A DNA stretch of 64,000 bases, from positions 43,204 through 107,203 of the IMG/VR virus record IMGVR_UViG_3300030433_001574. One strand, 5' to 3'. Shown here piece after piece: positions 1-64,000 of the stretch; position 1 is the first letter of the stretch; every line of letters starts with the position of its first letter. Position numbers and translations under genes: made by a program. Source of the DNA: a virus. Taxonomy: Duplodnaviria > Caudoviricetes. The notes under the pieces were generated by a model. That model was not told where the DNA came from, searched no databases, and saw only the letters and a list, made by a program, of their open reading frames with translations.

Positions 1-2
1 AG

Positions 3-3000
3 ATACACTGGTTGGTATGGCGCTGATGTGTCAGGGTTGGTAGCACGCATGTATGACCCACTGCTTGCTCTACCGTTTGGAGTCGAGTAGGTAAACAGCC
101 CATACTTACCACCAGCAGTGGCTGTAAACGCAGTGCTACCGTTTTGCTTACTACCGCTATGCAAAGCCAATGCTGGTCTAAATACAGCGATATGCTGGTT
201 GTCAAGGAGTCGTATAGGTCGTAGCATAAACTGCACTGCATCGTCAGTCATGTTTGTCTGACTGGCTACAGAACTCGTTGTTTGGTATGGGTTGCTTGTC
301 TTTGTGCCACTCATGCCACTTCGTCCCCAGCCTGTATCATCGAATGGGCTGGCGAAACTGCGAGCCTCCAAGATGTAAGTTCCACCCATAGGCTTGAAGT
401 TGCTTGTGTGGCTGAATCGCATCACACCACCATGAGGCTGAGCAGCGAAGGACAAGGATGTCAGGTCGTAGTCACCAAGCGTCTGAGAACCTGACTGCAT
501 ACCACCATGCAACACAACTCTCTGACCTACACCTCTGTTGGTGTGTAGGCTGTGTGCTTCTGAGTTGATGGCTACCATGTTGGCGTTGCTACCAGTCAAG
601 GATTCTATGGTGTCTCCGTCAATACCAATTCGTGGTGAAGAGCGAGAAACAGCATCCTTGTGAACCGATGTTCCGCTGATGGATTCTACCTTGTCGCTAA
701 CCGTCGCTTCAGGTTTAAGCAAACCATCTTCATCAACTTCCAATCGAGCGCTGATACCTCTGACGATTTCACTTGGTTGCAGTGCGTCGTTTCTTGGCCG
801 AATCAAACCTTGACCGAATGTAGGCTCAGCAGTGTTGCTTGATAACACCACACCTGAGTTTTGGTATACTGCGCTGAGTTCAACCAATCTGTCTTCATTG
901 AACTGTGTTGGGAATCGCACACCACGTCCGTTACCCATGTCTCCTACTCGTAGCGCATTGGTAGGAGCAAACACATCGACCAACGTGGTATCTGTGTTAT
1001 TGTTACCAGTGTTCTTTCTACCACCAAAGCGAGGTATTGTAGCCGTTGGAGATGACAGCACGTTGCCGTTGCTGAAATCAACGATACCCTTCAGATTGAA
1101 GATAGGCTTGCCATTGTTCCAAACTCGCTCAAACGGCGTGCGGTTGTTGGTTCTGTCATACTCGTATGCGTCTCCAGCATCCCAAGACGGATTGATACCA
1201 AAACTACGCACTGGGAAGCGACGGACATCCTCACCACGAGTGTTACCCCACCAGTCAATGAGATAATACGATACAGCATCTTTGTAATACAACAATCCCA
1301 TACCAGCAGAATCACCCCACCAATCTCGTATGACTGTGCTGGAGTTTCGCAAAGTGCGTAGAGCACAACCAAATCCTCTTGTCATTCGTCGTCCATCGCT
1401 GTAGCGCACTTGCCATTCGTATTTGTCAGCATTCAACATACCAGCAGCCGTTGTGCTACGCTCAAGAATACCAACATAGGTAGTTGGTAGGTCAGTGTTG
1501 CTTTGTGTGCTGTCTCCACCAGCGTAAAGCCACCCGTTACTTGATATACTCTCATACTCAATTAGTGGCCCTGCTTTGTAGCCAACAGCAAGATTGCTTG
1601 CACCTGAGTGAGTGGCTTGCTCTTGGAATGCTCGCATACCATAGTGACCCCACTGAGGTCTGTTCCAAGCCTGTCGTAGTCCAAAGCGGTAACCAAATGG
1701 ATATGTGCGTAGAGCGCTGAGTGAGCCAGTGCTTACACCGTTAGCAACTGCATAACTACCGTCATCGTCATCGTCTTCCCAATGAATCCCACCATTGTGT
1801 GCGTAACTTTGCGGTAAGTGCCACGCCGCAGCGGCAGCAGCATAGCCATCTAATCGGCTAACGAGTGGGCCACCACGACTACCACACGGCCAGTAGTTTG
1901 AAAGCATAAACGTGCCACTTTGAGATGATAAACCACTGATAGCATTGATGCCTGAGCCACTCAAGACTTCGCCATCACCGTCAAGATAAACCTTATCGCC
2001 CGACACAAGATTGCTCTCAAATATCTTGGTGTAGAGCGTAATGTCAGCACCGCTTGTGCCGTTTACTCTACCAAGAACTCGACCCTTAGCGAACAAAACA
2101 TCTCCGTTACTTACGCCAGTAACCGTATCGGTCATTGTAATAACGGAGACAGTTGTAGTTGCAACCGAACTGACAGTTCCAGTAAGTGGCTTAGGAGGCA
2201 CTGGTGTTTTCATTCGTAACGTAAGTGGGCCATGACTCGCTGCGTAATTGACATCTTGATAGTGGATTGTCTCAAAGTGCTGTGGCATACTGTTGTATGC
2301 GGCGTTATTGACGGCTCTGTCTGAGGTATGATTGACACCGTTTGTAATCCAAGTCCGACTGGCATCTGAATAGAATGTGTGAGGCCGACCCAAGTTAGGA
2401 CTCCAAGCACACAGATATGCGTCGGTTAGGAAAAGACTGTTTGTATCTCTTGTTCCTGTAAGCAACTGACCGAGATTCTTGGTCAATACGCTTTCGCTGT
2501 CGTTGTTGAAAATGTCGTTTACAGACTTTGTAGAATACGGTTTACTCAACGTCAGTTTTGTGCCATCGGCTATGGTAATCCCTGTTGGTAAATGGAACAC
2601 ATCAGGCTCGTTCATCGTCGCTGAACTATGACTCAGACCTTGCCGAGTTGTGTAACTAAACGATACAGTTTTGCCCGTAGAAGGGTCAATGTATTGCAGT
2701 TTTTGTCCGTAATACGGTTTTTCAGGGAAGAGCGAAGCGTCATCAACTTGTATGGCAGTCGCTGAAGAATGTGCTCCGACGACTTTACATGTAGGAGCGA
2801 GGCTTACGTTCTCCATAATCTTGGAGTAGATGTCAGGATAGATGCTTGGGTAACCAGCCAATGTCAATTGGGCAGCGACTGCGCCGTAACTCGCTCGACA
2901 GAATTGGTAGTAGTTGTCAATACGATACAGAGCAAGATGTCTGAAACCAACAGCCGATGCGTCAGACGGAGTGCCTTGATGCATGATACTCCACCACGGT

Positions 3001-6000
3001 ATGTTCGTGGTAAAGCCCGGTGTAGCGTCTTTGAACTCTATCTCAGGAGTTGTTGGGTGATACGGATGACCTCGCCGTGTAAACGAAGGACTCTCCGACC
3101 CTTGAACTCCCAATGGGTTATAAAGCAACATCGGTGGGATGTTAGCCAACTGACTACCGTGGTCAGGGTCGTGGTCAAGGATGACCTCGTTCAAGAATAT
3201 CTCACAGCCTCTTACGTCAGCCAGTGTAGCCTCAGCAAGAATAAGCGTAACACCGCCGATGTTGGCAGAGTTTGTCAGACTTGAGTGTCGCTCTTCGTCG
3301 TATTTGATACCGATAACAAGATTGACTTGCTGACTGGTAAGACCTGATAGTTCTGTGCCAGCAGTTGGTAAACCTGTAGCATCAGCATTGTTGCGATGGA
3401 ATCCAGTGACTTGTTGTGAGCGTAGGTTTGGCTGAATGACGATTTGATATGCACCAACTTCAGCAGGGTCAGGGAAGTGATTAGCCTGAGTATAGTTACC
3501 ACCAGCCTCAAGGACAATTGAGTGTCCACCAGCCTTGTTCATGTCACCAGCAGTGCCTTTTGATGCGAGTATACCGTAGCCGTCATACTTGATTTTCGTC
3601 TCAAACATCAGCGTAAATGCACCACCGTGAATGTCGCTTGGGCCTGACGGATTGGCTGTGAGCGAACCTACTCTGAGCGCTGGGTTGAGTGGGAATATCC
3701 TGTCTGTAACTGCGGTAGGAATAGAGGTCTGATTGTTCGTTGTGCCGTCTACCTCGACCAAGTTGTCAGCCAGTGTCGTATAATCTTCGTCAGGTAGTGA
3801 CGCTAATTTGTCGCTGTTCGCTTTCTCGTATAGTCCTTGATAGGCTGGGTGCGCCCAGTGACCGGGCATCATTGGCATCGTTGCATTGACGAAGTGATGA
3901 CCCATACGAGGAATAGGCATTGGAGTAAGTTGTGGCTTACTGTATCGTGAGTGTATAGTTGTTTGAGCATCGCCGTCAAAGTAGAGAGTGTGAGCCATGT
4001 CAGGGCTGTTACCGCTTACCTCAGCATGGTCACGCAGTCGGCGTGCAGCGAATATACGAGCACTACCAGCAGGGACATAGTATGACGGTGTGATAGTCAA
4101 TGCACCAACAGCAAAATTATCAGCCATAAATTGAGTAAAGTCAATATCACCAACAAGGTCGTTAAACACATCTGAACTTATTGATTTATACGAAGCAATA
4201 ACACTCTCACCTGCTGCGTTGCTAATTCGTATGAATCGTCGGTTATCGGCTACTTCTTGTGTTCCAAAGCCAGTAGAGAATATGTTTTCGTTGATAGCAG
4301 CACTCGCTGTAATTGAGGTTGAAGTGTAGGAATCTACGGTAAGGGCTTGATTAACCACACCAGCGGTGTGAGTGTAGGTCGTCGGGAACTTTTCAGTGTG
4401 GCTGTGACCCATCTTTGTAATGTGGAAGTATAGTGCTCTGTCCTGTTGCTCGTAGGAACTGCGTAGTGTATTGTTACCAGTCGCTGCTACCCAGCCGTCA
4501 CGAGTAGACTCAGGGAAGTTCTCATCTTGTGAGATGTGCTCCCATCCTACTTCGTTCATGGTTGGCCCTTTTCTTGGAGATTTGACCACGTTGTCAAACA
4601 GATGACCAATATGACTTGCACCCAAGTCAGGGTGAATCATACCACCGTCACCGAATGTTTCTGTTTGGTATGCCTGTATTGGGTCGAAACCACTGCGAAC
4701 AAGGATGTTACCGGGAATGGATTCAGGGTCAGGTAATTGAATCTCAAAGTTTGGAGGTATACCACTGTTTGCAGGGACTGGTTGTAGACCGCTTGCCAAT
4801 CTTGTCGATGCAGGTTTATACGCTCTGATGACAATACCCAACGGTGAACCACCCTCAAGCGTATGCACCTGTCCTGTGTCGTCTACAACAGTGATGTCCT
4901 CAAACTGTATCTCTTCGTTTGGTATCTCAAGCACACCACCAAGAGCAATAGGATGTTCCTTTGCTAACGTAGGGTGGGCTATCTCTTGTGCTTGTAGAAC
5001 TGGCATCATAGCCGAGTTTGTTGTCTCAAAAGAGAATCGAATGTTACCATACAACTTCTCGCCCATTGTGTGAGCGTTGCCACCTACTACACGAGTAATC
5101 CACGGCACTGCACCTAAGCCACGAGCATTGGAGGCTGGCATGGTGACTGTTCCACCGTCCATTCGCTTCCATACAATATGCTCTGTGCTGAAGTTCTTGT
5201 GAGGGCTACGCTTCAATACATCGTAAGCATTGACATCACCAGCCCAAAAGATACCTGATTGAACATCATGAGAAGTTGATACCATATTATTCGATGGAGT
5301 GTTGGTTGATGTGATAAAATCAGTAGCAAGGTTACGCTCACCGATGTTTAATTCGTGATTTACAATTCCTACGTTTTTGTCAATATCGAAGAACAAATCA
5401 CCAGTTTCAGCACGACATGGCTCGGCATTTGACAACGAAGAGTCAGCGGAAAGAGAAGGGTGTAAGTAAACTTGAGCATTGAATGGAGCGCCGTCTAAGA
5501 CAGTGCTCGTGGTGTAATCGCTAATGGTAGGAGGTGCTGTGTTGTCAGCAATCAAAGCCTCTACGTTTGGCCCAGCGTTAGCGGGTGCTACAAAGCGGTC
5601 ACTGTGGTGAAATCGCTCGTCCCATTGGGTTGTGCCTCCAGCCAGCAAGTAGTCGCCTGTAGAGGTATGGTTGTCTCTGTCTTTCCTTGCCACCAAACTC
5701 AACTCACCTTCGTGGGCTACAACGAGCAAAGCACGAGAGTAAGTGCCTTGAGCGTGAATCAACTCTTTCTGTATCTCAGGCATATCTCGCATAACTGGTG
5801 GGTTGTTGAACTGAGCGCCATCAGTCCAGCCCATAATGTATGTGCCAAATCCTACTGTATCATCAGTGCTGTAAGATACAGAGTCAGCCTCGGTATCGCC
5901 GTCACTTGGGAAGTTGCTGAGACTACCACCCGGTATGTCTGTCGGTGGCATACTTTCGGGAGAGTTAGGTAGAGGGGTTGTGTGAGGTAGATGACCAAGC

Positions 6001-9000
6001 ATGTTGGCGCAAGACGAAGAGCCACCGTATGGTGAAAACCCAAGCATAGAATGCCAAGCACCAAGACCAGCCGAGAAACCACCGTCTACTGACAATGTGT
6101 TGAGGTAAGAGTATCGTTCACCATGCCACCCTACTGCTCCGACTGGCTTTGTTCTGTCTATTGCATCAGCGATACCACTGAAATGTGGTGCTCCGATACC
6201 GTAGTTTGAGAAACGACTACCTGCTGAGTTATCCACTCCGATGGTTGCGCTCTTTGACCATATCCATATTTTTGTCCCAACAGAAGGCGCAGGGTGTGGT
6301 AATGTTACTCCACTTACGTTTGAGCCGCCACCACTGTTGAACGCTACTGAAGTATTTGCGTAGATACGCCAAGCCTCTCCGTCTTCAAAGGCTTTCAAAC
6401 CTGTAACCTTATTGTGTGACAAAAAGAATCGACAACGCAACGGGCTATCTACAGCGCTTCCGTCTCTGTAAAACGCACGACTATGATAAGAAGCCCACGC
6501 CGATGACTTGACTGAACTACTTACAGACGCTCCATAGTCATGATTGGCTTCTGTTCGCAACCAACCTGATGCTGGCACACGATTTGCAACTGACTCTTCG
6601 TTTCCTGTTGCAGCACCAGTAATCTCAACGTCGATAAAGCAATCACCGTTCTTAAGACTCGCACCACCTGTTGCTGTGTTACCGAGTGTATTGCGGGTGA
6701 ATGTAATTGTGACACCAGTGTTTGTAGCATTCGGGGCTGGGTTTATTGTGACAGTGTTTGCTGTTGAGTTAAAGGAAGCAACTACACTGTTGGCTTGAAT
6801 ACCAGTTCCGCTTACAGATTGACCCGCTTGTATCAAAGCAGGGAACGTCCCAGTGACTGCTATAGCAGCAACACCACTGGTGACGTTTGCAGTAAACGTG
6901 CTGGTTGCTGTGCCGCTTCTGACCATAGGTGCGACACTTACTGTGTTGTTTGAATAACCATAATCAGTAACATCGCTATTCGCTGTAACTCCGCCTACTG
7001 TTCCGTTTCCGTAAACGCCGCTTGGTATTGCTTTTGAAATACTTTCTATCCATCCATATCGGTCTTGGCGAGTAGCGTTACCCATTGATGGCATAAACGT
7101 CCCACCAATAGCCTTGAGAGCACCTTTACCGGGAAACGTATTGATAGCAGCACCCAGCACACAAGCCAACTCTTCTCCGTTCTGACAACGTGTAGCATCT
7201 ACTACGATGTATTCGTGGTCTACGTCGCTTGCTGTCAATGTATCAGTGCTAAAGCCGGGAGAGCCTGAGTTGTCGTTTGAATGTAGCATCTTCGTTGCCA
7301 GCACACCAGCGACTCTGAATGCAGTCTTGTTGATACGACTAACATTTGTGTTCAAACTAATTCTTGTTGCAGCGCCCTGTAGTGGTGGATTCATAGTGAT
7401 TTGATTATCCATCCAAGAACCACCGGGATGGTTACCGTTGTCCATATGCCAGCACAAGTCAGCGTTTTTGACCATACCTCCAGCGTAAAACATAGCGTGT
7501 CTACTGGGTTGAGCAACAGCATATGCTTTCGCTACGTCATCTGTAAAGTTAGAAGCAGTGCTGTAGTGGTCAAAGGCGTTAGCGGTAAACGAGTTACCGT
7601 AGTTTCTACCATTCTCAGGTCGCTCTCGCAAAAACACAGTATCGGGTATACCGAGAGGCGACTCCCAGTTTAGCACTTGTCGGTAATGGAATCGGTGCTT
7701 AGCCAACTGTGTTGCTGCACGCTCAGGCATGTATTCTCCAGTAGAATTTTGAATGTGATTTGGTAAAAAGGCACGACCACCAGCCCCACTTGACATATTC
7801 GGAACTTTTGACCAAGCGTTACCAGTGCTCACAGCCTCGCCGGGGTGTGGCTCAAACGCATTGTCGGGACTTGCTTTTTCTTGACAGAGAGGGAATGCTT
7901 GACCCGGCCCAAAAATGATGTATGTTGTCTTGTTGTCTACACTGTCACGATGGTCGTTGTATCGTGCGGTTGGGTGTGCAAAGCGCAACACCATAGGAGA
8001 CGGCACTTGCATGTGAACCCCAGCGGTATATGGAGCAGCATTGGGGTGTATGTTACTCACACTTTGAGCACCTCTCTTGATGTCAGGAGACAAAATGTTG
8101 TCCTTGTTGTAAACTGGTGGATTGATACTACCACGATGTTGCTTTAACAAAGCAGTTGCTGGGAAGAAAGCCATGATAGCGTTACAGTCAAGTGTAGAGA
8201 ATGAAGAAAGAATTTCATTGGCATTTTGAATACCAGCAGAGCCTGTTGGCCCATTAGCATACGGATGTGTGTTGTGCTCTGAGTAATCGTTCTGTGTCCC
8301 GTCATTGATGTCTACCACAGCGCCGCTGAAACCACCACCAAAGAACAGAGGAACGTAATTGTCAGGGCCATCACGAGCGCCAGTAAAGTGAATGATTGGT
8401 AAAGAATGCACGCTACCAAGAGAGCGCTTACCAGCAAACAAATACGCCCTTAAATCAGCGTATTTTTGGACAACAAGTGTCCCGCTTGGGTTTGATGAAG
8501 GCCAGTCTCCGCTTCTCAAATTAGAATCAAGTAATTGGCTAAACGTTTTCTCAGAAACATATCCACCACTATTTACATTCTGACTTTCTGTGACTGCTGT
8601 ATGTGTGCCATAACTGATAGGAGTCTTTGTGCCAAAAGAATCTACTCTTGCGTAGTCTTGTGTTTGCCCTTGTTCAACGTGATTAACCGATGCTTCGTAA
8701 CCAGCGGGTTTAGCGAAGTGCCACATTTCATTATCGCCGTGTAAAGCCATCATAGATGCAGAATGAACATTGGTCATCTTTAGTGTTGGATTGTCGAGAT
8801 TTGGTAGAATCAAATCTCCGCTTGATTCAATAAAGTTTTCACCAATCAAATTCTTTCGCCATGTGCTGGTATTGATAGGATTGTTTTGCGAGTCTACGAT
8901 ATTTGGCGTAGCAGTATTTGCATTATGTCCTCTACCCTTTGTTGTAATCTGTATAATCGTTGAAGGGATATAACCACAGTTCAGGCTTCGTCCTTTAGCA

Positions 9001-12000
9001 ATCAAGCCATCGCCTACTGGTCGTGTCGCATCACCTGTTACAGTAACTCCGTCGTTGTTAATCTTCAGGCTCTCGACTTCACCATACTCAATGTGGCTGG
9101 CTCTGATACCAACGTCTTGTGAAAGACTCGCTGTAAAGAAGTCCGATATAGGCTCAATGTTGCCTTTTGTATTGTAGGCTTTGATTTTGATTGACTCATC
9201 TGTAATACCCCATTCACCGAAAGTGCGACCATCAGCGGCATACATGTTGGTGCAATCAAAAGTCGTTTCTTCATTGGGGTCTGTTAGGTTGATGGCGGCA
9301 GCAGTTACGGCTGCCATTAGTTCGTCTGTGACAAGCGTAGTCCAGTTAGCAACTGGTGTTATCAAAGCAGAGATACCGTCTGTTTCTTCACCAACAACAA
9401 AGTCACCAAGAGTGAGCGTGGGAGCAGTGTTGCTGTGAGTGTGAATTTTGTGTCGTGAGATGTATGTGTCTCCAGTTACACCGTGGAATACATGTGTTCC
9501 TGTTTTGTCGTTTCTTGTGCGGTGAGTGTAGGCAAACATGTTACCCCAGTTACCAGTAAGGGATGCATCGTTGTAAGGGTCTGATAAGTGAATGACACCG
9601 TTTTCAGCAGGGAATCCCATGTAACCCAATACATCATGATGAGGGCAGTCATCGTATGGAGCATAGAGTGTAACTGTAATTGTTTTATCCGTTGTATTGT
9701 AAACAACGTCTGTGTTGTAAGAAGCATTTGGAGCAGGTGCTCCTCGCCATAGGTTGCCTCGCCAGTTTGCAAGACCAGCGTTAGAAGGCGTGGCTGGGAA
9801 TCGCCCTGTTGGGTCGCTTATACCATGCATGTGCTTACCAATCGTGAAACCACCTTGCGAGCAATCTTTGTGATTGAAGTAAACTACAATTTCATTCTCC
9901 AACGTCTTTGGTAGAAGCGTGTTGTCTAAGGCAAATTTCTCTCCCATGTTCTTGTAGATGTAACGTATACCATGCTCTACCCCTCTGTGGTCTTGCAATC
10001 GTAGACCGTAGATAGGAGAATCGCCTATACTATCAGGGAATACCTGAGCAGTAGGAACGTGACCAGTATAGGTGGTAGCGGGTTCTGTGTCCACCACCTT
10101 TGTGAGTTTACCATAGTCGTTAGCAAATCGCTCATCGCCCTTTCTACCAAAGCCCCACTTACCAGCGTCAGGTGCGAAGCCGGGGACACCAGCAGAGACA
10201 AGACCACCGAAGTTTATTCGTGCCACAGCGTTTGTTCCGACACGCAAACCCTCTGTGAATGATGTGTTGAATCCCTCAATTTCAAGTGATTCAGTGTTGA
10301 GCGTATTGTGGTTTTGTCCACTACCGCTGTGCGCTGATACTGCACGCAGTCTTGGTGTCGTCGTCTCGTCATGGTTGTTGGAGAACTCACCTTTTGGAAC
10401 GACGGCTTGCATGGACTCATCGGGTTGAGTATACTGTCTCAAAGAAGTAATCGGAGCAAACGGTCTTCCATGTTTATTAAGCGGCATTGGCGCTGGGTGC
10501 ATGTTTTCTCCACTCAGTTCATCAGGCATACACCAAAATGTTCTGAAACGACCACCATGACCAATCATAAATTCAGGCTTGTAAGGAACTTGCCCTTTGC
10601 TGTTGTCGAGCCATACAGCAAAGTTACGCCCAGTAGCACCGGGAACTGTGCTGTGAATGATGATTGAGAATCCTTCTTCGTTACCGTCCACGTCTCTAAC
10701 GACACGACCAAGATGAGCACGAATGTAACCCATGTGTGTTCCCTTATCGTGCGACTCAAACGCCTTGTCCTCATCCCACCATACAACAGGGTCGTGAGTA
10801 GAACCAGTTGTAGCAAAATCAGCCTCACCAACAACTTTCACAGGGTATTGTTTGTTTGTGTTGTTGCTGTGTGTGCGCCCTTTCTTTGCAGCGGCTTGAT
10901 TTATCATACGCACAACTTCGGTAGCCGCCGCTTCGACGCTGGTGATACCATCTCTAACTGCGACTTCGCCCAAGTCAATAGTCATCCTTCTTGTGAAATC
11001 CATCTGAGTCCATTGAGGTAGATGCTGTAGTCTTGTCTCAGTAGTCATGTTGGATAGGTCAAGAGCCTCTGAGCGAATGCCCTTGAGAGCAAGGAAGGCT
11101 GGGATGACACGAGTGCCGTCAGGTGTATCGAACAGCGTAGATGTTTCTTCGTTTCTTCTGTTCATAAACAGGGTAAAACTACCATCTTCGTTACCGCTTA
11201 CATTCGCTGTGCCTGTTGGAAGAATGTAGAGGCTTCGGTCACCGATGAAAATGGTGTCACCTTCTTCGTAGAGACTGTCACCATGTCGATTTACAGTAGC
11301 GGTAACAACTGCGTTGCTTGCGATAGTGACATCAACGGTCATGCCACTGCCTTGACCATCTGTGGTTGTTTTTACATTGTAGAACGTGCCGTTGTTATAT
11401 CCGCTACCACCAGCCTTTAGCGTCAAAGTTTTGCCTTTTGAAATACGATGTTGCATTAAAGCCTTAATCAAAACGTCGTTGGATGAAAACAACTTTCTCG
11501 TTTTGTTATGTTCTTTGTTAGCATGGTATGGTATAGCAACCGCATTGTTGGTGCGAGATGTAATGCTATCACCCAGCGTGCGTTTCTTAGCCAGTGGGCC
11601 ACCAGTATGGTAACCAGTGTGTATGAAGTGACCATGTGCTTTACCATAGAGAGCAGCCTGAGTCATAGAAGTTAGAGCATTGACGATGCCTGAAGTGGTT
11701 GTAAAGACCTTGAAAACTGCGTCATTGTTTCCACCTGTAATTCTGACTCGCCTTTCTTGTCCACTTCTTGAGTTGCTGTAACCACTTCCACCGTTTCTGA
11801 CTACAATGTTGGTAATTTGTCCAGCAGACGCTGTAATGTCTACCGTTAGCCCTGTTCCACCAGCATTGATGTCAGTCGTAGACAAGTTATTGGCTGTTGA
11901 ATAACCAGTTCCGTTTTGTCGGTGAAGCAAATTTGTTCCTAAAGACTCAAGCCTTGTGACAACCCCTGAAACTGGGCTTAACATCGCATCTGAGATGTTG

Positions 12001-15000
12001 TTGCCGATGTTGTGAGCGTATGCACTCTCCATGAAGTTGGATTGTTGATACGCTCTGATGTATTTGTTTTGAGAAGAATAGCCGTTAGCGACATCTATTT
12101 GCGTGATAAATGGGTTCTGAGCACCGCCGTTGTATTTGATAGCGTAGTTGCTCAAGTCAATTTCATCTGTCCCATCGGCCACGTTGATTGACGATGACAG
12201 CCTCTCAAAGCCCAACTCAGCAGCCTTTGGTGAAGTTTGGACTTGCATATGTATGTCTTGGAAAGCGATGAACTCACGGTCATGCGCTACGTCATACAAC
12301 AACACACGAGCGTGGCCTTCTGTAGCAAGATACGGGTCAAGGTAAGCCACAGTCGGTGGATTGCTCATACCCAGTTCATCGTAGTTCAACTCAATGGTTT
12401 TATTGACGTGCTGAACAAAGTTACGAGCCGTTTCGATACAACTATCACCAATCAAGAAGTTTTCAAGAGGGATTGAATCACGAGGCTCTGTAGCCATAAG
12501 CCCTTGACCACCATTGAATCCCTTCCAAACAAGCGCTTCGTTAAGCACACCACGACTCTTAGCAAACATACCCTGAACAGCGTGAGGGTTGTTGTAGGTC
12601 ATGTTCATCCATACAGTATCACCACGACGCAAACCACCTTGAGCGTAAGGGAACAACCACGTTCTGTTTAGACAAGCCTCTTCGTCATTCTTCATCATCG
12701 AATGACATCCAGTTCGGAGGTATACTTTTTCCGTAGAAGGCGAAGCCGCTGCTTGAGTAATCATATTGTTGAGACTGGTCTTGTTGGCAGCAGGGACTGC
12801 TGTTTTGAGGTAAATTTTCGTATTGACGGCTGGAATTGTTACTGGATTACCTCTGATTGCCCCTTCAACGATGTATTCAACTTGACCCAACAATGTCACA
12901 GTAGTAGGACTTCCGCTAATTTCATGTTCGGCATAAATCCAATCGTTAGGTTTGACATTCAAATAGAGTGTATTGGCTTGTAGAAGTTGAGATTTTGTCT
13001 GACTCTCAAGAGTCAGTTCCTTATCACTCCCGCTAATGCCCGCTATCTCCCACGGCGATGAATAGAATGCGGCTCTACCAGTATGCGACTTGTTTACTGT
13101 GTTGTCCAACTTTGTGTTGTATTTGTCGCTTGAGAAGAAAACATCGTAGCCGTATTTTGTCAGCGTGGCTGTCTCACCTTTCAGTGTGTCGTTCTTGAGA
13201 TAAGAAGGAACTGTGTTGTTCTCTTTGGTCATCACTATGATGCTGGACAGTGTATCAAGAGAGTCAGTAGGTGTTAGACCACCACTAACCAACGTGCTCT
13301 TGTTTTTGTTCCCTTCTCCAAAGTAGACAAATATGTTTGAGTCAATCTCCAAACTGTAGTGTGCTTGTCCCATCTCCCACTCATAATCAGCGTTGATACT
13401 GTTCGGTTGCCTTTCGACAGATGGGAACTTGTCTACATCTTCCTGACTCATAATGAGATGAGCAAAACCAGTATACACCGAGCCATTCATGATTGGCTCT
13501 ACACTCAAGACAGTTCCTGTTGCACGACCACTTTGCACTCTTGCGGCGTGAGGATTTGATAGCGGCCCTGCCTTAAACTCGACAGCGCTTACATACTGAC
13601 GCAAACCGTAGTCGATGTTACCGCCTTGCGTCTTGACACTGGCTGCGTCGTAGTAGTATTCGCTTCTGTTCTCAAAGTCAGCAGCGGCGTTGAGCGCATC
13701 ACCCTTGAGTGGCACTAAGACCTCAGAGTCGTATGCATTCCCCATGAGAAGAGGCGTGCCTATGGTGAGTTGAGAGACAAAGCCTTTCGATACATAGGAT
13801 TCTTCTTTTGTAATTTCTATGTAACCATCTGTTATTGGGTCATTGGAGTAGATAGCCCACTCTCCTGAAGGAAGGAAGACTCTACGGAACAGCAAGACGT
13901 TATCGACGTTGTAGTGATTGGTGTTGGTCGTTGTTACATCACCTGCTGGGAACATGGCTGGATTACTAACATAGATTCGATAATTGGTTGAGTTCGTCTC
14001 AAAGTTCGTGATGTTCGACTGATTGTTCCTCTCGTTAGCGAGAATACTCTTTGCATACGCTCCGTATGCGCTTCTGTCTGATGGAGGTAGGTCTTGGTAT
14101 CTACGCCCTACTGGTGAAGGATTCCATGTGTGTGCGGTCATGGTAGGGTCGATGTGAAGTTTCAACGAGTTGTCAGGGCTTGGGTAACTGTTGTTTTCTC
14201 TATCAGCAAAGAACTGACCTCTGAACAAAGGTATCTCAACCAAAGCACGAGTTGAAGCAAATTGAGTCCCAAGTTGATAATCATGTGATATGTTGTCCAT
14301 TGATTGGAACATTCGGTCATTGACTGTCGTGCCGTCAGACTGTAGGTTTTCAATGAAGAAGTGACCGTCTCCCATGATGATTTCACCAAGAGGAAAATCT
14401 TGAGACTGCGTGCCAGTTAGAACATCAGCATCCTTTCGCAAACCGCTACCAACTACCCAGTCTTGGAATGTGGCAACAGCGTTACCGTTGGGTAGTAGGA
14501 AACGACGAGTAGATACGTTAGAATCAGTGAACAAGAAACACGCACCAGTCTTGCTTTGATATTCCGCATTTGCTCCGTTTTTCAGGTAAATTCTTCCTAC
14601 TTTCGGAAACGGATAAGTCCCCCAACTCGCTAAATCGGGGGAGTCGTTGTTAAGAGGAGACACTTCGATAAATTGCGTTCCGTTACTGGTGCTCAAATCG
14701 ACCCTTACTTTAGTAGCAAGACAAGAGAACCCTCTTCGACTACTGTATGGTAAATGAGCCAGTGTGCTTCTGTCAAACGATGGCTTTGTGTCGTATGCTC
14801 CTTGACCTACACCACCCAACGTAACACTCACGACAGGTGCGTTAGGGTCTATCTCTTTGACGACATGAGAGTCAGGGCTGCCTGAGCCTAACTCGTTGAT
14901 GCTTCGTGTAGCAGCGACATCAGAAAGACCAACGCAGTGAACAAGCGTAGAACGCCCGTTTTCATCTTCTACTTGTTCAATCCCTCGCAACTTTGAGCGA

Positions 15001-17657
15001 CCCATTAAGAACATGACAGTGGCTATGTTGCTGGAGTTAGGTCTGTCTTTTGTGGAATAGACGTATTGCAACTGATTTGTGCGTGTTCTGTCTGAGGGCT
15101 GGACAAAGAAACGATGTGTGATACCTACACTACCCTTAACTTCTACATTGTCGATAATGTCGAATATCTCGTGAATAGGAGAGGCTGAAGAGGTCACACC
15201 TATGTCAAACTGACCAGCGCTTGGACTGCTGTGAACTGTATGCGGTGTCATACGGTTGAACTCAGAAGACACAGTAAGAGAGCCGCTATCCGCTACTCTT
15301 TCAATCAGTATGCGATGGAATACAGAATCATGCTGGGCTTTGGTCGTATGCGATGCTGTCAGATTCTGAGGTGTTGTGTTACCGACAGTTCCCGCTGCTG
15401 TAAAATTAGCAGGTGTGCGTCGTTCATCCAACTCAACATCGGCCTCAAAACCCTCGCTGATGTCACCTACCAATGAGTGACTGAAATTGACTGAGCCTAA
15501 GTTTCCTTCTTTTGATTTACCAACGTCAATATAGCCACCAGCGGCGTAAAGCGTAGCGTTACCAGCAGCGACATCGGTTGCTATGTCATCATAGACATAC
15601 ACACCGCTGGCAACTTCGTAGTTTGATGCTGGGACTGTTTTTTCAACCATGAGCATCGGTGCTGTCTTACTCATCGAAGCCCCTGTAAAATCAATAGCAT
15701 TGTAGTGAACCTCAACATACGGCGCAAGCCCACGACTGGCGAGGGTAGGAACTTCCAGTAGGGCTACACGGCTGTCTCTCGATGGGTGTAAGTGAAATTT
15801 ACGAACATTATCGTCAATGTTGTTTATGTCTTGAGGCACTGGCCCTTTCAAAGCAAACGGTAGTGGGTCAAAGTCATTGTCGGTAGCACTCGCACCCCCC
15901 AACGCTATGAGCGTCCTATTTGCTCCGCTTAGTCCGTTGGAGACAATCTCATGAACAGTGCTGTTATTGACAACTCTTAGGATTTCAAACGCTGCTGTGT
16001 CTTTGTAGTAATCAACTTGAGAGTTGATAGGAAACATCGAATCAATACCTTTTGAAGCAGCATCGTATGTCAGTGTAAGAATGTCAGAATTACCAGCCTG
16101 TTGGTCAAGCGTTTCTTCATTGGCACGAGGCATGAGCCTGAGATACGGATGACCTTCAACGTGATTGAGTGTATGACGACCTGAGTGTCCTATCTGAAAA
16201 CTCTCATCCAAATCGGTAGGCCAAGCCACTGCAAACGGGTTGTCTGTATCGACAGCAGTTGTAGACATACGGCTGGAATATACCATAGCGTGTTGCTCGT
16301 ATAGCCCTTCATCAATCAACATCTGACCTGCTCTGTCAATCAATTGTGTAGAAAGATGAGGTGGTTGATACGGGCGACCTGTGCCGTTTTCGATGAGGCA
16401 ATCGGCTGAGATAACAACAAATGAGTTTGCTCCATTAGCCGATGTGTGTGTTGAATGAAGAATGGGTCGCAGTCCATCGGTGTTGGTTGTTGTCTTGAAA
16501 TCCAAGTGAATACTTGATACTAACAATCGACCTGATGAAATGTTGATGCGGTGCAAACGCACACGCTCAGGTGGTTTACCGTTTGGCTTCTTTGAGTCTT
16601 GGTTGATTGAGCCGGGATTGATGAGAAGATTGTAAGGAACGTGAGGCACGAGATGGTTGGTAGTCGTGCCGGGTGTGCTGTATCTGTCGATAACAGAGTA
16701 ATTACCAGTTGAGTATGGGGAGACTGTAAAATCAACATAGGTGTCTGTAATTGTTTTACCAGTCAAAGCGTTAGCCAAAGATTGAGCATCAGCGGAAGAG
16801 ATTGGTATTGAAGAAAGATGAGTTTCTGCTGAGGCTAATCCATCGTCATTGTAAGATGTTTCAATCACATCAGTTATGGTGTAAACACCACTTAGAGGTG
16901 AGATAGGCTCTTCAAATCTATACAACGATACAGTCTTATCACCAACCATTGATGGGTTACGAGTTATCATCTCGTTGTTAAACGATGAGGAGACGTGAAT
17001 GCCTTCAATCACACCTCTAAACTCACCACCCTTACCACCAATGTAAACGTGTGAGTTCTTTGGTCTTAAGGCAGCATCGAGAGGAATTATTTGTTGGGCT
17101 ACCAAATCCCCATTGACGTAAACTTCAGCCTTACCTCTATTGATACAAGCAACAAGATGGTAGAGTGGTCTTTGATTTTGACTTAGTGATGTTGCTTTAT
17201 CCTTAGCACTATCAAAGCGGTTGTAAGAATCATCAAGCCCACCAAATGTAGTCACTGGGTAGACTTGTCCATCATACCCATTTGTCTCAGGCTGAGCGCT
17301 GCGAAGAAAAACCTTCATCGCACCTGTAGAGGCAGAGGTGAGATTGGCTTCAAACTCAACTGGGCCGGGTGTATCAACCGTTCCCATGCTAAGACGAAAC
17401 TGACCTTCTTTCATGAGAATCACGCCACCACAATCAGGAACGACCCATGCTTCAATAGCCAAGCCATCACCTAACAAATCAGCAACCATACCTCTTCCCG
17501 TTGCGTGAGATACAATCGACGCTGAACTTCTACGGGTAATATCAGTTTCTTTGTCGTAGTCTTCTCCTACCCTACTGAAGTTGCCCTGTGGAATAATGAC
17601 GCTATCGCTCACGCCATCAAAGAACAAAGCGTGATTAGACTGAAGCATGATTGGCAC
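3..17657 (-). CDS. Giant virion (tail/baseplate/adhesin) protein, at least 5,885 aa, N-terminal LamG/concanavalin-A-like domain; 3' end outside the window
   Basis: GTG at 17657 preceded by GGTGA RBS, just after the 17667 stop. Translates MPIMLQSNHALFFDGVSDSVIIP...LAIEAWVVPD...LYHLVACINRGKAEVYVNGDLV...HVYIGGKGGEFRGVIEGIHV (LamG pattern). Same frame is still protein-like at positions 3-60 (GSYMRATNPDTSAPYQPVY). The ORF track lists no ORF in this frame, as expected if there is no stop in the window. Confidence 0.88.
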   Translation of the reverse strand, partial: MPIMLQSNHALFFDGVSDSVIIPQGNFSRVGEDYDKETDITRRSSASIVSHATGRGMVADLLGDGLAIEAWVVPDCGGVILMKEGQFRLSMGTVDTPGPVEFEANLTSASTGAMKVFLRSAQPETNGYDGQVYPVTTFGGLDDSYNRFDSAKDKATSLSQNQRPLYHLVACINRGKAEVYVNGDLVAQQIIPLDAALRPKNSHVYIGGKGGEFRGVIEGIHVSSSFNNEMITRNPSMVGDKTVSLYRFEEPISPLSGVYTITDVIETSYNDDGLASAETHLSSIPISSADAQSLANALTGKTITDTYVDFTVSPYSTGNYSVIDRYSTPGTTTNHLVPHVPYNLLINPGSINQDSKKPNGKPPERVRLHRINISSGRLLVSSIHLDFKTTTNTDGLRPILHSTHTSANGANSFVVISADCLIENGTGRPYQPPHLSTQLIDRAGQMLIDEGLYEQHAMVYSSRMSTTAVDTDNPFAVAWPTDLDESFQIGHSGRHTLNHVEGHPYLRLMPRANEETLDQQAGNSDILTLTYDAASKGIDSMFPINSQVDYYKDTAAFEILRVVNNSTVHEIVSNGLSGANRTLIALGGASATDNDFDPLPFALKGPVPQDINNIDDNVRKFHLHPSRDSRVALLEVPTLASRGLAPYVEVHYNAIDFTGASMSKTAPMLMVEKTVPASNYEVASGVYVYDDIATDVAAGNATLYAAGGYIDVGKSKEGNLGSVNFSHSLVGDISEGFEADVELDERRTPANFTAAGTVGNTTPQNLTASHTTKAQHDSVFHRILIERVADSGSLTVSSEFNRMTPHTVHSSPSAGQFDIGVTSSASPIHEIFDIIDNVEVKGSVGITHRFFVQPSDRTRTNQLQYVYSTKDRPNSSNIATVMFLMGRSKLRGIEQVEDENGRSTLVHCVGLSDVAATRSINELGSGSPDSHVVKEIDPNAPVVSVTLGGVGQGAYDTKPSFDRSTLAHLPYSSRRGFSCLATKVRVDLSTSNGTQFIEVSPLNNDSPDLASWGTYPFPKVGRIYLKNGANAEYQSKTGACFLFTDSNVSTRRFLLPNGNAVATFQDWVVGSGLRKDADVLTGTQSQDFPLGEIIMGDGHFFIENLQSDGTTVNDRMFQSMDNISHDYQLGTQFASTRALVEIPLFRGQFFADRENNSYPSPDNSLKLHIDPTMTAHTWNPSPVGRRYQDLPPSDRSAYGAYAKSILANERNNQSNITNFETNSTNYRIYVSNPAMFPAGDVTTTNTNHYNVDNVLLFRRVFLPSGEWAIYSNDPITDGYIEITKEESYVSKGFVSQLTIGTPLLMGNAYDSEVLVPLKGDALNAAADFENRSEYYYDAASVKTQGGNIDYGLRQYVSAVEFKAGPLSNPHAARVQSGRATGTVLSVEPIMNGSVYTGFAHLIMSQEDVDKFPSVERQPNSINADYEWEMGQAHYSLEIDSNIFVYFGEGNKNKSTLVSGGLTPTDSLDTLSSIIVMTKENNTVPSYLKNDTLKGETATLTKYGYDVFFSSDKYNTKLDNTVNKSHTGRAAFYSSPWEIAGISGSDKELTLESQTKSQLLQANTLYLNVKPNDWIYAEHEISGSPTTVTLLGQVEYIVEGAIRGNPVTIPAVNTKIYLKTAVPAANKTSLNNMITQAAASPSTEKVYLRTGCHSMMKNDEEACLNRTWLFPYAQGGLRRGDTVWMNMTYNNPHAVQGMFAKSRGVLNEALVWKGFNGGQGLMATEPRDSIPLENFLIGDSCIETARNFVQHVNKTIELNYDELGMSNPPTVAYLDPYLATEGHARVLLYDVAHDREFIAFQDIHMQVQTSPKAAELGFERLSSSINVADGTDEIDLSNYAIKYNGGAQNPFITQIDVANGYSSQNKYIRAYQQSNFMESAYAHNIGNNISDAMLSPVSGVVTRLESLGTNLLHRQNGTGYSTANNLSTTDINAGGTGLTVDITASAGQITNIVVRNGGSGYSNSRSGQERRVRITGGNNDAVFKVFTTTSGIVNALTSMTQAALYGKAHGHFIHTGYHTGGPLAKKRTLGDSITSRTNNAVAIPYHANKEHNKTRKLFSSNDVLIKALMQHRISKGKTLTLKAGGSGYNNGTFYNVKTTTDGQGSGMTVDVTIASNAVVTATVNRHGDSLYEEGDTIFIGDRSLYILPTGTANVSGNEDGSFTLFMNRRNEETSTLFDTPDGTRVIPAFLALKGIRSEALDLSNMTTETRLQHLPQWTQMDFTRRMTIDLGEVAVRDGITSVEAAATEVVRMINQAAAKKGRTHSNNTNKQYPVKVVGEADFATTGSTHDPVVWWDEDKAFESHDKGTHMGYIRAHLGRVVRDVDGNEEGFSIIIHSTVPGATGRNFAVWLDNSKGQVPYKPEFMIGHGGRFRTFWCMPDELSGENMHPAPMPLNKHGRPFAPITSLRQYTQPDESMQAVVPKGEFSNNHDETTTPRLRAVSAHSGSGQNHNTLNTESLEIEGFNTSFTEGLRVGTNAVARINFGGLVSAGVPGFAPDAGKWGFGRKGDERFANDYGKLTKVVDTEPATTYTGHVPTAQVFPDSIGDSPIYGLRLQDHRGVEHGIRYIYKNMGEKFALDNTLLPKTLENEIVVYFNHKDCSQGGFTIGKHMHGISDPTGRFPATPSNAGLANWRGNLWRGAPAPNASYNTDVVYNTTDKTITVTLYAPYDDCPHHDVLGYMGFPAENGVIHLSDPYNDASLTGNWGNMFAYTHRTRNDKTGTHVFHGVTGDTYISRHKIHTHSNTAPTLTLGDFVVGEETDGISALITPVANWTTLVTDELMAAVTAAAINLTDPNEETTFDCTNMYAADGRTFGEWGITDESIKIKAYNTKGNIEPISDFFTASLSQDVGIRASHIEYGEVESLKINNDGVTVTGDATRPVGDGLIAKGRSLNCGYIPSTIIQITTKGRGHNANTATPNIVDSQNNPINTSTWRKNLIGENFIESSGDLILPNLDNPTLKMTNVHSASMMALHGDNEMWHFAKPAGYEASVNHVEQGQTQDYARVDSFGTKTPISYGTHTAVTESQNVNSGGYVSEKTFSQLLDSNLRSGDWPSSNPSGTLVVQKYADLRAYLFAGKRSLGSVHSLPIIHFTGARDGPDNYVPLFFGGGFSGAVVDINDGTQNDYSEHNTHPYANGPTGSAGIQNANEILSSFSTLDCNAIMAFFPATALLKQHRGSINPPVYNKDNILSPDIKRGAQSVSNIHPNAAPYTAGVHMQVPSPMVLRFAHPTARYNDHRDSVDNKTTYIIFGPGQAFPLCQEKASPDNAFEPHPGEAVSTGNAWSKVPNMSSGAGGRAFLPNHIQNSTGEYMPERAATQLAKHRFHYRQVLNWESPLGIPDTVFLRERPENGRNYGNSFTANAFDHYSTASNFTDDVAKAYAVAQPSRHAMFYAGGMVKNADLCWHMDNGNHPGGSWMDNQITMNPPLQGAATRISLNTNVSRINKTAFRVAGVLATKMLHSNDNSGSPGFSTDTLTASDVDHEYIVVDATRCQNGEELACVLGAAINTFPGKGALKAIGGTFMPSMGNATRQDRYGWIESISKAIPSGVYGNGTVGGVTANSDVTDYGYSNNTVSVAPMVRSGTATSTFTANVTSGVAAIAVTGTFPALIQAGQSVSGTGIQANSVVASFNSTANTVTINPAPNATNTGVTITFTRNTLGNTATGGASLKNGDCFIDVEITGAATGNEESVANRVPASGWLRTEANHDYGASVSSSVKSSAWASYHSRAFYRDGSAVDSPLRCRFFLSHNKVTGLKAFEDGEAWRIYANTSVAFNSGGGSNVSGVTLPHPAPSVGTKIWIWSKSATIGVDNSAGSRFSNYGIGAPHFSGIADAIDRTKPVGAVGWHGERYSYLNTLSVDGGFSAGLGAWHSMLGFSPYGGSSSCANMLGHLPHTTPLPNSPESMPPTDIPGGSLSNFPSDGDTEADSVSYSTDDTVGFGTYIMGWTDGAQFNNPPVMRDMPEIQKELIHAQGTYSRALLVVAHEGELSLVARKDRDNHTSTGDYLLAGGTTQWDERFHHSDRFVAPANAGPNVEALIADNTAPPTISDYTTSTVLDGAPFNAQVYLHPSLSADSSLSNAEPCRAETGDLFFDIDKNVGIVNHELNIGERNLATDFITSTNTPSNNMVSTSHDVQSGIFWAGDVNAYDVLKRSPHKNFSTEHIVWKRMDGGTVTMPASNARGLGAVPWITRVVGGNAHTMGEKLYGNIRFSFETTNSAMMPVLQAQEIAHPTLAKEHPIALGGVLEIPNEEIQFEDITVVDDTGQVHTLEGGSPLGIVIRAYKPASTRLASGLQPVPANSGIPPNFEIQLPDPESIPGNILVRSGFDPIQAYQTETFGDGGMIHPDLGASHIGHLFDNVVKSPRKGPTMNEVGWEHISQDENFPESTRDGWVAATGNNTLRSSYEQQDRALYFHITKMGHSHTEKFPTTYTHTAGVVNQALTVDSYTSTSITASAAINENIFSTGFGTQEVADNRRFIRISNAAGESVIASYKSISSDVFNDLVGDIDFTQFMADNFAVGALTITPSYYVPAGSARIFAARRLRDHAEVSGNSPDMAHTLYFDGDAQTTIHSRYSKPQLTPMPIPRMGHHFVNATMPMMPGHWAHPAYQGLYEKANSDKLASLPDEDYTTLADNLVEVDGTTNNQTSIPTAVTDRIFPLNPALRVGSLTANPSGPSDIHGGAFTLMFETKIKYDGYGILASKGTAGDMNKAGGHSIVLEAGGNYTQANHFPDPAEVGAYQIVIQPNLRSQQVTGFHRNNADATGLPTAGTELSGLTSQQVNLVIGIKYDEERHSSLTNSANIGGVTLILAEATLADVRGCEIFLNEVILDHDPDHGSQLANIPPMLLYNPLGVQGSESPSFTRRGHPYHPTTPEIEFKDATPGFTTNIPWWSIMHQGTPSDASAVGFRHLALYRIDNYYQFCRASYGAVAAQLTLAGYPSIYPDIYSKIMENVSLAPTCKVVGAHSSATAIQVDDASLFPEKPYYGQKLQYIDPSTGKTVSFSYTTRQGLSHSSATMNEPDVFHLPTGITIADGTKLTLSKPYSTKSVNDIFNNDSESVLTKNLGQLLTGTRDTNSLFLTDAYLCAWSPNLGRPHTFYSDASRTWITNGVNHTSDRAVNNAAYNSMPQHFETIHYQDVNYAASHGPLTLRMKTPVPPKPLTGTVSSVATTTVSVITMTDTVTGVSNGDVLFAKGRVLGRVNGTSGADITLYTKIFESNLVSGDKVYLDGDGEVLSGSGINAISGLSSQSGTFMLSNYWPCGSRGGPLVSRLDGYAAAAAAWHLPQSYAHNGGIHWEDDDDDGSYAVANGVSTGSLSALRTYPFGYRFGLRQAWNRPQWGHYGMRAFQEQATHSGASNLAVGYKAGPLIEYESISSNGWLYAGGDSTQSNTDLPTTYVGILERSTTAAGMLNADKYEWQVRYSDGRRMTRGFGCALRTLRNSSTVIRDWWGDSAGMGLLYYKDAVSYYLIDWWGNTRGEDVRRFPVRSFGINPSWDAGDAYEYDRTNNRTPFERVWNNGKPIFNLKGIVDFSNGNVLSSPTATIPRFGGRKNTGNNNTDTTLVDVFAPTNALRVGDMGNGRGVRFPTQFNEDRLVELSAVYQNSGVVLSSNTAEPTFGQGLIRPRNDALQPSEIVRGISARLEVDEDGLLKPEATVSDKVESISGTSVHKDAVSRSSPRIGIDGDTIESLTGSNANMVAINSEAHSLHTNRGVGQRVVLHGGMQSGSQTLGDYDLTSLSFAAQPHGGVMRFSHTSNFKPMGGTYILEARSFASPFDDTGWGRSGMSGTKTSNPYQTTSSVASQTNMTDDAVQFMLRPIRLLDNQHIAVFRPALALHSGSKQNGSTAFTATAGGKYGLFTYSTPNGRASSGSYMRATNPDTSAPYQPVY

Positions 17658-17666
17658 GTTGTCACC

Positions 17667-18893
17667 TCAGATAATCATGTCAATCGGAGCAAAGACCATT
17701 TGATATGTGTAGTGCTGTTCTCCAGCGTTGTAACCCACATCGAATTTTTGTATTGTGCCTTGAATACCAGTTGTTTCATCAATAGTGCTAAATTCTTGAT
17801 TAGCGCTGAAATCGTTGTTGTCAGAAATTTTATCGTTTGTGCTTTGAAAAAGACCAGTGCGAATCAAAAAGTTACGCACACTGTATTTTTTACCACCTTC
17901 AGCAGTAATCATTGAGTTGTAAGGTATCTGTAGACCGATGGGGTAGTCTCCGTTGAAAATTGTTTGAAGCCCACCTGTGGCCGCCACAGCGCCAGCAGCG
18001 GCGAGTGCTACCCCTCCTGATGCTATAGCCACTGTTGCACCAACGATTAAAGCGGCAGTGCCTCTATCTGTATTGTGTAAGATACCATACAAGTCTTGCA
18101 CTTTATCTCCAGCCGATTTGTTATTGATGTCCGTAGCACTTGTGCCTCCGCTAAACGGCCTATGATATGGAGCATAGTCTCCTGAAGTGCGGAACAATAC
18201 TGAATCATTGGAGGTCATCTTTCCTGTTGTGCCTTGCGTGAGCGTAAGTTTTGAACTACCAGCAGCGGGTGCAAATTCAGATGTCGATACAGAGCCAGTG
18301 ATTGTTGAATTAAGATGGCTACCGCCCAATGCTGTAATGACTGACTGGGCTATGACTGCTGGAGGAGTGAGTGTGGTGTGCGTGTAAATTTTTGTTCCTG
18401 AAGGAGAGCCGCTTGATGAGACATTCGATACACCGGGATTAGAAAAATCACCACTACCCGCTATGAACAAAATCTCCAATTCTGTTCCATCTTTTTGCGT
18501 CAAGGTTAATTCACGAAGATTATCGTAAAAAACTCGGTCTGCTACTTGAGTAAACTGCCCCACCGTATCAACTTGAGACTGGTCTACAGCAAAATCAATG
18601 ACAGATACAGCGGCTGTGGCGGCTGATGAGCGTCGGTTTACATCGTCATCGGTAAAAATACCTTCAATAACAATAGTAGAATTGACCATATTCAGGTCAA
18701 TACCCATACGTTTTCCCCCGAAAAGAGGAATAGGCATACCACCCACTTTTCGCTCTACACTGAGAGCAATAGAAAGAGCCTGAAGTTCCATAGGAGGAAA
18801 AGGTGCTACATCAGCACCCAATTCACCAAGCAAATCCATACCTAACCCACCGTCAAAGTGGAGGCGAATTGGTGTGCCGTAGCCGTCGCTCAT
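17667..18893 (-). CDS. Putative distal tail/baseplate hub protein, 408 aa
   Basis: Directly downstream of the tape measure gene with ATGA overlap; beta-rich composition. Function from position only. Confidence 0.55.
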   Translation of the reverse strand: MSDGYGTPIRLHFDGGLGMDLLGELGADVAPFPPMELQALSIALSVERKVGGMPIPLFGGKRMGIDLNMVNSTIVIEGIFTDDDVNRRSSAATAAVSVIDFAVDQSQVDTVGQFTQVADRVFYDNLRELTLTQKDGTELEILFIAGSGDFSNPGVSNVSSSGSPSGTKIYTHTTLTPPAVIAQSVITALGGSHLNSTITGSVSTSEFAPAAGSSKLTLTQGTTGKMTSNDSVLFRTSGDYAPYHRPFSGGTSATDINNKSAGDKVQDLYGILHNTDRGTAALIVGATVAIASGGVALAAAGAVAATGGLQTIFNGDYPIGLQIPYNSMITAEGGKKYSVRNFLIRTGLFQSTNDKISDNNDFSANQEFSTIDETTGIQGTIQKFDVGYNAGEQHYTYQMVFAPIDMII

Positions 18894-20203
18894 CTACCTG
18901 ACCTCATTGTAGAGCCACCGCTGGCACGAGCAATCTCTTGTTGAATGGCGTTGCTTATTTGTCTTGCAAACTCACGCTTGTCTGTTCTGTCTGTCATGCC
19001 TGACGCATTGATGCTAATGTTGAAGGTATTACCTCCACCACCGCCACCGCCGTTAATTTCAACAGGAATAGAACGACCACCTGATAGTGGAACAATTGCC
19101 TCTGTGCCGTGAAGAGTTACAGGATAACCGCTTTCAGGCCCACTGGCTACACCACCCTCAGAGAAGCCAAGAAACCCTCCTATTGCCCCGATACCGTCGC
19201 CAATGAAACCACCAATTGCATCTAAACCATCTAAAAGGGGTTCAAGTAAACCAGCCACATAGTCAATAGCATCACCAATCCAACCAAAAACAGGAGATAT
19301 GACGTTATCCCAAGCCCAAGTAAATCCAGCGACAATGCCATCCCAAGCAAGTTTGAAAGGTGTTAAGAGAATGTTAGCGTATGTTTTGATTCCTTCAAAG
19401 ATTGGCTTTAAGAATCTCTCGTAGGCATTTTTCATTCCTAACATGACCAAATCCCAGTTGTTGAGAATAAATTTGATACTGTCGATAAGTGGGCCGAAGA
19501 GAGCCATTACAGGATTGACAATGTAAGAAGTCCATACGTTCTTGGCAGCATCAAATACCTTAAACCAAGCACTGCCAATAGCGCTTAGACCAGCAAGAAG
19601 AGCGTCAATGAGAGGATTGACAACTTTACCTATCGTGCCATTCCATACTTTCTTCATGCCCTCCATGACTCCATCCCAGTCACCTTTGGCAATCGCCATA
19701 CCAACTTTGAATAAATCAATAAACGGTTGAATGATTGGCATGATGACTGAATCCCATATACCACCCATCGCATCCATAACGCCTTCCCAGTCTCCTCGTA
19801 TCAGCGCCATACCAGCGTTAAACAAGCCAGTGAAAATGTCGATAAGTGGTTGAACTGTTACGTCCCAAGCAACCTTCAGTAAATCAACTAACAGTTCCCA
19901 CGCTATGACTAAACCATCAAATGCTAAACCAAAACTTTCTGTTACCAGTGTCGATATGAGTGTGATGATAGGTTCAGCAACAGCATAAAACGCATCCCAA
20001 ATGGGCATGATGTTTTCGTCCCAAAAATCCTTTACACTCTGAAACTTTTCTTTGACAAACGATACAAGCCCACCAAATAGCCCACTGACTACTGAAATTG
20101 CTCCACCAAAAATGCCACCAAGAGCACCAAAGATACCTGATACAGAAGCAGCACCAGTTGCCAGCCCACCAAGAGCAACGGTTAAGCCAGCCAGTGCTAC
20201 CAT
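18890..20203 (-). CDS. Tail tape measure protein, 437 aa
   Basis: Amphipathic W/F/I periodic repeats (AWDVTVQPLIDIF, IWDSVIMPIIQPF, VWNGTIGKVVNPL); typical TMP C-terminus (FSEGGVASGP...HGTEAIVPL...NTFNISINA); follows the tail chaperones. Confidence 0.85.
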   Translation of the reverse strand: MVALAGLTVALGGLATGAASVSGIFGALGGIFGGAISVVSGLFGGLVSFVKEKFQSVKDFWDENIMPIWDAFYAVAEPIITLISTLVTESFGLAFDGLVIAWELLVDLLKVAWDVTVQPLIDIFTGLFNAGMALIRGDWEGVMDAMGGIWDSVIMPIIQPFIDLFKVGMAIAKGDWDGVMEGMKKVWNGTIGKVVNPLIDALLAGLSAIGSAWFKVFDAAKNVWTSYIVNPVMALFGPLIDSIKFILNNWDLVMLGMKNAYERFLKPIFEGIKTYANILLTPFKLAWDGIVAGFTWAWDNVISPVFGWIGDAIDYVAGLLEPLLDGLDAIGGFIGDGIGAIGGFLGFSEGGVASGPESGYPVTLHGTEAIVPLSGGRSIPVEINGGGGGGGNTFNISINASGMTDRTDKREFARQISNAIQQEIARASGGSTMRSGR

Positions 20204-20481
20204 CAGAAGTCCTCCCTATTGAGGAAGTCGTAGTCAAGAGATACTGTTTCTCGACCACCACTCTTTGCGGATTGATTGTTTCGCTTGTTGGCTTTTTCTT
20301 CTTCTCTACGAGCAACCATCGCCCATGTAAAGGACTGATAGAATTGCTGTGGAGTCATCTCTTGCACCTCTTTAATCGAAACTGAATAATGTTTTGCTAC
20401 AATATAGGCTTGCATTTCAAGTGAGAGTTCTAAATCGGCAGGGTTTGCTATCGTGTTGCGACGAAGAAAATCTTCAATCAC
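20203..20481 (-). CDS. Tail assembly chaperone, C-terminal (gpT-like) part
   Basis: Lies between chaperone and TMP; YIVAKHYSVSIKEVQEMTPQQF resembles gpT-type segments; in the -1 frame relative to the upstream chaperone. Confidence 0.65.
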   Translation of the reverse strand: MIEDFLRRNTIANPADLELSLEMQAYIVAKHYSVSIKEVQEMTPQQFYQSFTWAMVARREEEKANKRNNQSAKSGGRETVSLDYDFLNREDF

Positions 20482-20855
20482 ACGTTCCCGCCTTTCGTAA
20501 ACCCCCCTGACATCATCTCACCAAGTTCGTTAGGACTCGGTAGAAGTGCCGAGATTTGTTCACCAATGTGGCCTTTGAGTTTCATCAAGTCATCACTTGA
20601 CATAACTGGATTGGTTCGCACGACCCAGTTTGTAAAAGCATACTTGTAATACCCTTCAAGATTGAGAGACATCTGACCGTCTTTACCAATGTTGAACATC
20701 TCTTGTGCGGCTTTCTGAATATCAAAGAAAGAGACATCACGCACCCAAACCTCCATGATGACGTTGGGGTCATCGGGGTCTACGCTAATCTCGTGCTTCT
20801 GTTCATCATGCCGTCTCATCAAGAGGTTCTTGTTCGCTACTATTGTTTTCGTCAT
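20478..20855 (-). CDS. Tail assembly chaperone (gpG-like)
   Basis: Position between tail tube and TMP. Likely start MTKTIV at 20855 after GGTGAG. Ends in a GGG GGG TTT slippery tract. Confidence 0.65.
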   Translation of the reverse strand: MTKTIVANKNLLMRRHDEQKHEISVDPDDPNVIMEVWVRDVSFFDIQKAAQEMFNIGKDGQMSLNLEGYYKYAFTNWVVRTNPVMSSDDLMKLKGHIGEQISALLPSPNELGEMMSGGFTKGGNV

Positions 20856-21351
20856 TTGTCTCACCATTGGTCACAGCCGCTTCTTCAGCGGGGGTGTCCG
20901 ACTCTACATCAGCAGCCGATTCTTCGGGGGCTTCAGTCTCAGTCGTGGACTCGGATATGCCTTCATCGTCACGCTTCAAGCGTAGAGCGATTTCAGCCTT
21001 TGTGCCGTAGACAGGTAGTCCACGGTCTTTGCATAGTGCCTGAAGTTCTTTGACGGTCATAGCGTCATACGTCAGTTCTGTTGGAAAATCTTCGCTGTCA
21101 CCAATGTCTTCAGGAGCAGCCAAATCTGATGTTGCTTCATATACTGTTTCTGTTACCTCATCAGCGACCTCTTCCTCGACCACTGTAGGCAAAAGCGCAG
21201 CAACAGCGTCTTCGATAAGCCCCAGTGTGCGCTTTTTACCAGCAGCAATAATGTCGCCTTCGGTCACGCCAATTTGAGAAGCATACCAAAGAGCATACTC
21301 TTCATGAGAAAGTTCGCCGTATTTTTTTGCTCGTAGTGCGGGTGTTAGCAT
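20806..21351 (-). CDS. Acidic SAP-domain protein
   Basis: YDAMTVKELQALCKDRGLPVYGTKAEIALRL is a canonical SAP motif. Likely start MLTPALR at 21351 after GGTGA. Rest of the protein is E/D-rich. Confidence 0.75.
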   Translation of the reverse strand: MLTPALRAKKYGELSHEEYALWYASQIGVTEGDIIAAGKKRTLGLIEDAVAALLPTVVEEEVADEVTETVYEATSDLAAPEDIGDSEDFPTELTYDAMTVKELQALCKDRGLPVYGTKAEIALRLKRDDEGISESTTETEAPEESAADVESDTPAEEAAVTNGETNDENNSSEQEPLDETA

Positions 21352-21361
21352 ATTGGTCACC

Positions 21362-23371
21362 TCAAGAATGCAGCATGGTGTCTCGTGAGACGACACGCAA
21401 AGCCTTTGGTTGAATCTTCAGGGCTGATTTGATAACGCCCTTGTCTTCGGGAACTGGGAGTGGTGCTTCTGTAATGTAAAAGTCATCCAATATGATGTCA
21501 AGTTGCTCACGAGGCGTGTCTGAACCGGGCTTTGTGAATGACAAACGAATGAGGTTACCATCTTGAGATGGGTGGTCTACAGCACGTCGAACCTTGTGAT
21601 ACATCACAGGGTCATCAACAATGATTTCACAGTCCATACTATACTCAGTTTTACCCTCTATGGCAAGAGAAGCGTTACGAGAGCCACCAAACGGCACTTG
21701 GTCAGTAGCACTATCGCTTGTAGCAGCACCGTTAATGGTGTAGAATTGTTGCACACCAGTGTTACCAGTGACCGTAAACGAAACAACTTGACCTACGTTT
21801 ACTCCAGCGATAACAACTGTTCCGTTGTAGAACATGAAAGGCTTCTGTGTGCCTATTTCAATACCAGCCTCTTTTCGTGTAACAGCATCCTTTGCTGTTT
21901 CTTCAAACATACGATGCGTCTTGTATCGGTCACCTTTCGTGCCACTTGAATAGTTGGCTACAGCACTGGTTTCAAGACGACCAGTATCTGTGTAGCAGTG
22001 GGCTGAATCAAAGTTTACGCTCAATCGTAGAGCAGCGTCGGTATCAGCAGTCATAGAGAAGTCCTTGACTTTGCATCCCTTAAACACACGAGTAAGTTGC
22101 TTAGGGTCTGTTGCTCCACCGTCTGTAACATCAGCCTCAGCGCCTTCAACATCACGACGACGAATACTGACTTCCATAGCAAACGATGGTAGAGAGTCAC
22201 GAGAGTAAAGCAATCGACTGATAGGGTAGGTAAGAGCGCCTGTTGATGCACGATGAGGACTGCCTGTGTAGGTTGCTCCTCCTCCGTCTCCTTGATAGCG
22301 AATGATACGCACTTTAGCAGTTGCTTCGTGAGAATAACAAAGACCGTCATCAAGGAAAATACTGTTACCACTGATAGCGGCAATTCTACGAATCTCATTC
22401 TTTTGAGTGGTGTCGAAAAAGTCATCGCCTTCGATGTTCACTGCTCCGAAGGCACTACCAGTTGCAGTTGTGCCTTCACGATGCGTTACAATGTCCTCTA
22501 CCTCTGTGTCGATGATAAGAATGTAATCACCAGCAGCAGCAGCGTCAGCACCACCAAGAGGATTTGCAGCATCGGTAAACTCAAGTGCTCCGCTTACCGT
22601 AATGAGCGATTGACCCTTTTCAACAGCAGCGCCCAGTGTGCGAGTATTGGACATAAGTGCGTCGTATAGAGTTTCAGCAGCACCATTCGCTCTGAATGAC
22701 ACAGACTCCATACCCAAGCAGTAATACAACCATCGTGGATTGTGTAGATTGACTTCAAATGACCCACCTTCATTCAAGAAACGACCCGGCACTTGTATGG
22801 CCGTGTCACGACCAAGACCAACGATATGGTATCGCTTGAGGTCTACCTTTGTTTCAGGTAGTGTCACAGCGGCAGCAAGACCGAGGAACTGGTCAGTAAG
22901 CACACGCTCGCTACTGGAGGCCGCCGTGATGTTCCATCCAGCCATGTTTGCATCAAAAGTCGGTGCGCCAAAAGAGTTGATGATGAGTATGTCATTTGTG
23001 CTTGAACTGACGATTCCTGTTTTCAAAGCAGGGGTAACAGTCAGTTGAGTTCCGTTGGAACTGTGGTTTTTGTGCTCCAAAATAGTGTAAGTGCGACCAG
23101 TATTATGAGAATCATCGGCTTGAAAGTTTGTAATACCGACAATTGAAATCTTGCACCCAACAAGCATACCGACTGGGTATCGCAAGAGTCCTGATTCACA
23201 AGGCAACGAAGAAGCACCGCCTTGAAACCCGATAACACTGGTATTTGCGTTGCTATCTGTAGACACATGCTTGAATAAAAATGACCCAGCAAAGTTGTGT
23301 TTCAATTCTAACGCTGTCTCGTGACCGAATGAAACTTCGGTTAAATCTCCTTTGTATACTGTCGATGGCAT
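21362..23371 (-). CDS. Major tail (tube) protein with inserted domains, 669 aa
   Basis: N-terminal YKGDLTEVSFGHE, internal GCKVKDFSMTAD and C-terminal ITEAPLPVPEDKGVI resemble tail-tube proteins; position between tail terminator and chaperones. Confidence 0.7.
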   Translation of the reverse strand: MPSTVYKGDLTEVSFGHETALELKHNFAGSFLFKHVSTDSNANTSVIGFQGGASSLPCESGLLRYPVGMLVGCKISIVGITNFQADDSHNTGRTYTILEHKNHSSNGTQLTVTPALKTGIVSSSTNDILIINSFGAPTFDANMAGWNITAASSSERVLTDQFLGLAAAVTLPETKVDLKRYHIVGLGRDTAIQVPGRFLNEGGSFEVNLHNPRWLYYCLGMESVSFRANGAAETLYDALMSNTRTLGAAVEKGQSLITVSGALEFTDAANPLGGADAAAAGDYILIIDTEVEDIVTHREGTTATGSAFGAVNIEGDDFFDTTQKNEIRRIAAISGNSIFLDDGLCYSHEATAKVRIIRYQGDGGGATYTGSPHRASTGALTYPISRLLYSRDSLPSFAMEVSIRRRDVEGAEADVTDGGATDPKQLTRVFKGCKVKDFSMTADTDAALRLSVNFDSAHCYTDTGRLETSAVANYSSGTKGDRYKTHRMFEETAKDAVTRKEAGIEIGTQKPFMFYNGTVVIAGVNVGQVVSFTVTGNTGVQQFYTINGAATSDSATDQVPFGGSRNASLAIEGKTEYSMDCEIIVDDPVMYHKVRRAVDHPSQDGNLIRLSFTKPGSDTPREQLDIILDDFYITEAPLPVPEDKGVIKSALKIQPKALRVVSRDTMLHS

Positions 23372-23382
23372 GGCGGCTCAAC

Positions 23383-23829
23383 TCAAGGCACTAACTCCGC
23401 AAAGATAACTACTTCTATCTGAAAGGTCATTCGGAATAAAACCTTCGACCTATCAGATAAGTCGGTTCGGGTCTTGTAAACCATGCGGTCAAAGTTTACA
23501 CCGTCCCCTTTTCTTACTGCGTGAATCAATCTTCGTATCTCGTTTTCCATCAATTGTAGATGCTTACGTCCTTTCGCTGTGCGAGCATCAACAGTGATGT
23601 TGAGACGAGTGGTGACAAAATCATAGAGCAGTTCAGGTGCTTCTTCGTTGTGCGCCGTTTCGTAGCACAGAACGTAATCGTGACGTGACAAATCAATTCT
23701 CTTACCACGCTCAGCACCAAGCGTAGCAATATCGGCTATGATTGGCTTGATGTTACCAGTGTTAGCACGATTCCAGTCATTCAACGTATTGATGACCATA
23801 TCAAGGGATTCAGTAAACGTAGCAACCAT
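23383..23829 (-). CDS. Putative tail terminator/completion protein
   Basis: 148 aa immediately upstream of the tube gene, ending in a beta strand (FRMTFQIEVV). Confidence 0.55.
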   Translation of the reverse strand: MVATFTESLDMVINTLNDWNRANTGNIKPIIADIATLGAERGKRIDLSRHDYVLCYETAHNEEAPELLYDFVTTRLNITVDARTAKGRKHLQLMENEIRRLIHAVRKGDGVNFDRMVYKTRTDLSDRSKVLFRMTFQIEVVIFAELVP

Positions 23830-23833
23830 GTTA

Positions 23834-24202
23834 TCACTCCGCCTTTACCTTCATGTAGGCTGCTTTGTCAGGAAGTAGCATACCGCCTTTGAATACCAAC
23901 TTTTGCTCAATCAACATCGGTGACTCACGAAGCATACGCTTGTCAGCCCTTTCTAAAGCAGCATCGACCTCGTTTTGAGGCGCTGGCTGGCTACCTTTCT
24001 TGTAGCCTTCATCGGTTTTTCTGATACTGCTCATGCCTAATTCTTGAGCCTCTACCTTTTCTCTGTATGCTTGAGGTCGTTGCGTGATGAGAGCACGCAA
24101 CTCTTTCTGATACTTTGCAGTGGACATCTCTTCTGTTAGCAAATCCAAAAACTCTTTTTGCTCCCTCGACATGTTATCACTCAAACACAACAATTTCAAC
24201 AT
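23834..24202 (-). CDS. Hypothetical neck-region protein
   Basis: Protein-like ORF in the operon; probable start MSREQK after GGTGA-like site. Confidence 0.6.
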   Translation of the reverse strand: MLKLLCLSDNMSREQKEFLDLLTEEMSTAKYQKELRALITQRPQAYREKVEAQELGMSSIRKTDEGYKKGSQPAPQNEVDAALERADKRMLRESPMLIEQKLVFKGGMLLPDKAAYMKVKAE

Positions 24203-25739
24203 AACGTGCCAAGATACTGTCTACTTCAGCCCGTAGCAACTGAATCTTTGCAGTCAAATCGACGTTCTGAGTGCCTTCAGGAATCAAGACACTTCGGTCA
24301 TCTGACATCAGAACGTCAATGGCTACCATTTTTGTAGCAGCCTCTTCAATGGCTTTCTCCAAGTATCGCTCACCATAGATGTAAGAACACTTGATAGCAT
24401 TCCATTCAAAGAAAGGATAGGAGTTGTTGAAGTAGATAATACCCATCTCATAGTCAGCCCACCAGTCTCTTAGACGGGCGTTATCACCTTGACTTGAGCC
24501 ACCTTGCAAGTCGATGGTAAAGGTGTCTTGACTAATCTGACCATTAAGGTCTGAAAGAGCGCTTCCTCTGACAACAACGCAGTTGGTAAAAGATGTAGCA
24601 GTCTTTGCGCTGTAGCGGAAAACAGTGTCGCCTTTTACGCAAACGCCAGCATGAGCAAAGGAACTTGTGTCGTCTACATTGACGGTAGTAGATACAACGC
24701 TCGTAATGGTTGCTGTGTGATTGGTGGTTTGCTTGAGTTGGATGTTGCTATCAGTGGTAACAATAGAGCACGTCTCACCACCTTTACCAGCACGCATACT
24801 GGTGACTTTGACAATGCCAGTCCCATAATCAGCGTTTGCTGTAGCAAGGAACTCGTTATCGACATTGATGTTGCTTGAAGAACCCTCCAGTTGATATGGT
24901 GGTGCAAACGCAACCGCTGCTTTGCTTACTCTGTCTTCTTTGTTGATGAGGTCAGCAAGGTTTTGTGCGCTGGTAGCAGGGTCAAAGTCAGCACGCCATT
25001 GAGTGTTACCCGTTCCAATCTCCAGTTCAGCGGCAGAGCCGTTACCTGATGATACTACAATAGCACCTGATAGCGCTCTTACGTCATCAGGGATATGAAT
25101 ACGAGCCTCAGCACTGCATATCTCTCGATAGTCGTCACCCTGCCACAGTTCAAGACGAAGGATTTGTTGGACGTTTCTAAACAAAAGTGGTGCAGTTCCA
25201 ACATAATCTGTGTAGTATCGTCGTCGGTATGGCTTGTATGTGTCGAAGTTGATGTATTCAGCACTTACAAGATAGGGTCGCCAAGCGTTGTGTGTGAGGT
25301 TGTCAATCTTGTCCTGTGCTTCTTTGATACGAGCCTCTACGACTGACTTCTTCATACCACGAGTTTTACCGTTGGTAAACGATGCTGTGTTTTGAACATA
25401 GGTGTTGTCAGCCGCTTGATAATCAGAGGCAGTGATTGTGTCAGAGAAGTTGAGTTGAACACCACTTGCGCTTGTGCCTATTGTTGTAATGACTCTCTCA
25501 ATACCAAGTGGGTCAGCATCTGAGTAGATAAGAATGGTATCACCAGCCTCAAAGCCAATGGTTCTGTAATCAGCGCCAGTAACAAAAACGGCAGTAGTAG
25601 TGCTGTCAGCACTGACTAAAACGGCTTCCTGTGGGCCTATTGAGAGAAAATCAGCGACCTTCTGTGCAGTAGTATAGACAATAGCCGAAGGGTCAAGTGG
25701 TCGTGTTTCAGCCTCACCGGGATTAAACACTATTGGCAT
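24177..25739 (-). CDS. Head-tail adaptor/connector protein with large beta-rich insertions, 520 aa
   Basis: YTTAQKVADFL...VEARIKEAQDKIDNLT at the N-terminus and YIYG...IEEAATKMVAIDVL...ILARY at the C-terminus match the gp6/gp15-type adaptor pattern. Confidence 0.7.
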   Translation of the reverse strand: MPIVFNPGEAETRPLDPSAIVYTTAQKVADFLSIGPQEAVLVSADSTTTAVFVTGADYRTIGFEAGDTILIYSDADPLGIERVITTIGTSASGVQLNFSDTITASDYQAADNTYVQNTASFTNGKTRGMKKSVVEARIKEAQDKIDNLTHNAWRPYLVSAEYINFDTYKPYRRRYYTDYVGTAPLLFRNVQQILRLELWQGDDYREICSAEARIHIPDDVRALSGAIVVSSGNGSAAELEIGTGNTQWRADFDPATSAQNLADLINKEDRVSKAAVAFAPPYQLEGSSSNINVDNEFLATANADYGTGIVKVTSMRAGKGGETCSIVTTDSNIQLKQTTNHTATITSVVSTTVNVDDTSSFAHAGVCVKGDTVFRYSAKTATSFTNCVVVRGSALSDLNGQISQDTFTIDLQGGSSQGDNARLRDWWADYEMGIIYFNNSYPFFEWNAIKCSYIYGERYLEKAIEEAATKMVAIDVLMSDDRSVLIPEGTQNVDLTAKIQLLRAEVDSILARYVEIVVFE

Positions 25740-25843
25740 TTTTTATCCCCCGTTACAAAGCACTTCTTGGTTTTCTCTTCAGCCTCATCGACTTCTTTCG
25801 ACTTAGCATCAAACCATTCATCAAGGAGTTTACAACGGGTCAT
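25730..25843 (-). CDS. Small hypothetical protein, 37 aa (MTRCKLLDEWFDAKSKEVDEAEEKTKKCFVTGDKKCQ)
   Basis: ATGA-coupled to the upstream stop and fills the gap to the adaptor gene; below the ORF-track cutoff. Confidence 0.45.
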   Translation of the reverse strand: MTRCKLLDEWFDAKSKEVDEAEEKTKKCFVTGDKKCQ

Positions 25844-26139
25844 GCTCTTGCCTCCTCATCAATAGAAGCAAGATTGTATTCCATAGGCTTGTTACAAGCA
25901 CCGCATGTTTCTCGCCATAGGAAGTGAAGCATACCACAGTGTTGGCATCGAGTGCCTGAGCCAATGTTGAGAACGTCGCTGGCCTCAAGGTTACGCTTAC
26001 GTTGTTGCGAAGTAATGCCCCTCAGTGGGTTCTCTTCGTCAATGACCTTACCAAGAAGTGTCTGAGCGTCAGAACGAATGCCTTGTTTCTGTAAACGCTC
26101 GATGTCAGAAAGGTCAATCTCTTGTTCCTTCAACGACAT
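25840..26139 (-). CDS. Zinc-ribbon protein, 99 aa
   Basis: CQHCG...CGAC; GGAG RBS. Confidence 0.7.
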   Translation of the reverse strand: MSLKEQEIDLSDIERLQKQGIRSDAQTLLGKVIDEENPLRGITSQQRKRNLEASDVLNIGSGTRCQHCGMLHFLWRETCGACNKPMEYNLASIDEEARA

Positions 26140-26154
26140 ACATACTCCTCACGC

Positions 26155-26328
26155 TCAACTGGTAGTGACAAATATGTAAATGTTACCAAGAACAAGATGG
26201 GGGTCACACGATACACAAGTGTTAGAACCGATAGCAGTGCTAATTGCAGTCGCTATAGCAGTTCTTTCTGTATCGTCTTGAAAATCCTTTGGTGGAAAAG
26301 GCCCAAGAATTGATACTGACTTTGCCAT
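26155..26328 (-). CDS. Small hypothetical (possibly virion) protein, 57 aa (MAKSVSILGPFPPKDF...GNIYIFVTTS)
   Basis: GAGGTGA RBS 6 nt before ATG; fills the operon gap; missed by the track cutoff. Confidence 0.7.
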   Translation of the reverse strand: MAKSVSILGPFPPKDFQDDTERTAIATAISTAIGSNTCVSCDPHLVLGNIYIFVTTS

Positions 26329-26339
26329 TTGCCGTCACC

Positions 26340-26570
26340 TCAAGAGCGACGACCCATAGCAACAAAAGTGCAAGCCGCACCAACATTGAGTGTAGCCCCG
26401 TTGATTCCCGATGTTGGGGCTGGAGCCGCACTACCGATATTGTTCACCATCGCACCGTCAATAGATGCTAAAAGGCTACTCAAGTCAATCGCTTCAGCAC
26501 CATCGGTGCTACCTGTTACAATCATTCGGTCACCAAAGTAGGTTGGTCGTGGGTCAATAGTTACTGCCAT
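26340..26570 (-). CDS. Small putative virion protein, 76 aa
   Basis: Ala/Gly/Thr-rich, GGAG RBS, downstream of MCP. Confidence 0.65.
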   Translation of the reverse strand: MAVTIDPRPTYFGDRMIVTGSTDGAEAIDLSSLLASIDGAMVNNIGSAAPAPTSGINGATLNVGAACTFVAMGRRS

Positions 26571-26572
26571 AT

Positions 26573-26947
26573 TTATTCATCTCCTGTTGTTTCTTCTTCA
26601 GCACTCTCTTCAATCAGTGCCTCTGTCTCTTGAACGCCGTCAGGACTCATAACAGTCTCAACGAGTTCAAGTAGAGTAGTTTTTGTTGCATAGCCCTTTG
26701 GCTTGATGTCATACTTAGCGAGCCATTCTACGATGTCGCCACGCTTCCAACCAGCATCAGGGATGTCGTCGTTTCCTTCATCAACTGATTCATAGCCTTT
26801 GATAATGAAATCATCGCTAAGACGATGACCCCACTTGTCAAGCCATGCTGTCGTGACTTCAAGGGGAACGCCCTTTTTGAAATCAGGATAGTTGCCGTCA
26901 ATGTTCCTTACAGACCAAGAACGACCCATGTAGGTTACCGTAGGCAA
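26573..26947 (-). CDS. Protein with helix-extension-helix (HeH/LEM-like) motif
   Basis: WKRGDIVEWLAKYDIK...ATKTTLLELV; GAGGTGAGG RBS. Confidence 0.6.
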   Translation of the reverse strand: MPTVTYMGRSWSVRNIDGNYPDFKKGVPLEVTTAWLDKWGHRLSDDFIIKGYESVDEGNDDIPDAGWKRGDIVEWLAKYDIKPKGYATKTTLLELVETVMSPDGVQETEALIEESAEEETTGDE

Positions 26948-26958
26948 GTTACCTCACC

Positions 26959-27354
26959 TCAAGAGTAAAACACGAGTAATTGTCCACTGGTCACTGCGCC
27001 TGTTGCTTCAAAGGTAACGGTCTTACCGCTAAAGGAAAGTCCAGCGGTTTGACCGTTGTTTGCTGTGAAGGTTGTAAGAAATGCACCTGTGATTGCACTA
27101 ATGCCTCCACCAAGTTCCACTGTGTTGGAATCAGCGATATTTGCACAAGTGATAATTGCCATCTTTGGTGCTGGTGTGTAACCGTTTGTTGCGTCAGTCT
27201 GTAGCGCATTGAATGAGTCAATGTTACCGGGATAAGTTCCACCACGAGCCAAGTAATCAGTCGTGTCGTGCGACCCTGCTCGTAGTTCCCATGCCCCTGT
27301 AACTGCTGCTGTTAGTGAGCCACCTGCTGCTGTTGCTGTCAATTGTTCTGCCAT
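26959..27354 (-). CDS. Putative capsid decoration/minor capsid protein, 131 aa
   Basis: Immediately downstream of MCP; A/G/T-rich beta composition; GGAG RBS. Confidence 0.55.
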   Translation of the reverse strand: MAEQLTATAAGGSLTAAVTGAWELRAGSHDTTDYLARGGTYPGNIDSFNALQTDATNGYTPAPKMAIITCANIADSNTVELGGGISAITGAFLTTFTANNGQTAGLSFSGKTVTFEATGAVTSGQLLVFYS

Positions 27355-27389
27355 TTTTCATCATCTCCATATTTTTGTGTTTTGTGTCC

Positions 27390-28565
27390 TCACTTCAAGT
27401 CACGAATGCTTGCTTGTGCTCCAAAGAAAGTTGTCCAAATCTCACCCATTGTTCGGTAAAGTCCTTCTTGACCGAGGCGGTTGATTGCGAATGGGTCACC
27501 AGTTTCGATACCTGACTCAAAGTATTGAGTAGGGATTGCTGTGCTGAAATACATGTAGTCAGTGTCCAAGAGATACATACGGCTTAGTCCGTCTGTCTTT
27601 ACAACGTCCTTAGAAGGAATGATTGGGACACCGTTGTAGGTTGCGACAATGAAACCTGCTTCGATACCCGGAACACCCTTTACACCGTTGTAGGTAGGGG
27701 TGACACGCTTCTCTTCCATGAAACGCTGTTGCGCTTGGAGGAGTTGTTGTAGACGCATCAAAGTGTCATATCCAGTTAGGATGACCTTCGGGTTACCACC
27801 ACGTTCCCAAACTTGTTGGAATGTGGTGTCGAGGTGGTCGAGTGAAAGAACACGCTTGTTACCAGCAGTGGTATCAGCAGCGCAGTTTACTTCAGCACTT
27901 GACCAAGTGTTGGTTCGTCGGTCAATACTGTAGATGTCAAGGTCACCGTCGTCAGCGTGGTTGTTACCTGATGTGGTTTTCAAGGTCGTTGCTGAACCTG
28001 AACCGTCAGCGGCTTCAGCAGCGGTGATACGGTCAAGAGACTCAAAGTTGTTACCTGCTGTTGTAGAACAGTCAGTCAAGAGCATCTTGTTTACCATCTC
28101 AGCGTGGTGCTTACCCATCTCTTCCTTGAGAACTGAGCGCATGTCACCAAGACCGTCATCCTTGTCAGCAAGGAAGACAGCGACTTCGCTTACATCGAAT
28201 GAGTGAGCGATGGTCTTTGGCTTTGCAGCAACGTGCTGGAAGACTGGCTTAACAGTCTCAGGTAGTGTGCCGTTCTCAGCGATACCGCCGTGAACTGTGC
28301 CTGAGTTTGGCTTGTCAGTGATGACTCGCCATCCACTTCGCTCCCACGGCTTCTTTGGTAGAATCGAGAATGCGTTGAACTCTTGGTTGAGTTGTGACCA
28401 AACCTTGCGACCATAGATTGCTTGGTATGTTCCAGCGGTGGTGCTTAGCATTGGTGAGTCGGCTTTGAGAAGTTCGCTACCAGTGTATGTGTAACCCATT
28501 GAGTTACCTGCTCCGTAGTAGTATCGCTCCATATCTGTTACTGTCCTTACATAGTTTCGTGCCAT
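27390..28565 (-). CDS. Major capsid protein (HK97 fold)
   Basis: About 391 aa directly after the prohead protease; AIYGRKVWSQLNQE, GIAENGTLP and YNGVPIIPS resemble archaeal tailed-virus MCPs; strongly biased codons. Confidence 0.9.
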   Translation of the reverse strand: MARNYVRTVTDMERYYYGAGNSMGYTYTGSELLKADSPMLSTTAGTYQAIYGRKVWSQLNQEFNAFSILPKKPWERSGWRVITDKPNSGTVHGGIAENGTLPETVKPVFQHVAAKPKTIAHSFDVSEVAVFLADKDDGLGDMRSVLKEEMGKHHAEMVNKMLLTDCSTTAGNNFESLDRITAAEAADGSGSATTLKTTSGNNHADDGDLDIYSIDRRTNTWSSAEVNCAADTTAGNKRVLSLDHLDTTFQQVWERGGNPKVILTGYDTLMRLQQLLQAQQRFMEEKRVTPTYNGVKGVPGIEAGFIVATYNGVPIIPSKDVVKTDGLSRMYLLDTDYMYFSTAIPTQYFESGIETGDPFAINRLGQEGLYRTMGEIWTTFFGAQASIRDLK

Positions 28566-28604
28566 ATTGTTCATCTCCTTTTTTTGTTGTTATTGTATGA
28601 GTCC

Positions 28605-29990
28605 TCACTCACTGCGGTATAGTCCTCCAGCAAGTTGGTGAACTTCGTCCCAACTCATGTTTGCCAAGTCTTGTGTGCTTGGCACTTCAATGGCTGGGGT
28701 GGCTGACTTAGCGATTGTTTCGCCAGCGCCACTGGAAAGGTTGTCGATTCGCTCATTAAGTGCTCCGAGAGCCTTCATGACTTCATCGAGAGGGCCACGA
28801 GCGTCGAACTCTGCTGCTTGAGCCTTTGCGAGTTCAGCAGCGGATTCTTGAGCGTATCGGCCTTCAAAGTTTTGTTCAAGGGACTTGCGGAACTCTTCTT
28901 CTTGCTTTGCAGCCTTGAAGACTCCGTATGCCTCTTCGATTCGGTGAGCGTCGATGTCATGACCAGTAATGAAGTCAGACTTTTCGATGCTTCCACCACC
29001 GCTTAGTCCAGCACGCTGGATAGCGTTGGTAGATGGGTTGCCTCCTTCTTGAGCACGACCCTTGACTTGTCCAGCAAAGTAATCAGCACCATCGCCAATT
29101 GCTTCAGGGGTAGAACCGAGGTTTGCTTTTGCTACTGTGTCGAAGTGAGCACGAGCAGCGATTGTATCAACACCTGCGGATTTGAGAGTGTTTTCCATCC
29201 AGTCGAGATATTCAGAAGTAATAACGTCAGAGAACTCAGACTTCATCTTGTCGTCTTTCTTCTCATCCTTCTTGTCGTCTTCTTTGTCTTCCATGTAGTT
29301 ACCCTTTTCCTTGTCGTCTTTGTCCTCAGATTCTTCTTTCTTTTTCTTCTGAGCGTCTTTCAAGGCTTGAGGTAGTTCTCCTTTCTCCATAGAGTCCAGT
29401 CGTCCCTCAAGTCGGGTCAATACATCGTTCATTTGTTCCATTACATCGTCGGTCATTTTGTTCACCTTGTTTTTGTCTTCCTTTAGTATGTTGAATGTGG
29501 CTTCGGGGTTAATTCCTTTTTCGCATATTGTGATTTCGTGTAGTTCCAGTTTTGATATTTCTTGATATGAGCCGTGGGATTTGTCGCTTTTGTTTACTCG
29601 CTTGAATGCTTGTCCTCCGATACTGAATCCTGTTAGGTTTCCTTTTCGGATTTCACTTGCTACTTCTCGTGCCTTCTCGATGTCGTTTCTTAATTTTACC
29701 ACAACAAACATTCCAGCATCGTCTACTTCGCTTTTCCACAACCTCCCTTGATTATCTGTATAATTTGAAATTACTTCTCCTACTTGTATATTTGAATGTG
29801 CTAATTGGACGTTTCGATACTTTGGGTCTGACATGAATTTTTTGAAAGCGTCTTTCAATGCTGCCCTTGTAATTAAATCTCCTTGCTTGTCTACGAGTTC
29901 AACAGAGGCATACCCTGCCACAATGAGGTCATTGACCCCCTTGAGGAGTTCGATACCATTTCTCCGCTGACTTCGCAACACACTATCCAC
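28605..29990 (-). CDS. Prohead maturation protease fused to scaffold
   Basis: IVAGYASVELVDKQGD...QLAHSN..VG...LTGFSIGG...LHEITICEKGINPEATF (S78/HK97-like His-Ser); C-terminal charged coiled-coil region. Confidence 0.9.
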   Translation of the reverse strand: MDSVLRSQRRNGIELLKGVNDLIVAGYASVELVDKQGDLITRAALKDAFKKFMSDPKYRNVQLAHSNIQVGEVISNYTDNQGRLWKSEVDDAGMFVVVKLRNDIEKAREVASEIRKGNLTGFSIGGQAFKRVNKSDKSHGSYQEISKLELHEITICEKGINPEATFNILKEDKNKVNKMTDDVMEQMNDVLTRLEGRLDSMEKGELPQALKDAQKKKKEESEDKDDKEKGNYMEDKEDDKKDEKKDDKMKSEFSDVITSEYLDWMENTLKSAGVDTIAARAHFDTVAKANLGSTPEAIGDGADYFAGQVKGRAQEGGNPSTNAIQRAGLSGGGSIEKSDFITGHDIDAHRIEEAYGVFKAAKQEEEFRKSLEQNFEGRYAQESAAELAKAQAAEFDARGPLDEVMKALGALNERIDNLSSGAGETIAKSATPAIEVPSTQDLANMSWDEVHQLAGGLYRSE

Positions 29991-30009
29991 TCCTGTGTTT
30001 GTTCACCTA

Positions 30010-30020
30010 CATAAATAAAG
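30010..30020 (-). promoter_or_regulatory. TATA-like box upstream of the protease-MCP operon
   Basis: Minus strand reads CTTTATTTATG about 20-30 nt before the protease start. Confidence 0.5.
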
Positions 30021-30025
30021 CGGCA

Positions 30026-33000
30026 TCACTCTTCTTCATCCTCATCGTCCAAATCGCTGTGCTGCTTGCGTTTTTTTCGCTCTAAGCGTTTGTTACGCAC
30101 ATGCTCGTATTCTTCTTCCGAATCTTCTGTCGGGCGCTCAATCATGTCCCAGTCGGGAACACTTTCTTCACTGGTCAGGCTGGTTGGGCCTCGTGGTGAT
30201 TCAACTGCATCACCTACGTCGATACCCAATCCTTGAGCCGCTACTCGACCTGACATCTTTTCTTTCTGTAGGTTGTCAATTCGTTCTGTCAAGTCAGCGA
30301 TACGAGTAATTGTCTTGAGCATTGTTTTCATACTGGGCTTCATGATGTTCATTTCATCATCGGCATCAATGATACCAGCCGATTGTTTTTCGCTGTGCCT
30401 TCTGTCTTTTTCAGAATGCATGGAATGATAGGTCTTGTCAGGAATAATCTCTTCGACTACAGTATCGTCTTTCTTATCGACTCCTTTGAGCATCAACGAC
30501 ACAGCCTGATTCCATAGCGGTCTAACGCTTTCGGCCAGTTGAAGCGTGTAGTCAGACTGGCTCAACTCACCCATAACAGAGTGTGGCGAGTGCGCCCAAT
30601 TTCCAGTATGACTGGATTCTGCCTTGTAAACAACCTCGTCTAAGCCATCAAAAACAATGGATATTCTGTCATCTTTGAGAGTAATATCGTATGGAACTGG
30701 GATAACTGGGTGAGATTTTGCCAGTAGAGATAGCGTCTCAAGACTTGCTGGACTCTCGGCATCAGCCTCTCCTACTATCTTTGAAGAGGTTACATCGTAG
30801 ATTGTTTTCCCGTTTCGATTCCGCTTTTTAACACCCGATACAGATATGGAAACCGTGTCACCTTCTTTGAATGGCTTGGGGCTTTTGATAGTCCCAACAT
30901 CGAGATACTGCTTACCATCATAATCAACACCTCGATTACCAAAGCCTTCTGAGTCGAGTGGCCCTGCTCCTAAACGATAGGTGTATGGCCCTTTACCTCG
31001 TGCATCCAAGATAATGAAACTGACATTCTTGTTCTTACGAAGCAAGAACCACTTTGGATGTCTACGCTCTCCTCGCATGTAAGTTGAATTGCCATCACGG
31101 AGCAGTAGTTGCTTGTGCTCTTCTTGTAAACTCTCTACTGTAGCCTGAAGTCCACCATCTTCTGTGATGCGAGTATCATAAGGGCCGGGAACTAAGACGT
31201 TATCGTGACTGTCGAACTGACCCCTTAGAATTTTGAGTCGCTCTCTTACTGTCATATCTGACACATTTGTGTCATCGTAGTCAAGCAGGTCAATGATGTG
31301 GATGTTGTCTTTCATTTGCACTGCGTCGATAATGTAGTTCTTCTCGGTCAGTTTCTTGAGACTCGCTTTGTTTTCTTCACTTATCGGCACTGCGTTATTA
31401 TCGCCGTCGTAAGCAGTAAAGCGATTCCCCTTTCGCATGATTATCATACGCTCACCATCGTAGAATGCTGAGACAACCCAATCACCGCTAAACCCTCGCA
31501 GTGCTTCAAAATCTTTGAGACTGAAGATACGATGCATTGGTAGAATAGGAGGAGGGCGAGCCTTGTCTTCTTTCAACAAAGCATCAGGGTTCATCAACAC
31601 CATCAGTGTTTCAGATGGGTCGCTTGTCGAGATATTCATAGCGTCAATGTTTGGAGGTAGACCAGTGATGTCAGGACGATTCATGTTGGTAGTAGCAACA
31701 GGAACTTGATAGCCTGATGACAATACTTGTTGAACTGCGTCTTGACCATGAACAGCGGTCATCAACTCTTCAGGAATGCTGTGCAAATACTCAGGCTCTG
31801 TGTTTGTGCCTACCATGATGGTTTTGTTACCGGGGAACTCAGCACCAACAGATGGATGCAATTGTGCGTAACCGCTGTCCATTGTGCCTGACACAAACAT
31901 ATCTTGGACACTAACGCCTCGACCACCCACAGCAGGGTGAATTGGGAACATACCAAAGTTTGCTTCTTGGATTTTTGTAGGAGGTGCTACTACCTTTTCC
32001 ATCGTCTGTGCTTTCGTTGGGTCGAATACAAAGAGGTCGTGAACCTTGCTTTTGGCGTTGTTGATTGGTTGGTTCATATGCCCTTTTAGACTACCAATAG
32101 CATTCATTTTCTTACCGTAGTCTCTTTCACGGTCTGTAAGTTGAACACGACTTAGACCATGTAAGTTGAGTTGATTTTGTTGGTTAGGTCTGAAGAGTGT
32201 CTCTAACTGTGTCAAACTTTTTCCATACTTATCTCGGAAAACACCAGCGAATTTTCTATCAGCCTTCATTCTACCAGTAGGGTCTTCTTTAGCCGATGGT
32301 CGAGTTTGGATATGCTCTCTTAGAATAGACTCAATCGCTTCGTGATGGTCGTCGGTGGTAAACATGTCATTTGTTTCTTCACCAGTGAAACTAACACCTG
32401 AGCCTAACAAATCACCATGTCGTAGAACTTTGACAGGTGCATCCATACCTTCAAGCAATCTTGTAATCATGTGATTGTGAGCATCATCGTTTGGTAAATT
32501 AAGAAGAGAGCGAACCTTTTCAGGAGAGTGTGTAGGTAAAATCTCTTTACCAGCAGCACCCAAGACGCTTGCTATAGTGTGGTGAGGCGATACAACATCT
32601 TCGCCTTGAGAAAGCAATTCACTGGCGCTTTTTTGCTCTCTCATGATTTCACCATAACCATGCGTCTCTAAGCCATGCGTCTCATGAGGTAATCGCAACA
32701 AAGCAAGGTTAGCATCCTTGAATAAGCGAGAAGTATTTGCTATGAACTTGTCAGGGAACTCAGGGTTGAAAGCATCGGGGTCGGCCTTTTCATATTCAGG
32801 CTTTATTTTCTGAGCCATAGCCAAAATAGCATTTAGGTCGGCTTCGTCTTTTGCTTCTGAATGGTTTGCTAAATGCTCAAACTGATTAAGAAAATCAGGT
32901 TGAGCCTGTGCATGAATGTCATCAATTTCAGCCTCTATTTCATGCAGTCGTAGATTGGCTTGTGCGTATTCATCGCTACCCTGTTCCATACTTTCGATGG

Positions 33001-35530
33001 CGATGCTAATATCATCATACTCATCATCCAATTCTTGAACAGCATCTCGTTGCGATTCAGTTAGCATTCCCTTTACGTCATCTTTCTTTTTCTTATGTCC
33101 TTGATGAATACGAAACAGTTCTTTGCTATTTTCATTATGACTCAGCCTCGCATCAGCAGGTAGATTGCTTCGACTAAGACGACGATGCTGCTTCATAGGC
33201 TCGTGTGGGGGATGAAGACGACCACCCATTGTTGCATTGCGATGAGATTTTACTGAGTTTGTATGCGATTGTGTAAGTTGCATACCCATACCACCTATAG
33301 CGTTGATTGGATTTGAACTAAAGTGATTTTCTGAATCTTTGAGTGTATTTAGAGCAGCACCGTTGTAGTAAATCTCTCTTTCTTTATCGCTCATGTAACG
33401 AATCGCATTCGCATATTCTCCGTTCAAAGAAGATGCTTGTCGAAAGGGCATGTTCTTGTTGTTTCTTGGTTTACGATGAATGTGATTTGAAGCATCCCAT
33501 AGAGAAGCGATACCATGTCCTCCAATGTGCTCTCTTATGATTTTTGAATACAGAGAAGGAACGTATCGACCCCAAAGCCCTATTGTCTTTGCATTAGGAA
33601 TAAACTCATTACCCTCAACTTTACCGATGACTGAAAAACCCTGAGCGTCTTTTGGTAAGGAGTCATGTATCATCTCCAAATAATGCACGACGTTTCTACC
33701 CATACCACCTTGATGATGAAACTCATCAGCAAAGTGAGCACCAAGCCCAATGATGTTACCCATATCGTCTGTGAGGTAATGTTCTCTTTCATCTACTGGA
33801 ATATCAGTGATGTCGTAACCGTTTGAGCCTCCATGATGAAACCAATCGTGATTACGAACTGGCTTCTGTTCTTTGTTCTCCTTAGCCAACTCTTGCGCTC
33901 TGTCTATGATTTGCTTGATTTTAGTCTGAGAAACAAGTGGCCCTTCATATCCAAGTAGTAGAGGGTGTGAGTCCATTTCAGTCATGTCTTCATTGTAACC
34001 CATAAGAGCCAGCATTGTTTTTACATCTACAAAATTTTGCTCTTTTTCATCAAGCACCTTCAACTCCTGAAGAATACCTTCACCATGATGAAGTGGATGT
34101 GCCTTTGCACCTTCGTGAATTTTTGCACCCTGTCGCATCGCTCTAACTGGTAGTTGGTTGATGAAATCTTCATCTTCATCGGGCGGTTTTTCAAACGCAC
34201 CAACATCAAGAGCATCCTTGTGCTCAGTAAGAAGTTCATTGTATTCACTCAAAAGGTTGTCATAGACAGATATTGAAGACTCGTTATCGCTATCAAAAGG
34301 CGTATCTTGCATCGCCTGTATCAAGGATTGATTAAGGAATCTCTGTTCTCCGTTTGGAACGTCATCAATTGTTTCGTAGTGTCTCCTAACATTCGCACCA
34401 TGAATGTGCTGTGGTCGCATGTAGTGGTCAAACTCACCAGTAAATCGCTGAGCAAGGTTTCGTTTAATACGCCCAGCGCTGATGCTCATACCATTACCTA
34501 AGTCGATGTTTTGAACATCGTGAGCATCTGTGCCTTTTTCGTGAATGTGGTCGATAACCTTCTGTCTTTCAAGCGGAGATAAAAATTCCAAACCGTAGAG
34601 ATAGCCCTCATATCCCAGCGCTTCTCTAAGCGGTTTTGCTTCAAGGTCAGCCTCACTTGCGCCGCTGTAAAGATAGTCTTGAATCTCTTGTTCTGTCATA
34701 CCCTCCTTTGGGTCATACATCTCACTGTGATACTGGTCGCCTTCCCATCTGTCAGCAGCGTCTTCAAAGTGCATCAATTGTAGAGCGTGCTCGTGCTCAG
34801 CAGGTATGGGGTATTTGTCCATCATTTCATTGACGGCCGCTGGGTTTTCTCCTTTCCATCGTTCAAAGTCTCGGAGATAAAGGTCGTAGGCATAGTTGTC
34901 TTTCAAAGGCCCAAGATGATTGTAGTGCTTAACATCCTTACCTACTGCGTTGTCAAACTTTGTCTTACCAATTACCGACAAGTTGTTTTGCTTTTGCTCA
35001 TAACTTTCTTTGCCTTTTTCGGCTTCTTTGTATCGTTCAGCCAAACTCTTACCACCCGGTTCAGATGGTAAGTAGAAGCGTCGTAACTTTTCTGTCATTT
35101 TTGACCTACCAGTTATGGCGTGCTTCTGACGTAGAGGATGGTGGTTTTTGTGATGAGGATGCGACTCAGGATAATGTTGCCCTTGAGCGAACTCAGCATG
35201 AGGGAACGAAGAAGCCAAATCAAACAAGGAGCGCTCTCTCATACGTCCTTGCCACGGATGGTTACCAATCCGCATCTCTGCGCCTCGTTCAAAACTAAAC
35301 ACACCCTTCTGTTTCTTATCGAATCGGTGTCGCTTTTTCTTGGCTTGCTTGAGCAACGAATCACAGATTTCATCCATAGGTGTCGCATCAATACGAATGC
35401 CGTGATTTTCTAAATTCATCTTAGCAAAGTGAAAGTCTCCAACAGCGTTAGGAATGTCGATACCATCTATGATTGATTTGAGAAGTTCGTTACGACTTCT
35501 GTAATACCAATCAGATGGCGTTTCAATCAA
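30026..35530 (-). CDS. 1834-aa head-module protein with C-terminal ATP-dependent DNA ligase-like (adenylation + OB) region lacking the catalytic Lys
   Basis: WVVSAFYDGERM (motif I), YIIDAVQ, IHIIDLLDYD, TVRERLKIL, QLLLRD.NSTYMRGERRHPKWFLLRK; lies between portal and protease. Confidence 0.8.
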   Translation of the reverse strand: MIETPSDWYYRSRNELLKSIIDGIDIPNAVGDFHFAKMNLENHGIRIDATPMDEICDSLLKQAKKKRHRFDKKQKGVFSFERGAEMRIGNHPWQGRMRERSLFDLASSFPHAEFAQGQHYPESHPHHKNHHPLRQKHAITGRSKMTEKLRRFYLPSEPGGKSLAERYKEAEKGKESYEQKQNNLSVIGKTKFDNAVGKDVKHYNHLGPLKDNYAYDLYLRDFERWKGENPAAVNEMMDKYPIPAEHEHALQLMHFEDAADRWEGDQYHSEMYDPKEGMTEQEIQDYLYSGASEADLEAKPLREALGYEGYLYGLEFLSPLERQKVIDHIHEKGTDAHDVQNIDLGNGMSISAGRIKRNLAQRFTGEFDHYMRPQHIHGANVRRHYETIDDVPNGEQRFLNQSLIQAMQDTPFDSDNESSISVYDNLLSEYNELLTEHKDALDVGAFEKPPDEDEDFINQLPVRAMRQGAKIHEGAKAHPLHHGEGILQELKVLDEKEQNFVDVKTMLALMGYNEDMTEMDSHPLLLGYEGPLVSQTKIKQIIDRAQELAKENKEQKPVRNHDWFHHGGSNGYDITDIPVDEREHYLTDDMGNIIGLGAHFADEFHHQGGMGRNVVHYLEMIHDSLPKDAQGFSVIGKVEGNEFIPNAKTIGLWGRYVPSLYSKIIREHIGGHGIASLWDASNHIHRKPRNNKNMPFRQASSLNGEYANAIRYMSDKEREIYYNGAALNTLKDSENHFSSNPINAIGGMGMQLTQSHTNSVKSHRNATMGGRLHPPHEPMKQHRRLSRSNLPADARLSHNENSKELFRIHQGHKKKKDDVKGMLTESQRDAVQELDDEYDDISIAIESMEQGSDEYAQANLRLHEIEAEIDDIHAQAQPDFLNQFEHLANHSEAKDEADLNAILAMAQKIKPEYEKADPDAFNPEFPDKFIANTSRLFKDANLALLRLPHETHGLETHGYGEIMREQKSASELLSQGEDVVSPHHTIASVLGAAGKEILPTHSPEKVRSLLNLPNDDAHNHMITRLLEGMDAPVKVLRHGDLLGSGVSFTGEETNDMFTTDDHHEAIESILREHIQTRPSAKEDPTGRMKADRKFAGVFRDKYGKSLTQLETLFRPNQQNQLNLHGLSRVQLTDRERDYGKKMNAIGSLKGHMNQPINNAKSKVHDLFVFDPTKAQTMEKVVAPPTKIQEANFGMFPIHPAVGGRGVSVQDMFVSGTMDSGYAQLHPSVGAEFPGNKTIMVGTNTEPEYLHSIPEELMTAVHGQDAVQQVLSSGYQVPVATTNMNRPDITGLPPNIDAMNISTSDPSETLMVLMNPDALLKEDKARPPPILPMHRIFSLKDFEALRGFSGDWVVSAFYDGERMIIMRKGNRFTAYDGDNNAVPISEENKASLKKLTEKNYIIDAVQMKDNIHIIDLLDYDDTNVSDMTVRERLKILRGQFDSHDNVLVPGPYDTRITEDGGLQATVESLQEEHKQLLLRDGNSTYMRGERRHPKWFLLRKNKNVSFIILDARGKGPYTYRLGAGPLDSEGFGNRGVDYDGKQYLDVGTIKSPKPFKEGDTVSISVSGVKKRNRNGKTIYDVTSSKIVGEADAESPASLETLSLLAKSHPVIPVPYDITLKDDRISIVFDGLDEVVYKAESSHTGNWAHSPHSVMGELSQSDYTLQLAESVRPLWNQAVSLMLKGVDKKDDTVVEEIIPDKTYHSMHSEKDRRHSEKQSAGIIDADDEMNIMKPSMKTMLKTITRIADLTERIDNLQKEKMSGRVAAQGLGIDVGDAVESPRGPTSLTSEESVPDWDMIERPTEDSEEEYEHVRNKRLERKKRKQHSDLDDEDEEE

Positions 35531-35542
35531 TCAAAGACCCCC

Positions 35543-36364
35543 TCAATAGGGGCTGTTGCTGAGAACCCCGTTGTTGTCAAGACGGCTTACTCCGCCACCT
35601 TCGTGTGGGTTCAACATAGAGGCCAACTTGTCAAGACTGACTTGCACTGATGTAGCGCCTTTGTTGGCAACGTCTTCAGCGTTGTATGGATATTGATTAG
35701 TTGTGTAGTAGGCGTTTCTTGTTTGACCACCAGTTTCAGACATAAACATGACACCCATTGGGGAAGAGTCATACGATGTAGCAAAGCCGGGTTGAGAACC
35801 TTCGGCAACTGCTTTTTCGACTGTCACTCTTGGGCTTTTATCACTCAAAGGCATTTGCTCGTTGCTTCGGAAGCCGGGTCGCTTGACTGCGACACCACGC
35901 CTTTCACCACGCTTTTGCTGTCGAGGTGGGCCTTCGTTCATTCTGAAATCACTTTCACCAGTATCTTCTCGCATAGGCATTTCAGCCATTGGAGACATGT
36001 CAGGGTTATCAGGGAAACTTCGTGGTTGTCGTGGTTCGGGGGCTTCACCCATGTTTCTCTTTTGTGCGTCAGCGATTGTGAATGTGTTGGCTTTCATTTT
36101 GTCGTCTTTGTCAGCCTTTGATTTCATATCTTTTGCACCCTTACCATCAGCGGCAAATTTAGGAACTTTCTTACCATCATGTTCAACCATTTCAAGACCC
36201 TTTTCCATAGCGTTGCAACCAGTCTTACAACTTCCCATTTTGGTCATTTTACCGCACTCATCGCATTTTGCTTTTTCAAGTGTATCAATACGCTCAGAAA
36301 GATACTGGGCTTTGTTCATCAGGTCAAGTGCTTGTCTACTCATTGGGGATGGTATTGGCTTCAT
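35543..36364 (-). CDS. Hypothetical head-associated protein, 273 aa
   Basis: In the head operon with GAGGTGA RBS; CDEC...C...C cluster and several EK-A/G junctions. Confidence 0.7.
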   Translation of the reverse strand: MKPIPSPMSRQALDLMNKAQYLSERIDTLEKAKCDECGKMTKMGSCKTGCNAMEKGLEMVEHDGKKVPKFAADGKGAKDMKSKADKDDKMKANTFTIADAQKRNMGEAPEPRQPRSFPDNPDMSPMAEMPMREDTGESDFRMNEGPPRQQKRGERRGVAVKRPGFRSNEQMPLSDKSPRVTVEKAVAEGSQPGFATSYDSSPMGVMFMSETGGQTRNAYYTTNQYPYNAEDVANKGATSVQVSLDKLASMLNPHEGGGVSRLDNNGVLSNSPY

Positions 36365-36708
36365 TGTGTCACCTCTGTTGATTTTGCTTGTTCGGCCATT
36401 TCATGAATTTCCTCCCAAGACATTAAGTGAATTTCGTTGTTTGTGTATTCGTTCTGACTCTTCAATAAAGCAGAATCATCAGACGTTCCTACACCGATGT
36501 CTCCTCTAAATGCGTCAGTGGAAACATCTTGGCTTAGCGGTGTCATAGTGGCTACAAACCCTGCTTTTCTTAGCATTGAAATAGGGTCACTCAAAGCCTG
36601 TTTGAGTTGTATGTTTTCTGTTTTCAAAACCTGAAGGTCGCTGTCCATGTTTTCCATTTTTGTAATCAGAGCATTCATCAAACGCTCAGCAGTGGATTCT
36701 TCGGACAT
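36361..36708 (-). CDS. Coiled-coil protein sharing a C-terminal motif with the scaffold
   Basis: MSWEEIHEMA compared with protease/scaffold MSWDEVHQLA; GGTGA RBS. Confidence 0.7.
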   Translation of the reverse strand: MSEESTAERLMNALITKMENMDSDLQVLKTENIQLKQALSDPISMLRKAGFVATMTPLSQDVSTDAFRGDIGVGTSDDSALLKSQNEYTNNEIHLMSWEEIHEMAEQAKSTEVTQ

Positions 36709-36718
36709 TTAATCACCT

Positions 36719-37066
36719 TCATTGAACGTAACGACCAAACGTGCCAGTGTGCTTTGTAAATCCACGACCTACTCGACCTGAGATAATTGTGCCGGGTAGC
36801 ACGTCGCTTCGTTGAACAGAGTTGAGGCGCTCTCCAGTTTCGTTCATCTTCATCAGAGTCGATTCGCCGGGTGCGACAACAGCAACTGCGTTTTCCGCTT
36901 TCTTGATAGCCGAATGAATATCATCGTTCAAATATCCAGCGAACTTTAGAATTTCATTGAGATGCTGTTGTGCAGCAAACGGGTCACTGCTCTCCAATGC
37001 TTTGTTAAAAGCATCTGTGTGAACAGTTAGTTTTCGTGCCATAGGATTCATTTTGATTAAGTCCAT
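36719..37066 (-). CDS. Hypothetical head-module protein, 115 aa
   Basis: Protein-like ORF between portal and head genes. Confidence 0.7.
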   Translation of the reverse strand: MDLIKMNPMARKLTVHTDAFNKALESSDPFAAQQHLNEILKFAGYLNDDIHSAIKKAENAVAVVAPGESTLMKMNETGERLNSVQRSDVLPGTIISGRVGRGFTKHTGTFGRYVQ

Positions 37067-37111
37067 AATCTCGCCTCTACTGTAATCGTAGTGATACCAC
37101 CCTAAATAGTG

Positions 37112-38878
37112 TTACTGTCCTCTCAACCTTCTACTGTTCTGTAATCTCGATGCATTTTGCTGAGGGAGAGTTGGTTGTAGACCTCGTTGTTGAACGCTGG
37201 TTACAGGAGCACCAGCGCCGGGACTACCCCTTTGCTGAGGTCTTGCTGGTGAACGTGGAGTTCGTATTCCCATGCCTTCACCACCGGGCTGAGATGGAGG
37301 CATCATCTGAGGAGGCATTCGACCACCTTGCATCATTTGAGGAGGCATACCGCCTTGCGGTAGCGGCATGGCCTGTCTTGGCGGCATACCTCCGCCCGGC
37401 GGCATACCTCCACCGCCCGGTGGCATTCCACCTGCTGGTGGTTGAGCGCCTTGTTGCTCCTCTTGTTTTCGATAAATGAAGCGAATGTCACGTTCACCCT
37501 CTTCCATCAGTTCAGGTTTGTAACCAAGCATAGCCATACGCTGAGCGAGATTAACCTCCATCTCGTCACGGCGTAGTCTTGTGATTTCATCTTCTTCTTC
37601 GTTTGGATAAAGTGTGAGTTTCCAATCTGTAACATCCAACTCTTTGAGCATACGAGGGAACAGAACTTCAGTATACACCTTCTGTCCATATTCTACTGCT
37701 CGGTTTGTTACAAGAATCTGTAGACCCTCGTTGTTCAAACCGCCAGCCTTACCATTGTCAATCATAAAAATAGAAGAGACACCATAGAAAGCAGCGATGC
37801 GGTTTCGTATTTCATCACGCACAGCGATGTATTGCATCTCTTCAAGTGTGTCCATGAACTTAATCCAATTGACACCACCACGACCCGATGCTGACTCAAT
37901 ACCAACTTTTGGAATGTAATGAGGGTCACGTTCCATCTTTTCATCAACACCCTTCCAAAACGATTTCATTGATTCAAGGTTGTCAGTGGTGACACTCACA
38001 ATACCCTTTGGAATCCTACGCTTCTGATAGGCTGTGTAGATGTAGTTGTCCATAGCGGTCAGCGTCATGGCCTGTCGCCAAAGTGTATTGACAGGAGCAC
38101 GACCATACAATTTACCGGGATTGTATTTTGAAAGATGAATCACCTCGCCTTTCATGAAGTATTGATTCTTACCTGAACCTGCCATATTGACATAGTGAGC
38201 ATCGACCAAACGAGAGCCACAGACCTGACACTTTGGTTCTTGACCGGGATAAGCAACTTGGTCACGATGAATACGGCAAATCTTGTATCGACCACCACGG
38301 ACACCACGTTTATCAGCGATGATTCTCATGAAGATAGGGTCACCACGAATCAATTCTTTGATTCTGTAAAACTGCACTTCTCCAGTTTTTTCATCGACGT
38401 AATACTCCTTAATCATCAGAAGAAACGCATCGTCTACAATGTTGAGGTCACGTTCAATCTCATGGAGAACTTGCATGAAACTTTGTTCCATAGAGTTCTC
38501 TTGTTGCAACAGCCATTTACCGTATACAACTTGTTCAGGGTCAGGGTCACGAACTTCCCCACCACATGATGTGCATTCAGTAACTTCGTGTTGAAACTCT
38601 TCTTCACATTCAACACACTTCTTACGAAACTTCTTTTCCCAAAAGTAACCTCTACGGAATATCTCTTGACCGAGTTTTGTGATGACAGTTCTGAGAATAA
38701 GATTCTCATTTGAAACAGCATACAGCGCTGGTAAGGTGATACCTTGTGCTAAGACTGGCTCTTGTATACCAGTGGTATACAATGGCATTTGAGGTTGAGG
38801 TGTTGTTCTTCTTCTGAAAGGGTTGGCTAATGTGCTAAGGAATCGACCAACAATACCTTTTTGTTCATCAGCCATCAT
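37112..38878 (-). CDS. Portal protein
   Basis: ERDLNIVDDAF, GEVIHLSKYNPGKLYGRAP, RNRIAAFYGVS portal motifs; two Zn-ribbon inserts; P/G/M/Q-rich tail. Confidence 0.88.
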   Translation of the reverse strand: MMADEQKGIVGRFLSTLANPFRRRTTPQPQMPLYTTGIQEPVLAQGITLPALYAVSNENLILRTVITKLGQEIFRRGYFWEKKFRKKCVECEEEFQHEVTECTSCGGEVRDPDPEQVVYGKWLLQQENSMEQSFMQVLHEIERDLNIVDDAFLLMIKEYYVDEKTGEVQFYRIKELIRGDPIFMRIIADKRGVRGGRYKICRIHRDQVAYPGQEPKCQVCGSRLVDAHYVNMAGSGKNQYFMKGEVIHLSKYNPGKLYGRAPVNTLWRQAMTLTAMDNYIYTAYQKRRIPKGIVSVTTDNLESMKSFWKGVDEKMERDPHYIPKVGIESASGRGGVNWIKFMDTLEEMQYIAVRDEIRNRIAAFYGVSSIFMIDNGKAGGLNNEGLQILVTNRAVEYGQKVYTEVLFPRMLKELDVTDWKLTLYPNEEEDEITRLRRDEMEVNLAQRMAMLGYKPELMEEGERDIRFIYRKQEEQQGAQPPAGGMPPGGGGMPPGGGMPPRQAMPLPQGGMPPQMMQGGRMPPQMMPPSQPGGEGMGIRTPRSPARPQQRGSPGAGAPVTSVQQRGLQPTLPQQNASRLQNSRRLRGQ

Positions 38879-40107
38879 AGTCCCTCCCTGTATTTACCGA
38901 TTGTATCTACGTCAATTCCCCAACCATCTAACAAAGCACGAGATTTTTTCCTGTCATCTTTCCAGTTTTCATATCGCACTAAGCGTTTGAGTTCTTCTTT
39001 ACGAGTCTTATCTTTCTCGTCAAGATATGCCAAAACAGCCTTTGCTTGAGTAGACTTCATCTTGAGATGAGGGGACACCCCATCAAGTAACTTTCGTAAA
39101 TCAGCCTTTGAGTAGAATTGTAAACGATGTTGGCTTCTCTGAGAATCTTTGTAGACTTTGTTATCAACAGAGAGAACACCGCATTCTAATGTCTTGAACA
39201 AATCTTCACAATGCACTTTACCTCTATCACCAGTTGCTATCATACCAGCACGAGGTTCACCACGCTCTGTGATTGTAATGTAACCATCAGCATCAATAAA
39301 ACCAGCGCTATACGACCACACATCTTTCATTACCAAACCGTCACTGGCGATGATAACATATTCACCACGACGAGGTGCTTTGACAATATCGTAATCTTCA
39401 CCATACATATTCATGAGTGTTGTGAGTTTTCTGTCTGTTTGCGCTTTCTTCAACATACCAGCATCAGAAAAATTACTGCGTATGGTCGTGACCTTCATTG
39501 GCCCTTTTTCCATCAGTTCTTTTGCAGCAAACTGTAGAAAGTCTTGTTCGGCTTTCTTCAGTTTGTCCGTTGGTTGTAATGTAGAAGACCACATTTTACG
39601 AGCCTCGCTTCTGTCTCGCATAGCACCAGCCCAAGCCTGTTGCTCTTCAACTCCCCAAACATCTTCATGCTCATCCAACATCTTCAGCGTCTGTTCAGCG
39701 TTATCCCATAGCATACATGCACGCTCAAGATTAACACATCGAGATTCACCGAATTTGCGTAGACTCTTGAGTTTACGGTCATCAAGACCGAGTTGCTTAA
39801 TGATGTCTTCATAGCCATCAGCCCAAGAAAGTGAATTGATTGTCATATCGGTTTCAAGCGACTTAATCATACGGACATCTTTGATGAAGTTGTCAATCTC
39901 ATCACGATTGTCTTTGTTCGCTCTTCGTGCCTTTCGCAAACGCTTTACCAATGTCTCAGCGTTACAACCGAGTGTTGCTTCAAACCAACCGTCTCCGTTA
40001 GGAGCGAAGTGATGTTGCTTCTTAATCGGCTTGACCTCTTCGTAAGGAACAGGCGTAAACGACACGACTTCACCAAAGTCATCTTCAATCAACGCTGACC
40101 CCCACAT
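38875..40107 (-). CDS. Protein with C-terminal LAGLIDADG endonuclease domain and long helical N-terminus
   Basis: WSYSAGFIDADGYITI...LLDGVSPHLKMKSTQAKAV. Confidence 0.8.
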   Translation of the reverse strand: MWGSALIEDDFGEVVSFTPVPYEEVKPIKKQHHFAPNGDGWFEATLGCNAETLVKRLRKARRANKDNRDEIDNFIKDVRMIKSLETDMTINSLSWADGYEDIIKQLGLDDRKLKSLRKFGESRCVNLERACMLWDNAEQTLKMLDEHEDVWGVEEQQAWAGAMRDRSEARKMWSSTLQPTDKLKKAEQDFLQFAAKELMEKGPMKVTTIRSNFSDAGMLKKAQTDRKLTTLMNMYGEDYDIVKAPRRGEYVIIASDGLVMKDVWSYSAGFIDADGYITITERGEPRAGMIATGDRGKVHCEDLFKTLECGVLSVDNKVYKDSQRSQHRLQFYSKADLRKLLDGVSPHLKMKSTQAKAVLAYLDEKDKTRKEELKRLVRYENWKDDRKKSRALLDGWGIDVDTIGKYREGL

Positions 40108-40131
40108 AATTTGACCTCACTATTGACCTAT

Positions 40132-40986
40132 TTACCATTTGCTACTCAGGAGAGGCTTACTGTAGATTTTTGCAATTTCATTGAGTTCAACAATATCCAA
40201 TCCAGTTTCATAACCCATTTTGTCTAAAAATCGAACCATGTCGTTTGTTGAAAGATTGCTACCGCTACCATGAACGAAAGGACAACCACCCAAACCACCA
40301 ATGCTGGTATCAAATTCAGTGATACCCCATTCCAAAGCAGTTTGAATGTTAGCAAACATGTTGTCTTTCTTGTCCTTTCGGTGATGCAAATGCAACGCTA
40401 TGTCAGCATCAATATGCCTTGACAACTCAAGAGTTCGATAGATAATAGAAGGATGTGCCTTACCAACTGTGTCACAAAGAACTACAGTATCACCCATGTG
40501 CTGAGCCGCTTGCATAGCCTCCAGCACCTTACGCTCATTGACGCTTTCATTGGGTGCTCCAAAGGCACAAGAAACATACGCTCTGACATTTTTTGTATCA
40601 GTATCTTGGAGCATCGAGTCCAACTCACCTACAATTTCATCCATGTTTTTTCCTAAGTTGGCTTGATTGAAACTGTCAGATGCTGAGAAAAAGACATTTA
40701 CTTTTTCAGCCCCAGCAGCCTTTGCTCTGTCCATTCCTCTTTGATTTGGAACAAGAACAGCAAAATTGTCGATGTCACGAGTGGCCTGAAACACTTCTTC
40801 AGCGTCAGCCATGTTTGGAACATACTTAGGATGAACAAATGATGTAATCTCCATTTGCTTTAAACCAACATCGTAGAGTCGATGTATCAAGTCAATTTTT
40901 TCATTTGTCGGTGTGAACTCCTCTATGTTTTGCAGACCATCACGAGGCCCAACTTCGTAGAGGTTTACATCACTCACCTTGCTCAC
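40132..40986 (-). CDS. hmgL: Hydroxymethylglutaryl-CoA lyase (DRE-TIM metallolyase)
   Basis: LYEVGPRDGLQN, TSFVHPKYVPNMAD, CDTVGKAHP, ALHLH, GGLGGCPF...NLST.D. Confidence 0.92.
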   Translation of the reverse strand: MSKVSDVNLYEVGPRDGLQNIEEFTPTNEKIDLIHRLYDVGLKQMEITSFVHPKYVPNMADAEEVFQATRDIDNFAVLVPNQRGMDRAKAAGAEKVNVFFSASDSFNQANLGKNMDEIVGELDSMLQDTDTKNVRAYVSCAFGAPNESVNERKVLEAMQAAQHMGDTVVLCDTVGKAHPSIIYRTLELSRHIDADIALHLHHRKDKKDNMFANIQTALEWGITEFDTSIGGLGGCPFVHGSGSNLSTNDMVRFLDKMGYETGLDIVELNEIAKIYSKPLLSSKW

Positions 40987-41872
40987 CCATTACCCTTCGG
41001 TCAGCAAAAAATCTTGATGGGTCTTCAGCAATAAGTCGTTGAAGTGCTTCTTGAGCAGCCAACTCTTGAGCGTTCACTCTTTGTTTACCTCGTGCTAAAG
41101 CGCTGATAGCACTCATGAATGGCTTTCTACCTTCACCGAGATACGAAGGGTCTGAACGTGCTTCGATGTAGTCAGGGTTGTTCTTACCTTCTTGGAACAT
41201 CATTTCACCCATACCTTCAGCCGATGCCATCTCAGGATGCGTCATGGCTAACGCATTGGTAGCCTGAGTCCCAAAACGGTCAATCAAACTTTGACGTAGT
41301 GCTGGTGCTCGTTGCATAGCGGAGGCTACATCTGAAAACTGTCTTGCTGTTGCTTTATCACCTGCGTCTCTAAGAGAACTGGCTTCTTGGAACAAGTCGT
41401 CAATGCTGGCTTTTTTCAGAGCCTTTGCTTTCATTTCATTAAAGATAGCATCGTAAAGATTTTCTTCCTTAGTCTTAGCGGGAACAGATTCTTGCACTGC
41501 TTCAGGTTCAGGTTGATTTAACTTTTCAAACTCGTTATGCATCGCAAGCAAACGATTGAACTCGTCAGCCTGTTCAGGAGTCATACCAGCGTATGGGTCG
41601 CCGTGTTTTTCACGAATATCTTTTATCGGTTTAACCCCAACGTATCTATCAACATCTGCACCTAATTTTTCTCTGAAATCTTCTTGTCCTGATGCTTCGT
41701 CGGCTGTGCCATATTTTCCATAATGGTCATCTCTTGTGCGGATTCCTTTCTTTTTTGAATCAGGGTCAGCAGCGTGCATAGGGTCTTTGTCACCCTTCTT
41801 ACCCACTGAGATAATCAGCACCATACCGTGTTTCTTTCCGCCCATTTTCTTTTCTTTCATGGTATCATCCAT
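40970..41872 (-). CDS. Hypothetical protein, 300 aa
   Basis: Charged helical ORF overlapping both neighbours. Confidence 0.7.
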   Translation of the reverse strand: MDDTMKEKKMGGKKHGMVLIISVGKKGDKDPMHAADPDSKKKGIRTRDDHYGKYGTADEASGQEDFREKLGADVDRYVGVKPIKDIREKHGDPYAGMTPEQADEFNRLLAMHNEFEKLNQPEPEAVQESVPAKTKEENLYDAIFNEMKAKALKKASIDDLFQEASSLRDAGDKATARQFSDVASAMQRAPALRQSLIDRFGTQATNALAMTHPEMASAEGMGEMMFQEGKNNPDYIEARSDPSYLGEGRKPFMSAISALARGKQRVNAQELAAQEALQRLIAEDPSRFFADRRVMGEQGE

Positions 41873-43341
41873 CCTCTACTCGGTTTTCCAGTAATAATGT
41901 TGTCAAGACCCGGCAAGATGTCATCGAGGAGGACAATCGAGCCTTTGAACTCTTTTGTTCCCCAGTTTGCCAACGCCAGCGACATAGCCAAGTCATCATG
42001 CACGCCCACGCTTTCCAGTCTCCCGTTCTTTTGCATTCCAAACCTGTTCAATTCCTCTTCTAACTTGTGAGTAAACTGCCTACTTATTTCATTACCATAA
42101 GGTGTTTTGATTTGGCCCTGTTCAAAAGCCATGAGCAAAGACATGAAGAGGCTTTCCTTTCTTGTCTTGGTTGTCATGAAGGTTCGGATAGGAATATCTT
42201 CTCGCATATCCTTGAGTTCCATAGCAAACATACGCTGGAAGTTGTTGCCTTCAAGTTCAATCAAGTCGGGTTGGAATCGTTGATTCAATAGAATGATTTG
42301 TCGCTTCTGTGCTACAGAACTCATACCACGCTCATGCACAACGCCGACAATCTGTTTGACGTTATCATCAGGTAGAGTTCGTAGAACAGTCATAGCAGTA
42401 AAGTCAGCATTCTTGTCCGATGCAATCGCTGTGTCCCAGCCAATGAAATGCTGACCGAACAGACCCATGCTGTTGCCATCTTCATCATACTCGTGTTCAG
42501 CATGGTCAAGGAGAACCAACTCAGGGTCACGAGCCTTTTCCAATATCGTCATCGGGAACATACTGGCTACGTCATGGATTGGTTCACAGAGATACTCACG
42601 AGTAAACTGAATCGCTGGCATTGAAAGTCGTCGCTGGTCAAGTGCTTCAAGACTCCAACGCTGAGGCCACAGCGGTTCACCCTCTCGATTGATAGCGGGA
42701 TATGTCTCAACTCGGAACGTCTCTTTCTTTTCCAACTCAGCATACAAGTCATTGTAACTGAACGGAGTTCCTACCATCATCAGTCTACCTGTGTGGTGGA
42801 GAACTGGGAGCAATACACCATAGAACCAGTCGGCTGCTCGTTGCAACTCACTACCCGTTGTTCCCCACAGAATGTCATCACATACGACGACATCAGGGTG
42901 GAAACCACGAGTTCCTCCGCCAACCGACTTTGCCATGATACGGCTACCGTTGGTGAACTCAAAATAGGTCTTTCGCCACGGTATACCACCGGGCTTAAGA
43001 TGGTGCAAACAAGGTGCTCCGTCGATGTTGTTACGAATGAAACGCATGTGCTCCAGTGTCTGTTCCAATGAGTGACTGAACACCATGATGTGTGTGTTGG
43101 GTCGGAACGCCGCTATCCACAGAGCATACGACATGAAGAATACAGACTTACCGTGGTCACGAGACGCTTTGACACAGTAGTAACGATTCTCTTCCAAGCC
43201 CTCATCCCACTGAGCGTGGTGGTCAGCGTAGTCAAAACCCAACACTGTTTCAAAAAAATACTTGAAAGAGCGCTGAGACATTTTTCTGTCCATCTCAACG
43301 ATGAGTTCTTTCATTTGCTCTTCTTCTTCTCGCTTACCCAT
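41857..43341 (-). CDS. terL: Terminase large subunit
   Basis: Walker A ASRDHGKS, Walker B VVVCDD, coupling motif VGTP, RNase-H nuclease IGWDTA...DFTA and HDDLAMSLALA. Confidence 0.95.
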   Translation of the reverse strand: MGKREEEEQMKELIVEMDRKMSQRSFKYFFETVLGFDYADHHAQWDEGLEENRYYCVKASRDHGKSVFFMSYALWIAAFRPNTHIMVFSHSLEQTLEHMRFIRNNIDGAPCLHHLKPGGIPWRKTYFEFTNGSRIMAKSVGGGTRGFHPDVVVCDDILWGTTGSELQRAADWFYGVLLPVLHHTGRLMMVGTPFSYNDLYAELEKKETFRVETYPAINREGEPLWPQRWSLEALDQRRLSMPAIQFTREYLCEPIHDVASMFPMTILEKARDPELVLLDHAEHEYDEDGNSMGLFGQHFIGWDTAIASDKNADFTAMTVLRTLPDDNVKQIVGVVHERGMSSVAQKRQIILLNQRFQPDLIELEGNNFQRMFAMELKDMREDIPIRTFMTTKTRKESLFMSLLMAFEQGQIKTPYGNEISRQFTHKLEEELNRFGMQKNGRLESVGVHDDLAMSLALANWGTKEFKGSIVLLDDILPGLDNIITGKPSRGWMIP

Positions 43342-44462
43342 CAGACCACCCCAACGAGCATTTTTCTTTTGTCATCTTTGTTTGTCATAGATGCCGATGA
43401 CATTGATGCGTTTGCTGCCTTTTCTTGTGCTTTTTGTGCTTGTTCAAGACTTTGTTGAATTGTATTACCAGCACCACTGTCTAACTCTTCTTCTTCAGTT
43501 TTACCAGTTGTGTTAGCAGCAATTGTTTCACCTATCTGTTCAGGAGACATTTCAGGAGTTGGCGAAGCAACAGCAACAGGTGCGGCAGGGGTTTGCTCCA
43601 CACCATCTTCACCTATTACTCTGAATCTGCCGTCTCCTCTCATTGGACTGAGAGGCATTTGAAGTGGATTATCCGTAACACCAATCAAGTTCGTTGCATC
43701 TTGTTGTGTTTGTTGAAGTCGAGACTCAGCATCAGCCCCATAATGACCTAATGCTTGAGCAGCATCTGATGGATTGTATGTGTCTCTCAAAGCCCTGTTT
43801 CGTGCTTCTTCACTGTCAATAGGAACTAAATTACCATCTAAACCTTCGACCATCACTGGTTGTCGTGTAGGAGGAGCAACTTGAGGAGTAGGCTCAGCAA
43901 CTTGAGGTTGAGTTACACCGACTTTGTTTGCGGCACGTCTTGCTGCTCGCTCTCCAGCACGACCACTTGTTTGTTGAACTTGTTGTGATGTTGCTTGATA
44001 TTGTCCAGCAGCCCCTAAGCCACCACTAAATGCATCTTGACCAGCAGCACCAGCATTCGCAAGACCAATTACCCCTGCTAAAAAGCCGAGTGCATTCGCA
44101 TCAGCGTCTCTTTTACGATGTGCTGCTTCTCCAGCCCGACCAGCCGTTTCAAACACTTTTTGCTGAGCCAAAGCAGTCCTGTTACCCTCTTCTGTATTCG
44201 GGGCATTATCCAAGTCCATTCGCTGGTTCATACCAGTAGTCCCATAAATATCGGCTAATCTACGACTTCCAGCATCATCTAATTTTGGTGCTTGATATTG
44301 AAAATTACCCGATGCATCGGGTGGTGTTTGAGTCATTTGCGACATTTGACTTTGACCGGGAAGATAAGGAACTTCACCAGTCGGGTCTAAATTATACATT
44401 ATCTCCGGGCCTCTTGAAGAGATGACATTCATAATGCTCTTACGAACTAAAACGTCGCCCAT
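43341..44462 (-). CDS. Hypothetical A/Q/G-rich protein, possible internal/ejection protein
   Basis: 373 aa; starts MGDVLVRKS; contains a hydrophobic Gly-rich helix. Confidence 0.65.
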   Translation of the reverse strand: MGDVLVRKSIMNVISSRGPEIMYNLDPTGEVPYLPGQSQMSQMTQTPPDASGNFQYQAPKLDDAGSRRLADIYGTTGMNQRMDLDNAPNTEEGNRTALAQQKVFETAGRAGEAAHRKRDADANALGFLAGVIGLANAGAAGQDAFSGGLGAAGQYQATSQQVQQTSGRAGERAARRAANKVGVTQPQVAEPTPQVAPPTRQPVMVEGLDGNLVPIDSEEARNRALRDTYNPSDAAQALGHYGADAESRLQQTQQDATNLIGVTDNPLQMPLSPMRGDGRFRVIGEDGVEQTPAAPVAVASPTPEMSPEQIGETIAANTTGKTEEEELDSGAGNTIQQSLEQAQKAQEKAANASMSSASMTNKDDKRKMLVGVV

Positions 44463-46795
44463 CAGACACCACCTACGCTTACTTTGACAACCTTGACAAC
44501 ATCAGTAGAAACATTGAGTCGCTTTGCAATTCGCTCCCAATCACCAGTGGCATGTGCTATTGAACGAACATCAACGGGCGTGAGGTCTACGCTCTTAGCA
44601 AGATAGTGCATACCACGACGGTCACTAACATTGATTGGTCGAGTCAATGCGTGCTTCATGATTTTGCTGTCGTTGCGAGCATCGTCCAACTGCATATCTT
44701 CCATAGCCTTCATGACTCTATCCATCGGAGAGAGTTCAGTCGGTTGAGACTTCATGTATTGAGTGAGCAAGCGTTGGCGTGGGTCGCCCATGAGTTGTTG
44801 GTAACGCTGCTCTTGAGGTGAAAGTTGCATACCCTGTCCTTGAGGCACTCTTGCGCCAGCGGCTTCTATGATTCTACGAAGCGATGCTGGGTCAGCCTGT
44901 CCGACACGGCTTCGTGCCGCTGCCATTTCAGCACTTTGCGGTGTGAAACCGGGTGCTCCCCGTTGAGGGACAGACGGAGGTAGCGTCGTCTGCTGAGGTG
45001 CTGGGGGAGCAACAGCAACCTCAGTGGGAGTAGGTTGTGGACGTGGAGCAGGTCGCTCAGTTGATGCAGTCGCAGCGGGTCTTGTAACCGATGCTCTTTC
45101 AACTGGGGCGAGTGCTACGTCGTGGTGATACGGAACGTGCTCAGGTAGGTTTTCAATAAGTTGTTCAGGATATTGCATGTAGCGAGAAGACAAACCAGTG
45201 GTCGGAAGCGACTCAGGCAACTGGCGACGGGTCTGATGACCAAACGCTTCGCTAAGTAAATCAGCCAAAGCCTGAGTTCCTTGTCTACGTTGCTCGACAG
45301 TATCATAACTTTGGAGATTCAAACCCATGTCTTGAATGATAGCAGCGTCGATGTTACCTTCAGCATCTCTTGGCATGTAGGCTCGTAACTCGCTGTCGTG
45401 CTCATCATGTGCTCCACTTAGCATGGCCTTAGCATAAAATTTAGCAGCGTTTTCGTGAGTCCCCAAACCTCGTGTTGGTCTATGTCCATCGAGCGTTTCC
45501 AAATGAGGGCCGGGAACAGCATGGCTTCGCATGTTGTCAAATCCAACCTCGTGGTCTTTTCCAAAGACTTCAAGGATGTGTTGAAACGCTCGCTTGCCCG
45601 GTCCGGGTCTTGCTTTTGACCCACTAATGATACGACCAAACAACATGTTGAAGGCTGGGGTTCGTGATAATTCGTTAATCATGTTTTCAGTGCTGGCTGG
45701 ACTTCGCAACACGGTTCTTAGGTTCATCATTGTATATTGAGGAGAGCCAGTTGTGCCGGGAGTTGTGTTAATCGGCACATCAACGTCAGGAATTTTATCA
45801 GGGTCAATGACCTTTAGCGCTTCAGCGATGTGAACTTTTGCGCTGTCGATTGAGTTTTTTGGCCCTGTCTGTTGGCGACCAGCCATCATATGCATAAAAT
45901 CAGGGGTGTGATTCATAACTTCCCAAGACTGGATTCCAGTGTGGGCCGCATTATGGGAAACACCGGGAGGAGCGTTGGTGATGTGTGTGCCGGGTAGCAT
46001 AAACCCTTGAGGCGTTTGGATGATAGCGTCACCACCTCGGCCACGAATACGACTACCACGAGGGTGCAAATCTTTGATGTCAATGTGAGGATTGTCAAGG
46101 AACTCAGCACCAACCAAGTCTTTGATACCAAGTGTTTCAAGTAGAATCTTCTGTAGATTGTGATTGTAAGGAACGGCGTAGGACTCAATCATAGCACCAA
46201 TTTTTTCGTTACGATTTGCACGATTGGTATAAGCAGTGATGTATTCTCCACTTTGAGCACGATGAGGTCGTGATGTTGGTTTTCGACCACCATATGGTGC
46301 TACTACGATTTTACGATGCTGCATGTCATCAACATCGGGAATATGGTGAAAACCGCTTTTGTCATCATGTTCAAGATTTGTCATCTCAATGGCACGCTGA
46401 ACAATGTTTCGACCAGTAAGTTGTCCCAACTCAGGATGGTCTTGACCAAGCAAACCGTTTTTCTCAAGAGCCTCACCAATAGCGTGTATCACACCGTCAA
46501 TTCCGTGATGATGTGATTCTCCATTATGGTCAAGGTAAACCATTTCATCGTGTTTACCTTTAACGAATTTACCGGGAATCAATTCACCCATACCAAAGTG
46601 TCCTGATGGGTGTGGCTTTGCCGCACCGTAGTGAGCGTAGACAGGAACGTCAGGCGTGTTTGGGTCAGGGTGTATTGCTTCAGGAGGTGGAGAAGTTTTC
46701 AGATACGGAGTAAGTCGCCCCGTCTCAGGATGAGGATAGTAACCGTAAACACCGTCACCTTTGAGAAGAAGTGATTTACGAACTAAGACATTCAA
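44462..46795 (-). CDS. Hypothetical 777-aa protein, C-terminal HTH-like segment
   Basis: Starts MNVLVRKSLLLKG; ends WERIAKRLNVSTDVVKVVK. Confidence 0.7.
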   Translation of the reverse strand: MNVLVRKSLLLKGDGVYGYYPHPETGRLTPYLKTSPPPEAIHPDPNTPDVPVYAHYGAAKPHPSGHFGMGELIPGKFVKGKHDEMVYLDHNGESHHHGIDGVIHAIGEALEKNGLLGQDHPELGQLTGRNIVQRAIEMTNLEHDDKSGFHHIPDVDDMQHRKIVVAPYGGRKPTSRPHRAQSGEYITAYTNRANRNEKIGAMIESYAVPYNHNLQKILLETLGIKDLVGAEFLDNPHIDIKDLHPRGSRIRGRGGDAIIQTPQGFMLPGTHITNAPPGVSHNAAHTGIQSWEVMNHTPDFMHMMAGRQQTGPKNSIDSAKVHIAEALKVIDPDKIPDVDVPINTTPGTTGSPQYTMMNLRTVLRSPASTENMINELSRTPAFNMLFGRIISGSKARPGPGKRAFQHILEVFGKDHEVGFDNMRSHAVPGPHLETLDGHRPTRGLGTHENAAKFYAKAMLSGAHDEHDSELRAYMPRDAEGNIDAAIIQDMGLNLQSYDTVEQRRQGTQALADLLSEAFGHQTRRQLPESLPTTGLSSRYMQYPEQLIENLPEHVPYHHDVALAPVERASVTRPAATASTERPAPRPQPTPTEVAVAPPAPQQTTLPPSVPQRGAPGFTPQSAEMAAARSRVGQADPASLRRIIEAAGARVPQGQGMQLSPQEQRYQQLMGDPRQRLLTQYMKSQPTELSPMDRVMKAMEDMQLDDARNDSKIMKHALTRPINVSDRRGMHYLAKSVDLTPVDVRSIAHATGDWERIAKRLNVSTDVVKVVKVSVGGV

Positions 46796-48660
46796 ACTCG
46801 CCCACTCCCTCTACCAACAAGAGCGCCGGGGTCAAGCCCGAAGTCTCGTGGTTCATTGTTTACATCTTCCGTAGCGCCTTCGTTTCGATTTGTTTGCTTT
46901 GGACTGTTGGCTGGATAATTTGGTAGTGTGCTCGCTGCACCAGCGGTGTCAGGTTCACCCTTACCCTTCTTTTTGCTGTCCTTGTCTTTCTTTTCACGCA
47001 TCAGTTCACGAATCTCTTTGAGAGCAATTCGCATCAATGCTGCTTGATATGCATTGGCTTTGAGAATGTCACTGTGTTGAGGAATGTCCTCACTCATTGT
47101 AATCATACTCGGCATCTTAGGTCGTGCTAAGTGTGGTCGCTTGAGTTGCGGTGGCACAATGCTTGGCGCACGAACTGGTCGAAGTCGTGGTCTTGGGACA
47201 CGAGGGTATTGGAGTGTGTTGGTCAAGCGACCACCACCCGTATCACCAGCGATATACGAGCGTTGGCTGTGACGCATGTGTGGTGTGTATACTGTTCTTA
47301 CACCGCCCAAGAGTTTACGAGCATCTTGTGAAGCGAGATAGGGTCTGTATTGTTGAGGGTCTTTTGATGGAGGTTGCTTGCTGGCAAGACCTCGGTGAGA
47401 GAACTCAACAGAAAGATGTGGCCTCATTAGCCCAGTTTTACGCCCCAGTGGTAGGTTACGACTGATGTTCTTGGAACGTCTTGACGTGATGTTTCGTGGG
47501 TCGCCTCCACCTTTTGGCTTCTCAAACTGACCAGTAGATGGTCGCCATTTAGCGTAGCCTTCTTTCTTGCGTCGTCGCTTTACGGAGCGCTTTGACTCTT
47601 TTTTTTTAATCGTGTCCGATTTGAGCAATTGCCAAGCGATGTCCATAGGCTCGCTCGCATATTTCATTTGAAAATTATGTTCACTTTGAGGTGTGGGTGT
47701 GAAAGGAGGTGCAAGTTGCTCGATAAATCCCACACCTTTAGGATAGGGGAATGCATCAAAAACAGATTCGTTATCAGGCATTATGTTGCGTAAATCTTTT
47801 GTTGCATTATTTTCAAACTCGACAGCATCTTTTATGTTGTCAAGGGTTAATCCTTGAGCAAAACGAGCCATAGCCTCACGCTCTCCTCCAAATTCGCTTC
47901 TTGCGTCTTTATAGGAATTGATGTAGTTTTGAGCCGCCTCCGCACCAGCATTTTCCAAAATATACTGATACACCTCATTTGGGTCTAATGGTTCTCCAAA
48001 GTATGTCGAATGGTCATGGTTAGAAACCTCATCATGAGTATCTGCTACTCTTTCACCAAACATCTCCTCAAGCATATATGCGGGAGGGTGATTCATACGA
48101 TAGTATTCAGCCAATCTATCCATAGCCCTTTTTCTTTCTTCATTTTTAAGTTCAGGATTATCGCCAGCAAATCTTGCTCGGTCTATCTCATAATCTGTCA
48201 TTTCTGACATATCACGCTTTAGCAAATTACTCCAAGCATTATCCATAGGCTCAGACATCTGAACCATCTGACCGCCAGCAGCACCCGGCCCTTTTGCTCC
48301 CATAGCAAGACTGGTAAGGAAACCACCAGCACCTGATGGCATTGTTTGATTTGCTGGATTATCAGTAGAACCACGAGGCTTGAACTTCTCCTCTTCCTCT
48401 TCTACTGGCTCATCAGGTTTTTCGCCATCAATACCAAGATGATGTCTACGGACTTTGATGTGACGGATTTTGTTGTCCTCTTTCTCTTCTCGTTCACGCT
48501 TGGCTTGCTTCTTGTCCTTGCGCTTTTCCTTGTCTTTGGCATCTTCGACACCGCTGGGTGGACGCTCATCTTCATGATTCGCCCTGAACATCTCGGAGGA
48601 TTCTGAGCGAGGATTATACATCCTCGTGTCAGAGGTTCGACCCATCATCCCCTCCGTCAT
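46792..48660 (-). CDS. Modular 622-aa protein with two EPMD.AW..LLK motifs
   Basis: Acidic, AT-rich and basic segments are separated by the motif. Confidence 0.7.
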   Translation of the reverse strand: MTEGMMGRTSDTRMYNPRSESSEMFRANHEDERPPSGVEDAKDKEKRKDKKQAKREREEKEDNKIRHIKVRRHHLGIDGEKPDEPVEEEEEKFKPRGSTDNPANQTMPSGAGGFLTSLAMGAKGPGAAGGQMVQMSEPMDNAWSNLLKRDMSEMTDYEIDRARFAGDNPELKNEERKRAMDRLAEYYRMNHPPAYMLEEMFGERVADTHDEVSNHDHSTYFGEPLDPNEVYQYILENAGAEAAQNYINSYKDARSEFGGEREAMARFAQGLTLDNIKDAVEFENNATKDLRNIMPDNESVFDAFPYPKGVGFIEQLAPPFTPTPQSEHNFQMKYASEPMDIAWQLLKSDTIKKKESKRSVKRRRKKEGYAKWRPSTGQFEKPKGGGDPRNITSRRSKNISRNLPLGRKTGLMRPHLSVEFSHRGLASKQPPSKDPQQYRPYLASQDARKLLGGVRTVYTPHMRHSQRSYIAGDTGGGRLTNTLQYPRVPRPRLRPVRAPSIVPPQLKRPHLARPKMPSMITMSEDIPQHSDILKANAYQAALMRIALKEIRELMREKKDKDSKKKGKGEPDTAGAASTLPNYPANSPKQTNRNEGATEDVNNEPRDFGLDPGALVGRGSGRV

Positions 48661-49058
48661 GAATTATCCCCCACGATATGATGTTCAAAACATTGTCGCA
48701 ACTTTTGCGCCATTTTTCTATAGAACGATGCTACTCTTGGACTGTCTTGGAATGCATGTGTCATGTTCTCAATTGTGTGCTCAAACTCTTCAAGCAAACG
48801 AGGAATGAGTTCGTAAGCAGGGAAAAATGTCACAGGGTCGTCATCCTCAAACACTGTCTCAAACGATTTCGCCAGCAACTTGAACAAGTCAGGTGGTGTA
48901 ACGTCCAACTCACCATAGTGTTCAAATCGCTTTGTGACACAACGGCAAAAATCAAGATACACTGGAACAGCGTTTTCAGAGATTGGTCGGTCACACTCTA
49001 CGAATGTAAACGCAGGGTGCGTCATTTGCAATAAGTCAGGAACTGGAACTGGCATCAA
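48657..49058 (-). CDS. Hypothetical protein, 133 aa
   Basis: Coupled to both neighbours; GGTGA RBS. Confidence 0.65.
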   Translation of the reverse strand: MMPVPVPDLLQMTHPAFTFVECDRPISENAVPVYLDFCRCVTKRFEHYGELDVTPPDLFKLLAKSFETVFEDDDPVTFFPAYELIPRLLEEFEHTIENMTHAFQDSPRVASFYRKMAQKLRQCFEHHIVGDNS

Positions 49059-49738
49059 TTCATATCACCTGCGTGTTCCAATAACGACTCACGGATTCTC
49101 GCCCATGAGTCAGGGCTTTCTTTTCCAAGTTCGACTTTGAGAATGTTAATCGTGTTATTGACTTGACTGTTCTCAGATGTAGGACTCCATTGTTCGTTCA
49201 TCTTTAGCAAGTCCTTTATTGACTCTCTGACTTCTTTGTGCAGTGACACTGCATCTTTGACGAAACCATCTTCATGAACACTGCCCTCATTGAGCAGTTC
49301 AGACAATTTATGGTTGAGCAATTCGACGTTTGACCTGAGTGCATTTATCTCTTCTCCTACGACTAATGTTATTTCAGCAGCGGCGCTTCTTTGAACTAAC
49401 GGTTGAAAGTGATGTTTCATGTGATGGTATACCGATGCTTCAGAGATGCCAAGTTCTTCAGCAATAGCCTCTGACTCAGCACCGTCATTGAAGAATCGAC
49501 GCTCAAAGTCGGCTCTTTCAACGTGAGCGCATACCTTGCATTGAGGATTTGATGCCATGTGGTATTGACCCATGTGATTGCGAAAGTGGCGGTCTGTCGT
49601 ATTGAGTCGCCAGCCCATGTCTTTGTCGAGTTGTTTTGGTGATATTTCACCATCCAGTAGTCCTTTTTCTAAGTCAGCACGACTCGGATGCTGGCACAAA
49701 GGGCAAGACCTTTTTGTGATAGCACCGCCCTCCGCCAT
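49055..49738 (-). CDS. Probable terminase small subunit (two CxxCxH...HxxxH Zn/HTH repeats plus coiled coil)
   Basis: CPLCQHP...HFRNHM and CKVCAH...IAEELGISEASVYHHMKHH; heads the packaging/structural operon. Confidence 0.65.
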   Translation of the reverse strand: MAEGGAITKRSCPLCQHPSRADLEKGLLDGEISPKQLDKDMGWRLNTTDRHFRNHMGQYHMASNPQCKVCAHVERADFERRFFNDGAESEAIAEELGISEASVYHHMKHHFQPLVQRSAAAEITLVVGEEINALRSNVELLNHKLSELLNEGSVHEDGFVKDAVSLHKEVRESIKDLLKMNEQWSPTSENSQVNNTINILKVELGKESPDSWARIRESLLEHAGDMN

Positions 49739-49797
49739 GACACGCTTAAAGCAACATTACCCATAACCCTTTTTCTTCTGAACCTCTTCGTAGTAAC

Positions 49798-50073
49798 ATG
49801 CTCCCACCATACGAGAGAGTTCCAAAACAACCTCTCAAGAAACGTGGAAAAGACTTGCTCAAGGCTTCAAAAGACGCACTGCAAGGTCGTAGAGTTTCAA
49901 CGTCAGAATACATGGAGCGACTGGACAAATGCTACAGTTGTCCTTACATGCAAAAACGAATGGGGACTTGCCAACTCTGTAGTTGCGTTATGAAAATCAA
50001 AGCCCTCGCACCCTCGGTTGGGTGTCCAATAGGAAAGTGGTTACCGAGTGATTCGGGAGTAAAGCGTGGTTAA
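49798..50073 (+). CDS. Small Cys-rich zinc-binding protein (DUF6171-like)
   Basis: ERLDKCYSCP...TCQLCSCVMKIK...CPIGKW, a pattern common in aquatic viruses; divergent from TerS. Confidence 0.7.
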   Translation: MLPPYERVPKQPLKKRGKDLLKASKDALQGRRVSTSEYMERLDKCYSCPYMQKRMGTCQLCSCVMKIKALAPSVGCPIGKWLPSDSGVKRG

Positions 50074-50280
50074 GAAAATAAGCGCTCCAAAGATGCCTAC
50101 AACGAAAACGCTAACGTCTCCGCTACTCATTTCATCTCCTTTGAAAACCAAAATAGACACACCAGCGATAATCACAGAGATGAACTGAACCATTATCATC
50201 TCAACAATGATGTTTCGACTCGGAGCAAAAATCGAACTGCTCGCCTGACTCAATTTTATTCCATAATCACTTGGTTGCAT
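50041..50280 (-). CDS. Small two-TM membrane protein
   Basis: Two hydrophobic helices; GAGGTGA RBS. Confidence 0.7.
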   Translation of the reverse strand: MQPSDYGIKLSQASSSIFAPSRNIIVEMIMVQFISVIIAGVSILVFKGDEMSSGDVSVFVVGIFGALIFLTTLYSRITR

Positions 50281-50289
50281 TCTATCACC

Positions 50290-50955
50290 TCAGTTTCTTG
50301 GTAGCCCAATAAGACCACGAGCAACGCTACCAATACCGCTACCCACTTTTTGCATTGTTCCTTCATCAGCCATAGCCGCTGCCAAAGCACCACCCATCAT
50401 TGACTGTTGAGACATAGCCATAATTTGCTGACGTTGCATTTCAGCCTCTTGGAATTTTTGATTGCTCTGAGCCGTCATGTTGTTGAGAATCATGCTAACA
50501 TTCTCAGCGCTCAGTGTTTGTAAATCAGATGGCAGTGTAGCAGGGTCAAGTTTCATGACACCAGTATCTTCGTCCAATGAGAATGAGGCGTTTTTCAATA
50601 TGTTGAGTAAACTAAGGCTGGTTGTAGCGGCAACCAACTCTATGAGTGTTTGAAGCCCACCATCTCTGATGAAACGATGAATTGGGTTTTGTGATTGTAG
50701 CAAAGCCGACAAAAGTTCCATCTCACTCGGCGGAGCAAACTGTCCGTTTTGCATCATCATTTGTTGTTGCGGAGTCATACCCATACCACCCATCATTCCA
50801 CTCATGAATGGATTTGATTGCTGCTGTTGCTGAGCACCAAGAGAAAAACCGTTTTGAGCACCAGTGCCTGTGGTTATCTGACTAATGCTACCGCCACCTG
50901 TTTGAGACAGGTTAAAACCACTTTGCTGAGGTTGTTGGTTACCAAAGTTGAACAT
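50290..50955 (-). CDS. Protein with Q/G/M/F low-complexity N-terminus
   Basis: MFNFGNQQPQQSGFNLSQTGGG...NPFMSGMMGG; GGAGG RBS. Confidence 0.75.
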   Translation of the reverse strand: MFNFGNQQPQQSGFNLSQTGGGSISQITTGTGAQNGFSLGAQQQQQSNPFMSGMMGGMGMTPQQQMMMQNGQFAPPSEMELLSALLQSQNPIHRFIRDGGLQTLIELVAATTSLSLLNILKNASFSLDEDTGVMKLDPATLPSDLQTLSAENVSMILNNMTAQSNQKFQEAEMQRQQIMAMSQQSMMGGALAAAMADEGTMQKVGSGIGSVARGLIGLPRN

Positions 50956-50959
50956 CGTA

Positions 50960-51892
50960 TCAAACCTCCCCAGTGCCTAATCCACCATCAAGGTTCTGTT
51001 GCATTTTAGCGTTTTCAACATTAAGCAACTCTTGAAACGCTTGCGTCGGCATGTTCATTTGTTGCAACTCCATTTGGAAGATACGCAAATCAAAAACCAC
51101 CATCGTAACGTCGTTCTGTCCAGTTGCTGGATTTGCATAATGAAGGATATTGATGCCCTTTGTTTTACCTGAATCTCTTTCCAACTCAGCAAAAAATGGT
51201 TCATACTTCTGTAGCATGGCTGGTGTAGGGTCGTTTTTCTTGACAGATGAAATAGGAACTGTCACAATTGACACACCTCTTTTCACTTTATCACGAAGGC
51301 GATTTGGATTCATCTCGTTTTGTTTGTCCTCTTCGGCCTCCCACTTGTTCAAAAGATGGTAAAGATGCATATGCTCAGGACAGTATGTGCCACGCATTTT
51401 CTTACCACTGGTAACTCTGTCCTGAGCGATAAATGCTTCAGGCTGCCCTGTTACTGGGTTTTGCCAATACATCTCCCATAGAGAGCGACCTGTTTCTTCA
51501 TCGCTGATTTTCATGTAGAGATTATCATGTTGAATCAAATTTGCACAGTTACACCCATCGACAACGCACGTTCCCGTATCTTTGTTGTAACGATACTTTC
51601 GACCTAACGCCCATCGGAACGGGTTTATCCAAGAACGCTTTGCTGGTTGGAGAAGTTTGTATGCTTGCTTGATGTCTTTACGACGAGCCTTCTTTGGGTC
51701 AGGATGACGTGATGGGTAAAAATTGACTTTGGGAACTTCGATGTTTTGAGCAGCGGCAACCTCTTGCATACCTTGTTGAGCCATCAACATCTCTTGAAGA
51801 GCCGCCTGAGTAAGTTGATTGTTACCTTGTGCAGCGAGTATAGCAAGTTCGGCTTCAGTTAGATTCTGTTGAGGTCTGTTCCATGACATCAC
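50960..51892 (-). CDS. Hypothetical 310-aa protein with possible Zn site
   Basis: CVVDGC...YCPEH; Q-rich termini. Confidence 0.7.
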   Translation of the reverse strand: MMSWNRPQQNLTEAELAILAAQGNNQLTQAALQEMLMAQQGMQEVAAAQNIEVPKVNFYPSRHPDPKKARRKDIKQAYKLLQPAKRSWINPFRWALGRKYRYNKDTGTCVVDGCNCANLIQHDNLYMKISDEETGRSLWEMYWQNPVTGQPEAFIAQDRVTSGKKMRGTYCPEHMHLYHLLNKWEAEEDKQNEMNPNRLRDKVKRGVSIVTVPISSVKKNDPTPAMLQKYEPFFAELERDSGKTKGINILHYANPATGQNDVTMVVFDLRIFQMELQQMNMPTQAFQELLNVENAKMQQNLDGGLGTGEV

Positions 51893-52086
51893 GCTATCAC
51901 GACCTGCTCAGTCGTAGGAGTCATGACTACAACAATGTGTCCCTCTTGAACGACAAATTTCCAATCTACGCTGTCACCAGCGGTCAAGCCAAAATGCTCA
52001 ACAATCCACATTGGCACAGTTGTTCTGAGACTACGACTACCGCCACCAGTAGAGACGAGTGTTGTTGAAGAGTTCTTGCCTGTCAT
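51889..52086 (-). CDS. AbrB/MazE/SpoVT-family DNA-binding protein
   Basis: SLRTTVPMWIVEHFGLTAGDSVDW swapped-hairpin signature. Confidence 0.8.
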   Translation of the reverse strand: MTGKNSSTTLVSTGGGSRSLRTTVPMWIVEHFGLTAGDSVDWKFVVQEGHIVVVMTPTTEQVVIA

Positions 52087-52141
52087 AATTACACCGAAAC
52101 CATTGTTATTGAAAAGGCTACCTATGGGGTCATTTTTTGGG

Positions 52142-52885
52142 TCATGAGGTAAGTAGACTCACCATTGTCTTCTCAACATTCCATCCAATTCTTGTTGCCA
52201 TAAACGACCTGCGAGTGGGAATACCTGCTTTCTGTAACCTGATTAAGTCATCTCTGAACGGGTCGAATATCTTATGTTCACCTATGCGACCATCGTGCCA
52301 AAGTTTTGAAGCGGTTTCATCAAAGAAACGGTCAGCCTTGTTTGCAACCAGCATGATAACTCTTGGATGATACTTTCTTCCCTTAAGTCTCGACCAAAGA
52401 GAACGATAGCGATAATTTCGTTTAATGAGGCAATCAACAAGATAACGAAACCCTGCTATTTGCTGAAGACCTTCATCTCCTCCTTTGAAGGCTCGATGGT
52501 CGAACATGTAAACAATGGCCTCGCATTTACGAGTTACCATGTCTTCAATCCAAAGATTCCAAAAACGCTCTTGTCCTCCTATGTCGGCTGAATAAACAAC
52601 TCGCTTTTCGCCTTGCCAAGATACTCTCTTTCTCGTTGGCTTTGGCATTTTGAATTTACCAATTTTGAGAATACGAGAGTGTGTTGTTCGCTCGTCTTCA
52701 GGTATCTCTTCCATTTCACCGGGCGTGGTGAGATAACGGTCAAGCGTTGTCTTACCAACCATTGGTGCTCCATAAACACCAACTCTTCGTGGCTTATACG
52801 AGTTGTAAAGATTCTGACCCCACATCGCTGCGCCTACTAAGGCTGTGCCACCTGCGTCTACCATCAATCCCACCACATGAGCCAA
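52142..52885 (-). CDS. Ras-superfamily (Arf/Rab-like) small GTPase with hydrophobic N-terminus
   Basis: G1 GAPMVGKTT, G2 T, G3 DIGGQERF, G4 NKAD, G5-like MAT. Confidence 0.88.
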   Translation of the reverse strand: MAHVVGLMVDAGGTALVGAAMWGQNLYNSYKPRRVGVYGAPMVGKTTLDRYLTTPGEMEEIPEDERTTHSRILKIGKFKMPKPTRKRVSWQGEKRVVYSADIGGQERFWNLWIEDMVTRKCEAIVYMFDHRAFKGGDEGLQQIAGFRYLVDCLIKRNYRYRSLWSRLKGRKYHPRVIMLVANKADRFFDETASKLWHDGRIGEHKIFDPFRDDLIRLQKAGIPTRRSFMATRIGWNVEKTMVSLLTS

Positions 52886-53121
52886 TTGACAAGTCGTTCC
52901 AACTTATCAACAGTCCATTCAACGGTGTTCTCATAAACGCTAAATTCTGTATTGTGAAACTCAATACCGCTGACAACAATTGCTGTAATGAACGAAGCAA
53001 GAACAGTTTTTACCCAACCCCATGCTCTTTCGTAGGTTGTGTCTACTGTATTGGCTATGTGAATAGCACGAAGCGTGCTTTCAGTAGCATCATCGGAAGG
53101 AGTGCGAAAGATACGACCCAT
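52864..53121 (-). CDS. Small single-TM membrane protein
   Basis: AWGWVKTVLASFITAIVVSGI; overlaps the GTPase start. Confidence 0.7.
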   Translation of the reverse strand: MGRIFRTPSDDATESTLRAIHIANTVDTTYERAWGWVKTVLASFITAIVVSGIEFHNTEFSVYENTVEWTVDKLERLVNWLMWWD

Positions 53122-53130
53122 GCATACGCC

Positions 53131-53712
53131 TCACTCTTTCTTGAGATAACGCTTGTCAGGAGTTCCATCTTTCTTAAGTGGGACTTCCTCATCTATACCG
53201 AGTGTCAATGGTTGTTGCACCTTTGCTTCATGTGTTGGAATACGACTACCATCGAAGACCGAAGAGCCACCGCCTCTGTTGTCAAACGCACCTATCATAG
53301 ATGGAGAACCACCTTGAACACCCCAACTTGGAGGCATCTTACCGGGGTTTTCCTCCATCCAACGCAGTTCACGTTCAAGTTGTGCTTCTTGCATACGCAT
53401 CTCCATCTCCGCCCTACGGTTATCGAACTGCTGTTGCATCATACGATACTGGTGGCTTCGCTGTTTCTCGATGTTACCATGTCGAACTCGTTCTTGCAGG
53501 TTTTGCTCAAAGAACATTTTGAAGAAGTAGTAAGCAATACCTTGAACAAAGAATGCACCCATAGCATAGGTGAATCCGTTAATCCAAACGCTGTCTTGCT
53601 TTAACCAAACTTCAGCGTCAAAGATACCAATGGCTACTCCAACAAGTGTGCTCTGAGCCAAAATTAGCCCCATAAGCCTGATTTCTGCTTCGTGATGGTC
53701 TGTGTTGTCCAT
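53131..53712 (-). CDS. Two-TM membrane protein with coiled coil and KKDGTPDKRY tail
   Basis: LMGLILAQSTLVGVAIGIF and GFTYAMGAFFVQGIAYYFF, then a heptad-rich segment. Start taken at MDNTD (track start 53748 is an alternative). Confidence 0.7.
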   Translation of the reverse strand: MDNTDHHEAEIRLMGLILAQSTLVGVAIGIFDAEVWLKQDSVWINGFTYAMGAFFVQGIAYYFFKMFFEQNLQERVRHGNIEKQRSHQYRMMQQQFDNRRAEMEMRMQEAQLERELRWMEENPGKMPPSWGVQGGSPSMIGAFDNRGGGSSVFDGSRIPTHEAKVQQPLTLGIDEEVPLKKDGTPDKRYLKKE

Positions 53713-53850
53713 AATGTCCACTGACTTGTCCACTGTAAGGGTCACCATAAAGGTTACTGGGTGTGTTGTCCGAGTTGTCCGTTGTATTGTTTATACATTT
53801 TACAAGAATAAAGTATTTGTCTATATTAGACATTAGACAAGTCGGACAAC
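53704..53850. repeat. Cluster of RGACAW direct and inverted repeats upstream of the GTPase operon
   Basis: gttgtcc-ataatgtcc-actgacttgtcc, gttgtcc-gagttgtcc, then ttgtcta and inverted agacatt-agacaag-tcggacaac. Confidence 0.6.
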
Positions 53851-54624
53851 TTAGAATGGGTAAGGATGCATCAACTCTTTTCTGTCTTCGCCACCCTGCT
53901 CTTGTTTGAAGTCATCCAATGAGGTAAGGAGAGCCTGTGCAATCTTCTTATCTTGCTCGTCCATTGGGCCATTCATCAAGTTTCGTAGCAACTCAAGGTC
54001 GCCTCTGATACCCTTTGTTAGAGGGCGCTTCGTCCCTTTGTCCTTGAAATGTCGTGCTCGATTGTCGTGCTCATCTTCTACTGTCAATTTACCACCTTCG
54101 GTGTGTGATATGTCTCGGTGTGAGTGGTCACCATACATCCCACGTCTACGTCGTTCTCTGTTTAACTCTTCTCGATACTTGACTCGTTCAGGGGATGCTT
54201 CGTATTGTTTGTCATACTCCAACTTATGTCGCTTGGCTTCAGGCGACTTTCGCTCTTTACGAATCACACCAACGCCTAAGTCCATTGGTTCACCCGTCAT
54301 TATATCTTGCCAATAAGGGTCATACGACACCTTATCCGTTGCAACATTGGCAAAAATGGGTGGAGACTCCTTTTCACGATAATCAATTTGGGCTTGAGTT
54401 AAGGGAAAATAATCAGTATCTCTTTGTCTTATTTCTCGTTCTGTTGCGAGTTCATCCATTGGTATTTCATCTTCGGATGTTGCATGAGGAAAATATCGTC
54501 TTAACAACTTTGGTCGTGCAGACGATTTTGGACTAAGCAACATGTTCAAATCAAAATTATCTATGAGTGCATGAGGACGAGCCTCTTTGAGCAAGTGCCA
54601 TGCCTCATTGAAAAAATCACTCAT
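53851..54624 (-). CDS. Modular protein with HNH-like segment
   Basis: REELNRERRRRGMYGDHSHRDISH...EHDNRARH resembles short phage HNH-like proteins; N-terminal FNEAWHLLK motif. Confidence 0.6.
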   Translation of the reverse strand: MSDFFNEAWHLLKEARPHALIDNFDLNMLLSPKSSARPKLLRRYFPHATSEDEIPMDELATEREIRQRDTDYFPLTQAQIDYREKESPPIFANVATDKVSYDPYWQDIMTGEPMDLGVGVIRKERKSPEAKRHKLEYDKQYEASPERVKYREELNRERRRRGMYGDHSHRDISHTEGGKLTVEDEHDNRARHFKDKGTKRPLTKGIRGDLELLRNLMNGPMDEQDKKIAQALLTSLDDFKQEQGGEDRKELMHPYPF

Positions 54625-54625
54625 A

Positions 54626-54940
54626 TCAACAATTCCATCTTTTCAGTGCAGCACCTTTTGGTGTGAGTTTACCACCCTTGCTTGTTGGGCCTTTGCTTCC
54701 ACTCATTCTTGCACAGAATGACTTACGACGCTTGGCTCTCTTGCTACCGGGCTTGAGTTTGCTTGGCTTGGTGGTCACAGGTGGCTTGAGGTTTGCACCA
54801 GTTTCACGCTTAAACTTAGCACGCCCTTTGGCATTCAGCCCACCTTTCTTGTGATGCCGTTTTGGATTGTAACCGTGAAACGGCTTCGACTTCTTTTTTC
54901 CTTTTTCAATAACGTCCCATGCTTCATCAAATGCACTCAT
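54626..54940 (-). CDS. Small basic protein (DUF6321-like)
   Basis: GGLNAKGR...ANLKPPV...RRKSFCARM...ALKRWNC. Confidence 0.7.
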   Translation of the reverse strand: MSAFDEAWDVIEKGKKKSKPFHGYNPKRHHKKGGLNAKGRAKFKRETGANLKPPVTTKPSKLKPGSKRAKRRKSFCARMSGSKGPTSKGGKLTPKGAALKRWNC

Positions 54941-55251
54941 CGTATTACACCAACCATCTTTACTATCGTAGGCTTTCCACCCACGCCTTGTTTTTTACTG
55001 CGCTTGCGTTTTGTCGCTGCACGCTTTTGCCCCTCAGACATTGAGCCTGAAGTTTTTGGAGTCTTATCGCTAACTTTTACACTGGGTCTACACTTTGGAT
55101 AGCCCTTGCTTGATGTCTTTGCTTTGCTTCGGCCACAGGGAGGATGCTTGCCGTCTTTGTCTTTACGACTAACATCGACCCACTTTTCTTTGAACCATCG
55201 GTTCAAGTCCTTGATAACAAGAACGTCGTGGCATGTGCATCGGTCACTCAT
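54937..55251 (-). CDS. Small basic protein (DUF5872-like)
   Basis: LNRWFKEKWVD...CGR...YPKCRP. Confidence 0.7.
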   Translation of the reverse strand: MSDRCTCHDVLVIKDLNRWFKEKWVDVSRKDKDGKHPPCGRSKAKTSSKGYPKCRPSVKVSDKTPKTSGSMSEGQKRAATKRKRSKKQGVGGKPTIVKMVGVIR

Positions 55252-55263
55252 CTCTTTACCTCC

Positions 55264-56304
55264 TTATCCGAATAATTCACCCAATGAACGTGAATAAGGA
55301 TGGTCGCTGTAGTCCCAGTTATACAGGTCTTGTAGAACGTCATTTGTCGAATAAGGAACTCCATCTTTTGTTCTGAAATACGGGTAATTTTCTCTGTGTC
55401 TTGGGTGCTCGACATCATACTCAGGCAAAAATCGTTTGTCATCGAGTCGTGTCTGTGTTTGATAACCTTGAGCCATATCTCTCTTCATATTTGTAATTCT
55501 TTCATCTTCAGGTTCACCAAACATCGGCGCTACACCATAATCAGGTTGCAAGTCACCCCAACCCGCTGCTCGATACTTTTCCCTCTCTTTCGATTGTTTT
55601 ATTGGGTTGGCTTGATAGAGGTATTTTTGCGATGTTTCTATGTCATCGTAAGGCAGTGTTAATTGCTCAAAATCTATGGAAGGCGGTAAACGACGTTGAA
55701 AACTTTCATGAAACGGCTGCGAGTTTGCGTTTCTTGAAGTCGAAAGAATGTTCATGTTGTTGTGTAGTATCGTATTGAGAAGTTGTTGATAGTAACCCTT
55801 TCGCTGATGCTCACGAGGGGTTCTTCCATGCAAACCAACCAACATTGGTGATGCGTTTTTTACATGTTTGCCGTATCTGTTATTTTCACGGCCTACTTCT
55901 GTTCCCGCAACACGAGACAACTTGTTACCTTCTTCATCCTGAAGTTCATATGTCACTCCTTGTCCGTATTCGTCACTGTAAAGGTCAGGAATACGAACAA
56001 CTTTTGCTGGAGTTGGGCGAGGCGATGTGTCCATTCGTTTTTTGTAGCCTTCTTCAAATGTCTTATCTGCTATTTCAGCATTCAAAAAGCCATCATTAAC
56101 ATTTTCTAAACCCTCGTTCATAAAACGCAACTGTCGCAGTGGATAAATACCCATTAGTCGTTCAAGATTGGTTTGACCTCTGTTTACATCGTAGTGTCCA
56201 GTTTCCCTTTCCCTTTTCATTCGTCGTCGTAATTCACGAATATCATTTACTGAAAATACAGGGTCGCCTTTCAGCAAAGACCAAGCGGCGGTAAAGGCTG
56301 TCAT
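55264..56304 (-). CDS. GNAT-like acetyltransferase (paralog A)
   Basis: TPREHQRKGYYQQLL acetyl-CoA motif A; start MTAFTAAWSLLK at 56304. Confidence 0.65.
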   Translation of the reverse strand: MTAFTAAWSLLKGDPVFSVNDIRELRRRMKRERETGHYDVNRGQTNLERLMGIYPLRQLRFMNEGLENVNDGFLNAEIADKTFEEGYKKRMDTSPRPTPAKVVRIPDLYSDEYGQGVTYELQDEEGNKLSRVAGTEVGRENNRYGKHVKNASPMLVGLHGRTPREHQRKGYYQQLLNTILHNNMNILSTSRNANSQPFHESFQRRLPPSIDFEQLTLPYDDIETSQKYLYQANPIKQSKEREKYRAAGWGDLQPDYGVAPMFGEPEDERITNMKRDMAQGYQTQTRLDDKRFLPEYDVEHPRHRENYPYFRTKDGVPYSTNDVLQDLYNWDYSDHPYSRSLGELFG

Positions 56305-56305
56305 T

Positions 56306-56467
56306 TCAAAACACACCTACCATTTTTTTGATACTCTTTTGCTTATCCATCAAACGATAACAAGGACACTTCGGTGCTTTTGCTGAGCACTGTCTACCTT
56401 CAATCATGCAAACGCAGGGCGTATCTTTTGTCCCGCCGCAACAACATGAAGGCTTTTTGAGTTTCAT
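56306..56467 (-). CDS. Cys-rich small protein, 53 aa (MKLKKPSCCCGGTKDTPCVCMIEGRQCSAKAPKCPCYRL...KMVGVF)
   Basis: ATGA-coupled to the upstream gene; stop is 2 nt before the next ATG; 8 Cys. Confidence 0.65.
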   Translation of the reverse strand: MKLKKPSCCCGGTKDTPCVCMIEGRQCSAKAPKCPCYRLMDKQKSIKKMVGVF

Positions 56468-56910
56468 TTCTTTTTCCCCTTCTTGCGGAACTTACCCTTG
56501 CAGTATTGCACCGCCCAACCGTTGGCGTATGCTGATGGGTAAACCTTGAATTTGCGTTTGGCAGCGGCCTTGCCTTCGGGACATAGTTTCTTTTCAAGAG
56601 AGTCCCATGCTATGTCAAAAGGTGTAAGTTCGCTTGCTAATTTCACATCATCATCTCCAAGTTTTGATGGATGCACCATACCATGCACGTCGTATTGCTG
56701 AGCGCAGTCCATGCACATGTGGTGCGTGTAGTCCTTTGTTAAAGTTGGGTTAGCGTATCGAACTGAAATAACAGCATTGGGATTTGGACAAAGCGTGCAA
56801 CTTTCTCGTAAATCAGCGCCTGAGAAAACAGACTTCATCTTAACAGGTTCGTCAAAGACGTTTTTCCAAAACAAGTCGCTTATCATGGTATCACCCAAAC
56901 ATATCCTCAA
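56464..56910 (-). CDS. Zn-finger segment plus basic AKRKFKVYPSAYAN module
   Basis: CTLC...CMDC, then PFDIAWDSLEK, then KLCPEGKAAAKRKFKVYPSAYANGWAVQYCKG. Confidence 0.65.
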   Translation of the reverse strand: MRICLGDTMISDLFWKNVFDEPVKMKSVFSGADLRESCTLCPNPNAVISVRYANPTLTKDYTHHMCMDCAQQYDVHGMVHPSKLGDDDVKLASELTPFDIAWDSLEKKLCPEGKAAAKRKFKVYPSAYANGWAVQYCKGKFRKKGKKK

Positions 56911-58459
56911 GATATTGACGGCTCATTCTAATTGATTCGTCCATTTTCTGACGAGTTTCTTCTTGTGAATCTTTGAGTGTTTTGACGTTTGGGTCAAATC
57001 TTGGCTCAGTGAGTTTTGATTGTCTGTAAAAGCGAACACTTGGACTTGTAGGGTCAGTGTTATCTTGAACTTGTATGGACGAGCGAGGAGAAACAGGATT
57101 TAATCGTGAAGGTAATGGTTTATCCACAGTTCCAAACATTGGGTATTGGCTACCGAACATTGGTTTCAAGTCGCCCCAATCCCCTGTTACATCCATATCT
57201 TTGAAAGCCTGTTTTTCAGATTCAGGGTCAAAGCCGTAACGATACATGTTCATCGTTCTATCTCTTGATTCAGTAAGTGTTTTTGATTTGTCTTCCTCTC
57301 TTCCAGCCACTTGTATATTCTTTGGTAGTCGCTGTTGAAAACTTTCATGAAACGGCTGAGACATATGTGGGTTTCTATTATTCGATACAACGCCTATTTT
57401 ATTTTGAAGTAGGGTATCGAGTAAATTTCTGTAGTAACCCTTTCTCTGATGAACTGGATAAGTAACCGCATCTAACCCACCTATGGTGTTTGTTACAGTA
57501 GGAATTCGGCGTGCGTCTTTGTCATGAAGATTGATTCCACTTACTTTTGAGTATTCGTTACCTTCATCGTCCACCAATGCGAATCTACGATGGTCATTCC
57601 CTATGCTCCTAACTTCAACTTTTGTTGGTGTTGGTTGTCCTTCTTTAAATCGCATACGTTGTTCGTAACCAGTTCTAAAATCTCTTCTTGCTTCGCCAGC
57701 AGGTATCAGTCTTGTGAATGTAGAATTGCGATTATCAACTTTCATATCATCTCTGTTTCGTATAGCATCACGAAGATTACGATTTAACGGTAAGGGCATT
57801 GGAAGTGTTGATTGTGGCTTGAGTGACTGTGAGTTAAACCGAGCAGGGCTTGTTTCTAATTGCTCCATGGCATCCTTGTTTCTATTTTCAATCTTTCTTT
57901 GAACTCTCTCAAATTTACTATCAATCCTGTTTTCTTCGTCTTCGTTACGCATTTTCAAAAGTCGCCAAGCCATATCCATTGGCGCTGCTTTTCCAACTTC
58001 TGAGCCACGACGAGCCATCTCAATGGCACGCTGTTCCTGTGCTTGTTTGCGTTGTTGGCTGCTTGCCAATGATTGCTGTGCAAACTGCATCGCTTGATTT
58101 TGCTTTTTCTTTGGATTGAACCCGCTGGCCTCTTGTGTTGGCTCAGGCGCTGATGGAGTTTTAGGCATTTCAGGCTCAGGCATCTCAGGCGCTGGCGCTG
58201 AAGGCATCGACTCGACAGCCTCGCTCGCTGGGCTTGAGGCAAGTGGGCCTTCTTTTTTCCCAGTTATCAGGTTCTTAGCGGCTGGGACAAGTTTTTCTCC
58301 AATCTTGTTTCTAAGCGCCAAACGCTTTGTGTTGAGTTTAGCCCCTGCGCTAAGCACTTTACCACCAAGCGCTCTTGCTCCTTGCAGAGCAACACCAAGA
58401 AACTTCTCAATGTCGTCGGGTGAATCCCACGGCACAAAGTCGTAGTTTTCACTCGGCAT
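56891..58459 (-). CDS. Modular protein with GNAT-like domain (paralog B)
   Basis: TYPVHQRKGYYRNLL and SQPFHESFQQRLP, shared with 55264-56304. Confidence 0.7.
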   Translation of the reverse strand: MPSENYDFVPWDSPDDIEKFLGVALQGARALGGKVLSAGAKLNTKRLALRNKIGEKLVPAAKNLITGKKEGPLASSPASEAVESMPSAPAPEMPEPEMPKTPSAPEPTQEASGFNPKKKQNQAMQFAQQSLASSQQRKQAQEQRAIEMARRGSEVGKAAPMDMAWRLLKMRNEDEENRIDSKFERVQRKIENRNKDAMEQLETSPARFNSQSLKPQSTLPMPLPLNRNLRDAIRNRDDMKVDNRNSTFTRLIPAGEARRDFRTGYEQRMRFKEGQPTPTKVEVRSIGNDHRRFALVDDEGNEYSKVSGINLHDKDARRIPTVTNTIGGLDAVTYPVHQRKGYYRNLLDTLLQNKIGVVSNNRNPHMSQPFHESFQQRLPKNIQVAGREEDKSKTLTESRDRTMNMYRYGFDPESEKQAFKDMDVTGDWGDLKPMFGSQYPMFGTVDKPLPSRLNPVSPRSSIQVQDNTDPTSPSVRFYRQSKLTEPRFDPNVKTLKDSQEETRQKMDESIRMSRQYLEDMFG

Positions 58460-58511
58460 TAAACGAAGCCACGCTCTCCATTAACAAAAGCATATCGCTT
58501 AAGAGGCGACA

Positions 58512-59465
58512 TCAAAATCGACGGTTTGGGTTGAACTGAGTGCCATACATGTTTTGCATCATTTGTTCGGGAGATATACCAAATTGGTTTTTATTTTCAG
58601 GGTGATTCTCTAAACCTGCATAGTTTCTATAAGCCCGGTCATCTCCAATGGGGTTAATATCGTAGGCTCTCGCTGTGGTGCTGGAAGTGTCAAAGTTTCT
58701 GTCGTGGTAGTTCGGACGATAACCGTCACCTCCTTCATACGGCCCTACATCCATTTGCCGTTCTACTTGAGCACCGGGAGGAAGGCCGGGATAACCGCCT
58801 AAATCATAAGGTAGATTTTTAGTAGAAGGGGCTTGTTCTCTTAGTTGATATTCTTTTGAAGGGAAGCCTTGAGGCGCAGGTGACATACTGTTTGCCATTC
58901 CACTTACATCAAATTGTTCCATAGGGCGCTGTCCAAGACTCATTTGACCTGTCGGGATTTCAGTTCTAAAAATGTCAGGTCGTCTGTAGCGAGCAAGTGG
59001 CCCTGATGGGGGGACTTCCATAGTTTGCGTCATCATTTCAGGTATTTGAGGGCGCTGCATCATAGACTGAATAACAGGTGGCATTTTGTATTCTTGACTA
59101 CCCATCATTCCAATGACGTTATCCATTTTTAGAAAATCCCAAGCCTTCTTCATCGGGTGCTGTGGAGGCATAGCAGGTTGCGACATGTCGGTCATTTCAG
59201 CGCCTTCACCAACTGGGCCTTCAGGTCGTGGTGTCGGGGTAACACCTCTTCGCTGGCTCATCATTTGTGTGAGTTTTTGATACATGTCTTCAGCCGCTTG
59301 GCGCATGGCTGGGTCAGGTGAATTTTCGTTGTCCAAAACAAATTGACGCATTTGCTGGAGAGCGATAGCATCCTCAGCCTTGCCTTTTCGTAGCACTGAG
59401 TCTATGAGTAAGTCGAAACGGTGTTCATTCTTGAGAATAAAAAACGCATCGGAAAAGGCGGTCAT
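58512..59465 (-). CDS. Modular P/M/Q-rich hypothetical protein
   Basis: Leaderless start MTAFSDAFFILK about 25 nt after CTTTTATCAA; internal PMKKAWDFLK. Confidence 0.7.
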   Translation of the reverse strand: MTAFSDAFFILKNEHRFDLLIDSVLRKGKAEDAIALQQMRQFVLDNENSPDPAMRQAAEDMYQKLTQMMSQRRGVTPTPRPEGPVGEGAEMTDMSQPAMPPQHPMKKAWDFLKMDNVIGMMGSQEYKMPPVIQSMMQRPQIPEMMTQTMEVPPSGPLARYRRPDIFRTEIPTGQMSLGQRPMEQFDVSGMANSMSPAPQGFPSKEYQLREQAPSTKNLPYDLGGYPGLPPGAQVERQMDVGPYEGGDGYRPNYHDRNFDTSSTTARAYDINPIGDDRAYRNYAGLENHPENKNQFGISPEQMMQNMYGTQFNPNRRF

Positions 59466-59503
59466 CAATCTTCCCACGGTGTTGCTTGATAAAAGAATAG
59501 CGG

Positions 59504-61903
59504 TTAGGGAGAAGGAAAATCAGTTTTTCCTACAGCGGGTAACCAGTTAGGTGCGTAGTCCGGGTTTCTTATTTCACTTTGTAACGAATTTAGCATGTTA
59601 CGGTATCTTTGTGCATGTTCGCTGTCTCCAAACTCATACAGACGTTTCTGTTCAGGTGGTGTGGTCAAGAAGTCAATAGCACGACCTGCTTGTTTGTATG
59701 CAGCATCGTCTCTGTCTATCGTTTCCATCATTTGCTCTCTTTGTCTTTTTGTCGGGGCGTGCTCTCCAAACGCTTCAGGGTCTGAAAACAATTTTTGTTC
59801 AGCGGCTTGCCACGGTGAAAATTGCTCTTGGTCATGGTAAAGTTGTCGAAACGAGTCCTTTTGCATTTGAGGCACTCTTTGGAATCCTTGATAGAGAAAT
59901 GCTTGCTCTGCTGCTCTTTTTTCCGAGCCAGTTCCCATGTAATCAGGTTTGTCAGGATTTGGATAATGTGTGTCATGGGGAATAAACCCATGTGGCCCTT
60001 CTATTGGCGCAGCCATGTGGTCTAACATTTGACCAAATTCAGGTAGCCGAGCGTGCGAGCCAAGATACGGGTCAAATGTAACCATGTTGCCCTTGTCGTC
60101 ATATCCTACGTTACCAAATTTTACATCACCTATATCGAGCGTATGTGTTAATGGATTCCTTTCAAACACTCGCTTTAAATTACCCAAGTCTTCAAGAAGT
60201 TTCTTGTTTTGTTGAGTGTAAAGTGATTGTAATGGTTTAGGCATTTCTTTTCCACGCTCTTCTTCAAAATCATGTTTAGCCTGTGAAATATGTTGTCCAT
60301 AATTATCAATTAGGTGTGTCTTTGTTTTGTCTTGTCGAGTTGGAAAGAACCGAGGGCTTTTGTCAAAAGCCATAGGTTGTTCAGGAACAATGGGGAAACC
60401 AAGCGATGCAAGTGCGTTAAAGATAGCGAGGTCTTTTTTGTTTTCGGCTCTACCCCAGCCATGAGGATATTTTTCAACAGAGTCGTGACCAACAAGCGCA
60501 AATCTGTTTGCCCCACCAGTTTCAAAACCTTCATTTTCTTCACCCATTGGGTCTACGTCTTTGGCTCTATAGACAAATTTTCTACCATCCCAAACCAAAG
60601 GTCTGACATCATCATCGTATTTGTATGGTGCATCTTCACTTTTTTGAACTGGGCTTGGGCCACCTTCTCTGAAGTCTCGGAACTGCTGTGGTGGAACATA
60701 TGGTTTCAAATTAGTGCTCTGTAAACCTTCAAGCATGTTTCGATATAGTTCGCCGTGTAATCCTGTGTCGTATTCAAACAACCGTCTTTGCTCATCAGGG
60801 ACGTTGATAAAGTCAAAGAAGTCACCTACTCGCTTGTAGTCAGCGTCATCTGCTGCTTGCAGTTTTTTATCTTCCTCTCTTTGTCGCTCATACGCAGCGT
60901 CAGTAGCGTATCTGTGCTTAGGAATAAAATTTGGATTATGAAGCGTTTCTTCAGCCTGTTTTTCCCACGGCTTGAATATGTCTGTGTCTCTATAGAGTTG
61001 AACAAAGTTATCAAACTGCATTGGGTTCATGTCTTTTGCTCGGTAGAAGTTTCTGTATGTGTTAGCGTAGTTTGATGGGTCTTTGTAGTCACCACCAATA
61101 TCATTTATTGAGGCTGCGTTTTGAAGCATTCGACCCATAGTTCCCAATCGTCGTTTCACACCATACATCGGGTCAAAGGTAACAAATTTTGATGAGTCAG
61201 GGTCACGACCTATGTTGTAATCGTGCAAGTCAGTTACATCCAATGCACTTGGTAGATAATCTTCAAACACACCATGCAATTCTTGTATGTCACGAGCACG
61301 ATTGTCCCGCAACTCTGTTAGTTTTTCTCTTATCGCATCTCCTTGTTCTCTATTGATTTCGGGTGCTAATGTGGGACTATTGTGAAGATACTCTAAAAGT
61401 GCCATAGATGGCACTTTAGGAGAGAGGTTAAGACGACGTGCCGCTTCAGGGTCGTTTAGTAGAGCAACATAAGCATCTCTCATTGATGGTCGCAAATCCA
61501 TGTCGATTGCTCTTTGCTCTACTGGAAAAGACTGACCTAAACCAATCTCTCTGTCATGCGCCATTGGGTATTCAGGCACAATAGGATAACCAAGCGAGGC
61601 TAATGCGTGCGATATGGCTATGTCTGTCTTAGGAGCAGCCCTACCGCCCCTGCTTCTGTCTTGTGCAAATTTTATTGCTCTGTTAGGATAAACCTCTACA
61701 TTACGATATGCACCACTGTCTGTGCGAATTGGCTCGTCTCCTTTTTCTGTTTGCCCCACATCCTCCGCTATCTGTATGGTGTCCTCGCTATTACCCAGTA
61801 AAGGTAATAAATTTCGACGCATTCTCGATGCTTTTTCAGAAGGGGTTTCGTCATCAGGAAATTCTGCTTTCAACAGATTGTAAGCAATGTTAAAAGCCGA
61901 CAC
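59504..61903 (-). CDS. Tandem duplicated protein-kinase-like (PKL fold) protein, 799 aa
   Basis: SGAYR...AIK...DLHDYNIG...FVTFDP and GGANR...VEK...DVKFGNVG...MVTFDP; the two halves align by eye. Confidence 0.7.
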   Translation of the reverse strand: MSAFNIAYNLLKAEFPDDETPSEKASRMRRNLLPLLGNSEDTIQIAEDVGQTEKGDEPIRTDSGAYRNVEVYPNRAIKFAQDRSRGGRAAPKTDIAISHALASLGYPIVPEYPMAHDREIGLGQSFPVEQRAIDMDLRPSMRDAYVALLNDPEAARRLNLSPKVPSMALLEYLHNSPTLAPEINREQGDAIREKLTELRDNRARDIQELHGVFEDYLPSALDVTDLHDYNIGRDPDSSKFVTFDPMYGVKRRLGTMGRMLQNAASINDIGGDYKDPSNYANTYRNFYRAKDMNPMQFDNFVQLYRDTDIFKPWEKQAEETLHNPNFIPKHRYATDAAYERQREEDKKLQAADDADYKRVGDFFDFINVPDEQRRLFEYDTGLHGELYRNMLEGLQSTNLKPYVPPQQFRDFREGGPSPVQKSEDAPYKYDDDVRPLVWDGRKFVYRAKDVDPMGEENEGFETGGANRFALVGHDSVEKYPHGWGRAENKKDLAIFNALASLGFPIVPEQPMAFDKSPRFFPTRQDKTKTHLIDNYGQHISQAKHDFEEERGKEMPKPLQSLYTQQNKKLLEDLGNLKRVFERNPLTHTLDIGDVKFGNVGYDDKGNMVTFDPYLGSHARLPEFGQMLDHMAAPIEGPHGFIPHDTHYPNPDKPDYMGTGSEKRAAEQAFLYQGFQRVPQMQKDSFRQLYHDQEQFSPWQAAEQKLFSDPEAFGEHAPTKRQREQMMETIDRDDAAYKQAGRAIDFLTTPPEQKRLYEFGDSEHAQRYRNMLNSLQSEIRNPDYAPNWLPAVGKTDFPSP

Positions 61904-61909
61904 ATTTCA

Positions 61910-62440
61910 TCACCTGTTTCGCAAGTGACTCCATGCTTTTTCAATTGGGATGCGAAACTCGTCAGCAAGCATTTCAATTTGCTCATCAGTCAATGTGCCT
62001 TCAGGACGCATAGCGTGCAAGAATGGATTCTCTTGGCTCACAGGCTGTGGTGCTACTGGATTGTATGGAGGTGTTGCTCTTGCTGGGATTTGTCGTTCAG
62101 AAGGCTCACCAGCACCGGGCGGCATTTGAGCAGGGTTTGGAGGTAGGGTTCGTGGCCCTTCGCTGCGACCCTTTGGGTTCATTGGGTATACTGTTCGGCC
62201 TACGTTACGCAGTGGCATGGTTTCATGCGGAGGCAAAGGAGGCTCAGGAATCATACGCTGTGTCCGTAGTGGGCCTCTTAGATTCGGGAAGCCATCTGCG
62301 TCTACCATAGGAGTGTGTATGTCTTTCTGACGCTCTAAGTTCCTGTGATGCCGTTGTCCTACGGGCATGTTTGGGTCTTCTTGCATCGACGGCTTGATGG
62401 CTTTAAGCAGAGAGAACGCATAGCCAAAAGCGTCAGACAT
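61910..62440 (-). CDS. Pro-rich hypothetical protein with tag-like motifs at both ends
   Basis: MSDAFGYAFSLLKA ... IPIEKAWSHLRNR. Confidence 0.65.
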   Translation of the reverse strand: MSDAFGYAFSLLKAIKPSMQEDPNMPVGQRHHRNLERQKDIHTPMVDADGFPNLRGPLRTQRMIPEPPLPPHETMPLRNVGRTVYPMNPKGRSEGPRTLPPNPAQMPPGAGEPSERQIPARATPPYNPVAPQPVSQENPFLHAMRPEGTLTDEQIEMLADEFRIPIEKAWSHLRNR

Positions 62441-62452
62441 ATCTCGTCCCAT

Positions 62453-62952
62453 GCGTAACTAACCTATCAATTATGCGGTAACCAAAGGACAGCGCAGGGG
62501 TCAAATTTTTTTGTCAAATTTTTTTTTGCTGGAGCGCTGTGCGTGGTCATAAGAAGCGTAACTAAGGGGCGTAACTACATCGCTCCGCCTAAGCCCTGCG
62601 TAACAAGGGGCGTAACAAGGCACTGCAAGCCATAGCCTCATGCTCCCACGCAAGGGGTTCGGCGTAACAAGCAACTCGCCTGTAGTGAGGAGCGCCACGC
62701 TCCAACGGAGCGTTGCGCTCCGAGCAGGGCTTGCCTCATGCTGATGAGCATGGTGCTCAGCGTGGTGCTCTATAGAACGTGGCACTGCTCAGCATATAGC
62801 AACGCAGTGTTGCTTTATACCATGCCTCTTGCTGATGCGGAGCGCTATGCTGTTCCATGCTTCAGCGCCACGCCGTAAGCCTTGCGCCCTTAACCCCACC
62901 CATACGGATGGCCTTTGCCATCCTCCTTCGCACGTTACCTTTGTTGCGTAAC
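62453..62952. repeat. Non-coding strand-switch region with 7 GCGTAAC copies and 2 GTCAAATTTTTTT copies
   Basis: GCGTAAC at 62453, 62556, 62569, 62598, 62610, 62662, 62946; tandem gtcaaattttttt at about 62500-62527. Confidence 0.7.
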
Positions 62953-62970
62953 CAGCGAGACATTGATGTT

Positions 62971-63010
62971 GATATATAAAGAGACAGTATGCATTGACGC
63001 AAGGAGGAGA
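62971..63010 (+). promoter_or_regulatory. TATA box and RBS of the plus-strand gene
   Basis: GATATATAAA at 62971-62980; AAGGAGG at 63001-63007; ATG at 63016. Confidence 0.7.
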
Positions 63011-63015
63011 AAGTT

Positions 63016-63828
63016 ATGCCAAACGCTAACCAGTCTAACGTAGCCCAAACACAGAACGCCACTTGGGAGTCCACAGCGACCCCCATGCTCAAGGAGGTGG
63101 GAACATTCTTGCAGTCACGCAGACAATCGTTCACCACATCCTTCAACCTCGACGCATCTCAAGGTGTGCCGATGACCAAAGAGCCGATGACATACACTGT
63201 CGCTCAGGTCACTGCTTTCGCTGTCGATGTCCTTGAGTTGTGCGCTGAGCGCACCGACTGCAAAGACATGGGTGAGCCATCGAAGATGGGTCGCACTGCT
63301 CTCGGAAAGGCTTTCAGTGCCACATCCGTCTATGCCAACAAGGAGAAGTTGATTGTGGTCAAGCAACTCAACGCCTTCCGTCGAACCCTCAAGTCTGCTC
63401 GCAAGGCTCAGCGTGTTGCCGAAGCCGTCGCTGAGGGTCGCCAGTGGTATGCCGATGGGGTCGTCTTCGACGAGAAGCACGAACTCGCTGGACAGCCGAA
63501 GCCGTTCCCAAGCCGTCGCAAGGCTGTTTCCGCTTACCTTCGCACCAACGTCGATGAGAACTGGAGCACACGAGCAAACAAGGGCGAACTCAAGGACATG
63601 GCACTCTCCCATGTTCGACAAGGTGCAGTCGATGCACCAACCGCCCAAGACACTCGTGATGCTCAAGCAACACCTGCCCCAGTAGCCACTCAGTCCACCG
63701 TTTCCGCTAAGGTCACGAAGGCTGAGTTGGTCACCCAAGCAGTCAAACTCGGCATCGCCAAGTCACGAGCGAGTGGCATGAAGAAGGCCGACCTCGTTGC
63801 GACCATCAACGCACTCTCCAACCTCTGA
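63016..63828 (+). CDS. Probable early, highly expressed protein with C-terminal Rho-N/HeH-like motif
   Basis: TKAELVTQAVKLGIAKSRASGMKKADLVATI; C-ending codon bias; own promoter and terminator. Confidence 0.8.
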   Translation: MPNANQSNVAQTQNATWESTATPMLKEVGTFLQSRRQSFTTSFNLDASQGVPMTKEPMTYTVAQVTAFAVDVLELCAERTDCKDMGEPSKMGRTALGKAFSATSVYANKEKLIVVKQLNAFRRTLKSARKAQRVAEAVAEGRQWYADGVVFDEKHELAGQPKPFPSRRKAVSAYLRTNVDENWSTRANKGELKDMALSHVRQGAVDAPTAQDTRDAQATPAPVATQSTVSAKVTKAELVTQAVKLGIAKSRASGMKKADLVATINALSNL

Positions 63829-63888
63829 GTAGGCTTGCAGTAGTCCGTTCCCCGTCGTTTCCTCGTGCCACCATAGTCACGAGTCGCC

Positions 63889-63929
63889 GCCCCTCACACG
63901 GTTCAGGCCGTGTGGGGGGCTTTTTTTTT
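63889..63929 (+). terminator. Hairpin plus U-tract terminator
   Basis: GCCCCTCACACGG-ttcagg-CCGTGTGGGGGGC followed by T9. Confidence 0.8.
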
Positions 63930-64000
63930 GGCCTCCGAGCCTTGTTACGCACGCCAGCCTAGCGGCTCGCTTCGCTCGGAGACGGCTAAACGCCGTCTTA

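Follow-up and report, generated by a model that had tools for sequence, protein, structure and literature searches.

A short peptide shared by unrelated proteins of a probable magrovirus: a candidate tag for capsid loading and cleavage

Given that several neighboring genes of an uncultured virus encode otherwise unrelated proteins carrying one and the same short peptide, we asked what this peptide might do and whether it could direct its carriers into the viral capsid. The window, meaning the whole stretch of DNA analyzed (64,000 nucleotides, positions 43,204 to 107,203 of IMG/VR record IMGVR_UViG_3300030433_001574), belongs to a contig of 107,203 bp in which DNA_pol_B and Cpn60_TCP1 are present. 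The terminase (TerL), portal, and S78 protease genes, together with a weak, sub-threshold tail-tube-like match, indicate a tailed virus. In a phage collection, the nearest matches of its major capsid protein (MCP) were eight Haloarcula virus records (33–35%) and one Methanofastidiosa virus (29%). Magroviruses rank with the most abundant archaeal viruses of the surface ocean, the majority of their genes are unannotated, and, to our knowledge, none has been cultured. They are tailed, have been attributed to Poseidoniales (Marine Group II archaea), and have genomes of ~100 kb that encode a chaperonin and, in a replication block, a family B DNA polymerase (PMC5434244). The genome studied here combines an MCP nearest to those of haloarchaeal siphoviruses (~33%), a length of ~100 kb, the polymerase, and the chaperonin, and judging from these sequence traits it most likely represents an uncultured marine magrovirus, a tailed virus of archaea.

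Within the window, 12 copies of the tag were found in nine open reading frames (ORFs), all on the minus strand between positions 46792 and 62452 (Table 1). The initial annotation had reported 11 copies in nine ORFs; its ORF number stands, whereas the peptides it listed come to 12, all of which were recovered on the minus strand at or adjoining the places it gave. Its description of tag placement (N-terminal, ahead of a new domain, or once C-terminal) agrees with the six N-terminal, five internal, and one C-terminal copies observed. The strict pattern A[WFY]xxL[KR] matched nine times in the 19 genes of this block (4813 aa); shuffling the residues 2000 times gave 0.23 matches on average and never as many as nine. 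The other 96 genes (30239 aa) yielded three matches, each of them located in the giant ORF and missing the motif's upstream portion. Also in the block is an untagged conserved cluster encoding a small GTPase-like protein, a 227-aa HTH protein, and proteins of 310, 221, and 133 aa. Among orthologues of the tagged 622-aa protein in four genomes, a tag lies at about residue 135–145.

Table 1. Tag copies and head-gene features in the window (window coordinates; a slash follows the last residue of a motif)
Feature	Position	Strand	Remark
Tag, N-terminus of 180-aa protein, SDAFGYAFSLLK/AIKP	62402..62437	-	likely start ATG at 62440
Tag, C-terminal, same 180-aa protein, RIPIEKAWSHLR/NR-stop	61919..61954	-	sole copy with final Arg
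Tag, N-terminal, 799-aa protein, SAFNIAYNLLK/AEFP	61868..61903	-	GTG start
Tag, N-terminal, 321-aa protein, MTAFSDAFFILK/NEHR	59430..59465	-	
Tag, internal, 321-aa protein, QHPMKKAWDFLK/MDNV	59127..59162	-	
Tag, internal, 522-aa protein, AAPMDMAWRLLK/MRNE	57953..57988	-	directly before GNAT-like module
Tag variant one residue longer, internal, 148-aa protein, LTPFDIAWDSLEK/KLCP	56590..56628	-	precedes DUF5872 N-terminal piece
Tag, N-terminal, 350-aa GNAT-fold protein (predicted), MTAFTAAWSLLK/GDPV	56269..56304	-	true start ATG at 56304
Tag variant, N-terminal, 104-aa basic DUF6321 protein, MSAFDEAWDVIEK/GKKK	54902..54940	-	
Tag, N-terminal, 257-aa protein, SDFFNEAWHLLK/EARP	54586..54621	-	
Internal-class tag 1, 622-aa protein, SEPMDNAWSNLLK/RDMS	48217..48255	-	one residue longer
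Internal-class tag 2, 622-aa conserved protein, SEPMDIAWQLLK/SDTI	47620..47655	-	very basic C-terminal part after
Block, 19 co-oriented genes including all tagged ones	46792..62452	-	directly upstream of 777-aa and 373-aa proteins and TerL
LLLK/GDG, residues 9-12 of 777-aa protein	46760..46771	-	orthologues: hydrophobic-hydrophobic-Lys then G-[DE]-G
M-D-L-I-K/M-N-P, N-terminus of 115-aa protein	37052..37060	-	adjoins portal gene
ELLK/S, residues 15-18 of 1834-aa protein	35477..35488	-	gene between portal and protease
Prohead serine protease (Peptidase_S78) with long coiled-coil scaffold-like C-terminal part	28605..29990	-	
ELLK/G, protease residues 14-17	29940..29951	-	
TFNILK/EDK, protease residues 165-170	29481..29498	-	boundary of protease domain and scaffold-like part; I/L-L-K in 29/29 orthologues
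Tag-like IEEAYGVFK/AA, scaffold-like part, residues 351-359	28914..28940	-	
MCP, SU10_MCP	27390..28574	-	33-35% to Haloarcula siphovirus MCPs
ELLK/AD, MCP residues 34-37	28464..28475	-	predicted junction of propeptide; 30/30 relatives read [ED][LI]LK/[AS]D

The tag takes two forms, M-[TS]-A-F-[DEN]-x-A-W-x-[LF]-L-K at N-termini and [GS]-E-P-M-D-[ILM]-A-[WF]-[QR]-L-L-K at internal positions. An amphipathic helix had been suggested at the outset, and AlphaFold2 models of two tagged proteins bear this out, with residues 3–11 helical and F4, W8, and L11 spaced as i, i+4, and i+7; the helix was modeled at low confidence, separate from and unpacked against the enzyme fold. We propose that these 12 residues form a short amphipathic helix for docking, with F/M4, W8, and L11 as its hydrophobic face. 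At the conserved positions all synonymous codons occur, among them six for Leu and four for Ala, and since they vary freely, what is selected is the peptide. Positions -12 to -8 hold an SD-like G-run. Conservation at the nucleic acid level, whether as a recombination site for cassettes or as a translation signal to which the peptide is incidental, would suit a block that is hypervariable between relatives and whose cassettes each begin with a tag. It is nevertheless largely refuted by the free synonymous codons and by the 36-nt copies in the window, which match one another at 24 of 36 bases at most. The 114 distinct internal copies from IMG/VR, kept in frame inside long ORFs (median 213 in-frame residues ahead and 184 behind), also speak against it, and we regard this explanation as very improbable.

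Besides these internal copies, a scan of IMG/VR recovered 87 stretches with the N-terminal form, with up to five copies within 2.3 kb. The four matches to the N-terminal form in prokaryote genomes (596 Gb) correspond to chance level. Among 40 tag-bearing contigs, 34 encode an MCP 62–90% identical to that of this virus, as do all eight of those at least 90% complete. The tag is a hallmark of one viral lineage and offers a sharp marker for it in metagenomes. Six near-complete relatives have 10–15 copies apiece, in a hypervariable block that lies upstream of the genes for packaging and the head, and across seven genomes 65 copies lie on the structural strand and one on the replication strand. Tags are always present in the variable block upstream of TerL, with a few inside the head-tail module in relatives. 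A 12-residue signature groups 10–15 genes per magrovirus genome as one functional class with a testable role.

That the tag is attached to otherwise unrelated proteins, as first claimed from the window, holds for its nine genes and lineage-wide, where ~148 tagged proteins sort by BLAST into ~83 groups unrelated to one another. Pfam was blank for 87 of 89 tagged proteins. Of the cargo originally named, acetyltransferases are upheld at the level of a predicted fold, kinases persist as weak look-alike leads (including one for the 799-aa protein, whose body consists of two repeated halves), and neither Pfam nor PHROGs gave support for HNH proteins. The AlphaFold2 model of the 350-aa protein (pLDDT 75) gave PDB matches in Foldseek that, among those listed (E ≤ 0.001), were with few exceptions GNAT acetyltransferases or proteins that contain GNAT. 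The R, G, and first Y of its GNAT-like H-Q-R-K-G-Y-Y motif are kept in 90–100% of 30 homologues, and the GNAT-like module of the 522-aa protein is its paralogue. Both proteins are predicted from these comparisons to adopt a GNAT fold and to carry a Q/R-x-x-G-x-G/A-like motif for acetyl-CoA binding. The family carries the tag in 42 of 50 representatives. One protein (P0011) has a tag ahead of each of two GNAT-like domains, and in another (P0023) three tags bound three modules; tags sit at the module junctions of multi-module proteins.

Another tagged family, found in relatives (e.g., L072:285-890), matched KptA/Tpt1 (E 7e-4) and then DarT and exotoxin A in a profile search of PDB sequences. Its top 12 Foldseek matches were all KptA/Tpt1 (probability 1.0), and in its H-G-T motif H17 and T19 are invariant among eight sequences, with Gly18 in seven. 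The family is predicted to have an ADP-ribosyltransferase fold of the Tpt1/KptA/DarT branch with an N-terminal H-G-T. Polyvalent packaged effectors of the MuF type were rejected: Pfam detected no MuF or SPP1 gp7-like domain in the tagged proteins or the 1834-aa protein.

The end of the tag resembles the LLK junctions of the MCP and the protease, as had been pointed out initially, both of which read ELLK. Among 29 protease orthologues, the residues preceding this site are hypervariable, and hydrophobic-hydrophobic-Lys followed by G/A/S is invariant; around the MCP site, conservation extends to both sides. Orthologues of the 1834-aa protein have hydrophobic-hydrophobic-Lys at the matching place, and the D-L-I-K site of the 115-aa protein is kept in three of four orthologues, with LKK in the other (G025). 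The motif is common in itself (0.0045 per residue). Because it is conserved near the N-terminal ends of the MCP, the protease, and three head-module proteins, hydrophobic-hydrophobic-Lys is probably the cutting site of the S78 protease, and since the tag ends in the same motif, a shared protease site is plausible. The S78-family protease of HK97 reportedly cuts its capsid protein after Lys103. The residues that follow the Lys also recur, with K/AD in seven tagged families, as in the MCP, and K/MP in ten, which may be compared with K/M-x-P in the 115-aa protein. Within the scaffold-like part of the protease, the tag-like motif reads [ILV]E[AES]AYEV[YF]K in the closer clade; the distant clade is without the Lys, yet has tags.

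The occurrence of the same tag on dozens of unrelated proteins of this lineage suggests that these are loaded into the capsid and clipped inside it. We favor, with a probability of roughly 55%, the reading that the tag is a docking helix with a protease site that serves capsid targeting, cleavage, and injection. On this reading, the hypervariable block would have its genes expressed from the structural strand (the strand is observed, the timing presumed). The tag helix would bind a hydrophobic groove on a procapsid component, for which the candidates are the scaffold-like part of the protease and, in the MCP, the inner face or the propeptide, and cargo would thereby be enclosed during shell assembly. 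The activated protease would cut after the Lys in the tags, the MCP, itself, and the 1834-aa, 777-aa, and 115-aa proteins, freeing the cargo and, at internal tags, splitting multi-module proteins. C-terminal copies would lose just 0–2 residues, so cleavage cannot be the whole function of the tag. The cargo, which comprises proteins with predicted GNAT or ADP-ribosyltransferase folds, basic proteins of small size, and many others of no assigned kind, might then leave the capsid with the DNA and act in the host cell infected next, on the model of T4 Alt and internal proteins. The initial picture of a postcode is sustained in part, namely as regards a real tag, the structural strand, a probable protease-site motif, module junctions, and predicted GNAT and ADP-ribosyltransferase cargo, from which we infer targeting, cleavage, and injection. 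More tentative, and a little short of an even chance, is the broader proposal that magroviruses own a portable two-form address tag for capsid docking, S78 clipping, and injection of 10–15 fast-changing, ready-made enzymes.

A docking helix could also lead elsewhere, to a non-capsid hub such as a host protein, the viral chaperonin, or the small GTPase cluster, with the tagged proteins acting as intracellular take-over or accessory factors and the final Lys forming an uncut part of the binding helix. Groove-binding helices typically show the F-x-x-x-W-x-x-L spacing found here, N-terminal, internal, and C-terminal tag positions all occur, the genome encodes a Cpn60/TCP-1 chaperonin, and the conserved GTPase-like cluster stands beside the tagged block. 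Moreover, the block is located at the start of an arm near the genome end, so its genes could be expressed early rather than late. We consider such a hub unlikely, however, as it leaves unexplained the constant final motif common to the N-terminal ends of the MCP, protease, and other head proteins, the exact placement at module junctions, and the absence from the replication arm (65 versus 1 copies by strand); we also know of no tag-based recruitment to chaperonins.

Somewhat less likely still is a propeptide concerned with processing only, cut in the cytoplasm by a viral or host protease without capsid packaging, which would keep enzymes inactive until cut and split polyproteins. Such a role could account for the Lys-ending motif common to the predicted protease sites, for the polyprotein-like architectures of some carriers, and for potentially harmful cargo (the predicted ADP-ribosyltransferase fold) that might need a pro-form. 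However, S78-type prohead proteases are normally active only within procapsids, a nearly invariant 12-residue helix far exceeds the needs of a cutting site, the low-confidence AlphaFold2 helix is not packed on the enzyme fold, and C-terminal copies release nothing.

Peptides comparable to a capsid-loading tag are known from other shells. Encapsulin cargo carries a short conserved N- or C-terminal peptide that docks inside an HK97-fold shell, on its inner face. Diverse cargo with a short, conserved peptide at a terminus is likewise seen here, but encapsulins are non-viral compartments whose peptide has another consensus and is not removed by a protease; an encapsulin was rejected given the portal and terminase genes and the S78 protease. 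The herpesvirus scaffold has a C-terminal capsid-binding amphipathic helix next to the maturational (M) site of an assemblin-type protease. This pairing of capsid-binding amphipathic helix and maturation-protease site resembles the one proposed for the tag, but the herpesvirus helix is found on the scaffold only, is not portable on enzymes, and is cut at its other side.

In T4, the capsid-targeting sequence (CTS) on IPI, IPII, IPIII, and Alt is removed by the gp21 prohead protease, 10 CTS residues suffice for IPIII, and Alt, an ADP-ribosyltransferase, is packaged, trimmed by the head protease, and ejected (PMC9026906). Both systems have a short N-terminal peptide on unrelated proteins that ends in a motif also on the capsid protein, cargo that includes an ADP-ribosyltransferase (predicted in the present case), and cargo genes that differ between relatives. 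Whereas the gp21-type protease of T4 cuts after [LI]-x-Glu, the protease here is S78 (HK97-type) and the motif hydrophobic-hydrophobic-Lys; the present tag is also far stricter in conservation, has a second, internal junction form, and belongs to a virus of a presumed archaeal host in which packaging is predicted. Since the protease is a Peptidase_S78 and the motif ends in Lys, the tag system would be an analogue of the T4 CTS rather than a member, and by this analogy it may be a new variant of the capsid-targeting principle with another protease family and host domain.

Giant phages (SPN3US and phiKZ-like) reportedly have many head-internal proteins whose N-terminal propeptides the prohead protease cuts, and large, variable cargo sets (PMC5694885, PMC7411985), but these are bacteriophages with T4-type proteases and Glu-ending motifs, and they are not known to have this peptide or an internal [GS]EPMDIA[WF][QR]LLK unit. 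The Dar proteins of P1 are similarly anti-host head proteins, and the N-terminus of DarA is cut by Pro, adjoining the MCP site; P1 differs in having no short tag common to unrelated proteins and in its hierarchical incorporation via DarA and Hdf on the inner capsid surface (PMC12810830).

If the tag loads capsids, effector injection exists in archaeal viruses, and the proposal of a protein-injection effector system would be the first for such a virus. An address tag with a head-protease clip would then have evolved at least two times, with unrelated proteases, and would provide a compact, clearly defined peptide with which foreign proteins could be brought into HK97-type shells. As a set, the tagged proteins (ADP-ribosyltransferase, GNAT, and many other folds) would likewise form a catalogue of take-over or counter-defence functions directed against Poseidoniales. 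The candidate injected kit would include ADP-ribosyltransferase, acetyltransferase, kinase-like, and basic DNA-binding proteins.

All the tag peptides listed in the initial annotation are present in the window, which holds 12 copies in nine minus-strand genes (46792–62452). The block's 4813 residues contain the strict form A[WFY]xxL[KR] nine times, against a mean of 0.23 in 2000 shuffles (none of which reached nine); the remaining 30,239 residues of the genome contain it three times, always in one giant ORF and without the motif's upstream half. The shuffle test, together with the counts from IMG/VR and from prokaryote genomes given below, rules out a chance origin, and the presence of the tag is certain. 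Aligned on their Ala-Trp pair, the copies define a 12-residue unit, which in the window reads M-[TS]-A-F-x-x-A-[WFY]-x-L-L-K at N-termini and x-x-P-[MFI]-[DEK]-x-A-W-x-x-L-K internally; two copies have an extra residue, and the one at a C-terminus ends in Arg. In both predicted models (a GNAT and an ADP-ribosyltransferase), residues 3–11 form a separate helix of modest confidence outside the enzyme fold, and the tag is modelled as an amphipathic helix of two to three turns, with Phe/Met4, Trp8 and Leu11 on one face and the putative protease site at its end. A secretion signal or membrane helix is unlikely, as only about nine residues are helical and include Asp and Lys, and the tag does not match the PIP-box consensus Q-x-x-[ILM]-x-x-[FY][FY].

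Codon usage shows that it is the peptide that is under selection. Across 98 distinct N-terminal copies, all synonymous codons are used at conserved positions (four for Ala, six for Leu, both for Phe and both for Lys), and no two of the 36-nt window copies have more than 24 bases in common. This free codon use and limited base sharing argue against a recombination site or a signal in the DNA or RNA, a reading that is largely excluded and that we regard as extremely improbable. The N-terminal copies are preceded, at −12 to −8, by a Shine-Dalgarno-like G-run and therefore begin at true translation starts. A supposed second tag at the C-termini of the 373-, 777- and 53-aa proteins (KMVGV[VF]) was rejected: the 3′ ends of these genes (43341–43365, 44462–44490 and 56306–56330) encode K-M-[LV]-G-V-[VF] or V-G-G-V, and the best explanation is in-frame reading of the Shine-Dalgarno-like G-run that belongs to the next, overlapping gene.

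Searched with degenerate DNA encoding M-[ST]-A-F-x-x-A-W-x-L-L-K, IMG/VR yielded the N-terminal form in 87 stretches, many with two to five copies, against a chance expectation that we put below one. In prokaryote genomes (596 Gb) this pattern matched only four times, in bacteria unrelated to each other, which is about what chance would give. A major capsid protein (MCP) 62–90% identical to that of this virus is encoded on 34 of 40 tag-bearing contigs, among them all eight with a completeness of 90% or more; the six that lack it are fragments. This distribution makes the tag a hallmark of one viral lineage. The scan of related genomes proposed with the initial annotation recovered 10–15 copies in each of six near-complete relatives, clustered in a single block of roughly 5–15 kb. 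Under the strict pattern, seven genomes carry 65 copies among the 152,148 aa encoded on the structural strand versus one among the 82,559 aa of the replication strand. That single copy (G032, 81154–81822, plus strand, locus L147) reads M-T-I-H-D-A-W-A-L-L-K, with an N-terminus one residue shorter. A search with the 350-aa tagged protein alone found no related loci.

The window is bases 43204–107203 of a single viral contig of 107,203 bp. This genome very probably belongs to a magrovirus, because its MCP match pattern, size, replication block and chaperonin agree with the published account of these viruses, which are uncultured and have been assigned to Marine Group II (Poseidoniales) archaea (PMC5434244). 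In the phage collection, the closest matches to the MCP are from Haloarcula siphoviruses (33–35% identity) and one Methanofastidiosa virus (29%). The right arm also has a weak tail-tube match. Gene order is conserved, running from the tagged block through a GTPase-like gene, 310-aa, 221-aa, 227-aa (HTH) and 133-aa genes to the tagged 622-aa gene, and on through the 777-aa gene, TerL, portal, the 1834-aa gene and the protease to the MCP; what the tagged block contains is almost wholly different from genome to genome. In relatives, a few tagged genes lie within the head-tail module (for example G012, 80972–81196 and 85565–86425; G018, 83641–84324).

Features of the viral genome (window coordinates unless stated; a slash marks a predicted cut)
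Feature	Position	Strand	Remark
Left arm	outside window	+	SNF2 helicase, family B DNA polymerase, Cpn60/TCP-1 chaperonin
Cpn60/TCP-1 chaperonin	L159:17077–18597 (genome 37077–38597, outside window)		full length, E 6.5e-121
Right arm	genome 38.8–105.7 kb; window up to 62452	−	all genes on one strand
Giant ORF, 5979 aa	3–17657	−	three separate ORFs in distant clade
Major capsid protein	27390–28574	−	
S78 prohead protease	28605–29990	−	fused to long scaffold-like part (about residues 180–461)
Giant ORF, 1834 aa	30026–35530	−	N-terminal E-L-L-K/S; between portal and protease
115-aa protein			M-D-L-I-K/M; adjoins portal gene
Portal	37112–38878	−	right arm
410-aa gene	38875–40107	−	between portal and TerL
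HMGL-like gene	40132–40986	−	between TerL and portal
TerL	41857–43341	−	right arm
777-aa protein			L-L-L-K/G-D-G
DUF6321 match	54626–54940		
Gene with DUF5872 profile positions 55–114	54937–55251	−	untagged 104-aa protein
53-aa Cys-rich ORF	56306–56467	−	directly upstream of tagged GNAT gene
Gene with DUF5872 profile positions 6–44	56464–56910	−	after tag, C-terminus of 148-aa protein
270-aa ORF	63016–63828	+	SAP/Rho-N-like helix pair at end

In the right arm outside the tagged block, the 1834-aa protein matches ATP-dependent DNA ligase below threshold (residues 1401–1494) and may have several domains and be packaged. The HMGL-like gene (pyruvate carboxyltransferase/aldolase TIM-barrel) has homologues that in relatives lie within the tagged block and are never tagged. 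The 410-aa gene, which has no Pfam match, contains D-A-D-G-Y-I, recalling LAGLIDADG endonucleases, and is kept at the same place in six of six relatives.

The proposed resemblance between the end of the tag and the junctions of MCP and protease was borne out. In all 30 relatives the MCP has, at residues 34–38, [ED]-[LI]-L-K and then [AS]-D, and the MCP of halovirus HVTV-1 aligns G-G-M-S-K/A-D at this predicted junction (the HVTV-1 protease N-terminus has no comparable motif). The protease begins with a hypervariable N-terminus, then an invariant hydrophobic-hydrophobic-Lys and G/A/S directly before the protease fold, and 29 of 29 sequences have a further I/L-L-K where the protease domain meets the scaffold-like part. 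Orthologue sets of three further proteins (1834, 777 and 115 aa) have hydrophobic-hydrophobic-Lys between variable flanks, 5–18 residues from the N-terminus. The residues after the tag are A-D in seven tagged families, as in the MCP, and M-P in ten, comparable to M-x-P in the 115-aa protein. In HK97, whose protease belongs to the family found in this virus, the capsid protein is cleaved by it after Lys103. In combination, the conserved sites, the residues after the tag and the HK97 precedent make it probable that hydrophobic-hydrophobic-Lys is the cutting motif; we go no further than probable, since this motif is frequent (0.0045 per residue), falling within the first 40 residues of 16 of 51 right-arm and 7 of 52 left-arm genes.

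The internal form sits at module junctions. The pattern E-P-M-D-x-A-x-x-L-L-K retrieved 104 further stretches with 114 distinct internal copies, flanked in frame by a median of 213 residues upstream and 184 downstream. Their consensus, [GS]-E-P-M-D-[ILM]-A-[WF]-[QR]-L-L-K, is stricter and longer than the search demanded (108 of 114 have Gln or Arg at position 9) and is unlike the N-terminal M-T-A-F form, so that internal copies are not remnants of N-terminal tags left by gene fusion. An 830-aa protein (P0023) has one N-terminal and two internal tags bounding three modules, another (P0011) has a tag before each of two GNAT-like domains, and the 622-aa protein carries its tag near residue 140 in orthologues of four genomes.

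The tagged proteins are otherwise unrelated, as had been claimed: with tags masked, 148 distinct proteins fall into 83 BLAST-unrelated groups (55 singletons), carrying 127 N-terminal, 26 internal and two C-terminal copies. Pfam recognises two of 89, and Pfam and PHROGs together returned almost nothing except DUF5872, DUF6321 and function-unknown PHROGs. Among the cargo types suggested in the initial annotation, the acetyltransferase was recovered as a predicted GNAT fold in the 350-aa protein and a paralogous module of the 522-aa protein. The 350-aa model has a pLDDT of 75, and among the Foldseek matches listed at E ≤ 0.001 almost all are GNAT acetyltransferases or GNAT-containing proteins; this GNAT-like family has only 50 representatives in 1.84 billion clusters, 42 of them tagged. 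The suggested kinase (799-aa protein) found only weak look-alikes (TM about 0.3), and the HNH assignment (257-aa protein) was unsupported in Pfam and PHROGs. In relatives, the proteins of one family read P-Y-H-G-T immediately after the tag, and their ADP-ribosyltransferase fold is that of the Tpt1/KptA/DarT branch (profile against PDB sequences, E 7e-4; top Foldseek matches all KptA/Tpt1). Its members (L072:285–890, L073:2210–2830 and 3240–3716, L087:9310–9912 and others in alignment A2) have invariant His and Thr in the H-G-T motif, with Gly in seven of eight; some contigs carry two copies and the window none. Also within the block, the 53-aa ORF reads C-C-C-G...C-x-C...C-P-C, and in two relatives (G018 and G028) a homologous Cys-rich piece leads, in the same reading frame, into a tag that reads A-F-D-T-[AG]-W. 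DUF5872 is split over two genes, and DUF6321 matches the C-terminal ends of several long function-unknown PHROG families.

In phage T4, the 10 N-terminal residues of IPIII are enough for loading into the capsid, and the ADP-ribosyltransferase Alt is packaged too, then cleaved by gp21 and later ejected (PMC9026906). The T4 capsid targeting sequence and giant-phage propeptides follow the same working logic as proposed here, whereas this virus has an S78 rather than a gp21-type protease, a motif ending in Lys rather than Glu, an unrelated tag sequence, a dedicated internal junction form and an archaeal host. The system falls outside that family. In principle, it is also similar to encapsulin cargo-loading peptides and the herpesvirus scaffold tail. 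A full-text literature search found no prior description of the motif or of capsid-targeting tags in archaeal viruses, and the magrovirus literature examined, including PMC5434244, does not mention the tag.

The best-supported model, to which we assign a probability of roughly 55%, is that the tag helix docks in a hydrophobic groove of some component of the procapsid, the tagged cargo is enclosed as the shell closes, the protease cleaves after the tag Lys, freeing the cargo and separating its modules, and the cargo would then exit together with the DNA. Host-modifying enzymes that are encoded on the structural strand beside morphogenesis genes would be expected if such proteins are made in advance for injection. 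Near-invariance of all 12 residues and the existence of C-terminal copies indicate that binding, and not cutting alone, is selected. In the closer clade, the scaffold-like part contains a tag-like [ILV]-E-[AES]-A-Y-E-V-[YF]-K, which hints at mimicry of a scaffold contact and is absent from the distant clade, which does have tags. The tag could instead be processed without any packaging, a doubtful reading that leaves the 12-residue invariant helix unexplained. The main alternative, somewhat less improbable than processing alone and still unlikely, is a motif unconnected with the capsid that binds a hub such as a host factor, the viral chaperonin or a GTPase cluster; it would suit the position-independence of the tag and a possible early location of the block, but explains neither the shared Lys motif nor the use of the tag at junctions.

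Beyond the end of the minus-strand arm (window 62453–64000), where the 270-aa ORF lies, G+C rises to 55%, and the left contig end starts with a G+C-rich hairpin-like sequence.

Follow-up and report, generated by a model that had tools for sequence, protein, structure and literature searches.

A virus-specific Arf-like small GTPase in a conserved membrane-protein cassette of magroviruses: a candidate for egress or another membrane-directed step of infection

Arf-like membrane switches are known from eukaryotes, from Asgard archaea, whose ArfR proteins are represented by solved structures (GerdArfR1, 8OUN/8OUM; HodArfR1, 8OUK; bioRxiv 10.1101/2024.02.28.582541), and in the form of ArvA (OapA), an Arf-like GTPase of archaea whose N-terminus forms an amphipathic helix and without which, as experiments show, membrane vesiculation fails (PMC10927574). 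Among archaeal viruses, the Magrovirales are characterized by genomes of ~90–110 kb with an HK97 MCP, a protease, a portal, TerL, an HMG-CoA lyase gene, a replisome of their own, two oppositely directed gene blocks and an association with Poseidoniales (PMC10768690); in surface seawater, magroviruses rank with the most abundant viruses (PMC5434244). For the tailed viruses of archaea, the egress machinery has been described as completely uncharacterised, and the way in which any of them exits its cell is open (PMC10791045).

The stretch of DNA analyzed here (64,000 nucleotides; hereafter the window) comes from a complete magrovirus genome of 107 kb, of which it makes up the morphogenesis-direction half. 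MCP, protease, portal, TerL, tail tube and HMGL-like genes are detected in this genome, which consists of two gene blocks with opposed directions; its other half, dedicated to DNA metabolism, contains SNF2, ERCC4 and exonuclease-like genes. A relative (63% identity in the MCP and 46% in TerL) is held by a Poseidoniales single-cell genome. In all these traits the genome agrees with the Magrovirales, tailed viruses whose hosts are the abundant ocean archaea of Marine Group II (Poseidoniales). Seven co-oriented ORFs, which a sequence-only reading had singled out as a possible membrane module, are all present where it had placed them, on the minus strand behind a promoter/operator-like element (window coordinates):

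Promoter/operator-like element: 53766..53849, minus strand; palindrome of ~85 nt
Gene A: 53131..53748, minus strand; 205 aa, N-terminal membrane half, coiled coil and variable tail
Gene B: 52864..53121, minus strand; 85 aa, soluble N-terminus, one TM segment and Trp-rich C-terminus
Gene C: 52142..52864, minus strand; 240 aa, virus-specific Arf-like small GTPase
Gene D: 51889..52086, minus strand; 65 aa, putative SpoVT/AbrB-like swapped-hairpin DNA-binding protein
Gene E: 50960..51892, minus strand; 310 aa, soluble orphan protein, always after the GTPase
Gene F: 50290..50955, minus strand; 221 aa, Gln/Met/Gly-rich disordered N-terminus and helical middle
Gene G: 50041..50280, minus strand; 79 aa, two TM segments with a short FKG loop between them

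A literature search recovered no searchable paper describing this cassette. Its genes are tightly or translationally coupled, with start and stop codons overlapping within the cassette (e.g. TGATG, in which the stop of gene B and the start of the GTPase share one base). The core order A-B-GTPase-E-F-G is held in 78–80 of 80 related loci, and recurs at a GTPase identity of only 37–40% in the loci L004, L094 and L095, one of them a viral contig of 106 kb from the single-cell genome of a Poseidoniales archaeon. Genes B, F and G are each present in all 80 related loci and in divergent loci, and gene A in 78 of the 80 and in the divergent L004, L088, L094 and L095. Gene D, found in 71 of 80 close loci, is missing from L004, L094 and L095. 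Of the seven genes proposed as a module, six form a core that is co-conserved down to the most distant of these GTPases, the AbrB-like gene being absent in divergent lineages; a lack of co-conservation, which the sequence-only reading had said would refute its proposal, is thus not seen. The GTPase itself is the best-conserved gene of the neighborhood (median 74% identity), is carried by all three independent long contigs spanning this part of the genome, and belongs to a family present in 302 IMG/VR contigs. A search of 200 Poseidoniales genomes recovered no relative, save the viral contig in one single-cell genome, and the family is virus-only. As no relative occurs in 200 other genomes of the host order and the GC content of the cassette shows no anomaly, the block is not a recent host-derived insertion, an origin that the sequence-only reading had named as one that would undo its proposal.

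The GTPase begins at the ATG at 52864, giving a protein of 240 aa that matches its homologues (237–241 aa); the TTG at 52885 is not its start. The motifs quoted from the sequence alone are real: besides the P-loop GAPMVGKTT, the protein contains DIGGQERFWNLW, AIVYMFD and LVANKAD. In an alignment of 23 family members, G32, G37, K38, D94, G97, N175 and K176 are invariant; T39, T40, G96, W105 and D178 reach a conservation of 90% or more. The G1, G3 and G4 motifs are invariant throughout the family and G5 is recognizable, and the four follow in order on a Ras-like fold, as in the Ras superfamily (TRAFAC); AF2 models the protein with confidence (pLDDT 85, pTM 0.84). The description of the protein as having complete G1–G5 motifs was, however, too strong. 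Switch I carries an insertion of ~25–30 residues, which prevents the assignment of an invariant Thr to the Mg-binding G2 position (neither candidate, T61 or T77, is invariant across the family), a second insertion follows helix 3, and a few divergent members have His (as in Sar1) or Ala in place of the catalytic Gln. The mechanism of GTP hydrolysis may therefore differ.

Several lines of evidence converge on the Arf family. Switch II (DIGGQERFWNLW) conforms to the Arf pattern of DxGGQ with a Trp 7–8 residues downstream. Searching PDB with the family profile retrieved the Asgard GerdArfR1 as the best match (E 3.6e-6), followed by Arl8A/B (~1e-4), with Rab33B, G-alpha-s and KRas ranking below these; the nearest solved structures are also Arf proteins, such that profile and fold alike place the Arf family first (Asgard ArfR, Arl8, Arf1/6). 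In the ESM Atlas the closest non-viral clusters are likewise Arf-like. None of the 23 members reaches the gathering threshold of the Pfam Arf entry PF00025; any match to it is restricted to three of the 23 (best E 0.0048), and Roc and MMR_HSR1 match equally weakly. Gene C hence encodes a very divergent Arf-like small GTPase, as had been claimed from the sequence. The hydrophobic N-terminal helix noted earlier is borne out too: it is predicted at residues 4–23, is conserved in all members and aligns with the N-terminal helix of GerdArfR1, as in Arf proteins. By hydropathy the N-terminal ~24 residues form a nearly uncharged, moderately hydrophobic helix and not a full TM segment, with a hydrophobic moment (0.3–0.6) comparable to that of ArvA helices (0.36–0.53). 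Such proteins are indeed unusual in tailed viruses: the GenBank phage collection yielded no match to the viral GTPase, and its nearest viral folds in BFVD are Rab/Ran/Ras proteins of giant viruses.

Small membrane proteins make up three of the five core partners of the GTPase (A, B and G). The two clear TM segments of G and the single one of B agree with the initial description; the membrane half of A has one clear TM segment and one aromatic-rich one, followed by the Arg/Gln/Glu-rich coiled coil that had also been noted and by the variable tail; in the ESM Atlas the look-alikes of A are only viral. Protein B has a conserved N-terminus that begins with MGRIFKTP, F ends in a Gly/Met-rich tail, and G in a short, basic C-terminus. 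In size and predicted topology G is holin-like. Such topology is frequent among small membrane proteins, an observation that counts against an egress reading. Gene G matched no holin family, and no endolysin was found among the proteins scanned. More generally, searches of the cassette (Pfam, PHROGs, PADLOC) and of the 20 largest other ORFs (Pfam) detected no holin, endolysin or roadblock/MglB family, in keeping with what had been reported from the sequence. Gene E contains a partly conserved Cys/His cluster, in which one Cys alone is invariant and whose C/H/H/H arrangement is gone in the most divergent member; the Zn site attributed to it is accordingly not a family feature. A fold search with E returned no known fold, including no recognizable GAP, GEF or effector fold. 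Gene D matches MazE_antitoxin/AbrB (PF04014) just below the Pfam threshold (23.1 bits against 24.7; E 7e-5); this putative AbrB-like gene is, as seen above, a lineage-specific insert.

We consider the host membrane the probable target of the cassette. In the reading that we prefer, the GTPase would be a switch of the Arf/Sar type, whose N-terminal helix is freed in the GTP state and inserts into the host cytoplasmic membrane, where the protein would meet A, B and G. The products of E and F might be a soluble regulator, effector or scaffold of the GTPase. Once assembled, the complex might deform or permeabilise the membrane, with G, and perhaps A, forming the pore or lesion and the GTPase acting as trigger or organizer, and so release the progeny from a host lacking a murein wall. 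In favor of egress, no recognizable holin or endolysin turned up among the proteins scanned, and a small GTPase, ArvA, is needed for vesiculation in other archaea. The lack of the basic face seen in the amphipathic helices of classical Arf proteins and ArvA counts against this reading, as do the unassigned switch-I Thr, the replaced Gln and the lack of a recognizable GAP, GEF or effector fold in E. That GTP-switched remodelling or permeabilisation serves egress is put forward tentatively, as the likeliest purpose but one that may well prove wrong. A more specific proposal would make the cassette the egress machine that has been missing for archaeal tailed viruses, a GTP-switched lysis system in which the GTPase times and organizes rupture by holin-like proteins; this appears unlikely in that full form.

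The location of the cassette bears on two readings. As had been noticed, it lies next to the packaging genes, being directly upstream, on the same strand, of an HTH/TerS-like gene and the TerL-portal block; the lambda lysis cassette likewise lies just upstream of the terminase genes. The same position might point instead to an accessory of assembly or packaging: the GTPase would tether procapsid assembly or DNA packaging to the membrane or set its timing, or the proteins would be virion or ejection components. The genes flanking the cassette on both sides share an AWxxLK-like tag that may mark capsid-targeted proteins, but the conserved tag is absent from the cassette proteins (alignments of A, B and G). 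Moreover, three integral membrane proteins are hard to fit into a tailed virion and, to our knowledge, no tailed virus needs a small GTPase for assembly, which makes this reading improbable.

The promoter/operator-like element combines a pair of TTGTCY boxes, a TATA-like, AT-rich core and a pair of GGACAA boxes; ~20 nt separate the end of its last box from the start codon (ATG) of gene A. It is the densest GGACAA/TTGTCC cluster of the 107-kb genome (5 copies in 150 nt, with 0.14 expected), and the same architecture is found upstream of gene A in related loci. The four-box pattern recurs only at genome positions 259–351, with a looser copy at ~34.7 kb; these two, the only further copies, stand before two units in the DNA-metabolism half rather than before structural genes. 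The cassette thus stands behind a candidate palindromic promoter/operator common to two DNA-metabolism units, and this sharing would fit early or middle expression no less well than late lysis, slightly weakening a purely late, lytic reading. As a possible early or middle unit with an operator-like element of its own and, in the source lineage, a putative AbrB-type regulator, the cassette could alternatively mediate superinfection exclusion or host takeover at the membrane, by keeping out the DNA of competing viruses or by shutting down host transport, secretion or motility, tasks that small membrane proteins of phages often perform. Exclusion genes are usually variable and dispensable; the cassette, in contrast, is present in every informative genome as the most conserved block of its neighborhood, and PADLOC matches none of it, so that we regard such a role as having little probability.

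Sharing an element with DNA-metabolism units would also suit a module that forms membrane invaginations, vesicles or a membrane-bound platform for replication or assembly, in a role like that of ArvA and with no lysis of the cell. ArvA and the viral family show local similarity from the end of the helix through the P-loop to early switch I (hhalign probability 94%, 47 columns), and the Gln/Met-rich protein F could be a scaffold. ArvB occurs in none of 101 Poseidoniales genomes and in 74 of 151 genomes of the phylum; this suggests that the virus may bring a function which its host lacks. On the other hand, the viral profile gives five ArvA proteins only 15–19 bits, confined to their N-terminal 45 residues, against 29.9 for ArfR; the G3 motif is DTPG in ArvA and DIGGQ in the viral protein; and there is no adjacent arvB or arvC. 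Identification of the viral GTPase as ArvA was rejected on these grounds, and it is not ArvA, its host order also lacking the vesiculation partner ArvB. Furthermore, nothing in the viral genome matches PF09846 (OapB/ArvB), profile comparison found neither E nor F to resemble ArvB or ArvC (a Zn ribbon), and no need for internal membranes is known in tailed viruses. A vesiculation or compartment module is on balance doubtful.

If the cassette were the egress machine outlined above, it would represent a third principle of prokaryotic virus release, beside holin-endolysin systems and virus-associated pyramids, and Arf-type membrane switches would work outside the Asgard-eukaryote lineage. In any case, the cassette offers a concrete, clonable candidate for egress or another membrane-directed step of infection, and an old, virus-specific GTPase lineage in viruses of Thermoplasmatota bears on the evolution and spread of such switches.

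Compared with known systems, the cassette resembles the lysis cassettes of phages (lambda S/R/Rz, pinholin S21) in that small proteins with one or two TM segments are encoded together before terminase genes, and G fits a class II holin or pinholin in size, topology and its two TM segments; the magrovirus cassette differs in having no endolysin or spanin and no sequence similarity to known holins, and we know of no holin system that includes a GTPase. The Rab/Ran/Ras proteins of giant viruses (Nucleocytoviricota) are likewise virus-encoded GTPases of the Ras superfamily, but these are recent captures of eukaryotic genes by viruses of eukaryotes, unlike the magrovirus family, which belongs to a tailed archaeal virus and is without a cellular counterpart in the host order. 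SR-beta, the membrane-anchored subunit of the SRP receptor, shares the Arf-like fold and a hydrophobic N-terminal anchor, but scores lower than Arf/Arl, and the cassette has no recognized SRX/longin-like partner. ArvA, which acts on the cytoplasmic membrane, is similarly encoded in an operon with partner proteins and has an N-terminal membrane helix. The closest likeness is to the Arf family (Arf1/Arf6/Arl1/Arl3/Arl8 and Asgard ArfR), since in both a helix at the N-terminus immediately precedes strand 1, the P-loop contains GKTT, switch II has DxGGQ with a conserved Trp after it, NKxD is present and a C-terminal lipidation motif is absent. The viral GTPase departs from these in its length (240 aa against ~180, with insertions in switch I and after helix 3), in the uncharged helix, and in being a viral gene in an operon with membrane proteins. 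In Arf proteins an interswitch toggle, a register shift of two residues, couples GTP binding to release of the helix; such a toggle is putative in the viral protein. The known Arf-like membrane switches are thereby widened by a viral lineage.

The Arf-like small GTPase belongs to a virus-specific, conserved and coupled cassette, in which it is combined with three membrane proteins. The cassette and its immediate flanks, in window coordinates, comprise:

49055-49738, minus strand: protein of 227 aa, bearing an HTH_20 domain and, at its N-terminus, a CxxC pair; kept after the cassette in all lineages
49798-50073, plus strand: 91-aa Cys-rich ORF between gene G and the HTH gene, with a weak DUF6171 match (E 7.5e-5)
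50041-50280, minus strand: gene G, 79 aa
50290-50955, minus strand: gene F, 221 aa
50960-51892, minus strand: gene E, 310 aa
51889-52086, minus strand: gene D, AbrB-like
52142-52864, minus strand: gene C, the GTPase
52864-53121, minus strand: gene B
53131-53748, minus strand: gene A
53766-53849, minus strand: 85-nt palindromic element directly upstream of gene A, with two TTGTCY boxes, an AT-rich core and two GGACAA boxes

The sequence-only reading had placed seven genes in one operon. Of the 80 closest loci, 78–80 contain each of genes A, B, E, F and G and the HTH gene that follows them, with constant order and orientation, and 71 contain AbrB. Profile HMMs built from these 80 loci recovered A, B, the GTPase, E, F and G in three divergent loci (L004, L094 and L095), where the identity of the GTPase is just 37–40%. 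AbrB is absent from all three, and we therefore define a core of six genes; synteny holds for these six, in the same order, but not for AbrB, which is absent from divergent loci. The GTPase is also found on 3 of 3 independent long contigs that cover the region. The 91-aa Cys-rich ORF is kept in 50 of 80 related loci, and is antisense to the block every time. On L004, a 59-kb ENA contig, gene B and the GTPase are separated by an additional gene (5241-5999), whose 252-aa product belongs to no known family; this gene was considered as a GTPase paralogue and rejected as unrelated. The same contig also encodes glycosyltransferases and a serine recombinase.

The protein encoded by gene A has a membrane N-terminal half and, besides this, a coiled coil, while that of gene B combines a conserved N-terminus with a single TM segment and a Trp-rich end. 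The gene G product, at roughly 80 aa, has a holin-like topology: two TM segments precede a short basic tail. The gene F product consists of a disordered Gln/Met/Gly-rich head and a Gly/Met-rich tail. Gene E is second in protein conservation, and its 772 clusters are all annotated as "hypothetical". The Zn site earlier read in E is not a family-wide feature: only a single Cys is invariant, and L004 lacks the Cys/His cluster. Comparison of the E model (pLDDT 74) with solved folds gave nothing above noise, and searches of PHROGs and PADLOC left the cassette proteins unmatched, save for a weak PHROG match for AbrB.

The GTPase ORF (52142-52885) is genuine, with translation starting at the ATG at 52864, which gives a protein of 240 aa (homologues 237–241 aa) and shares one base with the stop codon of the upstream gene. 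A search for a longer, fused form found none, which is weak evidence. Across 23 family members, down to 31% identity, G32, G37 and K38 of the P-loop, D94 and G97 of the DxxG motif, and N175 and K176 of the NKxD motif are invariant, and conservation is 90% or higher at T39, T40, G96, W105 and D178. A complete G1–G5 set claims too much, as no G2 threonine can be fixed; switch I carries an insertion of about 25–30 residues. In a few members the catalytic Gln is replaced by His or Ala. The AlphaFold2 model is confident (pLDDT 85, pTM 0.84), and shows an N-terminal helix at residues 4–23 and, after it, a Ras-like core that has additional helices. This helix, described before as hydrophobic, is conserved in character and nearly uncharged (hydropathy 0.3–1.2, hydrophobic moment 0.3–0.6), but its hydropathy is too low for a TM span.

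Next to nothing is detected for the single sequence in Pfam (Roc, E 3e-3; MMR_HSR1, 0.017), and NCBIfam returns only a generic, sub-threshold small_GTP domain. The family profile, in contrast to the single sequence, matches best the Asgard Arf-family GTPase GerdArfR1 (8OUN, E 3.6e-6) and Arl8A/B (~1e-4), and ranks Rab33B, G-alpha-s and KRas behind them. The five clusters closest to the viral GTPase in the ESM Atlas are 100% viral; after these come Arf-like sequences from Chloroflexota, eukaryotes (ARFRP1) and Methanobacteriota. The profile matches and the ESM Atlas clusters are two kinds of evidence that back the label "Arf-like", in agreement with the sequence-only reading; as no family member reaches the Pfam Arf threshold, we do not file the protein as a bona fide Arf family member. 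Some members bear the IMG automatic annotation "GTPase SAR1 family protein", and the magrovirus literature open to searching nowhere mentions a GTPase.

The virus record is complete and linear (107,203 bp), with the window as its right-hand 64 kb, in which the minus strand carries nearly every gene. The remaining half is oppositely oriented and contains DNA-metabolism genes, including those for a SNF2 helicase and an ERCC4 nuclease. Outside the cassette the window includes:

3-17657, minus strand: single uninterrupted reading frame exceeding 5,885 codons, on the downstream side of the tail genes and continuing past the edge of the window
27390-28574, minus strand: HK97-type capsid protein
28605-29990, minus strand: prohead protease
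37112-38878, minus strand: portal
40132-40986, minus strand: HMG-CoA-lyase-like gene
41857-43341, minus strand: large terminase
among the minus-strand genes of the window: tail-tube-like protein

The genome layout, size and HMG-CoA lyase gene agree with the published description of the magroviruses (order Magrovirales; PMC10768690). A 106-kb contig in a Poseidoniales single-cell genome is wholly occupied by a related virus (capsid protein 63% and terminase 46% identical), which supports Marine Group II archaea as hosts. The 227-aa HTH_20 protein after the cassette, which has a weak PHROG match to TerS (E 0.019), is probably a small terminase or a late regulator. Several otherwise unrelated minus-strand proteins flanking the cassette (46792-48660 and 53851-58459) carry an AWxxLK-like motif (e.g. 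EAWHLLK, MAWRLLK and IAWQLLK), either internally or close to the N-terminus; the cassette proteins do not have it in conserved form.

HMMER, run exhaustively against 1.84 billion representatives, returned 76 proteins, every one of them from the viral GTPase family. The family forms more than 465 90% clusters, mainly from Tara and other marine metagenomes, with contigs of up to ~125 kb, and relatives are encoded on 302 IMG/VR contigs. Just one of 201 Poseidoniales genomes has a match, namely the single-cell genome holding the viral contig, and the remaining matches in "cellular" genomes are short viral contigs that keep the cassette gene order. Five matches in genome contigs were considered as cellular homologues and rejected, all being viral contigs (three in bacterial MAGs and one in an Asgard MAG). 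Mis-binned magrovirus contigs carrying GTPase relatives include L091, L093 and L094, in Parvibaculum and Maricaulis MAGs, and L092, in an Asgard MAG; such contamination of binning in public databases could mislead inferences of host or gene transfer. The GTPase region shows no GC anomaly. Taken together, the virus-only distribution and normal GC show that the gene is old in the virus lineage, and is not the recent host-derived insertion that had been raised earlier as a possibility. The nearest viral folds in BFVD are Rab, Ran and Ras proteins of giant viruses, and tblastn with the GTPase found no match in the GenBank phage collection, in keeping with the earlier remark that Ras-family GTPases are unusual in tailed viruses.

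The four-box pattern of the palindromic element occurs only twice in the 107-kb genome: before gene A and at whole-genome 259-351, where it heads the DNA-metabolism genes. Another copy, which fits the pattern less closely, lies at whole-genome ~34700-34790 (~34.7 kb), between an ERCC4 nuclease gene and a 480-aa ORF. All three are directly upstream of a co-directional gene, the copy at gene A being ~20 nt from the start codon; this position fits a promoter better than a replication origin, and suggests that the three constitute a shared class of putative promoters or operators. The architecture before gene A is kept in related viruses, with variation in the exact boxes. The possibility that the GGACAA boxes are AbrB operators wherever AbrB occurs was rejected, as the exact boxes are confined to the nearest relatives. 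Scans for bacterial-type promoters and terminators were uninformative. With a common putative promoter/operator, the cassette would form a regulated unit in its own right, controlled jointly with two others from the replication half.

We tentatively favor egress or permeabilization as the purpose of the cassette. The N-terminal helix of the GTPase might dock on the membrane in a GTP-dependent manner, and the GTPase would then cooperate with the membrane proteins A, B and G, with E and F serving as possible regulators or scaffolds. The main counterpoint is the common promoter element, which disfavors a purely late, lysis-only role. The same components could instead act in exclusion or takeover, which we consider improbable, and a role in anchoring assembly is likewise unlikely. 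After egress or permeabilization, the formation of vesicles or compartments is the next, less likely candidate.

Haloarchaea require ArvA, an Arf-like GTPase, together with ArvB and ArvC, its partners from the same operon, for vesicle formation (PMC10927574). Using ArvA, ArvB and ArvC sequences drawn from Thermoplasmatota genomes, profile comparison revealed no relationship of E and F to ArvB and ArvC. ArvB/OapB was recovered from 74 of the 151 genomes sampled from the host phylum, but from none of the 101 that belong to the host order, Poseidoniales; the hosts appear to lack an ArvA-type vesiculation system altogether. An origin of the GTPase as a host-captured ArvA homologue was rejected, since the host order has, among the genomes searched, neither ArvB nor any relative of the viral GTPase. 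The cassette is not a copy of a host vesiculation system. The viral GTPase family does resemble ArvA over 47 columns, from the helix end through the P-loop into the beginning of switch I (hhalign probability 94%), but the viral profile gives ArvA just 15–19 bits, as against 29.9 for ArfR. Furthermore, the viral N-terminal helix is without the basic face found in the Arf and ArvA helices, and the G3 motif reads DTPG in ArvA, whereas it is DIGGQ in the viral GTPase.
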